Source of the DNA: Firmicutes bacterium UBA6113
GTDB taxonomy: Bacteria > Bacillota > Clostridia > Tissierellales > Sedimentibacteraceae
Assembly (NCBI GenBank): GCA_002422545.1
Contig: DIWF01000024.1
Coordinates: 36,072 to 100,071, forward strand
Reading direction: 5' to 3'
Length of the DNA: 64,000 nucleotides
The notes under the pieces are model-generated. The model saw only the letters and a program-made list of their open reading frames with translations, searched no databases and was not told the DNA's origin. Positions 1-64,000 of the stretch are shown piece after piece (the first letter of the stretch is position 1; each line of letters starts with the position of its first letter). A program made the translations under genes and the position numbers.

Positions 1-574
1 TTGTCAGAACAACTCTGTCATTCACTATGTCATCCCAGTATTTTGAGATAAGTTCAACATGCATTTCATCAACCTTCTTATACAGGTCTGTTGCTGTAGT
101 GCTCTCATTAATCTCAATAACACCCTGACCGATAATTTCACCAGTATCTACACCTTCATCAAGTTTGAACATTGTAACGCCAGTCTTATCAAGTCCTTTT
201 ATAATCGTCCAAGGAATAGCTGCTCTACCTCTGCCTACAGGAAGGAGTGTTGGATGCATCCCTATGCAACCGTTAGTCGTTGTTTCTAGAACTTCCTGCT
301 TTGCCATCTGAGACCAACCAACAATAAAAAGCCAATCGATCTCATGCTTTATTAGAGCTTCAACTACTTCTGAATCGTTGATATTATTTATCTTAAGAAG
401 AGGTGTATTCTCTCTTTCTGCCACTTCGTCAAGATAGATTCTTCCAGACTTATTCTTAGCCTTTTCATCTTTCAACGTGATGAGAAGGTCTAATTTTCCA
501 CCAATACGATATATTTCTTCAATACAACTCAGGCCCAACTGGACACAAGTAGTAAATGCGATTTTCTTCTTCAT
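1..574 (-). CDS. Formyltransferase (Fmt/sugar N-formyltransferase family), 3' end outside window
   Basis: Missing from the ORF track; translated manually from ATG at 574 with a GGAGAGG RBS: MKKKIAFTTCVQLGLSCIEE...IVGWSQ...GMHPTLLPVGRGRAAIPW...GVTMFKLDEGVDTGEII. The HPxLLPxxRGxxxxxW and DxGxDTG motifs are diagnostic of formyltransferases. Confidence 0.88.
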   Translation of the reverse strand, partial: MKKKIAFTTCVQLGLSCIEEIYRIGGKLDLLITLKDEKAKNKSGRIYLDEVAERENTPLLKINNINDSEVVEALIKHEIDWLFIVGWSQMAKQEVLETTTNGCIGMHPTLLPVGRGRAAIPWTIIKGLDKTGVTMFKLDEGVDTGEIIGQGVIEINESTTATDLYKKVDEMHVELISKYWDDIVNDRVVLT

Positions 575-615
575 AATTTCGATTCCTCTCCAATTAATGT
601 TGAGTTTACTAGATA

Positions 616-1296
616 CTAAAAACCTCTTCTAAATACACTTTCAAAGCTTTCAGCATAAACCATACCAGCCTGTCCACCTCTATATGCAGCTAGTCCTTTT
701 AAAGCTTCATCGCTTCTAGGATGTGGATAAGGCCTCATGACCCCTCTATACATAGAAAGTGCTTCTATCTTCATATCTACAGCTTCTTCTCCCACCTCAA
801 TAAAGGTATTTGGATTGAATTGATTCATAGATTTATTTAATGCCCATTCAGTTGCAGAAGGTACTTCCATAAAGAGTAATTCCTTTAGTGGACTTACTTC
901 TGATCTTCGTTGAAAAAGTCTCACTGCAGCCTGACATGCAAGAGACGTATGAAAGTGATCATTATTTAAATCAGCTGGATGATGTGTAAAAACAACTTCA
1001 GAATTTGTCTCTTCAATTGCTTTTTCTATGAATTGAACTAATTTTAAATGAGGTACTGTATTGAATTCGATATTTGGGAATTCGCATTTAATGACTCTTT
1101 TAACGCCTAATAGGCTTAATGAGTTATTGACATCCTCATGAAGTTCTTCTGTCGCTGGTCTATGATTTCTAGCATTTACTTCTCCAGACATAATACATAC
1201 ATTTACCGTATGACCTTCCTGTGCTAATTTATACATAGTGGCTCCTGCGCCTAAAACTTCATCATCTGGATGTGCTACTACTACTAAATAATTCAT
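616..1296 (-). CDS. PIG-L/LmbE family N-acetyl-sugar deacetylase
   Basis: VVAHPDDEVLG metal motif, THHPADLNNDH motif, and a C-terminal HPRS..G...AESF segment typical of polysaccharide-cluster PIG-L proteins. Confidence 0.9.
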   Translation of the reverse strand: MNYLVVVAHPDDEVLGAGATMYKLAQEGHTVNVCIMSGEVNARNHRPATEELHEDVNNSLSLLGVKRVIKCEFPNIEFNTVPHLKLVQFIEKAIEETNSEVVFTHHPADLNNDHFHTSLACQAAVRLFQRRSEVSPLKELLFMEVPSATEWALNKSMNQFNPNTFIEVGEEAVDMKIEALSMYRGVMRPYPHPRSDEALKGLAAYRGGQAGMVYAESFESVFRRGF

Positions 1297-1549
1297 CTTC
1301 CCTACCTCACTTCATGTAATGTAATTTCCTATATAAGTACAAGTTCTCCTATTTTGAGCACCTTCAATTTCTAGTTTATGTATCTAAAAATCCTGATTTA
1401 TTTGATTCTGATTGGATGCTTAGCCATGTAATGCTTCTGTAACATTCGTTCTGATATCGCTGACTTACAGCCTATTTATCCTTCCACCATACTCACTTCG
1501 CAAATACCATCCAACCTACAAAAACGGAATTTGCTTTACTTACACCTCT

Positions 1550-1675
1550 TTAAGTGTGTCCAAATACAGCTAAAAATCTTGGAGTTGCAATCAAAAATTT
1601 AATAACAATAGTCAAAAATACTATTATCAATTCAATTAATGTAATACCCTTGATGTTTTTAAATAAAGATTTCAA
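1550..1675 (-). pseudogene. Truncated/degenerate type IV prepilin (41 codons)
   Basis: Manual translation from TTG at 1675: LKSLFKNIKG/ITLIELIIVFLTIVIKFLIATPRFLAVFGHT*. It has a basic leader, G at -1, E at +5 and P at +22, with an AGAAGTGA RBS-like site upstream. It stops right after the N-terminal helix. Confidence 0.55.
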
Positions 1676-1776
1676 TCAAATCACTTCTTTCAATATCTAC
1701 AATTATACCTATCAATTATAATAGTATATCAATTAGTCTTTTAATCTTTAAGTACATATTTTACCTCAATTTTACC

Positions 1777-3669
1777 TCATGCACACTCTATAGCTTTACT
1801 GAACTCTTTGTTTGTTGTTCTTTTATATGTTGGTACTAATTTTTCTATTAAAAAAATAATTCTATCAATATCCATATCATTAGCTGCTTTTTCCAATTCT
1901 TTTATTAATTCAAACAATTCATTTTCATCAAATTCGCTGGGTCTTTCTATGAATATTTTTTCTATATTTGTTTTTATTTGATTTTTGTCATGGCTTATCA
2001 GCAACTCTTCATAGAGTTTTTCACCTGGTCTAAGTCCTGTATATTCTATATTTATATCAATTTCAGGTTCTAAGCCGGACAGTTTAATTAAATTGTATGC
2101 TAAGTCCTTAATTTTAACAGGCTCTCCCATGTCAAGAACAAATATTTCTCCGCCTTCCGCCATGGATGAAGCTCTAAGAACTAATTGAACTGCTTCGGGT
2201 ATAGTCATGAAGTAACGTGTAATATCTTCGTGAGTTACTGTTACCGGTCCACCTTCTTTTATCTGCTCTTTGAACAACGGAATTACTGAGCCATTGCTAC
2301 CTAGTACATTTCCAAAACGTACTGCAACGAAATCCGTCTCGCTGTACTTATTATAAGACTGAATTATCATCTCAGCAATTCTTTTTGTTGCTCCCATTAC
2401 ATTTGTGGGATTAACAGCCTTGTCAGTAGAAATAAGAACAAACTTTTCAACATTATTTTCATGAGCTGATTGCACTACGTTGTACGTTCCTATAACATTG
2501 TTCTTGATTGCTTCCTCTGGATTTTTTTCCATGAGAGGAACATGCTTGTGTGCCGCAGCATGAAACACTATGTCAATATTTTGAGAAGCAAAAATTTTAT
2601 CAAGTTTACTTTTGTCTCTTATGGAAGCTATTTCAACTTCTACATCTAGTTTATTGCCATATAATCTGATTAACTCCTGCTGAATGCTATAGGCATTGTT
2701 TTCATATATATCAAGGATAATTAATTTGGTTGGAATATATGATGATACTTGCCTGCAAAGCTCTGAACCTATGGAACCGCCGCCACCCGTTACTAAAATC
2801 GTCTTTCCTCGGATGTACTCCTTAGTCAGTGTACAGTCCAGGGTTATAGGTTCCCTGCCCAGTAAATCCTCTACCTGGACATCTCTAATCTTTTCCAATA
2901 TATTGTTGTCATTGGTCAATAGGCTATAAACTTCAGGCAATATTTTTAGCTTGCATTTTGTGTCTGCACAAATATCAAGTATTCGCTTTTTGTTTTCTTT
3001 GTCGAGTGATGGTATGGAAATTATTATTTCTTCTATATCGTATTTCCTTAGCATCTGAGGTATTTTATCAGTTATTGATACTACGGGCACGGAATTAATA
3101 CTTCTGCCTATTTTCGCTTTATCATCATCCACGATGCATTTCACTTGATAACTATTAGGATTATTTCTGCCTATTTCGTGTAATATGGCTAAAGTGGCCT
3201 GTCCTGCTCCAACTATCATTATGTTTGTGTAATGACTCAATTTTTTTGAGCTTTTATCACCTATAATCAGCACAGCCCTATAAACCACTCTAATGGCCAT
3301 GGTACAGAAACTTGTTACAAAAAATGCTACAATATATACGTAATATCTCACAAATATATTTAGTGTCTTGGTTAATATGAGAAACAAAAAGTTAGCCAGT
3401 ACAGAAGCCTGCAGACATTTAAAAATATCCTGTATGCCTGCATATCTCCATATATTTTTGTATACACCCATTATTATAAACATTCCAATATATACTACAG
3501 TGTATATATACCAAGTGTTTAGGAACCAATCTATTTTAGTTGGGTGTACACCACTGATAATATGTGGTGATAAATATGATATAACTGCAATAAATGTGTC
3601 TATTAGCACCAATATATACTTGCGGTATTTATTTAATAACTTGAAAACTTTGTTATACATATCGGACAT
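1777..3669 (-). CDS. Membrane-bound UDP-GlcNAc 4,6-dehydratase (PglF/CapD/WbpM family)
   Basis: Four N-terminal TM segments, IVGAG Rossmann motif, TGGGGSIGSE, HAAAHKHVP, STDKAV, RFGNVLGS and GLRPGEKLYEEL. Confidence 0.93.
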   Translation of the reverse strand: MSDMYNKVFKLLNKYRKYILVLIDTFIAVISYLSPHIISGVHPTKIDWFLNTWYIYTVVYIGMFIIMGVYKNIWRYAGIQDIFKCLQASVLANFLFLILTKTLNIFVRYYVYIVAFFVTSFCTMAIRVVYRAVLIIGDKSSKKLSHYTNIMIVGAGQATLAILHEIGRNNPNSYQVKCIVDDDKAKIGRSINSVPVVSITDKIPQMLRKYDIEEIIISIPSLDKENKKRILDICADTKCKLKILPEVYSLLTNDNNILEKIRDVQVEDLLGREPITLDCTLTKEYIRGKTILVTGGGGSIGSELCRQVSSYIPTKLIILDIYENNAYSIQQELIRLYGNKLDVEVEIASIRDKSKLDKIFASQNIDIVFHAAAHKHVPLMEKNPEEAIKNNVIGTYNVVQSAHENNVEKFVLISTDKAVNPTNVMGATKRIAEMIIQSYNKYSETDFVAVRFGNVLGSNGSVIPLFKEQIKEGGPVTVTHEDITRYFMTIPEAVQLVLRASSMAEGGEIFVLDMGEPVKIKDLAYNLIKLSGLEPEIDINIEYTGLRPGEKLYEELLISHDKNQIKTNIEKIFIERPSEFDENELFELIKELEKAANDMDIDRIIFLIEKLVPTYKRTTNKEFSKAIECA

Positions 3670-3681
3670 TTTAGCCCCCTG

Positions 3682-5520
3682 CTACTTTTCTTCCAAAATT
3701 CTATTTCTTAATCTAAGATTTATACATATTCCCAATCCTAGAATTATACAAAATATCGGTGTAACACTTACCACGTTGTCATTAAACATACCTGCTGCTA
3801 GATATCCAATTACACAAATCAAGCATGACGCACCTAAATATTTTTCAAGAGAATTATAGTTTATTTTGAAATATAATTTCAAGCTGTTTATAATATATAT
3901 TCCCCATACTGAAATTAATGATATCAGTGAAATGGCTCCCGTATTAGTGGCAATCTGTAAGTACATATTGTGTGGTTTGTCAACAACTGTGGTTGGATCA
4001 TAAAATACATTTGATTTAGTTAACAAGTCATCCTGTGGAAATGCTATTGGGTAATTGTCTGGCCCCGAACCATAAATTACATAATTTTTAAGCAAGGGTA
4101 TTGTCCTACCCCAAATATAACCCCTGTTTGATGCAAGACTTTCCAGGCCATCGAGCTGTTTAAAAGTATCAGCTGTTATAGGTTCAGTTAATCTACCTCC
4201 AGAGCTTATCATCTTGACACCGCTGTTTGTAAAGTAAAAGTTGAAGTTTCTACCCACCCTAATCACTGTAATACCAGGATATCTTTCAGCAATTGTAATT
4301 TTATATCCTGCATATCTTTTGTCATTAATAGTTATTTCATTCCCTTTTGTTGTTATTTCCAATTCATTGTTGTTTTCATCCAGAAAATAAAGCTTATTTC
4401 CGTCTATTTTGAAATTCAGCGTCTCTCTGCTTGTTTTAAATGTAAATTCATTTTGTCCCAATATTATATCTTCAAATCTGATTGTTTTTTCATCATTAGC
4501 TGATGCCTTGATTGTTTCAATCTGCTCTTTCACATTGAATACTTTTAATCTGTTAACTATACTGCCTTCAGTATAGTTGTTAAGACCTACTAAAATCGAG
4601 GCAAATACTATTAATATTCCAGCAGACACCATCCAATATTTTTTAATAATCTTCCTAAAAAGTAACAGTGCAAACCCTGCAGCCACTGCAACTCCCAGAT
4701 ACCCTGCCCTCGAATTACACCCTATCCACACAAACAACATTAAAACCACTGCAATTGCTGATGCAATTCTTTGCTTCCTGTTCTTTGTTCCTATCAGTAT
4801 AGCAACCGCCATAGGCAGCATCAGTGTTGCAAAGCTTCCAACAAAGTTTGTGTTGAACAATGTTCCGTAAATTGTCTTTGGTCCGAAGGAAAATGAAAGC
4901 CCGTCAACCTGAATGTCTCCCGGTACTATCAAGCTCTTGCCTATTTCTGTCTGGAAGAAGTCGAATCCGAAGTACTGACCTACTCCTATTATTCCTTCCA
5001 CTATCATCAGGAACAAAAATGCATTTACAAATAAATTCACATCTCTTTCGCTATTTACAAAATTGATTGTCAGGAATGTGATGATGACGTAGCTTAACAG
5101 GACAAACATGCCTTGATACATATCCACAAATCCCCACAGTGCTGTTTGTGTATCTATGGCGAATATAGTTGATATTATTACAAATATTGCGTATATTCCA
5201 AGCGGTATGTAGTATTGTTTTAAATTCTTGAATGGTAATTTTTTTTGTTTATATAATATTATGTAAAAAATAAGTCCTATTAATGTGAGTGCCATTACCC
5301 AGCGGGATTTCCAGTAGCTGAAGAAATCCAGGTATTGCTGCTGGCCTGTCCAATAAAGAGATTGGGTTGTACCTGTCAAATCAATGTACTTAGCGTATAC
5401 TATAAGAGGCACGAAGCCTGCAATCAACAAAAGGGGCATGAAGTAAACCGTTGATAACCTTTTGTTTTCGTAATCTATATTAATAGGTTCTTGTTTTGCT
5501 TTTTCTTTTTTGACTTTCAA
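3682..5520 (-). CDS. O-antigen ligase (Wzy_C) family protein, probable protein O-oligosaccharyltransferase
   Basis: About 12 TM segments, SRAGY motif, a large extracellular loop, and RGYIW...GSGPD...PHNMYLQ motifs of the WaaL/OTase family. It sits next to surface-protein genes. Confidence 0.8.
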   Translation of the reverse strand: MKVKKEKAKQEPINIDYENKRLSTVYFMPLLLIAGFVPLIVYAKYIDLTGTTQSLYWTGQQQYLDFFSYWKSRWVMALTLIGLIFYIILYKQKKLPFKNLKQYYIPLGIYAIFVIISTIFAIDTQTALWGFVDMYQGMFVLLSYVIITFLTINFVNSERDVNLFVNAFLFLMIVEGIIGVGQYFGFDFFQTEIGKSLIVPGDIQVDGLSFSFGPKTIYGTLFNTNFVGSFATLMLPMAVAILIGTKNRKQRIASAIAVVLMLFVWIGCNSRAGYLGVAVAAGFALLLFRKIIKKYWMVSAGILIVFASILVGLNNYTEGSIVNRLKVFNVKEQIETIKASANDEKTIRFEDIILGQNEFTFKTSRETLNFKIDGNKLYFLDENNNELEITTKGNEITINDKRYAGYKITIAERYPGITVIRVGRNFNFYFTNSGVKMISSGGRLTEPITADTFKQLDGLESLASNRGYIWGRTIPLLKNYVIYGSGPDNYPIAFPQDDLLTKSNVFYDPTTVVDKPHNMYLQIATNTGAISLISLISVWGIYIINSLKLYFKINYNSLEKYLGASCLICVIGYLAAGMFNDNVVSVTPIFCIILGLGICINLRLRNRILEEK

Positions 5521-5710
5521 TTTTGGTCCCCCATATTATTGTAGTAATTTGTCACATTTATTTTATGCTTATATATTATAACACGGTATGCTTCAAATGC
5601 AAACAAAAATATGCCTATGAACTAAAACGGTTTAGTTTTTATTCCTGGATAAATACAAAATAGCTTAAGAATGTTGGTTTGGTTTAATTATATAACACTA
5701 TTAATTCAAT

Positions 5711-5770
5711 AAAAATGCTCCCTCTGCAAAACAGCCATATTTTTCTGTTTCTTACAAGGGAGCATATTTT
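5711..5770 (-). terminator. Probable intrinsic terminator of the 489-aa surface-protein gene
   Basis: Inverted repeat ATGCTCCCT (5715-5723) / AGGGAGCAT (5757-5765) with an inner AAACAG/CTGTTT hairpin and an A-run giving a U-tract on the minus strand. Confidence 0.5.
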
Positions 5771-5799
5771 ATTTCTTAGATGTTGTATAAAATACCATA

Positions 5800-7269
5800 T
5801 TAGTTAGCTGTGATAAATGTTACACTCATATTTCCTTCATTATCAATTACTGTAACTTTTACGACAACATTACCAGCTTGAATAGCAGCTAACCATTCTG
5901 CGTCATTTGCATACCCCATTGTTGAATAGTTAGGATCAACTACAGTCTTTATTTCTTGATCAGCTGGTACTGTATTTACATATGCAGTATTATTTTCAGC
6001 ACCTGAACAGTATTTAACGCCTGTATCTCCTAAATTCAGGTATCCGCTCCATGTCTTTGACTTAACAATTGGAGTACCGTCTGATTTTAAAGTTTCTACA
6101 AAAGTAGATCCATCCATTTTTCCATAGCTAATTAATATATTTCCTAGTTTATCTTGACTAAGATCTATTTCTTCGCTTAGTGAAAATCCTAATTCAATAC
6201 GAGGACTTCCTAAATTTGATGTAACGCTTGCTGAAGTATTAGAAAATGTTGTCGGTGTTGTATCATCTTGTTCTACAGCTTCAACTGTCAGGTTGTAATC
6301 TCCTGCTACACCAAACTTAACAGTTATAGACTTAGTTTCAGTGCCCCCACTTGTCAGTAATTCAGAATCAATGAAATGTTTAATAGCAGTAATTCCATTA
6401 ATTGAAATGTACTTATCACTAGTAACAACATATCCTATATTGCTTACCTCTTTATTTGCAGTAGCTTCAAATGATATTGTCTTACTTTCTCCTGTCAGTG
6501 CATTTCCAATTGCTAAATTGTCGCCTGAAATTGTACCTCCGGATACCCATTTAAGTGTGATTGCAGGAACGGCGGAAATGGTCTCTATGGCAGTTTTTAA
6601 ATAACCAAGTACAGTTACATATGAACCGCTGTATGCATTGTTCATGAACAAAGTACTAACTTTTTCTTCGTCAGCTGAGTTAAGAGCCTGATATGCATCA
6701 AAAATTGAGTTTTGTGCTATTATAGCATTATAACCATAATTAACTCCGTAGAAACTATTTATTTCTGTTTCTGTGAAATTATCCAAAAGTCCATCATTAT
6801 CCAGCTTCAAGTCTGCTACAATTTCTTCTAATGTTCTTGTTGTATTGCTGTTTAACAGCTGCAGAAGATTCATTTTGTTAGTTTCTATTTCTACACCCAG
6901 GTCAAATGCTGCCTGTACCTCTGCAACAGATGCAAAATTACCTTTTGCAAACTTAGTGAAGCTTACATAATCTGCAACTGCTTGGCGTCTTCCGCCAGCT
7001 GTAAGTTTATTATATTCTGTTAGATTTAAACCGAGTGCAGTATTTTCTAATGCAGCCTGCATTGCAAACCCTGGGTCATCCTCCACTTGAGTAATATTAA
7101 GAGCATTTACAGCTGCTAGTGCTTCTGCAGCCTGATTTGCAGTTACAGTTACTGTAGCTGTCAGCTTATTTGAAATTACTGTATAAGCCGCCGCAGATGT
7201 TCCCGATGACATTACCATCACAAAAACCAATACCAATGCTAATACTTTTGAAAATCTTGTTCTTACCAC
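5800..7269 (-). CDS. Secreted S-layer-like/surface protein without SLH domains (helical domain plus Ig-like domains)
   Basis: Sec signal peptide ending ...GTSAAA, Ala/Thr/Asn/Val-rich with almost no Cys, GTG start with GGAGG RBS, and a helical LGLNLTEYNKL...FASVAEVQAAF block followed by beta-rich domains. Confidence 0.65.
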   Translation of the reverse strand: MVRTRFSKVLALVLVFVMVMSSGTSAAAYTVISNKLTATVTVTANQAAEALAAVNALNITQVEDDPGFAMQAALENTALGLNLTEYNKLTAGGRRQAVADYVSFTKFAKGNFASVAEVQAAFDLGVEIETNKMNLLQLLNSNTTRTLEEIVADLKLDNDGLLDNFTETEINSFYGVNYGYNAIIAQNSIFDAYQALNSADEEKVSTLFMNNAYSGSYVTVLGYLKTAIETISAVPAITLKWVSGGTISGDNLAIGNALTGESKTISFEATANKEVSNIGYVVTSDKYISINGITAIKHFIDSELLTSGGTETKSITVKFGVAGDYNLTVEAVEQDDTTPTTFSNTSASVTSNLGSPRIELGFSLSEEIDLSQDKLGNILISYGKMDGSTFVETLKSDGTPIVKSKTWSGYLNLGDTGVKYCSGAENNTAYVNTVPADQEIKTVVDPNYSTMGYANDAEWLAAIQAGNVVVKVTVIDNEGNMSVTFITAN

Positions 7270-7313
7270 TTTTCTTTCCTCCGATTAATTTTTATTATTT
7301 GTTTAAAAACTAA

Positions 7314-7392
7314 TTGGTAGCTAGGCTGCCTTTCCCCCGAAGGGCCCTATAGCTTTGCGTCCTTGTCTTGCGGCAAGTTTGCTCTTTTCAAT
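7314..7392 (-). promoter_or_regulatory. c-di-GMP-I (GEMM-I) riboswitch, A20 variant
   Basis: Minus strand reads GAGCAAACTTGCC-GCAA-GACAAG-GACGCAAAGC-TATAGGGCCC-TTCG-GGG...GCAGCCTAGCTACC. This gives GCAAA, a GNRA-capped P2, the invariant GACGCAAAG and P3, upstream of the surface-protein gene. Confidence 0.9.
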
Positions 7393-7459
7393 TTTGTATC
7401 CCTTTACCCTTGCGCTCACCTCCATTTACCATCAAAGAAGATTTTAGATAATTGATACA

Positions 7460-9073
7460 TCATTCTTTGATTACATAGACTGTGAGTTTATATTCACCTA
7501 GATTGTTGAAGGTTGCTGATGCAGAAATGTTTATACTTTCGCTGATGTTTAACCCTTCACCAATCCTGTAAATATCATTTATATTAAATATTTCATTATT
7601 TTCTGTATCTCTTATAGTGATATCACCACTGTTTATATATTTAAAATCTGTGCCCTCTTTTTTTTCCCACAACATAACCACTGTGACATCATCCATGGAA
7701 CTTACACCGTCAATCAAACTTAAATTGACGTTTATTATTTCTGTGTCACCTTCATAATTGTTTCCAGATGGATTTGTCCAATTTAACACCACAGGAGCAA
7801 CTGGTCCTCCTCCGCCGCCTCCTCCTGCTGCAGGAGGTATTATTTCAGGTTCTGAAATTCCAGGTGATACATCCATTTTCTCAGGTTCTTTTTCAAATGT
7901 TACTCCATTTGAATTTATTTGGGCATTTTCTATGGTGCCGTTTCCTGTAAATGAAATTTGCGAATTTATTATTGCAGATTGTATTGTTGCACCTTCCCCC
8001 AAGTAAATCGAGAATCCTTCCGGTGCTCCGTTAATTACCAGACTTTCGATTATGCCTGTCCTGATATTTAACCTTATAGTTGCATTGAAAGTGAGCTCAT
8101 TTATGTTGGCATTAATTGTAACAACATTGCTTGAATCTGCATTTTCATCTATTAAAACTTTATTGAAGCCAGTTCCGGTTAAGTCCTTCTGTTCTAACTT
8201 GACTCCTGATAAAATACTGGTCAAGTCTACTTCAGTACTGCCTTGAAGCAATATACGCAATTTCCCGTCTTCTTTATCAATAATCAATTTATTAATTGAG
8301 GAATCTTGTATTATAACTGATTTTTCGCCGCCGCCTTCAACAAGAAGCTCTCCAGTTATGTTGACATTTTTTAATGTTACTTCTCCACTGCCAACTTTTT
8401 TTGAAATATAAACATTTTCGTATGTTTTGTTTTCTATGATGGTTCCTGTTTCAGTGATAGTCAAATCATACTTCATTGTGTTGTCCATTCTGTCAAGCAA
8501 TACTACAGCTTCTGCTCTAGTTATGGGATTTTGAGGTCTGAATGTTCTATCTTCACTGTACCCTATCAATAATTGCGCATTAGCTGCAGCATTCACATAT
8601 TCTTTAGCCCAGTCAGAAATTTGACTGCTGTCGGCGAATTCTTGTACACTTTCCGAATTATTTTCTAATCCCTGTATTTTTGCTACTATAACTGCAGCTT
8701 GCTCCCTGGTAAGGTAATCATTAGGAGCAAATATTTTTTCTGAAATACCTTTTATATAACCTGCTGCCAGTGATTTTTGAACTTCTTCATAATACCATTC
8801 ATTTTGATTTACATCTTCAAAACTGATTTCAGTAACCTTAGTATATCCAAACAAATTGTTTACCAACTTCACGAATTCAGCTCTGGTAACTTGTCCTTCC
8901 GGTCTGAATGAACCATCAGGATACCCATTTATATAACCTTTATCTACCCACCCTTTTATTGTGTTTTCTGCCCAATGACCTTCATAATCCTTGCTTTTTC
9001 CATACACTGCAATAGGTATTGCTGCAAAGATCATTGCAAATAACAACAAAAATAATATCGTTTTCTTATGCAT
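7460..9073 (-). CDS. SLH-domain cell-surface protein (3 SLH, beta-helix-like region, Gly linker, C-terminal Ig-like domain)
   Basis: Signal peptide; SLH motifs HWAE..I...GYPDGSFRPEGQVTRAEF, FAPNDYLTREQAA and FRPQNPITRAEA; PPAAGGGGGGGP linker. Confidence 0.9.
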   Translation of the reverse strand: MHKKTILFLLLFAMIFAAIPIAVYGKSKDYEGHWAENTIKGWVDKGYINGYPDGSFRPEGQVTRAEFVKLVNNLFGYTKVTEISFEDVNQNEWYYEEVQKSLAAGYIKGISEKIFAPNDYLTREQAAVIVAKIQGLENNSESVQEFADSSQISDWAKEYVNAAANAQLLIGYSEDRTFRPQNPITRAEAVVLLDRMDNTMKYDLTITETGTIIENKTYENVYISKKVGSGEVTLKNVNITGELLVEGGGEKSVIIQDSSINKLIIDKEDGKLRILLQGSTEVDLTSILSGVKLEQKDLTGTGFNKVLIDENADSSNVVTINANINELTFNATIRLNIRTGIIESLVINGAPEGFSIYLGEGATIQSAIINSQISFTGNGTIENAQINSNGVTFEKEPEKMDVSPGISEPEIIPPAAGGGGGGGPVAPVVLNWTNPSGNNYEGDTEIINVNLSLIDGVSSMDDVTVVMLWEKKEGTDFKYINSGDITIRDTENNEIFNINDIYRIGEGLNISESINISASATFNNLGEYKLTVYVIKE

Positions 9074-9133
9074 AGTATTCCCCCATAAAGTTTTTAGTCT
9101 ATATTAAACTTTTAAAAAGTGAGATAAGAAATT

Positions 9134-9160
9134 AAAAAACCGCTAAAGATTCTTTAGCGG
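9134..9160 (-). terminator. Riboswitch expression-platform terminator
   Basis: Perfect CCGCTAAAGA/TCTTTAGCGG inverted repeat followed by six U on the minus strand, between the aptamer and the SLH gene. Confidence 0.85.
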
Positions 9161-9242
9161 CCGAACCATCGTAATATGATTGCTCATATTTTAGACTTCA
9201 TGCTTTGCGTCCTATTTTTTCAAATAGTTTGCTTTTTTTAAT
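9152..9242 (-). promoter_or_regulatory. c-di-GMP-I (GEMM-I) riboswitch, A20 variant
   Basis: Minus strand reads AAGCAAACTATTT-GAAA-AATAG-GACGCAAAGC-ATGAAGTCTAA-AATATGA-GCAA-TCATATT-ACGATGGTTCGGCCGC. It has the GNRA P2, invariant GACGCAAAG and the CTAA receptor in P3. Confidence 0.88.
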
Positions 9243-9319
9243 CAAATTAATATTTTTGTTAAAAAACATCAGACTCATACTGATATTATTGTTAGGTAAC
9301 ATTTTTTATTTCCATTAAC

Positions 9320-9348
9320 ATTATATCATCTTTAACACTGCTTTAAAG
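9320..9348 (-). promoter_or_regulatory. Possible sigmaA promoter (extended -10) for the riboswitch/SLH transcript
   Basis: TGA-TATAAT extended -10 at 9328-9320 on the minus strand; the -35 (TTTAAA) is weak. Confidence 0.45.
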
Positions 9349-9483
9349 CCATAAAAAGCTCAAATTTCCGACTGTTCTAAACTTTTTATGCCTTTTTTCG
9401 GCATTTTTCGTCACACTTTACGTGCTGGAGAATATGATACGAATGAGCTTGACTCAAATTTATATATAAAGGTGTTTTTATCA

Positions 9484-9888
9484 ATGGGTAGACCAAATAA
9501 TGGAAACGCAGCCGGAAATACCGGCAGAAAAAAATGCAACAATGGTAATGTAGGCGGCGAAACAGGATTAAGAAGATGCGACTGCGAATGTGTTTATGAA
9601 TGCTTGTTTGAATTGTTAGCTGAAGCTGTAGAAGACAAAAAAAGATGCTCACATCCTTGTCATGAAAGACCCGGAGTTGTTAGCCCTGGCGGAGGAAACA
9701 AAAACAGATGCGAATGTGTTTATGAATGTTTGTTTGAATTGTTAGCTGAAGCCGTAGAAGACAAAAAAGGATGCTGGCATCCTTGTCATGAAAAACCCGG
9801 AGTTGTTAGCCCCGGCGGAGGAAGCAAAAACAGATGCGAATGTGTTTTTGAATGCTTGCTTGCTCTGTTAAGAGAAGCATTAGATTAA
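9484..9888 (+). CDS. Small Cys-rich tandem-repeat protein (134 aa), possibly spore coat/exosporium or metal-binding
   Basis: An AAGGTG RBS 9 nt before the ATG at 9484 is more plausible than the track start at 9388. It has about 2.4 copies of a 42-aa unit with CxCxxxC and CxHPCH, and its own terminator. Confidence 0.7.
   Translation: MGRPNNGNAAGNTGRKKCNNGNVGGETGLRRCDCECVYECLFELLAEAVEDKKRCSHPCHERPGVVSPGGGNKNRCECVYECLFELLAEAVEDKKGCWHPCHEKPGVVSPGGGSKNRCECVFECLLALLREALD
9583..9885 (+). repeat. Intragenic 126-bp tandem repeat (2 full copies plus 1 partial)
   Basis: TGCGAATGTGTTT recurs at 9583, 9709 and 9835, giving an exact 126-nt period, with near-identical units. Confidence 0.95.
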
Positions 9889-9903
9889 TTTTATGTATGT
9901 TTT

Positions 9904-9927
9904 GAGACACCTTTGGGTGTCTCTTTT
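9904..9927 (+). terminator. Intrinsic terminator
   Basis: GAGACACC-TTTG-GGTGTCTC-TTTT. Confidence 0.8.
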
Positions 9928-9965
9928 GGATTACAAGATAATCTCTACCATGTAATGAATGACCA

Positions 9966-10059
9966 CGGGAGGGCACGAGACCCTCCCCTACGGATTGATG
10001 AGCAAATGTTCCGTTTTTGTTGAAATATGAATTCGGGCGGACACGAGATCCGCCCCTAC
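9966..10059. repeat. GTAG-type REP pair (A then B, direct orientation)
   Basis: CGGGAGGGCACGAGACCCTCCCCTAC (9966-9991) and CGGGCGGACACGAGATCCGCCCCTAC (10034-10059), between convergent genes. Confidence 0.9.
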
Positions 10060-10071
10060 AGTTTGATAAAG

Positions 10072-11724
10072 TTAAATATTCTGTTTCTGCAAGAATTTTT
10101 CAAGTTCTTCTGCAAACAACGGCTTGCTGTAGTAGAATCCCTGTATATAATCGCAGTCCGCAGATTTTAATGCCTCAACTTGAGAGATAGTTTCCACTCC
10201 TTCTGCCACAACCTTCATGCCAAACATGTGACATGACTTTATCATGCATTTTATTATTGCAAAATTTTTCTCATTTGAAATCTTGTCTATGAGCAATTTT
10301 TCAATTTTCATGTAGTCAAATATTTCCCCGTATTCCATAAGGTATTTTGCTGAGTTGAAACCAGAGCCGTAATCATCCAGAGACATCTTAATTCCCATTT
10401 CCTTCAATTTTCTCAATTGCTCATGGGCATTTTTCTCATCTAGTATGATTATTCTTTCAGTAAGTTCAAACTCCAGATTATTAGGATTTACATCGTATTC
10501 ATCTAAACATTCTTTGACATAGTCCACAAATGTATCATCGGATAATTCCTTAGCCGAAAGATTTATAGAAACAGGCATGATTATGCCCTTTTCATTCCAT
10601 TCCTTCATCTGCATGGCAGCGTTTTTTATAACCCATCTTGTTATTTGGTTTATGAAACCGGCATCCTCAGCTCTTCTTATGAGTTCGGAAATTGACATGC
10701 TTTTCTTGTCCTTGCCCTTCCACCTTAAAAGTGCTTCCACTCCAATAACTGAATTATTTTCCACATCTATTTTTGGCTGGTATGATAATGTGAACATGTC
10801 ATTTTGCAGAGAATGGTACAATGAAACAAGACCGCTGTAATACTTCTCCTGCTCTATTTCAATAATATCATCATAAATAACAACTTCACTGTGGCACCTC
10901 AAACATTGCTCAATAGCCTTGTCAAGCTTTTCAATCAGCCTGTCCCCGTCGGTTTCATGTTTTGGATAATTTATTACAGCTCCCTTCACCACTATTGATA
11001 CGGGAAAGTTTTCTATGTAGACAGGACTTTTCGTTGTGACAATGAAATTCTTGGCTGATTTAGCTGTTTCACATGCATCCCATTCAGGAAGTATGACAGT
11101 AATTTTATCGTTGGATACAGCATAAATTGTTCCGTTTGCGAAATATTTTTCAGTTTTTTTCAACAGTTCAATAAAAGATTTCTGACTTGTTTCTATGTCA
11201 ACGTAACGCTTGATCATATCAATATTCTGAAATTCAAACAAGATCACCGATATATACTGGTGTTTGCCGCTTGATGTCATAGTGCACAAATCAAGCTTGA
11301 ACTTGTTGAAGTTATAATATCCGGTCCTCAAATCCTCATAAGCTTTTCTTTTTTCGAGTTCTTCTGTTTTTTTAATCTGTTCAATCAGTGATCCCACAAA
11401 TACAACTATGACAATGAATATGCCAATCCTGAACAACCACATGGCAGGTGGCTGCATAATATTGTTTGCAGAATTAAAAGGCAAATAAGGCCCTACTGCC
11501 AGGCCTGCAACAACAGCGGTGATGATTCCTCCCTTGATGCCGAAAACCAAGACAGAAAAAAATAACGGTATATATAAAAGGTGAAGGGATGAATTGCTTC
11601 CTCCCGTCATGTATGCTATCAAAGTTGTTAAGAAAATAGAAAATATAATAAAAACAATGCTCAGTGGATAATTATATGTGTCCTTACCCAAGTCAGCAAC
11701 TAACACTTGTAGTCTTTTATTCAT
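10072..11724 (-). CDS. Membrane-anchored degenerate-GGDEF/EAL cyclic-dinucleotide phosphodiesterase
   Basis: N-terminal TM region; the GGDEF position reads VSNDK (degenerate). The EAL domain keeps EALLRW, SINLS, FELTE, DDYGSG, AEGVET and QGFYYSKP. Confidence 0.88.
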   Translation of the reverse strand: MNKRLQVLVADLGKDTYNYPLSIVFIIFSIFLTTLIAYMTGGSNSSLHLLYIPLFFSVLVFGIKGGIITAVVAGLAVGPYLPFNSANNIMQPPAMWLFRIGIFIVIVVFVGSLIEQIKKTEELEKRKAYEDLRTGYYNFNKFKLDLCTMTSSGKHQYISVILFEFQNIDMIKRYVDIETSQKSFIELLKKTEKYFANGTIYAVSNDKITVILPEWDACETAKSAKNFIVTTKSPVYIENFPVSIVVKGAVINYPKHETDGDRLIEKLDKAIEQCLRCHSEVVIYDDIIEIEQEKYYSGLVSLYHSLQNDMFTLSYQPKIDVENNSVIGVEALLRWKGKDKKSMSISELIRRAEDAGFINQITRWVIKNAAMQMKEWNEKGIIMPVSINLSAKELSDDTFVDYVKECLDEYDVNPNNLEFELTERIIILDEKNAHEQLRKLKEMGIKMSLDDYGSGFNSAKYLMEYGEIFDYMKIEKLLIDKISNEKNFAIIKCMIKSCHMFGMKVVAEGVETISQVEALKSADCDYIQGFYYSKPLFAEELEKFLQKQNI

Positions 11725-12099
11725 AATTGCTCCTAAATTTTATTGCGTTTTATATTATTCGGGCACATCATGGAAAAAACAGGGTGAAAAAATTAATTAA
11801 ATTATTTGACGAAATCGTATTCACAAGAACTACCAATGTTTTCAACAAGCAATACAAATATTTTATATTATTGCAGCAATTTTAGCAAGAGTATAATAAT
11901 AAAATGAAAATTTAATTATGCAAACATCAAGAATATTAATAGTTGCAGATTTTGTGCCAAACATTAATCATTTCTGATTTTTATTGCAAAGTTTACATTT
12001 TAATAATACAATATATTCACCACTAAAGATGGATCTGCTGGAAGTTTTGAAAACAAAAATAAAATAGTAGTGGATTAAATATGGAAAGAGGTGTATTTA

Positions 12100-12657
12100 A
12101 TGAATCCAATGAGAAGAAAAGACCGTGAAATGGACAAGGACTTTGCATACGCTGTAATTGACAAATCACAGTTTGGAACTTTGGCCACAATAAACGAAGA
12201 CGGAAGCCCATACTGTATTCCTGTTTCTCCTGCCAGAAGAGATGATAAAATTTACTTTCACTCTGCAAAACTTGGAACTAAAATTGAAAATATAAAAAGA
12301 AATCCAAAAGTCTGTATGTCTTTTGTAGGAGACGTGCATGTTCCTGTTGAACTCAATGAAAACACAGATGCCAATCAGGAAATCAAAAAAACTCTGGAGA
12401 CAAGATTCACCACTGAGTTTGAATCTGCGGTTGTATTTGGTAATGTGAACATAGTTGAAGATAAAAGCGAGAAAATTTTGGGGCTTAGGCTCATAAGCGA
12501 AAAGTACACGCCTGGTGATATGGAGTACTTTGACGCAGCAATTGATGTAAGCTACAATGTTACATATCTTTTGAGAATTGATATTGAACATGTTACAGGA
12601 AAAAGAAAAAAATATGATAAAAGCGGCACTGAAATGAAATGGGGTCGAATGGAATAA
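12100..12657 (+). CDS. Pyridoxamine 5'-phosphate oxidase-like FMN-binding protein (NimA-like)
   Basis: MRRKDREM N-terminus, GTLAT...PYCIPVS, YFHSAKLGTK and FESAVVFG. A GAGGTG RBS favours the ATG at 12100. Confidence 0.85.
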   Translation: MNPMRRKDREMDKDFAYAVIDKSQFGTLATINEDGSPYCIPVSPARRDDKIYFHSAKLGTKIENIKRNPKVCMSFVGDVHVPVELNENTDANQEIKKTLETRFTTEFESAVVFGNVNIVEDKSEKILGLRLISEKYTPGDMEYFDAAIDVSYNVTYLLRIDIEHVTGKRKKYDKSGTEMKWGRME

Positions 12658-12761
12658 CAGTAACCCCTTTTATTCTTGTGCATATAATTTATTAAAACAG
12701 TGTTTAAGGTATTTTCATCTGGGTATATTATTAATACAACAAATTGTACTTACTTACAATA

Positions 12762-12990
12762 ATCTGCAAGTAATTCCAACAGATCGCTGCATAAAGTTGA
12801 AGAAAAAGAGCTTGTTTGAAAGCTCAATTTGCAGTCAAAGTATCAGAAAATGAAAACAGATGTAAGATAGTTAATTTGATCTTGATGGTGACGAATGAGG
12901 TGATTCCAACAGGATTCGAATTAGAAAACCCAAATAGATAGCACCCGATTTTCAAATTGAAAAGAAAATTGGGTGCTATCTATATTTTTG
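12762..12990 (+). promoter_or_regulatory. Candidate structured 5' leader/attenuator of unknown class upstream of the YibE/F gene
   Basis: About 220 nt non-coding with several hairpins and a 20-bp terminator stem (12934-12983) followed by ATTTTT, about 70 nt before the start codon. Confidence 0.45.
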
Positions 12991-13056
12991 GATTTTAATT
13001 TGAATAATCTCTTTAATGTGATATACTTAGTAAGATTAATTTTTAAGAGGTATGTT

Positions 13057-14220
13057 ATGGAACTGAAAAATTTTAACAATTCAAATAAGGGCAAAGTAGT
13101 GTACATTTTGACTATACTGCTTTCAATAGCATTTATATTAACAGGTTATAACATGAACAAGGTAAGATTTGCCAGTCAGCAATACGAAAAATCATACAGG
13201 GCGGAAATTGTTTCTGTCAACGATGTTTCAGAAGAAACCATTGACAGCGGCTATGAGACTTTTTCAAGCAAGACAGTAAATTTTACTGCAAGAATAACAA
13301 ACGGTGACCAGAAAGGGACCGTAACCGATGCAAGACAATACATGGATGACATGGTGGCTGTTGATGCCAAGATGGTAGAACAAGGTGACAAGATTCTCAT
13401 GTCTTCTCTTATTGCAAGGGACGGTGACGGCAAGGAGTGGACATTTGTTGAATATGACAGAAGCGGCGTGCTCTTAATGCTTTTGATAAGTTTCTTCCTT
13501 CTGATAATCCTGTTTGGGCAAAAAAAAGGACTTAACACCATAATTTCACTGGTACTCACATGTTTATCCATATTCATGGTGTTTGTCCCATCAATTCTTA
13601 AAGGAAACAACATTTATTTGTCATCAATAATCGTGAGCATTTTCATAATTTTCATGAGCCTGTTGATAATAAACGGAGCAGACAAAAAAACATTGTGCGC
13701 CATTGTTGGAAACCTTGGAGGACTTATGATTGCTGGGATCCTTGCCTACTTCATCAGCAAGATTTTAAATCTCACCGGCATAACAGATGATGACACCATG
13801 TTTTTACTCATGCTTGACACAGAAAAACCTATTGACCTGATTGCAGTGCTTTGGAGCAGCATAGTTATCGGTTCCCTTGGAGCTGTAATGGACGTTTCCA
13901 TGTCAATTGCTTCTGCGTTAAATGAACTTTCAGAAAACATGGTTGAAAAAAGTTTCAAAACAATGCTTAAGTCAGGACTGAACATAGGACAGGACGCCAT
14001 AGGCACAATGACAAACACATTGATCCTGGCGTACATAGGAAGTTCTCTGGCTGTAGTGCTCCTGCTTGTTGCAAACTACAACGACACACTTTTGCTGTTT
14101 AACCTGGAGATGATTGTATTTGAAATAATTCAGGCCATCATTGGCAGCATGGGAATTTTGTTTGCAATACCAATAACGTCTGTTTTTGCAGCATATGTTT
14201 ATAATTTGAAGAAGAAATAA
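13057..14220 (+). CDS. YibE/F family membrane protein
   Basis: Conserved IGSLGAVMDVSMSIAS, GxDAIGTMTNTLILAYIGSS and GSMGILFAIPIT motifs. An AGAGGT RBS favours the ATG at 13057. Confidence 0.9.
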   Translation: MELKNFNNSNKGKVVYILTILLSIAFILTGYNMNKVRFASQQYEKSYRAEIVSVNDVSEETIDSGYETFSSKTVNFTARITNGDQKGTVTDARQYMDDMVAVDAKMVEQGDKILMSSLIARDGDGKEWTFVEYDRSGVLLMLLISFFLLIILFGQKKGLNTIISLVLTCLSIFMVFVPSILKGNNIYLSSIIVSIFIIFMSLLIINGADKKTLCAIVGNLGGLMIAGILAYFISKILNLTGITDDDTMFLLMLDTEKPIDLIAVLWSSIVIGSLGAVMDVSMSIASALNELSENMVEKSFKTMLKSGLNIGQDAIGTMTNTLILAYIGSSLAVVLLLVANYNDTLLLFNLEMIVFEIIQAIIGSMGILFAIPITSVFAAYVYNLKKK

Positions 14221-14221
14221 T

Positions 14222-14386
14222 CGGGATTTCAGGTTCACCGTAAAATACCGATTTATCAATAAACCGGGAATCTGAATTCACCGCAAAATGTTATATTATC
14301 AATCTGTAGGGGCGTATCTTGTATACGCCCGTTGCTATTATATCAATGAATTTGTATATGCAGGAGGACACGAGGTCCTCCCCTAC
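14222..14386. repeat. BIME-like REP cluster (duplicated long linker plus inverted B/A REP pair)
   Basis: GTAGGGGCGTATCTTGTATACGCCCG (14306-14331) and CAGGAGGACACGAGGTCCTCCCCTAC (14361-14386), preceded by two TTCACCG(T/C)AAAAT linker copies. Confidence 0.85.
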
Positions 14387-14404
14387 AAAATATATGCAAT
14401 TACT

Positions 14405-14430
14405 AATACCGGATTTTCCGGTATTTTTTT
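14405..14430 (+). terminator. Intrinsic terminator
   Basis: AATACCGGA-TTT-TCCGGTATT followed by a T run. Confidence 0.75.
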
Positions 14431-14457
14431 GTTTGAAAAAATTATTAAAATAATATA

Positions 14458-14486
14458 TTGAACTTATTAAAAAGTTGTGTTATATT
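14458..14486 (+). promoter_or_regulatory. sigmaA promoter for hom
   Basis: TTGAAC-17 nt-TATATT with a TG extension. Confidence 0.6.
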
Positions 14487-14547
14487 AGTCAGGTATTTAT
14501 TCAAAGAACACGTGTACACATACGGAGAACAATTTGCGGAGGTAATT

Positions 14548-15825
14548 ATGGAAAAAGTAAGATTAGGAATTTTAGGAATGGGCACGGTAGCATCAGGACT
14601 TATTAATATAATTGGGATTAACAATTCTAAAATAACCGGAAGTATAAATAAAGAATTAGTTATAAACAAAGTGCTGGTAAAAAATCTTGACAAAAAACGC
14701 GACGTTAATTTGCCGCAGGAAGTTTACACAACAGATGCATTTGATGTAATAAACGACAAAGATTCTCAAATCATTGTGGAACTCATTGGCGGAATAAATC
14801 CTGCTTACGAGTACATAAAGGCAGCGCTCAACAACAAGAAACATGTTGTAACTGCTAACAAGGCACTTATTGCAACACACGGCGAAGAGCTTGAAGATCT
14901 GGCTAATAAAAACGGTGTAAATCTCATGTATGAAGCAAGCGTTGCAGGCGGTATCCCAATAATAAACACAATGACTGACAATCTTTGTGCAAATGAAATT
15001 ACCGACATAACAGGCATCATCAACGGAACTACAAACTACATACTCACTCAGATGGCTGAAAACAACCTTGAATACGAACAAGCAGTAAAAAATGCACAGG
15101 CTCTTGGATTTGCAGAGGCCGACCCATCTTCAGATGTTGAAGGTGATGATGCTGCATACAAGCTTTCCATTTTGTCTACCATTGCATTTGGACAAAGAAT
15201 AAAAGTAAATGACATTCCCAAGGAGGGAATAACAAAAATATCAAAGGAAGACATAAGCTATGCTAAGGAACTTGGTTACAACATAAAGCTTCTGGCTTCT
15301 GCATCAAGAAAAGGTGATGAAATAGAGTTGAGAGTACATCCTGCCTTTGTTCCAGTCAACCATCCTCTTTCAACTGTAAAAAATGAGTACAATGCTGTAT
15401 TCCTGAAAGGAAACGCTGTAGGTGGACTCATGCTCTACGGCAAGGGTGCAGGCTCGCTGCCAACAGGAAGTGCTGTTCTCGGAGATGTTATGCACATTGT
15501 GAAAACAGGCGGTAAAGCTAAAGATGATTTGAAGAAAGAAAACAAATATTTAATCGCAAACAAAGCCCACAAGCAATACTACATCCGCTTTGAGGTAATT
15601 GACAAACCCGGAGTTCTTGCTAACATTGCAAGCATATTCGGAAAAAATGACATAAGCCTGGCATCCGTTGTTCAAAGACAGAAAAACGGAGATGAAACAG
15701 CTCCTCTTGTATTCATCACTCATGAAGTAGACAGAAAAAACATAGACGCTGCTCTTGAAGAAATTAAAAACTACAAGAGTGTTACTCAAATAGCCAGCAT
15801 AATAGTGGTTGAAAACTTCAAATAA
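14548..15825 (+). CDS. hom: Homoserine dehydrogenase with C-terminal ACT domain
   Basis: GILGMGTVA, VVTANKA, YEASVAGGIP, GIINGTTNYIL, GFAEADPSSDVEG, and the ACT motif DKPGVLANIA. A GGAGG RBS precedes the ATG at 14548. Confidence 0.95.
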   Translation: MEKVRLGILGMGTVASGLINIIGINNSKITGSINKELVINKVLVKNLDKKRDVNLPQEVYTTDAFDVINDKDSQIIVELIGGINPAYEYIKAALNNKKHVVTANKALIATHGEELEDLANKNGVNLMYEASVAGGIPIINTMTDNLCANEITDITGIINGTTNYILTQMAENNLEYEQAVKNAQALGFAEADPSSDVEGDDAAYKLSILSTIAFGQRIKVNDIPKEGITKISKEDISYAKELGYNIKLLASASRKGDEIELRVHPAFVPVNHPLSTVKNEYNAVFLKGNAVGGLMLYGKGAGSLPTGSAVLGDVMHIVKTGGKAKDDLKKENKYLIANKAHKQYYIRFEVIDKPGVLANIASIFGKNDISLASVVQRQKNGDETAPLVFITHEVDRKNIDAALEEIKNYKSVTQIASIIVVENFK

Positions 15826-15828
15826 ATA

Positions 15829-16013
15829 AGGGATGGCTACTGCCATCCCGCGGGCGGGTACAAGACCCGCCCCTACGAATTAATTAATATTAGTATTTTG
15901 CGGTGAATATGTACCTCAGTTTGTAGGGGAGGACCTCGTGTCCTCCCGAAGATAAGAAAATTATTGAAATAATAACAACGGGCAGATACAAAATCCGCCC
16001 GTTGTTATTATTT
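15829..16013. repeat. BIME-like REP cluster (variant hairpin, B, A, and a B converted into a long palindrome)
   Basis: CGGGCGGGTACAAGACCCGCCCCTAC (15851-15876), GTAGGGGAGGACCTCGTGTCCTCCCG (15923-15948) and a palindrome at 15967-16013, between convergent genes. Confidence 0.9.
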
Positions 16014-16592
16014 CTTTTTAAAACTGTTTATTGCGCTGCAGAAAATTTCTGCCAATATTTCATTTCCTTGTTCATTGAAATGCAGTCCGTCTGTGTAGTA
16101 ATCTCCCTGTGACAATTCTGTTGCCTTATCAAACTCCTCGTAAAAGTCAATATACTTGATGTTGAATGTTTTACAGAATTTAAAAATCCACTGGCGGTAT
16201 TCGTAAAGTTCTTTTGCTACCATTTCAAAATCAGTGAAATCGCTCCAGTCCTGTCTTATATTTTTCAAATCTATCTTTGTTGGAATTCCAATTATAGGGT
16301 CTATGTATTTTGCAATGGACTGATGAGCCATGGACATGATATTTGCCTTTACAACACCCAAATCAGCTCCTGCAATAAAATCATTTGCTCCTCCCATGAT
16401 TAACACTGCATCAGGCCTTTTCATGTAAACAGCTTCGTGATAGCGGCTGAGCATTCCTCCGCTTGTGTCTCCGTTTATTCCTTCATTGATTATTTCAATG
16501 ACCAGCTTATCCTGAGCAATTTTGGTCCATATTTTTGATCTTCTTACTCCAAATCCATATGTGAGGCTATCGCCCAAACAAACTATTTTCAT
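16008..16592 (-). CDS. SGNH/GDSL hydrolase
   Basis: GDSLT, GINGD, MGGAND and DGLH blocks. An AAAGGA RBS favours the ATG at 16592. Confidence 0.9.
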   Translation of the reverse strand: MKIVCLGDSLTYGFGVRRSKIWTKIAQDKLVIEIINEGINGDTSGGMLSRYHEAVYMKRPDAVLIMGGANDFIAGADLGVVKANIMSMAHQSIAKYIDPIIGIPTKIDLKNIRQDWSDFTDFEMVAKELYEYRQWIFKFCKTFNIKYIDFYEEFDKATELSQGDYYTDGLHFNEQGNEILAEIFCSAINSFKKK

Positions 16593-16669
16593 ATCTATTC
16601 CTTTCACCGCTGACAAAATTTTCTTGTTTTTAAACAATATCACATCATTTAAGCGGTGTAAAGGCCTTA

Positions 16670-17839
16670 TTACAAGTTTCCTGCAAATGCATTTTCAAGA
16701 ACCGCCATGTAATCTTCCTTGTTCATTGCGCGTGGATTGCTTTCAGTTGAAATATTTCTCACTGACATTTCAGCAAGCATTTCAAAGTCGCTTTTTTTAA
16801 CGCTGAGGCTTGAAAACAAAGGAAGCTTAACATCAACAGCAAGTTTTTTTACTGCATTTACTGCCTTTTTTGCTCCATCTTCAACAGTATCGTACTCAAT
16901 ACCCATTGCTTTGGCAATTCTTGCATAGCGCTCCATACAAAAGCTCATGTTGTAATCCATAACATATGGCAGGAATATTGCGTTGCACACACCGTGAGGC
17001 AAATCGTAAACTCCTCCCAATGATTCAGCCACGCAGTGAACAGAAGCCACGTCAGAATGGCTGAAAGCTATGCCTGCAAGCATGCTGCCTAGAAGCATGG
17101 CGCTTCTTGCTTCTAAATTGCTCATTTCATTGACTGCAGTCAAAAGATTGTTGTAAATCAGTTCCACAGCATACAATGCCACAGCATCGCTTATGGGTTC
17201 AGCACATGTTGCAGTATAAGCTTCTATTGCATGAGTAAGTGCATCCATGCCTGTTGAAGCTGTTATATGAGAAGGAAGGGACAAAGTCAGTTCAGGATCG
17301 CATATGGCAACCTTAGCTGCTGTGTACTGGCTTTTTACAGTCATTTTGTAATTGTTTGCAGTATCAGTGATTACCGATGAAAATGTAAGCTCACTTCCTG
17401 TTCCGGATGTTGTTGGAATTGTTATTAAAAGAGGAAGAGGCTCTGTAGCAGCAGTCTTGCCTTCGTACTTCTTTATTTTATCAGCATTGTGGGCAAGAAG
17501 AACACCTACGGATTTGGCACAGTCAATAGGACTTCCCCCACCGACTGCTATAATGGAGTCCGTTCCAAATTCTCTTGCAATTCTTGCTCCTTCTTCTGCA
17601 TTGACGTCCTTTGGATTTGCTTCCACTCCGTCATAAATTATGTATTCTATGCTATCTTTGTTCAAAATTTTAGTAATTTTATCTAAAATGCCTGCATTTC
17701 TAACGCCCTTGTCCGTTACTATAATAGGTCTTTTTCCTCCGAAGGTTTTCATTTCGTCGCTTAATGATTTAAGACATCCAGGCCCGTACACAATTTTTGT
17801 AGGTAATGTAAAGCTAAATGGTGATGTAAAATTGTTCAT
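16670..17839 (-). CDS. Iron-containing alcohol dehydrogenase
   Basis: GGGSPIDCAK, IPTTSGTGSE, TGMDALTHAIEA and HCVAE...HGVCNA motifs. Confidence 0.93.
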   Translation of the reverse strand: MNNFTSPFSFTLPTKIVYGPGCLKSLSDEMKTFGGKRPIIVTDKGVRNAGILDKITKILNKDSIEYIIYDGVEANPKDVNAEEGARIAREFGTDSIIAVGGGSPIDCAKSVGVLLAHNADKIKKYEGKTAATEPLPLLITIPTTSGTGSELTFSSVITDTANNYKMTVKSQYTAAKVAICDPELTLSLPSHITASTGMDALTHAIEAYTATCAEPISDAVALYAVELIYNNLLTAVNEMSNLEARSAMLLGSMLAGIAFSHSDVASVHCVAESLGGVYDLPHGVCNAIFLPYVMDYNMSFCMERYARIAKAMGIEYDTVEDGAKKAVNAVKKLAVDVKLPLFSSLSVKKSDFEMLAEMSVRNISTESNPRAMNKEDYMAVLENAFAGNL

Positions 17840-18036
17840 ATTATTCCCTCCAAGATTTTTTATATAATAATATATCTTTTTGTTTATAAATTCAACTATA
17901 AACGTAAATTGTTATAAAGTTATACTTCAGCACATGCATGCTATGGAATGAATTTGTTTCTATATGAATATAATATAGGAGGTATGTCCTGAATCATTAA
18001 ATAATTAACGCAATATCAAAAACATGGAGGGATTTT

Positions 18037-18987
18037 ATGAAAAAAAGAATTTCTACTTTATTAGTACTTGTTTTATTGGTGAGTACAGTATTTACTGCAT
18101 GCGCTGCACAAAAAACAAACCTGATTCTTGCCACAGGCGGAACTTCAGGCACCTACTATCCTTTCGGCGGAGCTATGGCGCAAATTTTTAACACTAAAGT
18201 TGAAAATATGAATGTCACAGCACAGGCCACCGGCGCTTCTGTTGAAAATTGCAAGCTTCTTGGTAAAAATGAAGCTGAGCTGGCAATTCTTCAAAATGAT
18301 ATGTTGGATTATGCTTACAATGGAACCGAAGCATTCAGTGAAGGAAAAATTGAAAATTTAAGAGGAATTGCCATATTGTATCCTGAAATAGTTCAGATTG
18401 TTGCTTCCGAAGGTATAACAACTGTTGAAGACTTAAACGGAAAGAAAGTATCAGTTGGAGCACCTGGCAGCGGAGTTGAAGCAAATGCCAGACAAATTCT
18501 CGAAGCAGCTGATCTAACATATGATGATATGTCAGTAAGCTATTTGTCTTTCTCCGAATCAGCAGACGCATACAAGGACAAACACATTGATAGTTTCTTT
18601 GTTACTTCAGGCATTCCTAATGCTTCTATTCAGGATATTTCTACCCAAAACCCGGTTTCTCTTGTTTCATTGTCAGATGAAGCAATTAAAGGACTGATAG
18701 AAAAATATCCGTTCTTTGTTGAGTACACAATTCCTGCAAATACATACAACGGACAGACTAATGACGTAAAGACTGTTGCTGTAATGGCTACACTTGCTAC
18801 TAACGCCGAAGCTTCCGAAGATGTTATTTACAACATCACAAAATCATTGTTCGACAATCAGGCCGAACTTGCATCAGCTCATGCCAAAGGAGCCGAACTG
18901 TCTCTTGAAGGAGCAATAAACGGTATTTCCATACCTCTTCATCCTGGAGCAGAAAAATATTTCAAAGAAGCAGGTTTGATTAAATAG
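18037..18987 (+). CDS. TAXI family TRAP solute-binding lipoprotein
   Basis: Lipobox-like FTAC, ATGGTSGTYYPFGG, TGASVEN, VGAPGSG and PLHPGAEKYF. Confidence 0.92.
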   Translation: MKKRISTLLVLVLLVSTVFTACAAQKTNLILATGGTSGTYYPFGGAMAQIFNTKVENMNVTAQATGASVENCKLLGKNEAELAILQNDMLDYAYNGTEAFSEGKIENLRGIAILYPEIVQIVASEGITTVEDLNGKKVSVGAPGSGVEANARQILEAADLTYDDMSVSYLSFSESADAYKDKHIDSFFVTSGIPNASIQDISTQNPVSLVSLSDEAIKGLIEKYPFFVEYTIPANTYNGQTNDVKTVAVMATLATNAEASEDVIYNITKSLFDNQAELASAHAKGAELSLEGAINGISIPLHPGAEKYFKEAGLIK

Positions 18988-19028
18988 TAAATTTAATTAT
19001 TGATACAAGTTGACATATATGTCAACTT

Positions 19029-19098
19029 GTAGGGGAGGGTCTCGTGCCCTCCCGTGTATGCGTCTACCTGTGCGGGCGGGCACAAGACCCGCCCCTAC
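19029..19098. repeat. Inverted A/B REP doublet inside the TRAP operon
   Basis: GTAGGGGAGGGTCTCGTGCCCTCCCG (19029-19054) and CGGGCGGGCACAAGACCCGCCCCTAC (19073-19098). Confidence 0.9.
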
Positions 19099-19171
19099 AA
19101 ACTGAAATTTCATATACATTTATTCAATTATTAAAGCTATTCCCTTTGCTACATCATCCAAAGGAGCTTTT

Positions 19172-19675
19172 ATGAAAAAGTCAATAATTAGTGCGACAAT
19201 AATAATTTTTTTGGCAATAATTATTTTTTTTATCCCAATGTTTAGCAGGTTCACAATTTCTGACGGGAAAACAGGAAAGTTAGTGTACTGCGGCAAAATT
19301 GAAGACTTTGAAGAATTTTACATTAGCTTCATTCATTCTGTCAACAGAACTCCCGTAAATGAATATTACAGGATTGAAAACTGCAGATTTCTTGTTTACA
19401 AAACAACATTTTATTCATATGGTGCCGGTATGCCTGACGGCAGCGACAATCCTGACGCCCATATAAAATTTGTTGATGGAAAAGTTGAAATTGACAATAT
19501 TAACAGAATTTTAAGCGAATTTACCGTCTTAGTCGGAACATTGGCTGACCACACCCTTCATGGGTCTAATACGAACTTTGAGCTGGATAAGTATGTTGAG
19601 CCCCAAAATCAAGCTCTTTTTAAAATAAAGAGGGTATCAATTTATGATATATTAAGGAGGCAGATTTATGAATGA
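19172..19675 (+). CDS. DUF1850 family protein (TAXI-TRAP associated)
   Basis: FIHSVNRTPVNEYY and YSYGAGMP motifs; lies between the TAXI and fused-permease genes. Confidence 0.8.
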   Translation: MKKSIISATIIIFLAIIIFFIPMFSRFTISDGKTGKLVYCGKIEDFEEFYISFIHSVNRTPVNEYYRIENCRFLVYKTTFYSYGAGMPDGSDNPDAHIKFVDGKVEIDNINRILSEFTVLVGTLADHTLHGSNTNFELDKYVEPQNQALFKIKRVSIYDILRRQIYE

Positions 19676-21617
19676 TGACAATTTAAATAAGAATCAAGTT
19701 CCGGAAGAAATAAACATTGATGATATAATGGCCAAGTACGACAAGGAATCCGCCTACCGAAGGCTAAGCGGAACACAGCTTAAAATTGTGTCCGTTGTTG
19801 CAATTTTATTTTCCTGTTTCCAATTATATACTTCAATTGCAGGAATATTGCCTGCACAGCTTCAGCGTTCCATACATCTTGCATTTGTCTTTGCACTTGT
19901 ATACTTGATGTATCCTGCCAGCAAAAAAATGAGCAAGGATAAATTCAAATGGTACGATATGTGTTTGGCTGTTCTCGGAGCAGGTGTTGCATTGTACTTA
20001 ACATTCAATTTCCAATCACTGCTGCTAAGAGCCGGTGATCAGACAACTTTGGATATTGTTATAGGCGGCATTGCAATTTTGCTTGTTCTTGAAGGAGCAA
20101 GGCGAGTTGTGGGACTTCCCATTGCTGTAATTGCAACAGTGTTTTTAGCATATGGAGTGCTTGGGCCATATCTTCCTGGATTTTTGAATCACAGAGGATA
20201 TTCAATTGCACGTATTGTAAGTCACATGTATTATACTACCGAAGGAATTTTGGGTATTCCTCTTGGTGTTGCTGCTACATTTATATTTTTGTTCATACTT
20301 CTTGGTTCATTTTTGGAAAAGACGGGCATTGGGCAGTTCTTCATTGACCTGGCAAACTCCGTTGCAGGCTTTGCTGCAGGTGGTCCTGCCAAGGTCGCCG
20401 TATTAACAAGCGCCCTTGAAGGAACTGTTTCAGGAAGTTCTGTTGCCAACACCGTAGGCTCCGGAAGTTTCACAATTCCATTGATGAAAAGCCTTGGTTA
20501 CAAACCTGAATTTGCTGCTGCAGTTGAAGCAGCTGCATCCACAGGTGGTCAGATAATGCCTCCTATTATGGGAGCCGCAGCATTCCTGATGGCGGAATTC
20601 ATTGGTATACCATATGCTCAAATTGCAAAGGCAGCTGTAATACCTGCTCTTTTGTATTTCATGGGAATATGGATAAGTGTTCACCTTGAAGCAAAAAAGC
20701 TTGGGATGAGAGGAATGAGCAAAGAAGAACTTCCGAGATTTTCAAAGGTAATGCTGGACAGAGGATATCTTTTCCTGCCCTTGGTTGGAATAGTTTATTT
20801 TCTTGTTGAAGGAGCGACTCCCGTGAAGGCTGCTCTTTACGGATTAGGTCTTGCTGTTGCAACAAGTTTTATAAGAAAAATCACAAGGCTCAGCTTAAAA
20901 AATATACTTGAAGCTCTGGAACAAGGAGCTAAAAATGCACTTGGAGTTTCAGTTGCATGTGCATGCGCAGGAATTATAGTAGGAACAATTACGCTGACAG
21001 GACTTGGCCTCAAGCTTGGAAACGGATTGGTTTCACTTTCCGGAGGAAACCTCATAATAACTTTGATATTCACAATGATTACATCACTTATTCTGGGAAT
21101 GGGAGCTCCTACAACAGCCAACTATGTAATAACCTCAACAATTGCTGCTCCGGCTCTTGTAAAACTTGGTGTTCCGGTATTGGCCGCCCACATGTTCACA
21201 TTTTACTTTGGAATAATTGCTGACATAACTCCTCCTGTTGCATTAGCTGCATTTGCAGGAAGCGCTATTGCAAAAAGCAATCCTCTGAAGACAGGCATAA
21301 CAGCCAGCAAGCTTGCCATAGCTGCATTCATAATTCCATATATATTTGTCTTGAATCCTGCAATACTTTTGATAGACACCACGGCACTTAAGGTTGTTCA
21401 GATAATTGTAACATCAGTAATTGGAATGGTAGGAATAAGCGCAGCAATGGAAGGTTATCTTTACACTACAGCCAACAAAATTGAAAGAGCTGCATTTTTA
21501 ATAGGAGGACTTTGTCTTGTGGACCCAGATGCCGTCACGGACATAGCCGGATTGGTAATACTGGGAGCCGCTTTCTTGTACCAAAAGAAAAAATCATCCA
21601 GAAAAATTACAATGTAA
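19668..21617 (+). CDS. TRAP transporter fused 4TM/12TM permease
   Basis: EGILGIPLGV, GGPAKVAV, SGSSVAN, ASTGGQIMPPIMGAAAF, LGMGAPTTANY and ITPPVALAAFA. Confidence 0.93.
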   Translation: MNDDNLNKNQVPEEINIDDIMAKYDKESAYRRLSGTQLKIVSVVAILFSCFQLYTSIAGILPAQLQRSIHLAFVFALVYLMYPASKKMSKDKFKWYDMCLAVLGAGVALYLTFNFQSLLLRAGDQTTLDIVIGGIAILLVLEGARRVVGLPIAVIATVFLAYGVLGPYLPGFLNHRGYSIARIVSHMYYTTEGILGIPLGVAATFIFLFILLGSFLEKTGIGQFFIDLANSVAGFAAGGPAKVAVLTSALEGTVSGSSVANTVGSGSFTIPLMKSLGYKPEFAAAVEAAASTGGQIMPPIMGAAAFLMAEFIGIPYAQIAKAAVIPALLYFMGIWISVHLEAKKLGMRGMSKEELPRFSKVMLDRGYLFLPLVGIVYFLVEGATPVKAALYGLGLAVATSFIRKITRLSLKNILEALEQGAKNALGVSVACACAGIIVGTITLTGLGLKLGNGLVSLSGGNLIITLIFTMITSLILGMGAPTTANYVITSTIAAPALVKLGVPVLAAHMFTFYFGIIADITPPVALAAFAGSAIAKSNPLKTGITASKLAIAAFIIPYIFVLNPAILLIDTTALKVVQIIVTSVIGMVGISAAMEGYLYTTANKIERAAFLIGGLCLVDPDAVTDIAGLVILGAAFLYQKKKSSRKITM

Positions 21618-21651
21618 AATGCAATATATGTAAATATATTACTAACGATTC

Positions 21652-21703
21652 GTAGGGGCGGGTCTTGTGGAGGCCCGCGGGAGGACACGAGGTCCTCCCC
21701 TAC
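21652..21703. repeat. Back-to-back B/A REP doublet
   Basis: GTAGGGGCGGGTCTTGTGGAGGCCCG directly followed by CGGGAGGACACGAGGTCCTCCCCTAC, between convergent genes. Confidence 0.85.
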
Positions 21704-21722
21704 ATTATTGAAACAAAAATAT

Positions 21723-22517
21723 TTAATTACCCTGTTCCATTTTTTCTCTTAATGCACAAATTGATTTTTCAAGTGCTTCTGCAGTCTTCACTTCTACAAG
21801 AGCCCTTATGTCTTTATGTCCTGCAAAATTCATGAGTTCCATGATGTCAAGTTCACCTTCAAAGAGAACCTGGTGGTCCTTTTTATCTAAACAATCGTGT
21901 ATGTGCATGTGAACAATGCTTTTTTCGTTCTCCATCAAATACTTCCTGTCTGTAAATAAGCTTACAGCATCGTGCCCTGTGTCCCAGGTGAGTTTTATAT
22001 TAGGATAAGTGATTGATTGATCCAAAGTTTTTTGTATGAAAGCCTTGCCGAAATTGCTGCTGTTTTCTATGGCAAGAATCACATTTTTTTCTTCAGCTTT
22101 TTGGGAAAGAATCTTGATGGATTTAATGAAGTTGTTTGTATACTCTTCCGAGTATTGGTCATATATATATACCTTCCTGTCAGGGAGAGTCATTTTTGCT
22201 CCTTCAATTATATGCATATTCAAAAGCTTGATTCCTGCTCGTTCAGCCCAGTCAATAGTGTCTGAAAAAAGCTTGACATACCCTTCTCTAACGCTTTCGT
22301 AAAATGTTCCTATGTCAGCATCATCAGGCATGTGCATAGTAAATTCAATGCCTTTGTCCTGAGTAATTTTTTTTAATTTTGAAGGATTAATATTTTCTAT
22401 AAAATTGTACGGAAGATTCATGTTGAGCTCAATAAAGTCAAGCTTAAGCTTTAGACACAATTCTACCAGTTCATTTATGGATGTGTATTCAACCAATGCA
22501 GGCATTCCCAGTTTCAT
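21723..22517 (-). CDS. Sugar phosphate isomerase/epimerase (xylose-isomerase-like TIM barrel)
   Basis: Metal ligands in LAIEN, WDTGH, HMHIHD and LVEVK; DHQVLFEG motif. Confidence 0.8.
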   Translation of the reverse strand: MKLGMPALVEYTSINELVELCLKLKLDFIELNMNLPYNFIENINPSKLKKITQDKGIEFTMHMPDDADIGTFYESVREGYVKLFSDTIDWAERAGIKLLNMHIIEGAKMTLPDRKVYIYDQYSEEYTNNFIKSIKILSQKAEEKNVILAIENSSNFGKAFIQKTLDQSITYPNIKLTWDTGHDAVSLFTDRKYLMENEKSIVHMHIHDCLDKKDHQVLFEGELDIMELMNFAGHKDIRALVEVKTAEALEKSICALREKMEQGN

Positions 22518-22572
22518 GTTATGCTCCTAGATTAATATAGTCTTGTAATTAATATATAATGCTTCCAACAAG

Positions 22573-23298
22573 CTACTTGGTATGCTTCTTAAGAATTTCC
22601 ACTTCTTCTTCTGTAAGATGGCGGTATTCACCAAGCTTTAATTTTTCATCAAGTTTTATTGGTCCCATGGATATTCTTTTCAAGTAAGTTACTTCATTGT
22701 TTATGGCAATGAACATTCTCTTGACCTGGTGGAACTTGCCTTCCCTTATTGTAACGTAGCATTTAGAAGGGTAGCCAGATTCAACTATTTCAAGTTTTGC
22801 AGGAAGCGTAGTGTAATTTTCTTCAGTTAGAAGAATCCCTTTTTCAAATGTTTTAACATCTTCTTCTGTCACTTCTTCAGCTGCTTCCACGTAATATGTT
22901 TTGTCTACGTGCTTTTTTGGCGACAATAGATCATGAGCAAGCTGTCCGTCGTTAGTTATCAGAAGAAGACCTTCTGTGTCTTTGTCAAGCCTGCCCACGG
23001 GGAAAGGCTCGTAAAAACTGTCCTCATCATAGAGCAAATCTATTACAGTCTTGTCGTAATTGTCTTCCGTGGCTGAAACAACTCCCTGTGGCTTGTTCAT
23101 CATAAGATATATGTTCTGGACATATTTCATCGTTTCACCATTGTATTTCACTGTGTCTTTGTCTGTATCTATTATTTTGGAACTGTCTTTGACAACCACA
23201 TCATTTATTTTTATGAGGCCATTCTTGGCAAATTGTTTTATTTCCTTTCTTGATCCAACTCCTATGTTGGAAAGCATCTTGTCTATTCGAAGTTTCAT
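22573..23298 (-). CDS. RsuA/RluB-family rRNA pseudouridine synthase with S4 domain
   Basis: N-terminal RIDKML S4 domain, MNKPQG, catalytic GRLDKDTEG, and EGKFHQVKRM. Confidence 0.93.
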   Translation of the reverse strand: MKLRIDKMLSNIGVGSRKEIKQFAKNGLIKINDVVVKDSSKIIDTDKDTVKYNGETMKYVQNIYLMMNKPQGVVSATEDNYDKTVIDLLYDEDSFYEPFPVGRLDKDTEGLLLITNDGQLAHDLLSPKKHVDKTYYVEAAEEVTEEDVKTFEKGILLTEENYTTLPAKLEIVESGYPSKCYVTIREGKFHQVKRMFIAINNEVTYLKRISMGPIKLDEKLKLGEYRHLTEEEVEILKKHTK

Positions 23299-23326
23299 AA
23301 ATACCTCTTCTTATTTTCTTTGATTA

Positions 23327-23354
23327 ATTATAACATGTGAAGAATATGTGTCAA
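23327..23354 (-). promoter_or_regulatory. sigmaA promoter (pseudouridine synthase)
   Basis: TTGACA-16 nt-TATAAT with a TG extension on the minus strand. Confidence 0.7.
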
Positions 23355-23380
23355 TGCAAAATCAACAAATTCGGGATGGA

Positions 23381-23409
23381 TTGACAAAGGCTTGTTTACT
23401 TGCTATGAT
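23381..23409 (+). promoter_or_regulatory. sigmaA promoter (LysE/ArgO gene)
   Basis: TTGACA-17 nt-TATGAT with a TG extension. Confidence 0.75.
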
Positions 23410-23444
23410 TCAATCAGGCAAAATAATTTAAGAGAGGTTAATTT

Positions 23445-24056
23445 ATGATTGAAACAATTTTGAAAGGGTTTACGGTTGGATTTGCATATGTCGCTCCTAT
23501 CGGAATGCAAAACATGTATGTTATCAACACAGCCATGACTCAGACAAAGACACGGCTTTACATGGTTGCACTGATAACGATTTTCTTTGATATTTCACTG
23601 GCACTGGCTTGTTTTTTCGGAATGGGTGCTCTTATAGAGTCAGCACCTGTTGTGAAGCTGATTTTCCTCGGGGTTGGTTCCCTTGCTGTCATATGGATTG
23701 GAATCGGGCTCTTACGCTCAACGCCGAAGCTCAGTAATTCAATTGATACCAAGAAGACTATGCTTCAGGTTGCTCTTTCATGTTTTCTCGTTACATGGGC
23801 AAATCCTCAGGCTATAATTGACGGAACTTTGTTGTTCGGTGGATTCAGGGCTTCACTTTCTGCTGAAATGTCCAAGTTTTTCATAATTGGCTCTTCCCTG
23901 GCATCATTTGTATGGTTTATGTCTCTTGGCACAATTGTAAGCGTGTTCAAGAAAGCCTTCAATGAAAAGGCGCTTAAGATAATAAACATTGCTTGCGGAA
24001 TAGTCATCATTTATTACGGCATAAAGCTTGGAATTAAGTTTTTCGAAATCATATAG
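23445..24056 (+). CDS. LysE/ArgO family amino-acid exporter
   Basis: APIGMQN and TWANPQAIIDG motifs; six TM segments. Confidence 0.9.
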   Translation: MIETILKGFTVGFAYVAPIGMQNMYVINTAMTQTKTRLYMVALITIFFDISLALACFFGMGALIESAPVVKLIFLGVGSLAVIWIGIGLLRSTPKLSNSIDTKKTMLQVALSCFLVTWANPQAIIDGTLLFGGFRASLSAEMSKFFIIGSSLASFVWFMSLGTIVSVFKKAFNEKALKIINIACGIVIIYYGIKLGIKFFEII

Positions 24057-24073
24057 TATTTTTTTGCAAAATT

Positions 24074-24112
24074 AAAGTGGCAGGTACATGATATGATTAC
24101 CCGCCACTATTT
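24074..24112. terminator. Probable bidirectional terminator
   Basis: GTGGCAGGTA / TACCCGCCAC imperfect stem between convergent genes. Confidence 0.5.
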
Positions 24113-24114
24113 TA

Positions 24115-25368
24115 TTATTTTTCGTAAGCTATATTTGCTCCAATTTCCTGAAGCTTTTCAATTATGTTTGCATATCCTCTTTTAATGTGGTAAACCTCTG
24201 TTATTTCAGTTTCTCCATCTGCTATTAGTCCTGCTATTATAAGTGCTGCACCTGCTCTTAAATCAGTTGCCTTTACTTTGGCACCGCTTAATTTGCTGTT
24301 TCCTTTCAGTACTGCACTGCTTCCTTCTACTTTAACATTCACTCCCATGCGAGCCAGTTCATTGGCGTGCATGAATCTGTTCTCAAATATGGTTTCATGA
24401 ATTATGCTTGTTCCTTCGGCTATGGACAATAGCGACATGAATTGAGCCTGCATATCTGTTGGAAAACCTGGATATGGAAGAGTCTTTATATCCACGGGTT
24501 TTATTATTCCATCAGAAGTTACTCTTATTTTATCGTCAATTTCCTCAACTTTTGCTCCAGCTTCCCTGAGCTTTGCTATGACAGGCTGCAGGTGGCTTGA
24601 AACAACATTTTCTATTGTAACATCTCCTCCTGTAGCTGCTGCAGCAACCATGTATGTTCCCGCCTCTATTCTGTCAGGTATTACTGTATGTTCTGTTTTA
24701 TGGAGTTTTTTCACTCCCTTGATTCTTATTGTCTTTGTTCCTGCTCCGATAATATTTCCGCCCATGCTGTTTATGAAATTTGCAAGATCTACAATTTCAG
24801 GTTCTTCTGCTGCATTTTCAAGAACAGTCTCCCCTTCTGCAAGAGCTGCGGCCATTATTATGTTTTCAGTTGCTCCTACGCTTGGAAAATCAAGATATAT
24901 ATCAGTTCCAACCAGTTTTTCAGAAACAGCGTTCACATATCCGTTTTCTGATTTTATGTCTGCTCCGAGAAATTTAAACCCCTTTAAGTGCAAATCTATT
25001 GGTCTTGAACCGATTGCGCAGCCTCCCGGCATATAAACCTTTGCGCTTTTACATCTTGTGAGAAGCGGTCCCATTACCAGAAACGATGCTCTCATTTTGC
25101 TTATGAGTTCATAAGGCGCTTCACATGTTACTATTGTTTCGGCCTTTATTTTCAATGATCCTTTTCCAATTTTTTCAATTTTTGCTCCCAAAGCTTCAAG
25201 CAGCTTGCACATTACGCGCACATCCTGAAGACTTGGTATATCATGTATAATGCATTCTTCATCTGACAAAAGTGTTGCTGCCAGTATGGGAAGGATAGAA
25301 TTCTTCGATCCGTCGACTCTGATGTTACCTTTAAGTCCGAGGCTTTTCTTTACTGTGATTTTTTCCAT
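24115..25368 (-). CDS. murA: UDP-N-acetylglucosamine 1-carboxyvinyltransferase
   Basis: GSKNSILP, MRAS, PGGCAIGSRPIDLH (catalytic Cys), PGFPTDMQ and DLRAGAAL. A GAGGAG RBS favours the ATG at 25368. Confidence 0.96.
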   Translation of the reverse strand: MEKITVKKSLGLKGNIRVDGSKNSILPILAATLLSDEECIIHDIPSLQDVRVMCKLLEALGAKIEKIGKGSLKIKAETIVTCEAPYELISKMRASFLVMGPLLTRCKSAKVYMPGGCAIGSRPIDLHLKGFKFLGADIKSENGYVNAVSEKLVGTDIYLDFPSVGATENIIMAAALAEGETVLENAAEEPEIVDLANFINSMGGNIIGAGTKTIRIKGVKKLHKTEHTVIPDRIEAGTYMVAAAATGGDVTIENVVSSHLQPVIAKLREAGAKVEEIDDKIRVTSDGIIKPVDIKTLPYPGFPTDMQAQFMSLLSIAEGTSIIHETIFENRFMHANELARMGVNVKVEGSSAVLKGNSKLSGAKVKATDLRAGAALIIAGLIADGETEITEVYHIKRGYANIIEKLQEIGANIAYEK

Positions 25369-25651
25369 GTTTCTCCTCAATAACAAATATATGTAATGTA
25401 AAACATTATTTTCGATTATTTTTTTAAGCTTTAATAAAGACTCGAATATAATAACACTTTTTATATAACATTTCAATTATAAATTTGACTTAAAGTAAAT
25501 TTATTTCTGAAAAATTTCCAAAAAAACAAAAAAGAAAAAGCGTATGATTAAAATAAAGGGGGACGTTATATTTAAAATTAAGACGCTTCTTCTTTTTTAT
25601 AATTGTATTATTATCTCAATTAATTTTTTTATTCATGAAATATAAAATATT

Positions 25652-27751
25652 TTAATAAAATTTTTCAAGTCTTATTTCGGCCTTGAACAAATCTCCGTCA
25701 ATGCTTATGTCAAGAATTCCATTTTGTATTTCCATGAGGCTCTTTGCAATTGCAAGGCCAAGTCCGCTTCCTTCAGAGCTTCTTGACTCATCGCCTCTCT
25801 TAAACCTGAGCATCAGCTCATCTGCGGGAATATTGAGCTCAAATGCTGAAACATTCTTAAAGCATATGAACACTTCTTTTTCTGTCTGGCTTAAATCAAT
25901 ATATACCCTTGATTCCTTCAGTGCATATTTGAAAATATTTGAAAGCAGGTTTTCCATTACTCTGCTGAGCAATCTGCCGTCAGCCTTTGCAAACAGTCTT
26001 TCATCAGTAGATGTAACTTTGAATGTCAATTTTGAATCGATTATTTTTTCATCAAGCTCACCTAATATCTGAGAAACTAGAGCATTCACGTTGACTCTTT
26101 CAAAATGAGCTTCAATGCTTCCGCTTGTAGCCTTGGCAGCTTCAAACAAGTCTTCTGTCAGTGTTTTAAGCCTGCTTGACTTTCTGTCGAGAACATCCAG
26201 GTACTTAGGAGCATTAGGAGACTGTAGCCCTTCTCTTTTCAACAAATCAACATATGAAATTATTGAAGTTAGAGGTGTTTTTATGTCATGAGACACATTT
26301 GTAATGAGCTCGCTCTTCAGCCTTTCACTTTTAACTTCATTTTGAACTGCTATGTTAAATCCGCTTGTTATTGTGTTTATGTCCTCTGAAAGCTGTTTAA
26401 ACTCTCCGCTGCCGTCAACCTGAATTTTAAATCCATAATCACCTTGTTTTGCTGACCTCAATCCTTTGAGTATTGCCTCAAATGTCCTGACTTTTCTGTA
26501 TACATAATAAACAGCTGCAAAACCGATAATAATCAACAATACCGGTTTGTCTGCAAAGTATACTGAAACAGACATGAACATAATGAGTGCTGCAATGGAC
26601 TTGAACATCAGCGGTCCGCCTGCCGCAATTTTTACTGCCGCCACTGATGACCTGGATATAATCATATAAACAAGGGATTTTTTTACTAATGTTCTGTTTT
26701 TATAATGTCTTGCAACTGACAAAAATAAAATCAAAAATAATGAGAACAGTGCTGCTGCTGAAGATAACATGGCGAGTTTCATTAATTTTTCACTTGTGTA
26801 CCTAATGTTAAAAACATTATAAAATTCCATATTTATAAGTGCTATAATTCCTGCTATTACCAGCAGGCTCAAATCCGGAAAGAACCTATCAAATTTCGTC
26901 ATGTGGATTTCTTCATCCTCAGTGACTTTTCCTGTTTCAGCCACCAGGTATGTCAAGCATGAAATGAGTACAATAAGGCACATTGAAATTATTACACTGT
27001 TCACAATCAATGTGTGCCTGTCTTCAAGCCATTTATTCACCCTGAGACTAAGACCTTCATCTGTAATTGCTGCATATATTACGGTACTGTTTGTGCCGTC
27101 CTCAATTGATTCATATGTGTCAACAAGTGAAGATGAATAGCTGCTGTAACCGTTGTCAGGTTCAACCTTCATTCCTTTACCATCTATGAGAACATATGCA
27201 TTTTGAAGTGAGTAATGGTTTCTGCTGTCATTTCCCGTATTTGTGCACTCATAATATCCATCTGTGGCATAATAAATCAGCCCTTCAGGATTGTTGAGGT
27301 CTTCGATTATGTTCTGGTAGTTGGCAAGGTCTGATTTTTTTATTGACTCTTTTATTTCTTGTATTTCCTTATCTTTTTCACTCCAGAAAAGTGCCTCAGA
27401 GTCAGCATTGTCTTCGTATCCATTTTCTGCAAGATAGTTGTTGTATAAATTTGTCAGCTGCCAGCTGTCTTCTATGTCAATATATTTTACAGTCTTTCCG
27501 TCACGGATGTACCTTTCGCTTTTGTAAACCCTTATGAGGTGCTCAAGGCGGTTTGCCGCATAACGAAGCTCGTTGCTCAGCGTGTTGCTTTTCATGTAGC
27601 TTTTTACCGTAATGCTTTCATAATCCTGCACGTGGAGGACTATGTCAAGTGATGAAGAAACCCCTATTAAAAGACATATAATCAATAATATAAAGGCTGC
27701 AATTTTTGTAATTTTTTTTCTTTTATATGTCTTCCACTTTGTAACCAACAC
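25652..27751 (-). CDS. Membrane sensor histidine kinase
   Basis: Multiple TM segments, HAMP-like region, H-box NVSHDIKTPLT, N-box ENLLSNIFKY and G-box GSGLGLAI. Confidence 0.93.
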   Translation of the reverse strand: MLVTKWKTYKRKKITKIAAFILLIICLLIGVSSSLDIVLHVQDYESITVKSYMKSNTLSNELRYAANRLEHLIRVYKSERYIRDGKTVKYIDIEDSWQLTNLYNNYLAENGYEDNADSEALFWSEKDKEIQEIKESIKKSDLANYQNIIEDLNNPEGLIYYATDGYYECTNTGNDSRNHYSLQNAYVLIDGKGMKVEPDNGYSSYSSSLVDTYESIEDGTNSTVIYAAITDEGLSLRVNKWLEDRHTLIVNSVIISMCLIVLISCLTYLVAETGKVTEDEEIHMTKFDRFFPDLSLLVIAGIIALINMEFYNVFNIRYTSEKLMKLAMLSSAAALFSLFLILFLSVARHYKNRTLVKKSLVYMIISRSSVAAVKIAAGGPLMFKSIAALIMFMSVSVYFADKPVLLIIIGFAAVYYVYRKVRTFEAILKGLRSAKQGDYGFKIQVDGSGEFKQLSEDINTITSGFNIAVQNEVKSERLKSELITNVSHDIKTPLTSIISYVDLLKREGLQSPNAPKYLDVLDRKSSRLKTLTEDLFEAAKATSGSIEAHFERVNVNALVSQILGELDEKIIDSKLTFKVTSTDERLFAKADGRLLSRVMENLLSNIFKYALKESRVYIDLSQTEKEVFICFKNVSAFELNIPADELMLRFKRGDESRSSEGSGLGLAIAKSLMEIQNGILDISIDGDLFKAEIRLEKFY

Positions 27752-28415
27752 CCCACACCACCTTCAGGTATCTTGGATTTTTAGGATCTATCTCCACTTT
27801 TTCTCTTATTCTTCTGATATGTACTGCCACTGTATTTTCTGGATTAAACGAAGGCTCATTCCATACACTTTCATAAATATCATCAATTGAAAACACTCGT
27901 CCCTTATTTTTTGTCAGAAACAAAAGTATTTTATATTCAACGGGAGTGAGCTTAACCTGCTCTCCATCAACAGTTACTTCTTTTCTTTCATCATCTATCA
28001 ACAAATTTCCTGTCTTGTAATAATCCTTTTTATCTTTTTCGGTTGCTCCCCCAAGAGTCGTGTAACGTCTTAGCTGAGACTTAACCCTTGCTGTAAGTTC
28101 CAGCGGATTAAAAGGCTTTGTTATGTAGTCGTCAGCTCCCATGTTGAGCCCAAGCACAATGTCGCTTTCTTCTGATTTTGCAGTAACCATTATGACAGGA
28201 ATATTTTTTATTTCCCTAATTTTTGTTGTAGCCTTGATTCCGTCCATTCCGGGCATCATTATGTCCATTATAACAAGGTGCACATCATTTTTTTCAACAA
28301 TATCAATTGCTTCCAGTCCCGAGTAGCATTTTAAAATGTTGTATCCCTCATTTTTTAAATATACTTCAATTGCTTCTACTATTTCTATATCATCATCGCA
28401 AACCAAAATGTTCAT
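27723..28415 (-). CDS. OmpR-family response regulator
   Basis: ILVCDDD, DIMMP, TAK, GADDYITKPF, and winged helix VHIRRIREK...VWGVGY. Confidence 0.95.
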   Translation of the reverse strand: MNILVCDDDIEIVEAIEVYLKNEGYNILKCYSGLEAIDIVEKNDVHLVIMDIMMPGMDGIKATTKIREIKNIPVIMVTAKSEESDIVLGLNMGADDYITKPFNPLELTARVKSQLRRYTTLGGATEKDKKDYYKTGNLLIDDERKEVTVDGEQVKLTPVEYKILLFLTKNKGRVFSIDDIYESVWNEPSFNPENTVAVHIRRIREKVEIDPKNPRYLKVVWGVGYKVEDI

Positions 28416-28488
28416 TTCAAAGTCCTCCTATGATAATTACCACTATTATAGCATGTTATTTAAAAAAACTACAACAATAAAATAAATG

Positions 28489-37848: not shown

Positions 37849-39477
37849 TTGAGAAGATTAAACAAGCTATTATTATTACTTATTATTTTTACTGTATTCT
37901 CAGTTCAACCCGCCTTTGCCAAAACAGTGTATTATGATACCTATAATCACTGGGCAGAAAGCGAAATTGATTTTGCTTCCAACACCTTAAAAGTTTTTAA
38001 AGGCTACGGAGACTTTACCTTTAAGCCGGAAAACAACATAACCCGGGCCGAATTTATTACTATCCTGGCGAGAACAGCTTACAGGCAAAATCAAATGAAC
38101 GAAGTTTACACCAGCGACATGTCCTACAGCGATATGTCCAGCAAACATTGGTCTCATACATTTGTGATATCAATGTATGAACACCTGAAGGGAAACGGAA
38201 ATTTTTCTTTCAAAGATATTTTTCCGGGTACAGATTTTAATCCGGACAAAGCAATAACAAGGGAAGAATCAGCAGCCCTAATTGCAGCTTTTTGCAAGGA
38301 ATCTATTTATGACAATCCACTTGCTTTTAAAGATGTAACTTCAAGCAACAGATTTTACAACGAAATTAAAAGACTCAACAATGCAGGAATAGTTGTTGGA
38401 TATGAAGACAATACATTCCGCGGAAGCACTAATATTACAAGGGCAGAAGCTGCAGCTCTCATAAAAAGAGTTTATCTGGACATTAAAACAAGCGACTCAA
38501 GCAAATATTTGACTAAACTGGAATTTATGCCTATTAAGGGCGAAGACATGTATTCTTATTTTGGCACTTATAACTTAAATACTACAGACACAAATGACAA
38601 AAAATTCATAAAAGCCAAGGACACATTGGAATATGTTTCATTTGGCGGATACATTTTTCCAGAGGATTCACACCTTTATGATTTGAATGCGGTTGAAACT
38701 ATGGCGACGCTGCGTTCAAGCGGTTACTACAATGTGGCCGGAACAAATTTTTACATGATTACTTTCGGAAGCTACACTGAATCCGAGAAAACTCAGTTTG
38801 CCAATGAAATTTTAACGAACATCATTGCAAGGAATGACTTCAAGGACTCAGAGCTTATGCAGGTTTTCGCAGCGGTGAGCAAGTACGACGTAAAAGAATC
38901 CCTGTACATGGGAGCATTGGAAAAATGGGACAGCATTACTACCAGCAATAATGCCAAAGCAAATATTTTATTTTACAGATATGCTTATTACATTAAAAAC
39001 AACAACAAATCAATGCTTCAAACCCTGGTTTATGACGACTTAACAAAAGCAAATGACATACCTTCTCTTTTGGACATTAATTGGGGACTTACAGCAGGAG
39101 CAGCGTCAGTAGACTTTAGGAACTACAGCTTTGGAAATTACAGTTTTTCACTTTACAAGGACACAACATATTACAGATATTCATTAAATCCGGTTGCGCC
39201 TGTCACTTACAATTCAAAAATTGTTGAACTGGTAAACCTGCTGCTTATTGAAAAAAGCATCAAGCCTTCAACAGCAAGCCTTGCGGATTATCAGAGTATC
39301 TTCAGCAAATATTCTCTGAACAGGCTGTATGTGCTTAACTTCATTGGCGAAAAGGAAAGAGCTTTTGTAGAAGGAATAAATGATTATGAAATAATCAAGA
39401 CATTTGATCTATACAAAACAGCCAAATCTTCCATCGACGACACGTACACGGGAATCTTAAAAAAAGTAAAAGAATAA
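37849..39477 (+). CDS. SLH-domain surface protein with uncharacterised C-terminal region
   Basis: Signal peptide (...QPAFA); SLH motifs HWAE...FKPENNITRAEF, FNPDKAITREE and GYEDNTFRGSTNITRAEA; TTG start. Confidence 0.85.
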   Translation: MRRLNKLLLLLIIFTVFSVQPAFAKTVYYDTYNHWAESEIDFASNTLKVFKGYGDFTFKPENNITRAEFITILARTAYRQNQMNEVYTSDMSYSDMSSKHWSHTFVISMYEHLKGNGNFSFKDIFPGTDFNPDKAITREESAALIAAFCKESIYDNPLAFKDVTSSNRFYNEIKRLNNAGIVVGYEDNTFRGSTNITRAEAAALIKRVYLDIKTSDSSKYLTKLEFMPIKGEDMYSYFGTYNLNTTDTNDKKFIKAKDTLEYVSFGGYIFPEDSHLYDLNAVETMATLRSSGYYNVAGTNFYMITFGSYTESEKTQFANEILTNIIARNDFKDSELMQVFAAVSKYDVKESLYMGALEKWDSITTSNNAKANILFYRYAYYIKNNNKSMLQTLVYDDLTKANDIPSLLDINWGLTAGAASVDFRNYSFGNYSFSLYKDTTYYRYSLNPVAPVTYNSKIVELVNLLLIEKSIKPSTASLADYQSIFSKYSLNRLYVLNFIGEKERAFVEGINDYEIIKTFDLYKTAKSSIDDTYTGILKKVKE

Positions 39478-39480
39478 CAC

Positions 39481-39506
39481 AAAAGGACGGATAATTCCGC
39501 CCTTTT
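39481..39506 (+). terminator. Intrinsic terminator
   Basis: AAAAGGACGGA-TAAT-TCCGCCCTTTT. Confidence 0.65.
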
Positions 39507-39520
39507 ATTATGCTCATACA

Positions 39521-39790
39521 CGGGCGGACACAAGGTCCGCCCCTACAAATCAATAAATTGATATCTTGCCATGAATTTGAAATCACCGGTTGTAGGGGAG
39601 AACCTCGTGTTCTCCCGTAGATAGATGTTATTGAATCAACAACACATGCTTACACAAGATCCGCCAGTACAAATCGATAAATTGATATCTTGCCATGAAT
39701 TTGAAATCACGGGTTGTAGGGGAGGACCTCGTGTCCTCCCGAAGTTATTATTGAATCAACAACACGGGCGGATACAAGATCCGCCCCTAC
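39521..39790. repeat. BIME-like tandem array of five alternating REPs (B, A, degenerate B, A, B), period about 120-124 nt
   Basis: REPs at 39521, 39592, about 39645, 39716 and 39765, separated by alternating near-identical long (about 45 nt) and short (23-27 nt) linkers. Confidence 0.92.
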
Positions 39791-39830
39791 AGTTTTGAAA
39801 ATTCAATACTTTGATGGCGAATGCGCCCTT

Positions 39831-41051
39831 TTATTTTGTGTATAGATTCACTATTTCCTTTAGCATTTCAACTACTTTTTCCATTGACTGAACAGGTATG
39901 TATTCGTATCTTCCATGGTAATTGTGACCTCCTGTGCAAAGGTTAGGACAAGGAAGTCCCATGTATGAAAGTCTTGCACCGTCTGTGCCTCCTCTTATGG
40001 GCACTATTTCAGGCTCTATTCCAATGTTAATCAGTGCCTGTTTTGCAGTTTCTATTATGTGCATGTGCGGAAGTATTTTTTCCTTCATGTTGTAGTATGA
40101 ATCCTTAAGCTCCACAATCACTGTGCCTTCACCGTACTTGCTGTTTAAAAAATCGGAAGTCTTCAAAAATCTATTTTTCTTAGCTTCAAATTTTTCCTTG
40201 CTGTGATCCCTGATTATGTAGTTAAGATGTGTTTTTTCCACATCTCCGCTCATGTCGTTTAAGTGGCTGAAGCCTTCATAATTTTCAGTGCTGTCTGGTC
40301 TTTCGTGAACAGGAAGCATATTTTGAAATTCCATTCCTATCAATATGGAATTTTTCATTTTGTTTTTTGCAGATCCAGGATGGATGTTTACTCCGTTGAT
40401 TGTTACCTTAGCACTTGCTGCATTGAAGTTTTCATATTCAATTTCCCCAAGCTCTCCTCCATCAACCGTGTATGCAAAGTCTGCTCCGAATCCTTTTACA
40501 TCGAACATGTCTGCCCCGCTTCCAACTTCCTCGTCAGGTGTAAAGGCAATCTTAATAGTTCCGTGTTCAACATCATGATTGGAGACAAAATATTCAGCCA
40601 TGGACAATATTTCAGCAATTCCAGCCTTGTTGTCTGCTCCCAAAAGTGTTGTGCCGTCTGTAACTATAAGGTCATTTCCCACATATTTTAATAAATGGTC
40701 AAACATATCAGTCTTCATTGTTATGTCTTTTTCTGCATTGAGAACAATGTCACTGCCATCATAATTTTCTATGATACGTGCTTTAATGTCATTGCCGGGC
40801 ATGTCAGGGGACGTGTCCATGTGTGCGATAAATCCTATAACAGGTGTCTCTTTGTCTGTGTTTTTTTCAAGAGTGCCATAAACATAGCAGTGTTCATCCA
40901 TGAATGCATCCTTGATTCCCAGAGATTTCATTTCCTCCACCAGGTACTGTCCAAGTTTTTTTTGTTTCTCGCTGCTTGGAATTATTTCAACGTCCGGAAC
41001 TGATTGAGTGTCAAATTTGACATAATTTAAAAATCTTTCGTGTACTTTCAT
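39831..41051 (-). CDS. pepT: Peptidase T (tripeptide aminopeptidase)
   Basis: [40 protein letters not shown] and GGHNYHG. Confidence 0.95.
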
Positions 41052-41260
41052 TTTATATCCCTTCTATTCCTTCTATGAAAATTTCAGTTGCTATAATTTA
41101 TTATAGCACTGCTAAAGTTTGTTAGCAAGATTACTGATTGGTAAATATTCTAATTTTGCATATATTTGTTATTCACATTTGACTATCATTTATATCATTC
41201 ATATCATTCGTTTTAATGTGTCTATAAGCTTAATTCGTCAATGCCGAACCAAATTTACAA

Positions 41261-41289
41261 TTGAAGTTGCAGTCATTTTATTATATAAT
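41261..41289 (+). promoter_or_regulatory. sigmaA promoter (LUD-domain gene)
   Basis: TTGAAG-17 nt-TATAAT. Confidence 0.6.
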
Positions 41290-41318
41290 AAAATGACTAT
41301 ATCATAAGGAGGAATAAT

Positions 41319-41954
41319 ATGGATTTTCTAAAGGAATCATATAAAGTTAAAAGTGACACAATTATAAAAAATCTTCAAAAAAGAGGCATGGAAGGTTACT
41401 ACGTTGACACAAGGGAAGAAGCTATAGAAAAAGCAATGTCAATGATAGATCAGAATGATGTGGTTTCATGGGGAGGTTCATACACCATTGACGAACTTGG
41501 CATCAAAAAACTGCTTGAAGAAAAACAAATTTCAGTAATAGACAGAGACAAGGCAAAATCACCTGAAGAAAGAGTACGACTCATGAAACAGGCTCTCACA
41601 GCAGATGTGTTTTTAACAAGCACAAATGCCATAACAATGAACGGAGAACTCTTGAACATTGACGGCAACGGAAACAGACTGGCTGCTTTCTGCTACGGTC
41701 CTGACAGCGTGATTGTAATTGCAGGAATGAACAAAGTTGCTACAGACATAGATACAGCAATGAAAAGAGCAAGAGCAGAAGCAACTATTCCAAACACTTT
41801 CAGAACGAATTCAAACACACCGTGCCGCATTACAGGAAAATGTTCAGAATGCACAATGCCTGACACCCTTTGCGGACAAATTCTTGTTACAAGATACTGC
41901 AGACCTAATAACAAAATAAAGGTTATTTTGGTTGGAGAAAATTTAGGATTCTAA
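41319..41954 (+). CDS. LUD-domain (lactate utilization, YkgG-like) protein
   Basis: GGSYT, STNAITMNGELLNIDGNGNR, VIAGMNK, PC...GKC..C...C and VILVGENLGF. Confidence 0.85.
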   Translation: MDFLKESYKVKSDTIIKNLQKRGMEGYYVDTREEAIEKAMSMIDQNDVVSWGGSYTIDELGIKKLLEEKQISVIDRDKAKSPEERVRLMKQALTADVFLTSTNAITMNGELLNIDGNGNRLAAFCYGPDSVIVIAGMNKVATDIDTAMKRARAEATIPNTFRTNSNTPCRITGKCSECTMPDTLCGQILVTRYCRPNNKIKVILVGENLGF

Positions 41955-42031
41955 TAATTTTATAACTTGACAATTAAAACAGAGCGCATATTGAGCTCTC
42001 AGACTATTGACAAACCTAATTTCCACAAATC

Positions 42032-42231
42032 GTAGGGGCGGATCTTGTATCCGCCCGTGTTACTAGTTCAATAACTTATGTTATCTTCGGGAGGACACGA
42101 GGTCCTCCCCTACAACCTGTTATTCTAAATCATCGTAAAATGTCAATTTATCGATTCGTAGGGGCTTGTATCCGCCCGTGTTATTAATTCAATAATTCTG
42201 GTACCTTCGGGAGGGCAGTAACCCTCCCTAC
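42032..42231. repeat. BIME-like array of four alternating REPs (B, A, deleted B, degenerate A)
   Basis: REPs at 42032, 42088, 42158 and 42208. The linkers are reverse-complement homologues of those at 39521-39790. Confidence 0.9.
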
Positions 42232-42265
42232 ATTTATATAACGCAATTGTTATAAAGGAGAAAAA

Positions 42266-43390
42266 ATGAAAATAATCCATACATCTGACTGGCATCTTGG
42301 AATAAGCCTTCACAATGCATCATTAGCTGAGGAACAGAGATACTTCATCGATTACCTCATAAATGTTGTAAAGGAACAAAAAGTAGATGCGGTTATAATT
42401 GCAGGCGATGTTTTTGACCACTCGGTTTCCAGTGCTGAAGCTATAACCTTATACAATTATGCCGTAACCAAGCTGTGCAATGAAATAGGAGTTCCCGTAG
42501 TAATTGCAGCTGGAAACCACGACGGAGCAGCACGCCTTGCTTCATGCAACGAATTGTTAAAAAAAGCAGGACTTTATATATACGGGAAACTTACAGGTGA
42601 AATTAATGCTGTTGAAATAGGAAATTTGAGCATTTATCCCATCCCCTACTTCAATGCTGATGAAGTAAAAGCATTGTATCCCGAAGAAAAAATATCAAGC
42701 TATGCAGATGCTATGGAAATCGTGCTTAAAAATGTAAAACAAAACTTAAAGACAGGAAACAGCAACATCCTCATGTGCCATTGTTTCGTAAGTGGCTCTG
42801 TATTGTCTGAAAGCGACAGAACCGCCCTGGTTGGAGGATCATCTGTTGTTCCTTCGGGAATATTTGACGGATTTGATTATGTTGCCATGGGACACCTCCA
42901 CAAGGCTCAGGACAGGGGCTATAACATAAGATACAGCGGCTCCCCCATCAAGTATTCGTTCAGTGAAGCAAGCCACTCAAAGACTATTACAATGCTTCAC
43001 ATTGAAGATGGCATAAAATATGAAGAGCTTGAAATTGTGCCTCTCAGAGAAACAAGAATCATACGGGGAACTTTTGACGAAGTCCTTGAATTTGCTAATC
43101 TCGATATGAAAAGGGACGATTACATTAAAATTGAAATCACTGACATGTACGCAGGCATGGAAGCAGTTGAGCTTTTCAGGACATACTATGCAAATCTTCT
43201 GAACATCACAGGAAAAATGAATGAAACAGAAGAAAATCAGCTCACTGTGGAAGAACTTTACACCCTTTCTCCCAACGATATACTGGAGAAATTCTACAGA
43301 GAAACAACAGGATGCGATGTGACAGAAGAACAATTAAAATTGTTCCAACAAGCAATGGAAGCATTAAGCTGTCAGGAGGTTTTGCAATGA
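42266..43390 (+). CDS. sbcD: SbcD nuclease subunit
   Basis: HTSDWHLG, AGDVFD, AGNHD, MGHLH and YSGSPIKYSFSE. Confidence 0.95.
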   Translation: MKIIHTSDWHLGISLHNASLAEEQRYFIDYLINVVKEQKVDAVIIAGDVFDHSVSSAEAITLYNYAVTKLCNEIGVPVVIAAGNHDGAARLASCNELLKKAGLYIYGKLTGEINAVEIGNLSIYPIPYFNADEVKALYPEEKISSYADAMEIVLKNVKQNLKTGNSNILMCHCFVSGSVLSESDRTALVGGSSVVPSGIFDGFDYVAMGHLHKAQDRGYNIRYSGSPIKYSFSEASHSKTITMLHIEDGIKYEELEIVPLRETRIIRGTFDEVLEFANLDMKRDDYIKIEITDMYAGMEAVELFRTYYANLLNITGKMNETEENQLTVEELYTLSPNDILEKFYRETTGCDVTEEQLKLFQQAMEALSCQEVLQ

Positions 43391-46300
43391 TACCTTTGAA
43401 ATTGTCATTTCAGGCCTTCGGCCCATATGTTAAAAAACAAGAAATAGATTTCTGTAAATTTGAAAATTCAGGCGTTTTTCTCATTCACGGCATAACAGGC
43501 TCAGGGAAAACGACCATACTTGATGCAATGACTTACGCCCTTTATGGCAAATCAAGCGGCGGACAACGAGGTGATATTACAGCCATGCGCTGCCAGCTTT
43601 GCAAGGAGGAAATCCCCACGGAAGTTGAATTCATCTTCAAGGTTAATGAAAAAACATATAAATTTACAAGAAGTTTAAATATAAGGACTAAACGAAACGG
43701 CACAAAGGAATATACCTCAGCACAAAATGCCATGTTTCTTGACAAAGGCGGAGTATTTGTTCCGTTTTTTGAAAATCCCAAAATAAAAGACGTTGAGCAA
43801 AAATCATGTGAGATTATAGGCCTTAATCACGAGCAGTTCATACAGGTTATAATGCTTCCTCAGGGAAAGTTTGAAAAGCTTCTTGTTGCCAAGTCTGAAG
43901 AAAAGGAAGAAATACTTGTTACGTTGTTCAATGCAGAAAAATGGCAGGAAGCAGCAGAATGGATCTGCAATGAAGCCAGAAACATAAGCCGTGATGTGAC
44001 AGTTAAAAGAGAAAATATCAATATGATTCTGAAATCAGAAAACGCCGGAACCGTTGAAGATTTGGGCAATCAGATATCTGAGCTTAAAGTTAACATTGAA
44101 ATTACTTCCGGTGAGAAAAAAGCCACTGCACAACTCCTTGCGACAGAAAAAACAAAGCTTGAAATTCACACGGACCTTTTCAACTTGTTTGAGGAAAAAA
44201 CACGGACTGAAAATGAACTCAAAGCAATCAAGGAACAGGAAAACAACATTGGCATTCTATCAGCAAAACTTGATAAAGGAAGGAAATCCCAAAGCATTGA
44301 GCAAAAATACTTAAATGCACTAAGTCTCCATGGCCAGTTTAATGAAGCAAGACAAAGACTGGAAACTGAGAAGAAGAACAATACTGAGTGCATCCTCTCA
44401 AGGGAAAATGTACAAAAATCTCTTGATGAACTTAAAAAAAGAGAAAGCGAAATTGAGAAGCTGAAGGAAAATAAAATCATTGCCGAAGGACTCATTGATG
44501 TATACAACCAAATTTCAAGCGCCAGAACATCATCTGAAAATGAAATCAACAAGTATGACCGACTTAAAGCTGACGAAACTTTAAATCAGGAACAACTTGC
44601 TTTTGCAAAGGACAAGCTGAAGAAATATTCCGACAAAAAGGATTTCATCTTCAAAAATTTTAACATGAAACTGCCGGAACTCAGGGAAAAGGCAGAAAAA
44701 TTCGTTCTCCTTGACAAGAAAACACTGGAACTTAACATTACAGGACTAGAAATAAAAAAAGCAGAAAATGCAATAAACATGCTCAAAAAAGATCTGGAAA
44801 AAAACAAAAAGACCTTTACTTCCAAGATGAAAATGTATGAAGAGACATACAACAGGTACATTGAACAAACAGCATACATTATAAGCGAAAAACTTGAAGA
44901 CGGCAAACCCTGCCCAGTTTGCGGAAGCATCCATCATCCGGAAAAAGCATCAAAATCTACTGAGTATGTAGATTCTGCTCTTATTAAGGACATGCGCACT
45001 GCCTTGGATAAATTAAGCGAGGAGGCATCTGAACTTAACAACATTATTGCTCGTCAGGAAGCCGCTAAATCTTCAAAATCAGAAAAATACCAAAGTCTTG
45101 AAAATGAAATTGCAGAATTAAGTAAAAGCCTCGAAGGTTCTATAAAGGAAGACACATTGACAGAGTTAAAAACTGCTGAAGCAGAAGCAGGAAAATTAAA
45201 TGATTTGATGGATGCCATTGCCTCCACGTCATCAGAAATCACTAAGTTTGAAAACAAAATTTCACAGCTTAGCAATCAATTGTCTTCTCAAAGCAAATTA
45301 AAGGAAGAAGCATCTGCAAATTACACCTCCTTAAGCTTAAGAAAAATTGCCGGCATAAATGATGAAAAATCTCTGATAAATAGAATCAATATTTTAAAAA
45401 ATGAAATAAACAGGTATAATGATGAGATTTCAACACTAACAGATAAAAGCCTTTTTGCCGACAAAGCACTAAGCTCGTCAGATGCTTCCCTCTTGTTCCT
45501 TAAGGAAGATTTCGAAATAAAAACAAAGGATTACAACACAGCAAAGGAAGATTACCTGGAATTGCTAAAACAAAACGGCTTTGCAGACACACAGGAGTTT
45601 AAATCCTTCCTGACTGATCAAGATACATTGGATGAATTGGACAAAAAAATTCAGGATTACATCATTGAAAAAAAATCAGTTGCAAAAAATCTTGAAAGGC
45701 TTGAAAAACTTACAGAAAGCAAATCAAGGCCTGATATTGAAAATATGAAAAATAAGGTCAGCGAGCTGGAAAACAAAATTACACAGCTTGAAAAGCAATC
45801 AGCTCTTTTAAACGAACGAAGAAATAGACTGGAAACTTTAATCAAGCGTGTTTCAGCAGAACAGAAACTCCTGCAGGAACTCATACGCAAATATGACTCC
45901 TACTACAGCTTTGGAACAACTCTTCGCGGCGACAAAGGAATAAGCCTCAGGCGTTACGTCCTGGGAGTAATGCTTACCAGCGTAACGGTTGAAGCAAACC
46001 GCCTTTTGAAAAACGTCCACGGAGGTCGATACCAGCTTTGCAGAACTCTTGAAGGAAGCGGACGAACAAGAAAAGCAGGGCTTGAACTGGAAGTTTTTGA
46101 CGGTTATTCCGGAGAAAAAAGAGGTGTTGCCGGCTTGTCAGGAGGAGAGAAATTCCTTGTTTCACTTGCTTTGTCCCTGGGACTGTCTGCAGTTGTACAA
46201 GCACAATCCGGTGGAATAAAAATAGACACCATGTTTATTGACGAAGGATTCGGAAGCCTGGATTCCTCATCCATAGGAGATGCCATGAACATATTGGGAT

Positions 46301-46425
46301 CTGTAAAGGGATCCAAGAGACTTGTGGGAATCATATCCCACGTTCAGCTTTTAAAGGAAACAATAGAGTCGTCAATTACAGTTCAAAAAGACAGAAACGG
46401 CTCTACACTCTTAATTAATAGTTAA
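43387..46425 (+). CDS. sbcC: SbcC SMC-like ATPase subunit
   Basis: Walker A GITGSGKT, LPQGKFEKLL, zinc hook CPVCGS, signature LSGGE and Walker B FIDEGFGSLD. It starts with an ATGA overlap at the sbcD stop. Confidence 0.95.
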   Translation: MIPLKLSFQAFGPYVKKQEIDFCKFENSGVFLIHGITGSGKTTILDAMTYALYGKSSGGQRGDITAMRCQLCKEEIPTEVEFIFKVNEKTYKFTRSLNIRTKRNGTKEYTSAQNAMFLDKGGVFVPFFENPKIKDVEQKSCEIIGLNHEQFIQVIMLPQGKFEKLLVAKSEEKEEILVTLFNAEKWQEAAEWICNEARNISRDVTVKRENINMILKSENAGTVEDLGNQISELKVNIEITSGEKKATAQLLATEKTKLEIHTDLFNLFEEKTRTENELKAIKEQENNIGILSAKLDKGRKSQSIEQKYLNALSLHGQFNEARQRLETEKKNNTECILSRENVQKSLDELKKRESEIEKLKENKIIAEGLIDVYNQISSARTSSENEINKYDRLKADETLNQEQLAFAKDKLKKYSDKKDFIFKNFNMKLPELREKAEKFVLLDKKTLELNITGLEIKKAENAINMLKKDLEKNKKTFTSKMKMYEETYNRYIEQTAYIISEKLEDGKPCPVCGSIHHPEKASKSTEYVDSALIKDMRTALDKLSEEASELNNIIARQEAAKSSKSEKYQSLENEIAELSKSLEGSIKEDTLTELKTAEAEAGKLNDLMDAIASTSSEITKFENKISQLSNQLSSQSKLKEEASANYTSLSLRKIAGINDEKSLINRINILKNEINRYNDEISTLTDKSLFADKALSSSDASLLFLKEDFEIKTKDYNTAKEDYLELLKQNGFADTQEFKSFLTDQDTLDELDKKIQDYIIEKKSVAKNLERLEKLTESKSRPDIENMKNKVSELENKITQLEKQSALLNERRNRLETLIKRVSAEQKLLQELIRKYDSYYSFGTTLRGDKGISLRRYVLGVMLTSVTVEANRLLKNVHGGRYQLCRTLEGSGRTRKAGLELEVFDGYSGEKRGVAGLSGGEKFLVSLALSLGLSAVVQAQSGGIKIDTMFIDEGFGSLDSSSIGDAMNILGSVKGSKRLVGIISHVQLLKETIESSITVQKDRNGSTLLINS

Positions 46426-46432
46426 GAGCTAT

Positions 46433-46484
46433 GTAGGGGAGGACCTTGTGTCCTCCCGCGGGCGGGCACAAGACCCGCCCCTAC
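46433..46484. repeat. Back-to-back A/B REP doublet
   Basis: GTAGGGGAGGACCTTGTGTCCTCCCG directly followed by CGGGCGGGCACAAGACCCGCCCCTAC. Confidence 0.92.
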
Positions 46485-46507
46485 AATCAGCAGAATAAAC
46501 AATAATT

Positions 46508-46533
46508 AAGACGTGTCTGTTGACACGTCTTTT
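46508..46533. terminator. Bidirectional terminator
   Basis: Perfect AAGACGTGTC / GACACGTCTT stem between convergent genes. Confidence 0.75.
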
Positions 46534-46545
46534 CACATTTTATTC

Positions 46546-47067
46546 TTAATTGCTTCTATTAGGTTCTGGATATGTTTCTCCGAATGTGTCAACTGTAACC
46601 TGTTTAAGTTTAACTTCCTGTACAGGTCTGTCCATGCGGTCAGTCTTTGTTGCAGCAATTTTGTTTACAACATCCATGCCTTCGATTACTTTTCCAAATG
46701 CAGCATATTGTCCGTCGAGATGAGGAGATTTTTTATGCATTACGAAAAATTGTGAACCTGCTGAGTTAGGGTTCATTGATCTTGCCATTGAAAGAACTCC
46801 TGCGTCATGCTTAAGGTCGTTTTTAAAACCGTTGCCTGAAAATTCACCCTTTATACTATATCCAGGGCCTCCCATTCCGTTTCCGTTAGGGCATCCTCCC
46901 TGAATCATGAATCCTTCTATAACTCTGTGAAATATTTTTCCGTCATAAAATTTCTTGTTGATTAATGAAATAAAATTGTTAACAGTGACTGGAGCTATCT
47001 CAGGGTACAATTCAGCTTTTATCACATCGCCATTTTCAAATTCAAATGTAACTATTGGTAATTTCAT
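46546..47067 (-). CDS. Cyclophilin-type peptidyl-prolyl isomerase
   Basis: FYDGKIFHRVIEGFMIQGG, LSMAR, SAGSQFF and HLDGQYAAFG. Confidence 0.95.
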   Translation of the reverse strand: MKLPIVTFEFENGDVIKAELYPEIAPVTVNNFISLINKKFYDGKIFHRVIEGFMIQGGCPNGNGMGGPGYSIKGEFSGNGFKNDLKHDAGVLSMARSMNPNSAGSQFFVMHKKSPHLDGQYAAFGKVIEGMDVVNKIAATKTDRMDRPVQEVKLKQVTVDTFGETYPEPNRSN

Positions 47068-47238
47068 ATTTCCTCCATTATTGATATTATTTATTATACT
47101 TTACACTAACATCAAAAAAAATTCAATAAAAAACCAAAATACAAGAAATATTTTTAAGTTTGGATGGTTGTAACAACTATTGCCATTTAGAATATATTGA
47201 AGTAAAGCAACAGTAAAATATGAGGAGGTAATATAAGC

Positions 47239-48207
47239 ATGAAATGCTCAAACAATAATAACAATAATCCCGTTGCAGGCATTGGCGGTATTGCAGATAG
47301 ATGCTGTACAGGTCAGTCAGGTTGTGATTGGGATGGTACATTGAGAAATGTGGTAACCGAACCAATATATGTACAAAAAGTTTACGATGCTGTGTTGTTT
47401 AATCTGCAAGGATTAAAAACAGCTCCGGATACAGTTTTCGAACCAAACCTAGGATGCGGAACAAATATAATTAGAATTGCTGACATCAGATGCAGAAAAT
47501 TTTTCAATCCTGACAACATCAATGACGACTGCAATTTGAAAATCAATCCAAACACACAATTGTCAGGCGGACAATTTGTTAAGAAAGAAGACGGCTGCGA
47601 CTTCAAGGTAATAGGACCAGACGGAACATTAAGCGAAAAACTAGTATTCGCAGACACTCAGTTCTGCGACGAAGAAGAACTGGGAACTCCGGTATTTGGA
47701 ACTCAGAACATTGAAATAACAGGCTGTGTTGAAGTAGAAATTGATTTAGTGGTTTCACCGTGCAATTCAACCAACGAAAGCATAATAACACTTACAGCAC
47801 TTGTTGAAATAGCACCAAAATGTAATCCTTTAATATTGACAAATTTCTTTGAAATTTGTGTTCCTTCAGTGCAAGACACAGCATTCTTGCCAAGATTTAC
47901 TGAATTCTGCAACCTGTCATGCATAGTAAGGCTTGCAACAAACAGCATTCCAAGAGACTTTACTTTAGACCCAAGAACTGGCGAATTGTCAATCAACCTG
48001 ATTATTTCTCTTTGCGTTTCCTGCGAAAAGAAAATAGTTGTTCCTGTTCAGCTTTGTGTACTTTCAACAGGATTCGTACAATTATCACCAGAACAGGCTG
48101 CTCTTTGCCCGACATTCCCGAGATTGTTCCCACGACAAATCGATGAAAACTCTGTAGGCGGAGCCGGCGGTGGTTGCAGACCAAGATCAACTTCACTTGA
48201 CGACTAA
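47239..48207 (+). CDS. Cys-rich probable spore coat/exosporium protein (CsxA/CdeC-like)
   Basis: About 20 Cys, no signal peptide, an IYVQKVYD motif near the N-terminus and LCVSCEKKIVVPVQLCVL near the C-terminus. Monocistronic, with a GAGGAGG RBS and terminator. Confidence 0.55.
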   Translation: MKCSNNNNNNPVAGIGGIADRCCTGQSGCDWDGTLRNVVTEPIYVQKVYDAVLFNLQGLKTAPDTVFEPNLGCGTNIIRIADIRCRKFFNPDNINDDCNLKINPNTQLSGGQFVKKEDGCDFKVIGPDGTLSEKLVFADTQFCDEEELGTPVFGTQNIEITGCVEVEIDLVVSPCNSTNESIITLTALVEIAPKCNPLILTNFFEICVPSVQDTAFLPRFTEFCNLSCIVRLATNSIPRDFTLDPRTGELSINLIISLCVSCEKKIVVPVQLCVLSTGFVQLSPEQAALCPTFPRLFPRQIDENSVGGAGGGCRPRSTSLDD

Positions 48208-48217
48208 TAAAAAAATC

Positions 48218-48243
48218 AAAAACCTGCCTCGGCAGGTTTTTTT
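48218..48243. terminator. Bidirectional terminator
   Basis: AAAAACCTGCC-TC-GGCAGGTTTTT. Confidence 0.85.
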
Positions 48244-49315
48244 ATTTCCTCATTTTTTCTTTTTCTATGTCGCACATTCCTTTTTCTATAAGTCTCATGT
48301 CAACTGCTTCCTCTATGATGGTCTTAATTAACACCACAACCGGAACTCCCATTATCATTCCAGGAATACCAAACAAGTTTCCTCCTACCGTAACAGATGT
48401 GATTATCCAGAATGGACTTACGCCAACGTTGTTTCCCACAATCTTAGGGTCAAGAATGTTTGCGTCAAGCTGCTGAATCACTATGATTATAATGAGAGCA
48501 TATACAGCCTTAGGCGGATCCACGAAAAATGAAACAATAACCACAGGAATCGATCCTATTATAGGACCAAAGTAAGGAATGATGTTGAACACTCCTATAA
48601 TTGTTCCCATGAGCGGCGCATATGGCACCTTGAATATGTAGAACGCTATTACGCATATAACTCCCACAATTGCTGAATCAAGCAATTTTCCGTTTAAAAA
48701 GCTTTTAAAAATTTTATTTCCGCGGCTGAATGCTTCAAGAGTTTTTCTTGCTTTATTTTCGTTAAAATAAGCATATATGAATCTTCTTCCCCTGGCCAGA
48801 ATGTCTTCTTTTTCAGAAAGCATGTAAATATTTATGATAAAGCTTGTTATAACAGTAAAAGTGCTTGAACCTATGTTGGTTACAAGCCTCATAAGCATGT
48901 TTGACACTCTGAGGAGCAAATCATTTATGAGCCCCTTCACAGATTCGCTTGCTTCAAGGATATAATCCGTAACGTATAAAACATATGGGTGGTCAATTCT
49001 ATTCTTAAGGTCCGTAACTATCTTAACAACGTCCACATTTCCATCCATGATAAAATTTACTATGTTATTAATATTTTCAACAATCTGAGGCACAACCTTG
49101 TATATAAGTGTACTTATGAGACCTATTAGAATTATGCAGGCAAGGAAAATCCCCTGTGCCCTTCTTACCTTGAGCTTCTTCATGAAAAACTCAACAACCG
49201 AGTCAAGAAGATACGCAATTATAAGCGCATAAATAACAGGCTTGAATGAATCTATAATCCAGCTGAAAGCGCCTGGATTAAAAACAATCAGCAAAATTAT
49301 CAAAGCCATGAACAT
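48242..49315 (-). CDS. AI-2E family transporter (the true start may lie upstream at 49357)
   Basis: IAYLLD, GKLLDSAIVG, IPYFGPIIG, QQLDANILDPKIVG and FGIPGMIMGVP. Confidence 0.9.
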   Translation of the reverse strand: MFMALIILLIVFNPGAFSWIIDSFKPVIYALIIAYLLDSVVEFFMKKLKVRRAQGIFLACIILIGLISTLIYKVVPQIVENINNIVNFIMDGNVDVVKIVTDLKNRIDHPYVLYVTDYILEASESVKGLINDLLLRVSNMLMRLVTNIGSSTFTVITSFIINIYMLSEKEDILARGRRFIYAYFNENKARKTLEAFSRGNKIFKSFLNGKLLDSAIVGVICVIAFYIFKVPYAPLMGTIIGVFNIIPYFGPIIGSIPVVIVSFFVDPPKAVYALIIIIVIQQLDANILDPKIVGNNVGVSPFWIITSVTVGGNLFGIPGMIMGVPVVVLIKTIIEEAVDMRLIEKGMCDIEKEKMRK

Positions 49316-49373
49316 TATGGGTAGTGATAATCTTACTATGCTTTTATATTTTTCGATGGTATTATCTCCTTTG

Positions 49374-51140
49374 CTACATTATTTTGGCCTGGCCTCTGTA
49401 AACAACGCCCTGTCTTCCGTTGACAGTAAGAAGTTCTCCATCCTTTATGACTTTTGTGCAGTCTTCTGCTCCGACTATTACTTCAATTCCAAGATTCAGT
49501 CCTGCAATGAATGCATGAGATGTGAGGCCGCCTTCTTCAACTATTATTGCCGAAGCTCTAGACATATATTCAATTACATCCTTGTCAGTTGCGGTCATGA
49601 CTATAATATCACCGTCTTCAAACTTGTCTTTCAGTTCTTCAGCGTTCATAGCAACTCTTGCCTTTGCAATGACAGTTTCTTTTCCAACTCCCACTCTCTT
49701 GTAAAGAATTTCACTTACTATATGAACCTTTAAAAGGTTTGTGCTGCCTGAAACTCCAACGGGAACGCCTGCTGTTATTATTGTCAGGTCTCCGTTTTCG
49801 ATGTAGCCCATTTCCAGTGCTCTTTCCACAGACTTTTCAACTATTTCATCAGTAGAATTAAGCTTTTCAATTTGAATAGGGTATACTCCCCAGTAAAGTG
49901 ACATCCTTCTCATTACCTGCTCTGACTGAGTGGCTGCTATAATTGGAGCCTTTGGTCTGTACCTGGATACTGCTGCTGCTGTGTAGCCTGATGATGTTGC
50001 TGAAATTATTGCAGAAGCCTTTAGGTCAAGGCAAGTCTTGCATGTTGCGTAGCTTATGGAATCAGTTATGCTGTTTTGAAATGCTATGTTTTTGTTTTTC
50101 AATATTTCATCATAATCCAACGAGTTTTCTATCATTGTTGCTATTCTTGACATGGTCTTGACTGCTTCTGTTGGATAACTTCCTGATGCTGTTTCTCCCG
50201 AAAGCATTATGGCGTCTGAACCTTCAAATATGGCTGTTGCAACGTCTGAAACCTCAGCCCTTGTAGGACGAGGGTTTCGCATCATTGAATCCAGCATCTG
50301 TGTTGCTGTGATAACCGGTTTACCTGCATCGTTGCACTTCTTGATGAGAGTTTTCTGAACCAGAGGAACTTCCTCAGCAGGTATTTCAACTCCCAAGTCT
50401 CCCCTTGCAACCATAATTCCGTCTGAAACTTCTATAATTTCATCAATGTTTTCCACACCCTGCCTGTTTTCAATTTTGGAGATTATCATTATGTTGTCTG
50501 CAAGACTGTCTTCCAGAATCCTTCTTATGGCAATTACATCTTCTGCTTTTCTTATAAATGATGCTGCTATGTAATCAATGCCATTTTCGATTCCAAACTG
50601 GATGTCGTCTATGTCTCTTTCAGTAAGAGCAGGCAAATTTATTTGAACGTTTGGGACATTTATTCCTTTTTTGTTTTTTACGGTTCCTCCGTTTTTTACA
50701 ATGCATCTTAAATCAGTGCTGTTTAATGATTCAACGACTTCAAGACATATGAGACCGTCATCTATGAGCACTGTGTCGCCAGGTTTTACATCCAAAGCAA
50801 ACTTATCGTATGTAACGCTTGCAATATTTTTGTTTCCCAGTATATCCCTTGTGGTCAAGATGAATTCCTGATCCTTTGCCAGTTCAGCAACACCGTTTTC
50901 AAAATCTCTTGTTCTTATTTCAGGGCCCTTTGTATCCAGCATTATCGCAGTACAGGTTCCAAGATCTTCACGTACTTTTTTAATCACATCTATTTTTGCC
51001 TTGTGTTCTTCATGGTTTCCGTGAGAAAAATTAAGCCTTGCCACGTTTAATCCGTTTAAAACAAGTTCCTTGAAGGACTTTTCATCCTGAGATGATGGTC
51101 CTATGGTGCACACAATTTTCGTCTTTCTTAATTTCTGCAT
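49374..51140 (-). CDS. pyk: Pyruvate kinase with C-terminal PEP-utiliser swivel domain
   Basis: KTKIVCTIGP, ARLNFSHG, DTKGPEIR, MVARGDLGVE, TQMLDSM, MLSGETA and GGLTSHA. Confidence 0.97.
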   Translation of the reverse strand: MQKLRKTKIVCTIGPSSQDEKSFKELVLNGLNVARLNFSHGNHEEHKAKIDVIKKVREDLGTCTAIMLDTKGPEIRTRDFENGVAELAKDQEFILTTRDILGNKNIASVTYDKFALDVKPGDTVLIDDGLICLEVVESLNSTDLRCIVKNGGTVKNKKGINVPNVQINLPALTERDIDDIQFGIENGIDYIAASFIRKAEDVIAIRRILEDSLADNIMIISKIENRQGVENIDEIIEVSDGIMVARGDLGVEIPAEEVPLVQKTLIKKCNDAGKPVITATQMLDSMMRNPRPTRAEVSDVATAIFEGSDAIMLSGETASGSYPTEAVKTMSRIATMIENSLDYDEILKNKNIAFQNSITDSISYATCKTCLDLKASAIISATSSGYTAAAVSRYRPKAPIIAATQSEQVMRRMSLYWGVYPIQIEKLNSTDEIVEKSVERALEMGYIENGDLTIITAGVPVGVSGSTNLLKVHIVSEILYKRVGVGKETVIAKARVAMNAEELKDKFEDGDIIVMTATDKDVIEYMSRASAIIVEEGGLTSHAFIAGLNLGIEVIVGAEDCTKVIKDGELLTVNGRQGVVYRGQAKIM

Positions 51141-51185
51141 ATTATCACTCCTTTTAACTTCCTATTGTAAAATCACCTTGAACAT

Positions 51186-52145
51186 TTATATGGAAAGTAT
51201 TTTTGTCAGCTCGTATGTCTTTTCATCGAATTTCTTTTCCATTGAAAGAGCTTCTTCAATATCCATGTGGAATATTTCATTTCCTCTTATTCCCAGCACT
51301 CTGTTGGAAACAGAATTTGTCAAGAGCTCTACGGACATGGCACCCATCTGGCTTCCCATGAGCCTGTCAAATGCTGAGGGTGTGCCTCCTCTTTGAGTGT
51401 ATCCGAGAACAGAATATCTTGTGCCGACTCCTGTCTTTTTTTCAATCAATTCACTGATGTCCTTTGCATCTCCTGCACCTTCTGCCAGGATTATTATGCT
51501 GTGCTTCTTTCCTCTTGCCCTGCCCTGCATTATTTTATCGCACACTTCATCAATATTATAATCAACTTCAGGAATTATAACCATTTCTGCTCCGCCGGCC
51601 AAGCCTGCATACAAAGCTATGTCTCCGCAGTTTCTGCCCATAACCTGAATTACATTTGTCCTTCCGTGAGATGATGAAGTGTCCCTGATTTTTTCAACTG
51701 ACTCAAGCACCGTGGTAAGTGCCGTGAAAAATCCGAGGGTATACTGAGTGTATGCCAAATCATTGTCTATTGTACCGGGTATTCCGATTGTGGGCACTCC
51801 TGCCTTTGCAAGCTCCATGGCTCCCATAAACGTACCGTCTCCTCCTATGGTAACAATACCGTCAAGGCCTAAATATTTTACATTCTTCAATGCCTTTTCA
51901 AAGCCTTCCTTTTCCTGGAATTCCTTGCTTCTGGCACTTCCAAGAACGGTTCCACCTCTATGAATAATATCTGCAACTGAAGAAAGGCTCATCTCCACAG
52001 AATCCCCTTCAACCAGGCCTCTGAATCCGTTTTTAATACCCACAACATTTATGTTATTGAAAATTCCGTATCTTACTACTGCCCTGATAGCAGCATTCAT
52101 TCCCGGCGCATCTCCTCCGCTGGTAAGTACTCCGATTTTTTTCAT
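51186..52145 (-). CDS. pfkA: ATP-dependent 6-phosphofructokinase
   Basis: [31 protein letters not shown] and LGYTQRGG. Confidence 0.97.
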
Positions 52146-52242
52146 GAAAGCCTCCTGTTTTTTTAATTAAGAATTAATAGTTAAGAATTAAGAATTATTA
52201 CTTAAATATAATTCAGTTTGATGACAAAGTTATTTCAATTTT

Positions 52243-52296
52243 GTAGGGGAGGACCTCGTGTCCTCCCGCGCGGGCGGGTACAAGACCCGCCCCTAC
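52243..52296. repeat. Back-to-back A/B REP doublet between dnaE and pfkA
   Basis: GTAGGGGAGGACCTCGTGTCCTCCCG-CG-CGGGCGGGTACAAGACCCGCCCCTAC. Confidence 0.92.
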
Positions 52297-52309
52297 AATT
52301 GATAATTTT

Positions 52310-55300
52310 TTATTTTAGAACTATGTTGTTTTCTCCCAGCAATGCTTTTAAATCATTTATTAGTTCCATGTCGCTTGCATCTACCCAGCAATTCTTTGGC
52401 AGAACCATATTTGACTTTTCAAGTTCACTGTAGATTATAACACAATCATTGCCATTGTATTTACTAATATTTGTAAATAATTCATTTTTTATTTTCATGT
52501 AGTGGTTTTTATCTGCAACTTTGATGTATAATTTCTTTTCCTTATGTTTAGCAGTATTTGTGCTGCTTTTTTTAAGCTCCGTAATTTTGTTGCATATCAG
52601 TTTCGGTGCATCATCTTCTGCTGCATTTATTGTTCCTTCAATGAGGACGATGCTGTCTTCGTACAAAACATCCTTACAACCCTCATAAACCTTGGGAAAT
52701 ACAATCCCTTCAAAAGTACCGTACAAATCCTCCAATGTTATAAAAGCCATCATATTGTTGTTCTTTGTTATTTTATTTTGTTTTTTGATAATTATTCCAC
52801 CCATTACGACGCGGCTTCCGTCTCTTAAGTCCCTGTTTTCTTCCTGATCCTTAATCTCCGCTATTTCGCTGGAATTTGTGGTAGCTCTATTATCAAGTTC
52901 ATCCTCATATTCAGAAAGAGGATGACCGCTTAAATAAACTCCAACCATTTCTTTTTCCATGGCCAGAAGCATCTTTTCATTGTATTCCGGAAGATTTGGC
53001 ATTTCATCATTTAATGATATGTCGATTTCTGAGGATGCATTGTCGTCAAACATTGAAAACTGACCTTCGATGTTTCTTTTTTTCTGATTTACAATTGAAT
53101 CAATTGTTTTTTCATAAACAGCCATGAGCTGTGACCTGAAAACTCCAAGAAAATCAAACGCTCCGCACTTTATGAGAGATTCTATCTGCCTTTTGTTGAG
53201 CACATTCTGGTCAACCTTGGTGCAGAAATCAGCAAAGCTTGTAAACTTACCCTTAGTTTCTCTTGCCTTTACAATATCAGCTATTACATTTGTTCCCACG
53301 TTTTTTACTGCAGCCAGGCCGAAACGGATTTTCCCATTTTCAACGGTAAATTTGTCCAGGCTTTCGTTGACATCCGGCGGCAGTATTTCTATTCCTAACC
53401 TCTTGCATTCCCTGATGTACAGTGAAACAGTGCCTGAACTTCCCATTATACTTGAAATCAAAGCTGCCATGAATTCCACTGGATAGTAGTGCTTCAGCCA
53501 TGCTGTTTCATAGGCAAGAGCCGCATATGCAACAGAATGGGCTTTTGGAAAGGCATACTTTGCAAATTCAACCATCAGGTCGTAAATGTCGTTGGCTGAT
53601 TTTTCATCGACACCGTTGTTTACTGCTCCTAATATTGCAGGTTCGTTATTTTCAGCTTTCTTGCCGTATATGAAGTTTTGACGTTCTTCAAGCATGACGC
53701 TCATTTTTTTCTTTCCCATGGCACGGCGCAAAAGGTCCGAACGCCCCATGGTAAATCCGCCGATGTCTCTAACTATCTGCATGACCTGTTCCTGGTAAAC
53801 CATACAGCCATATGTTACGTTAAGTATTGGTTCAAGCTTGGGGTGAAGATATGTTACCATAGCCAGATTAAGCTTGTTTTTTATATATACGGGAATCTGT
53901 CCCATAGGCCCCGGCCTGTACAAGGCGTTGGCAGCTGCTATATTTTCGAATTCTGTAGGCTTAAGTTCGCTTAAAAACGCCCTCATGCCCGAGCTTTCAA
54001 ATTGAAATATCCCCAGGGTGTCAGCGTTTGAAAACAATTTGTAAACATCTTTGTCGTCGTAGCTGCAGTTAGCAAAATCTATCTTGACATGATGATTTGC
54101 TTCAATTAAATCAATGGCATCTCTTATGACAGTAAGTGTCCTCAGTCCCAAAAAATCCATTTTCAAAAGTCCCAGTTCCTCAAGCTCTATCATGTTAAAC
54201 TGAGTTGTTATTATATCCTTGTTTCTTGAAAGAGGAACATATTCTGTAACATCTTCCCTTGATATGAGAACTCCTGCTGCATGGGTTGAAGCATGCCTTG
54301 GTAATCCTTCCACCTTTAGGGCAACATTCAGGAGCTTATTAACCTTGGCATCGCCATCGTACAGGTCCTTTAGCTCCTTGTTTACCTCCAGAGCCTTAGA
54401 AATGGTCATTCCAAGGTCCATTGGTATCTTCTTTGCTATGAAATCAACCTCTCCGTATGATAGATTTAAAGCTCTTCCAACGTCTCTGATGGCTCCTCTT
54501 GCAGCCATTGTTCCAAATGTAATTATCTGGGCCACCCTGCTGCTGCCGTATTTATTCTTCACATATTCTATAACTTCTTCTCGTCTTTCATAGCAGAAGT
54601 CAACGTCAATATCCGGCATGCTTATTCTGTCAGGATTTAAGAACCTCTCAAAAATTAGGTTGTATTTAAGAGGGTCGATATTTGTTATTTTCATGGAATA
54701 GGCAACCAAGCTTCCTGCTGCAGAGCCTCTTCCAGGTCCCACCATTATTTTGTTGTCCTTGGCATATTTTATGAAATCCCACACTATGAGGAAGTAATCA
54801 ACATATCCCATTTGCTCTATTATTCCAATTTCATAATCAAGCCGCTTCTGAATGTCATCTGTAACATTCTTGTATCTTTCTCTTAAGCCTTTCTGGCATA
54901 TTTCTCTGAAATATTCTGACTTCTCATAACCTGCGGGTATCTTGAACTCCGGCAGATGTACCGTATCAAAATCAAGTTCCACATTGCATCTTTCTGCTAT
55001 GTCATGAGTGTTTTTTAAAACATCATCCGGAAAAATCCGTGCCATTTCATCATATGATTTAAGATAAAATTCATCTGACGGAAATTTCATGCGGTCTTCA
55101 TCCATAACTGATTTCTGCATTTGAATGCAGAGAAGCACATCATGAAAGTATGCATCTTCCTTGTTTATGTAATGCACGTCATTTGTGGCAACAAGTTTTA
55201 TTCCTGTTTCATTGGCTAACTGAACAAGATTCTTGTTTACATCCTGCTGTTCATGCATGCCGTGGTCCTGCATTTCAAGATAAAAATTATTTTCTCCGAA

Positions 55301-55801
55301 TATATCTTTATACTTCAAGGCTGCCTTCACAGCCTCATCGTAATTATTTTCAAGCAATCTTGTCTGAACTTCTCCCGCCAGGCACGCACTCAGGGCGATT
55401 ATACCCTGGCTGTGACGCCTTAAAGTTTCATGGTCGATTCTAGGCTTGTAATAGTATCCACCTACAAAGCCTTCAGAACAAAGCTTGATGATGTTCTTCC
55501 ATCCAGTATAATTTTCTGCAAGCAAAACAAGATGGTACTGATTTTTATCCTTTTGCGGATCCTTGTCAGTCATCTTTCTTGGCGACACATATGATTCAAA
55601 ACCAAGTATGGGCTTTATGCCTGCTTTTTTTGCCTGTTTGAAAAACTCAACAACACCGTACATGGAGCCGTGGTCTGTTATGGCCAGGGAATCCATGCCA
55701 AGCTCCGCTGCCCTCTTCACAAGTTCTTCAATTCTGCATGCACCGTCCAACAGGCTGAATTCCGTATGGACGTGCAAATGTGTAAATTTGTTTTCTGACA
55801 T
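52310..55801 (-). CDS. dnaE: DNA polymerase III alpha subunit (DnaE)
   Basis: PHP domain HLHVHTEFSLLDG, GPGRGSAAGS, ERFLNPDRISMPDIDVDF, KMDFLGL and IRFGLAAVK. An AAGGAG RBS favours the ATG at 55801; dnaE-pfkA-pyk synteny. Confidence 0.97.
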   Translation of the reverse strand: MSENKFTHLHVHTEFSLLDGACRIEELVKRAAELGMDSLAITDHGSMYGVVEFFKQAKKAGIKPILGFESYVSPRKMTDKDPQKDKNQYHLVLLAENYTGWKNIIKLCSEGFVGGYYYKPRIDHETLRRHSQGIIALSACLAGEVQTRLLENNYDEAVKAALKYKDIFGENNFYLEMQDHGMHEQQDVNKNLVQLANETGIKLVATNDVHYINKEDAYFHDVLLCIQMQKSVMDEDRMKFPSDEFYLKSYDEMARIFPDDVLKNTHDIAERCNVELDFDTVHLPEFKIPAGYEKSEYFREICQKGLRERYKNVTDDIQKRLDYEIGIIEQMGYVDYFLIVWDFIKYAKDNKIMVGPGRGSAAGSLVAYSMKITNIDPLKYNLIFERFLNPDRISMPDIDVDFCYERREEVIEYVKNKYGSSRVAQIITFGTMAARGAIRDVGRALNLSYGEVDFIAKKIPMDLGMTISKALEVNKELKDLYDGDAKVNKLLNVALKVEGLPRHASTHAAGVLISREDVTEYVPLSRNKDIITTQFNMIELEELGLLKMDFLGLRTLTVIRDAIDLIEANHHVKIDFANCSYDDKDVYKLFSNADTLGIFQFESSGMRAFLSELKPTEFENIAAANALYRPGPMGQIPVYIKNKLNLAMVTYLHPKLEPILNVTYGCMVYQEQVMQIVRDIGGFTMGRSDLLRRAMGKKKMSVMLEERQNFIYGKKAENNEPAILGAVNNGVDEKSANDIYDLMVEFAKYAFPKAHSVAYAALAYETAWLKHYYPVEFMAALISSIMGSSGTVSLYIRECKRLGIEILPPDVNESLDKFTVENGKIRFGLAAVKNVGTNVIADIVKARETKGKFTSFADFCTKVDQNVLNKRQIESLIKCGAFDFLGVFRSQLMAVYEKTIDSIVNQKKRNIEGQFSMFDDNASSEIDISLNDEMPNLPEYNEKMLLAMEKEMVGVYLSGHPLSEYEDELDNRATTNSSEIAEIKDQEENRDLRDGSRVVMGGIIIKKQNKITKNNNMMAFITLEDLYGTFEGIVFPKVYEGCKDVLYEDSIVLIEGTINAAEDDAPKLICNKITELKKSSTNTAKHKEKKLYIKVADKNHYMKIKNELFTNISKYNGNDCVIIYSELEKSNMVLPKNCWVDASDMELINDLKALLGENNIVLK

Positions 55802-55847
55802 ATTATCTCTCCTTCGCATTGCTTTATATAGAAAGACAATGACAGTT

Positions 55848-56417
55848 TTATATACCGTAAATAAATATACCCACTATACCGGCTGCAATCATTACCTTTA
55901 TGGGATCCATCTTGTACTTTCGAAGCACCACAACCCCTGCTGCAACCATGGCAATTGAAATAAAATTAATATCGCTTATTTTCATTGTTGTCAAAGTAAC
56001 TCCTTCGGTTTTAAATACTGCAAGAAGAAGTATCGACAAACCTGCTGAAGCAATCAAGGATACCACCGCAGGTCTTAATCCCTTTAAAATACCTTGAATG
56101 GTAGATAAGTTTTTATATTTAAAATAAAAATAAGCCAGTGTAATTACTATTATGCAGGACGGTGTAACACATCCCACAGTGGCAATGACAGCTCCTGACA
56201 ATCCTGCAACCTTTGTACCAACAAATGTTGATGCATTCAGGGCTATGGGTCCCGGAGTCATCTGGGAAATTGTAAGAAGATCTGCAAATTCTCCAAGGGA
56301 AAGCCATTTGTGAATTTCAAGCACCTGATGTTCAATAAGAGGCAGCGCTGCATATCCTCCGCCGATGCTGAACAATCCTATTTGAAAAAAGCTCCAGAAT
56401 ATTTGTAAATATATCAT
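55848..56417 (-). CDS. Chromate transporter (short-chain CHR half)
   Basis: IGLFSIGGG, SQMTPGPIA and GLRPAVVSLI. Confidence 0.9.
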   Translation of the reverse strand: MIYLQIFWSFFQIGLFSIGGGYAALPLIEHQVLEIHKWLSLGEFADLLTISQMTPGPIALNASTFVGTKVAGLSGAVIATVGCVTPSCIIVITLAYFYFKYKNLSTIQGILKGLRPAVVSLIASAGLSILLLAVFKTEGVTLTTMKISDINFISIAMVAAGVVVLRKYKMDPIKVMIAAGIVGIFIYGI

Positions 56418-56983
56418 TGCTGATCACCGCCCTTCTTAAGCATCTGATAATAAAATGCACCGAACGCTCCGCTTAAAATTATTATGAGTGCAGCATTTAT
56501 GTCAAACACAACAGCAGCGATAAATGTTACTGCCATAATCATGATTGACACTTTATTTTTGCTCTTTACAATATCTTTTGCCATTTTTATTATCACGTCT
56601 ATAATTACGGCTGCAACACCTGCTCTCATGCCCAAAAGCAATGCATTAACTATTTTGTTTTCTTTGAAAGCCGTGTAAAACTGAGCCACAATCGTTATTA
56701 TTATCAAAGGGGGCAGCACTGTTCCAAGTATTGATACAAATGATCCAATAACCCCTGCAAGCCTGTAGCCAACCATTATTGATGTATTGACTGCAATAGG
56801 TCCTGGAGCCGACTGAGAAATTGCAACCAGGTTTAGCATTTCCTCCTCTTCAATCCAATTCAGCTCTTCAACAAACTTCTTTCTCATCAACGGCACAATG
56901 ACGTAACCTCCGCCTATTGTGAAAGCGCTTAATGAAAAAGTTGAAGAAAACAGCTTCCAATAAAATTTCATGTCTTTTTTCAT
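56414..56983 (-). CDS. Chromate transporter (short-chain CHR half)
   Basis: AFTIGGG, SQSAPGPIA and GMRAGV; ATGA overlap with its partner. Confidence 0.9.
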   Translation of the reverse strand: MKKDMKFYWKLFSSTFSLSAFTIGGGYVIVPLMRKKFVEELNWIEEEEMLNLVAISQSAPGPIAVNTSIMVGYRLAGVIGSFVSILGTVLPPLIIITIVAQFYTAFKENKIVNALLLGMRAGVAAVIIDVIIKMAKDIVKSKNKVSIMIMAVTFIAAVVFDINAALIIILSGAFGAFYYQMLKKGGDQQ

Positions 56984-57012
56984 ATCTGTCCCAATCCCTT
57001 AACTATTTTATT

Positions 57013-64000: not shown

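Follow-up and report, generated by a model that had tools for sequence, protein, structure and literature searches.

The stretch of DNA analysed here, the window, is 64 kb long and comes from a Sedimentibacter-like anaerobe. We estimate at roughly 80% the probability that it harbours GTAG-tagged REP repeats, arranged in BIME-like mosaics, together with their cognate single-copy RAYT (subclass 2.4, equivalent to group 4) in a REPtron. This would be an ordinary REP/RAYT system, found in a bacterial group where such systems are little described.

Hairpins and their placement

A covariance model, run over the 64 kb with its filters off, identifies exactly 30 REP sites, all within positions 9966-52296. 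Twenty-eight are full-length and two are indel variants, at 42156-42180(+) and 42206-42233(-). These results agree with the original prediction, which had put the family at about 30 copies in 11 intergenic clusters; 11 clusters were counted, every one of them intergenic (Table 1). All other matches to the model (E 0.2-0.8) coincide with these sites in part, in most cases on the other strand; hence the 64 kb contain no further REP sites. The model detects no REP in window positions 52297-64000, and REPs are absent from some 18 kb upstream of cluster 1, comprising window positions 1-9965 and about 8 kb further left as read in the stretch L149. The core GTAGGGGMGGR has 24 exact matches, where 0.02 are expected from shuffles, and the full 26-nt consensus, GTAGGGGMGGRYCTYGTRYCCKCCCG, is found at 29 sites with no more than seven mismatches, where 20 shuffles yielded 0 or 1.

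Table 1. Positions and make-up of the REP clusters and the RAYT gene in the window
Feature	Coordinates	Strand	Make-up	Setting and remarks
Cluster 1	9966..10059	-	A (9966-9991), B (10034-10059), both minus; 42-nt linker	Convergent genes around
Cluster 2	14306..14386		B(+) with GCGTA/TACGC stem, 29-nt linker, A(-)	Between stop codon of gene 12973-14220 and terminator-like hairpin 14405-14425
Cluster 3	15851..16004		B(-), 46-nt linker, A(+), 30-nt linker, degenerate B(-)	
Cluster 4	19029..19098		A(+), 18-nt linker, B(-)	Within TRAP-transporter operon
Cluster 5	21652..21703		B(+) with mutated 3' arm, 0-nt linker, A(-)	Right edge of a 3.8-kb segment that varies among relatives
Cluster 6	28489..28705		Two tandem 86-bp doublets (B-, 34-nt spacer, A+)	Directly downstream of RAYT gene
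RAYT/TnpA-REP gene (P0001)	28712..29227	-	171 aa; HUH, WQ and Tyr motifs	
Cluster 7	29249..29334		One 86-bp doublet (B-, 34-nt spacer, A+)	Directly upstream of RAYT start
Cluster 8	39521..39790		BIME-like: B-, A+ (GAGAA/TTCTC), degenerate B-, A+, B-; alternating 45-nt and 23-27-nt linkers	Convergent genes around
Cluster 9	42032..42231		B+, A-, truncated B+ (42158-42178; 5' arm deleted), variant A- (42208-42231; TTACT loop)	
Cluster 10	46433..46484		Compact doublet A(+), B(-), 0-nt linker	Convergent genes around; pile-up of many other contigs in metagenome runs
Cluster 11	52243..52296		Compact doublet A(+), B(-), 2-nt linker	

Each repeat spans 26 bases and is built from a GTAG foot, an 8-bp stem and a CTYGT loop. 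The foot lies outside the stem, as had been proposed, but the stem is one pair longer than in that earlier reading: positions 12 and 18 form an eighth pair, which covaries as C-G, T-A or T-G. The compensatory stem changes that had been claimed are borne out by covariance analysis, with 96.5% of cells paired, double-sided changes at four of the eight pairs and a covariation score reached by none of 500 shuffles; when the 3' partners are slid out of register, pairing falls to 43-67%. Every stem variant named beforehand is present (GAGGA/TCCTC, GAGGG/CCCTC, GCGGA/TCCGC, GCGGG/CCCGC and GCGTA/TACGC), as is GAGAA/TTCTC, at 39592. The two subtypes are set by stem pair 4, which is A-T in type A (GAGG...CCTC) and C-G in type B (GCGG...CCGC).

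The family is confined to the 3' ends of genes. Clusters occupy five of the eight convergent intergenic regions, six of the 31 tandem ones and none of the nine divergent ones. Several have a stop codon on one side and a separate terminator-like hairpin on the other; the REPs are thus probably transcribed and may also act as 3'-UTR hairpins. This placement invites the reading that the hairpins are kept mainly for the host, in which they would bind proteins or, transcribed as part of 3' UTRs, would protect mRNA 3' ends or bring about termination; the RAYT would then be incidental or no more than an occasional source of new copies. The degenerate B copy of cluster 3, built into a 20-bp terminator-like hairpin (15967-16013), and the T-G combination that eight of 25 distinct sequences show at stem pair 8 of the GTAG strand point the same way, and roles of this kind have been documented for the REPs of E. 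coli (reviews: PMC6006769, PMC3733652). We nevertheless regard the reading as rather improbable, since intact REPs carry no T tract, clusters are gained and lost between close relatives while the neighbouring genes stay unchanged, and the conservation of the hairpin sequence across phyla runs alongside RAYTs and not alongside any host gene. It is compatible with the main REP/RAYT explanation.

The RAYT gene and its REPtron

The reading frame of P0001 is intact, as are its HUH motif (N77-H78-I79-H80) and its catalytic tyrosine (Y151, in YIDNNP); W130-Q131 completes the set. The protein scores 37.1 bits against Pfam Y1_Tnp (cut-off 23); among NCBIfam models REP_Tyr_transpos scores highest, with 63.2 bits, under the curated cut-off of 80. 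Across an alignment of 51 sequences P76, N77, H78, I79, H80, Q131 and Y151 are invariant and W130 is nearly so. The family profile matches E. coli TnpA-REP (4ER8) at 1e-10, with HUH, WQ and Y aligned, and IS200/IS608-type transposases at 3.6e-4 or worse; the alignment to the E. coli enzyme is obtained only at the profile level, P0001 as a single sequence giving E 0.78. In a Foldseek search with the AF2 model (pLDDT 84.5), 4ER8 had the top TM-score on the query (0.58, rmsd 3.4 A) among 30 significant matches. The motifs of P0001 agree with those tabulated for RAYT subclass 2.4 (group 4) in PMC6006769.

This is the only Y1/HUH gene in the 64-kb window. REP doublets lie on both sides of it, the three 86-bp doublets all reading B-, spacer, A+, and gene and flanking doublets together constitute a REPtron. 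With the gene in the window, its motifs intact and REP doublets at its flanks, the RAYT-maintained system inferred in the original prediction is supported.

By analogy with the systems solved in E. coli, in S. maltophilia and in Marinomonas, each REP would fold on the GTAG-bearing strand of single-stranded DNA, where the RAYT would read the GTAG foot, the G-C-rich base of the stem and the near-invariant CTYGT loop. The stem interior would be read mainly as structure, which would explain its free covariation. Using Y151 and the HUH metal site, the enzyme would cut and rejoin beside the hairpin, and so would spread, duplicate or delete units consisting of one REP pair with its linkers.

Many phyla have the same 26-mer, which is present in at least 114 of their stretches. 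It flanks RAYT homologs of 31-36% identity in L001, L002 and L099, and lies inside the RAYT gene (32-36% identity) in L031 and L073; L003 gives a weak match of 20%. The relatives of P0001 include sequences from Pasteurellaceae, 47% identical, the group that Bertels et al. used for group 4 (PMC5581495).

Variation among relatives and alternation of subtypes

REP clusters are not fixed: relatives whose DNA is about 90% identical differ in the number of units and in the presence of whole doublets. A Sedimentibacter contig shows 90% identity over 2 kb. The RAYT itself occupies a syntenic site common to L119, L144, L146 and L147, and is 58-89% identical among relatives at that locus; one doublet follows it downstream in L119, L144 and L146, as against two in the window. 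In L119 the ortholog of cluster 1 reads B, degenerate, A; cluster 2 is conserved; a different palindromic element, apparently inserted in the remnant of the degenerate B, stands at the site of cluster 3; and clusters 4 and 5 are missing along with the 3.8-kb variable segment, an operon bounded by REPs. In L118 the loop region of the A copy of cluster 2 carries an indel. L146 carries a hybrid A copy in its cluster 4 ortholog (B-type 5' arm, A-type 3' arm) and also a doublet, with both its linkers, at a site that is empty in the window (32412-32465). In S. saalensis the family is spread over at least six scaffolds, and a non-syntenic doublet there (L053) is 91% identical to cluster 11 over 89 bp. 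Three metagenome copies of the present genome are 100% identical, so that no within-population REP movement is seen.

That identity, four degenerate or truncated copies (15979, 39645, 42158 and 42208) and the mutated 3' arm at 21652 would suit decaying relics of a past burst on which the RAYT is no longer active. We consider this very unlikely, given that 22 of the 30 copies match the consensus exactly, that the RAYT frame and catalytic motifs have survived at one locus among relatives of the divergence given above, and that whole units come and go at about 90% DNA identity.

The subtypes had been said to alternate almost always; in fact A stands beside B in all 19 pairs of adjacent REPs. Orientation alternates in 10 of the 11 clusters, cluster 1 being the sole direct (head-to-tail) pair. 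Subtype alternation is equally strict in L119, L144 and L146. In other phyla inverted doublets are mostly heterotypic, at stem positions 10/11 with 19/20, 9 with 21 or 8 with 22, and direct arrays mostly homotypic. Two or more stem or loop differences separate the members of 51 of 58 inverted pairs versus eight of 20 direct pairs (Fisher p = 6e-5).

A real A+rcB doublet is predicted to fold into two hairpins (-17.8 kcal/mol), and artificial A+rcA and B+rcB doublets into a single 24-bp hairpin (-29.8 and -34.7 kcal/mol, respectively). The own-stem probability is at least 0.8 for both arms in 12 of 16 window doublets and for the intact arm alone in three more; it is 0.00 in all homotypic controls. 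Cluster 4, and many doublets from other phyla that have four or fewer differences, are still predicted as one long hairpin. According to this modelling, heterotypy would prevent base-pairing between the two inverted arms, and each arm would thereby form a separate hairpin with a free GTAG, leaving no long perfect palindrome.

Alternation may instead be a matter of history only, a single founder A-B doublet or a few of them having been copied as units and tandemly duplicated with no selection for heterotypy. This is a serious possibility, if one that we rate somewhat below even odds. Homologous linkers in clusters 3, 8 and 9, and others common to the three RAYT-flanking doublets, indicate that whole periods were copied, and the inserted doublet of L146 came with its linkers; as units are copied whole, the 19 heterotypic pairs are not independent events. 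History alone sits less easily with A beside B in four architectures (34-nt GTAG-inward doublets, mosaics with 45- and 23-30-nt linkers, compact doublets with 0-2 nt, and the direct pair), with the other stem positions at which inverted pairs are heterotypic in other phyla while direct arrays are mostly homotypic, or with the preference for heterodimers in most families, reported without an explanation by Di Nocera 2013 (PMC3733652).

A and B could also be substrates with different functions, comparable to the left and right ends of IS200/IS605 elements or to Y and Z2 of E. coli BIME-2, so that the RAYT could excise or copy a unit only with both types at hand. The strictness of the alternation across all 11 clusters and three relatives, the single order of the RAYT-flanking doublets and the Y/Z2 pairs of the E. 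coli REPtron (PMC6006769) are all in keeping with such a requirement, which is nonetheless unlikely: L147, with a 58%-identical RAYT, has only B-type copies, mostly singletons (seven in 20 kb); flanks in other phyla are homotypic (A/A in L001; all copies C-G at the A/B-defining stem pair in L002 and L099); and A and B differ only at freely covarying stem pairs, not in GTAG or the loop.

Comparison with known systems

A RAYT-maintained REP family, the explanation we prefer, has its nearest counterpart in subclass 2.4 (Quentin et al. 2018, PMC6006769), or group 4 (Bertels et al. 2017, PMC5581495), a clade known from many phyla. Shared features are the motifs NH[IFV]H, WQ and YIxNNP, a protein of about 170-190 aa, a REP-flanked gene, a patchy distribution across phyla and REPs whose GT[AG]G foot directly adjoins a stem with three G-C pairs at its base. 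The host differs, being Sedimentibacter (Bacillota, Tissierellia), whereas those named are mainly Cyanobacteria, Bacteroidetes, Chlorobia, Caldilineae and Haemophilus (PMC6006769, PMC5581495). P0001 is also without the in-frame REP insertion that is frequent in subclass 2.4 and found in L031 and L073, and the local density of 30 REPs in 42 kb is high beside the approximately 14 occurrences of the commonest flanking 16-mer in group 4 (PMC5581495).

E. coli TnpA-REP (subclass 2.2, group 2; PDB 4ER8) is the best solved relative of P0001, and its REP/BIME system likewise has a GTAG-tagged hairpin at gene 3' ends, two subtypes in alternating orientation with two alternating linker classes (BIME-2, Y-s-Z2-l) and a single-copy RAYT flanked by REP pairs. 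In E. coli REPs, however, the stem is long and carries a bulge required by the enzyme, in place of a short perfect 8-bp stem and 5-nt loop, and the E. coli subtypes differ in loop length or stem irregularities rather than in a compensated stem pair. A perfect stem of 8 bp closed by a short loop does characterize the perfect-palindrome group of Stenotrophomonas maltophilia REPs (SMAG). In vitro, the S. maltophilia TnpA-REP needs GTAG for cleavage, depends critically on a loop base and accepts changes of stem sequence that preserve pairing (Corneloup et al. 2021, PMC8266576), in agreement with the invariant GTAG and loop and the covarying stem seen here. That RAYT belongs to subclass 2.5 (group 3) and its REPs have a 3-nt loop; the in vitro data are from that system, and ours come from sequence.

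The REPINs that Bertels and Rainey (2011) described in Pseudomonas fluorescens offer a further parallel: here too, what replicates appears to be an inverted REP doublet together with its spacer, relatives differ by gain and loss of doublets, and the RAYT is single-copy and vertically inherited. REPINs are by definition doublets forming one long hairpin, whereas 12 of the 16 doublets here are predicted as separate hairpins because their arms are heterotypic. The closest precedent for the pairs themselves is the GTAG/CGTC dimers of Di Nocera, De Gregorio and Rocco (2013, PMC3733652). In that survey, head-head and tail-tail dimers lie downstream of genes, sub-families are set by complementary stem changes in many GTAG families and heterodimers are preferred; the phyla listed there with GTAG repeats include no Firmicutes. 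The system is less new than the original prediction assumed, since heterotypic dimers, covarying stems and the RAYT clade were already known; the Firmicute host belongs to a group with few descriptions of such systems.

The GTAG-tagged hairpins and their clusters

Thirty copies of a 26-nt repetitive extragenic palindrome (REP) lie in the window, grouped in 11 clusters between 9966 and 52296, that is, within 42 kb. Each unit consists of the tetranucleotide GTAG, an 8-bp stem (positions 5-12 with 18-25), the 5-nt loop CTYGT and a 3' G. The core GTAGGGGMGGR occurs 24 times in the window against 0.02 expected, and the full consensus, GTAGGGGMGGRYCTYGTRYCCKCCCG, is found in 22 exact copies and, in a mismatch scan allowing up to seven mismatches, in 29, shuffled sequences yielding 0 or 1. 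A covariance model built from 28 aligned copies and scored over the window with filters off recovered these 28 together with two indel variants, which brings the count to 30; its other matches in the window (E 0.2-0.8) all overlap these sites, mostly on the opposite strand, and provide no further ones.

Of the 28 full-length copies in the alignment, 26 keep the GTAG foot intact, and the folding energies of the hairpins range from -8.8 to -10.6 kcal/mol (z about -4). Under the named structure, pairing holds for 96.5% of the stem cells of the alignment, compared with 43-67% once the 3' partner is slid, and the observed covariation score was reached by 0 of 500 shuffles. Both-sided changes affect four of the eight stem pairs (see the table); the invariant or almost invariant parts are GTAG, GGG/CCC and the loop T, G and T, and it is the stem interior that covaries. 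These hairpins are GTAG-tagged REPs in the sense of Nunvar 2010 and Di Nocera 2013, having a foot tetranucleotide GT[AG]G, a length within 20-40 nt, a compensated stem and a REPtron, the last being a RAYT gene flanked by REPs. Rfam contains no family for them, its sole hits being two c-di-GMP-I riboswitches.

Two subtypes can be distinguished, A (GAGG...CCTC, stem pair 4 A-T) and B (GCGG...CCGC, pair 4 C-G), and an A copy stands next to a B copy in all 19 neighbouring pairs; orientation alternates as well in every cluster but cluster 1. The original prediction, which described a dense population of alternating A and B hairpins with compensatory stem changes, is borne out in each of these respects. 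Four layouts occur, and in the mosaics among them both linkers are homologous from cluster to cluster. With alternating orientation, two subtypes and a small set of conserved linkers, clusters 3, 8 and 9 are organised like BIMEs.

All clusters are intergenic and each lies downstream of at least one gene, with five of the eight convergent spacers occupied, six of the 31 tandem ones and none of the nine divergent ones. The first REP after a stop codon presents its GTAG in sense orientation in 11 cases versus 4 in antisense; this excess, a hand count from coordinates, is not significant and is forced by doublet geometry. REP density is patchy: no copy is found in the left part of the window (polysaccharide-synthesis and SLH genes) or in the 8 kb past its left end, about 18 kb in all, nor in the final 11.7 kb at its right end, despite several spacers longer than 150 nt in these REP-free regions.

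Coordinates and states of the REP-related features (window positions unless a contig is named)
Feature	Position	Description
REP indel variants	42156-42180(+); 42206-42233(-)	found by the covariance model
Stem pair 4		A-T or C-G
Stem pair 6		G-C, A-T or T-A
Stem pair 7		A-T or G-C
Stem pair 8		C-G, T-A or T-G
Layout 1	flanking RAYT	three 86-bp doublets (B-, 34-nt spacer, A+), 93-97% alike
Layout 2	clusters 3, 8, 9	mosaics; 23-30-nt linker between hairpin bodies, 44-46-nt linker between GTAG feet
Layout 3	clusters 4, 5, 10, 11	compact doublets; 0-2 nt between bodies (clusters 5, 10, 11) or 18 nt (cluster 4)
Layout 4	cluster 1	one direct pair
REP-free regions	1-9965; L149 12374-21893; 52297-64000	L149 reads past the left end of the window
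Terminator-like hairpins	9904-9923; 14405-14425; 15830-15849	beside REPs, separate from them
Degenerate B REP	15979-16004	
Extended hairpin	15967-16013(-)	20 bp, T-rich tail
GDSL-lipase gene	16008-16643(-)	
TRAP-transporter segment	17907-21733	3.8 kb; NMT1_3, DUF1850, DctM; cluster 4 within, cluster 5 at right edge
Truncated REP	L119 13453-13520	
Barnase/barstar pair	L144 17379-18433	
RAYT gene	28712-29227(-)	P0001, 171 aa
Doublets on either side of RAYT	28489-28705; 29249-29334	REPtron
HisRS-like/Gate spacer	32412-32465	empty, 52 nt
Loop variant	L119 20451-21124; 42208-42231	TACT or TTACT for CTYGT, one base shorter
Second palindromic element	L144 6497-6632; L119 11356-11554; L118 about 2900-3040	about 85-190 nt
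Hairpins inside RAYT-homologous region	L031 7201-7764; L073 394-891	Omnitrophota

Intrinsic termination was considered as the main role of the REPs and rejected, since the intact copies in the window have no T tract and separate terminator-like hairpins adjoin them. The presence of these separate hairpins also places several REPs between a stop codon and its terminator, where they are probably transcribed. Immediately downstream of the GDSL-lipase stop codon, a degenerate B copy is enclosed in an extended hairpin and has the look of a former REP taken over as an intrinsic terminator. The RNA material, which comprises Logan contigs of sludge metatranscriptomes from 90-95% identical relatives and says nothing on 3' ends, includes one contig that runs through the doublet at 46433-46484 and others that break there because of the repeat.

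The RAYT and its affiliation

The RAYT, P0001, is encoded between REP doublets and is present in a single copy within the window. It matches Pfam Y1_Tnp with 37.1 bits (cut-off 23), and its best NCBIfam model is NF047646 (REP_Tyr_transpos), with 63.2 bits versus 36.3 for transpos_IS200; as the curated cut-off of NF047646 is 80 bits, P0001 is a relative and not a member of that set. A search with the family profile reached the E. coli TnpA-REP (4ER8) at 1e-10, with HUH, WQ and catalytic Tyr aligned, and IS200/IS608-type chains and ISDra2 at 3.6e-4 or worse; P0001 is closer to TnpA-REP than to the IS200/IS605 transposases. When its AF2 model (pLDDT 84.5) was submitted to Foldseek, all matches at E <= 1e-5 were Y1 transposases, and 4ER8 had the top TM-score on the query (0.58, rmsd 3.4 A) among 30 significant hits.

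Across 51 aligned homologs, P76, N77, H78, I79, H80, Q131 and Y151 are invariant and W130 nearly so; H78-I79-H80 is the HUH motif and Y151 the single catalytic Tyr. The corresponding motifs of P0001, NHIH (77-80), WQ (130-131) and YIDNNP (151-156), are those of TnpA-Y1 subclass 2.4, whose signature is NH[IFV]H, WQ and YIxNNP (Table 1 of PMC6006769) and which equals RAYT group 4 of Bertels (PMC5581495). The stem base of subclass 2.4 REPs, three G-C pairs (PMC6006769), is likewise that of the window REPs. The family is large, with 8,134 cluster representatives at E <= 1e-10. The nearest homologs of P0001 (79-89% identity) are labelled RayT by JGI, and the next named relatives come from Pasteurellaceae (47%) and from Oscillospiraceae, Ruminococcus and Clostridia MAGs (about 40%). 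Many of the best of the 8,134 representatives match in two stretches split near residue 90.

By analogy with the E. coli, S. maltophilia and Marinomonas systems studied in vitro (PMC8266576; PMC6006769), the RAYT would bind the folded GTAG strand, reading GTAG and the loop and tolerating stem changes provided that pairing is kept, and would then cut and rejoin beside the hairpin. A fixed foot, GGG/CCC and loop around a covarying stem interior, as found in the window, would fit such a mechanism.

Cluster turnover among relatives

A Sedimentibacter sp. contig (L040; Bacillota, class Tissierellia) is 90% identical to the window over 2 kb, and public runs containing most of the window carry the label hydrocarbon metagenome. 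Three metagenome assemblies contain exactly this RAYT together with flanks 100% identical to those of the window, and are hence uninformative on within-population variation. Three relatives' contigs, L119, L144 and L146, have coding DNA about 90% identical to the window and carry a RAYT in the same place, between DUF3221 and response-regulator/histidine-kinase genes and downstream of GH26; a fourth contig, L147, has a 58% identical RAYT between GH26 and DUF3221. RAYT identity at these sites, where measured, is 58-81%. With one copy counted in the window and a shared locus in relatives, the RAYT fits the pattern of domesticated RAYTs, which are single-copy, inherited vertically and not themselves mobile.

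A population of REPs confined to this region and fixed across relatives had been named in the original prediction as a finding that would speak against RAYT maintenance. As far as this is testable, the copies do not behave in this way: units differ among relatives, and in S. saalensis DSM 13558 copies are spread over at least six scaffolds, many of them as single copies. Cluster 1 reads A,B in the window versus B, degenerate, A in L119. At the site of cluster 3, L119 has a different palindromic element that apparently splits the remnant of a degenerate B copy, and L118, another relative's contig, a 1.5-kb insertion. The TRAP-transporter segment with clusters 4 and 5 is present in L146, missing from L119, where a truncated REP is left, and replaced in L144 by a barnase/barstar pair; the REP clusters there mark a gene-content hot spot. 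Downstream of the RAYT there are two doublets in the window and one each in L119, L144 and L146. Between the HisRS-like and Gate genes, L146 holds a complete unit of about 150 nt, made up of B, a 30-nt linker, A and a long linker, the window an empty spacer and L144 the second palindromic element described below.

Alternation of A and B is kept in L119, L144 and L146, the last having one hybrid copy that combines the 5' arm of type B with the 3' arm of type A. All seven copies in L147 are of B type and mostly singletons. Contigs from metagenome runs cover the doublet 46433-46484 at a summed depth about 6- to 25-fold that of its flanks and join it to several different flanks.

Two further observations concern these loci. 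A second palindromic element, the one that apparently splits a REP remnant in L119, has the core TGTCATTCTGAGAGC...GAAGAATCTCATG...GATGAGATCC...CTCAGGATGACAG and sits where other relatives have REP clusters or nothing; it is absent from the window. A shortened loop is carried by all three RAYT-flanking REPs detected in L119 and by one window copy, which suggests that the copies around the RAYT gene change in concert.

One hairpin across phyla and the heterotypy of its inverted doublets

One genome per species was scanned with a 26-nt pattern of 18 fixed and 8 two-fold positions, for which we estimate less than one chance match in about 6e11 bases. At least 114 stretches match, from genomes of 32-76% G+C; the phyla among the matches listed include Chloroflexota, Planctomycetota, Acidobacteriota, Omnitrophota, Bacteroidota, several proteobacterial classes, Clostridia and others. 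A Nanoarchaeia MAG contig is also among the matches listed. The hairpin flanks a RAYT homolog 31-36% identical to P0001 in three of the stretches (L001, L002 and L099), and L003 has a weak 20% match. In two Omnitrophota stretches (L031 and L073; 32-36% identical) hairpins lie inside the RAYT-homologous region, between the HUH and Tyr motifs; those of L031 read in frame (VGATLVVAP, RAGTRPAPT), and the product of L073 contains ADTRPAPT. Insertion of REPs in the RAYT gene is a peculiarity of subclass 2.4 (PMC6006769). Conservation is far stronger in the hairpin than in its enzyme, which argues for a recognition constraint and against recent transfer.

The REP 26-mer is also held by 23 IMG/VR contigs, three of which (L130, L134 and L141) have 4-5 copies on one strand, 1.3-2.5 kb apart; none of the 23 has a RAYT homolog or resembles the window. 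These contigs may represent REP-bearing phage DNA or host sequence classified as viral.

Across phyla, 51 of 58 inverted pairs differ at two or more stem or loop positions, compared with 8 of 20 direct pairs (p = 6e-5), a rough figure given that the scan is biased towards consensus-like copies. The differences within doublets are compensated, and the stem pairs affected vary by lineage: in Sedimentibacter the A/B difference is A-T versus C-G at pair 4 plus changes at pairs 7 and 8, and other phyla use other pairs. A preference for heterodimers in most GTAG and CGTC families was described by Di Nocera 'with no obvious explanation', the suggestion offered being protection from hairpin-cleaving enzymes (PMC3733652).

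Folding of the doublets as single-stranded DNA with DNA parameters gives a structural contrast between real and homotypic pairs. The compact doublet 46433-46484 is predicted to fold into one REP hairpin per arm, both with the GTAG foot free (-17.8 kcal/mol), and made homotypic, a single 24-bp hairpin (-29.8 or -34.7 kcal/mol). The predicted own-stem probability is at least 0.8 for both arms in 12 of 16 window doublets and for the intact arm only in three more, versus 0.00 throughout in homotypic controls; cluster 4 is the only window doublet predicted as a long hairpin. Doublets elsewhere are predicted mostly as separate hairpins at five or more differences and as a long hairpin at four or fewer.

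We tentatively propose, at a probability of roughly three in ten, that selection keeps the inverted doublets of group-4-RAYT REPs heterotypic: compensated differences in the stem interior would stop arm-arm pairing, so that each arm would fold into its own hairpin with a GTAG foot, and a long perfect palindrome would not arise. If so, selected heterotypy would explain the heterodimer preference left open by Di Nocera 2013, and the stem interior would be a partner-avoidance code, repeatedly evolved around a pan-bacterial, nearly invariant hairpin (GTAG-GGG...CTYGT...CCC). That one 26-base hairpin is kept across many phyla, with enzymes diverged to about 32% identity and inverted pairs that avoid identity, yields a simple hypothesis for heterotypic REP dimers.

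To our knowledge, what is understood of REP biology comes almost wholly from Proteobacteria. The present REP/RAYT system, dense and evolving, belongs to a strictly anaerobic genus of Bacillota from hydrocarbon-degrading and sludge communities. The REPs mark sites of gene-content difference among close relatives, and such GC-rich hairpins break assemblies: L040 terminates within a REP cluster, and short metagenome contigs stack up in large numbers on 46433-46484. Di Nocera lists no Firmicutes with GTAG repeats (PMC3733652), Nunvar makes no mention of Firmicutes, Clostridia or Gram-positive bacteria, and our literature search for RAYT and Firmicutes returned nothing relevant; scattered phyla are included in both RAYT classifications (PMC6006769, PMC5581495).

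Among known systems, BIME-2 follows the same linker logic as the window mosaics. A REPIN is by definition one long hairpin, formed by two inverted REPs that pair with each other, and the predicted folds of the window doublets would place this system outside the REPINs in the strict structural sense. Overall, it belongs to the GTAG-REP superfamily, has a subclass-2.4/group-4 RAYT and is organised like BIMEs, and the known picture of REP/RAYT systems is unchanged.
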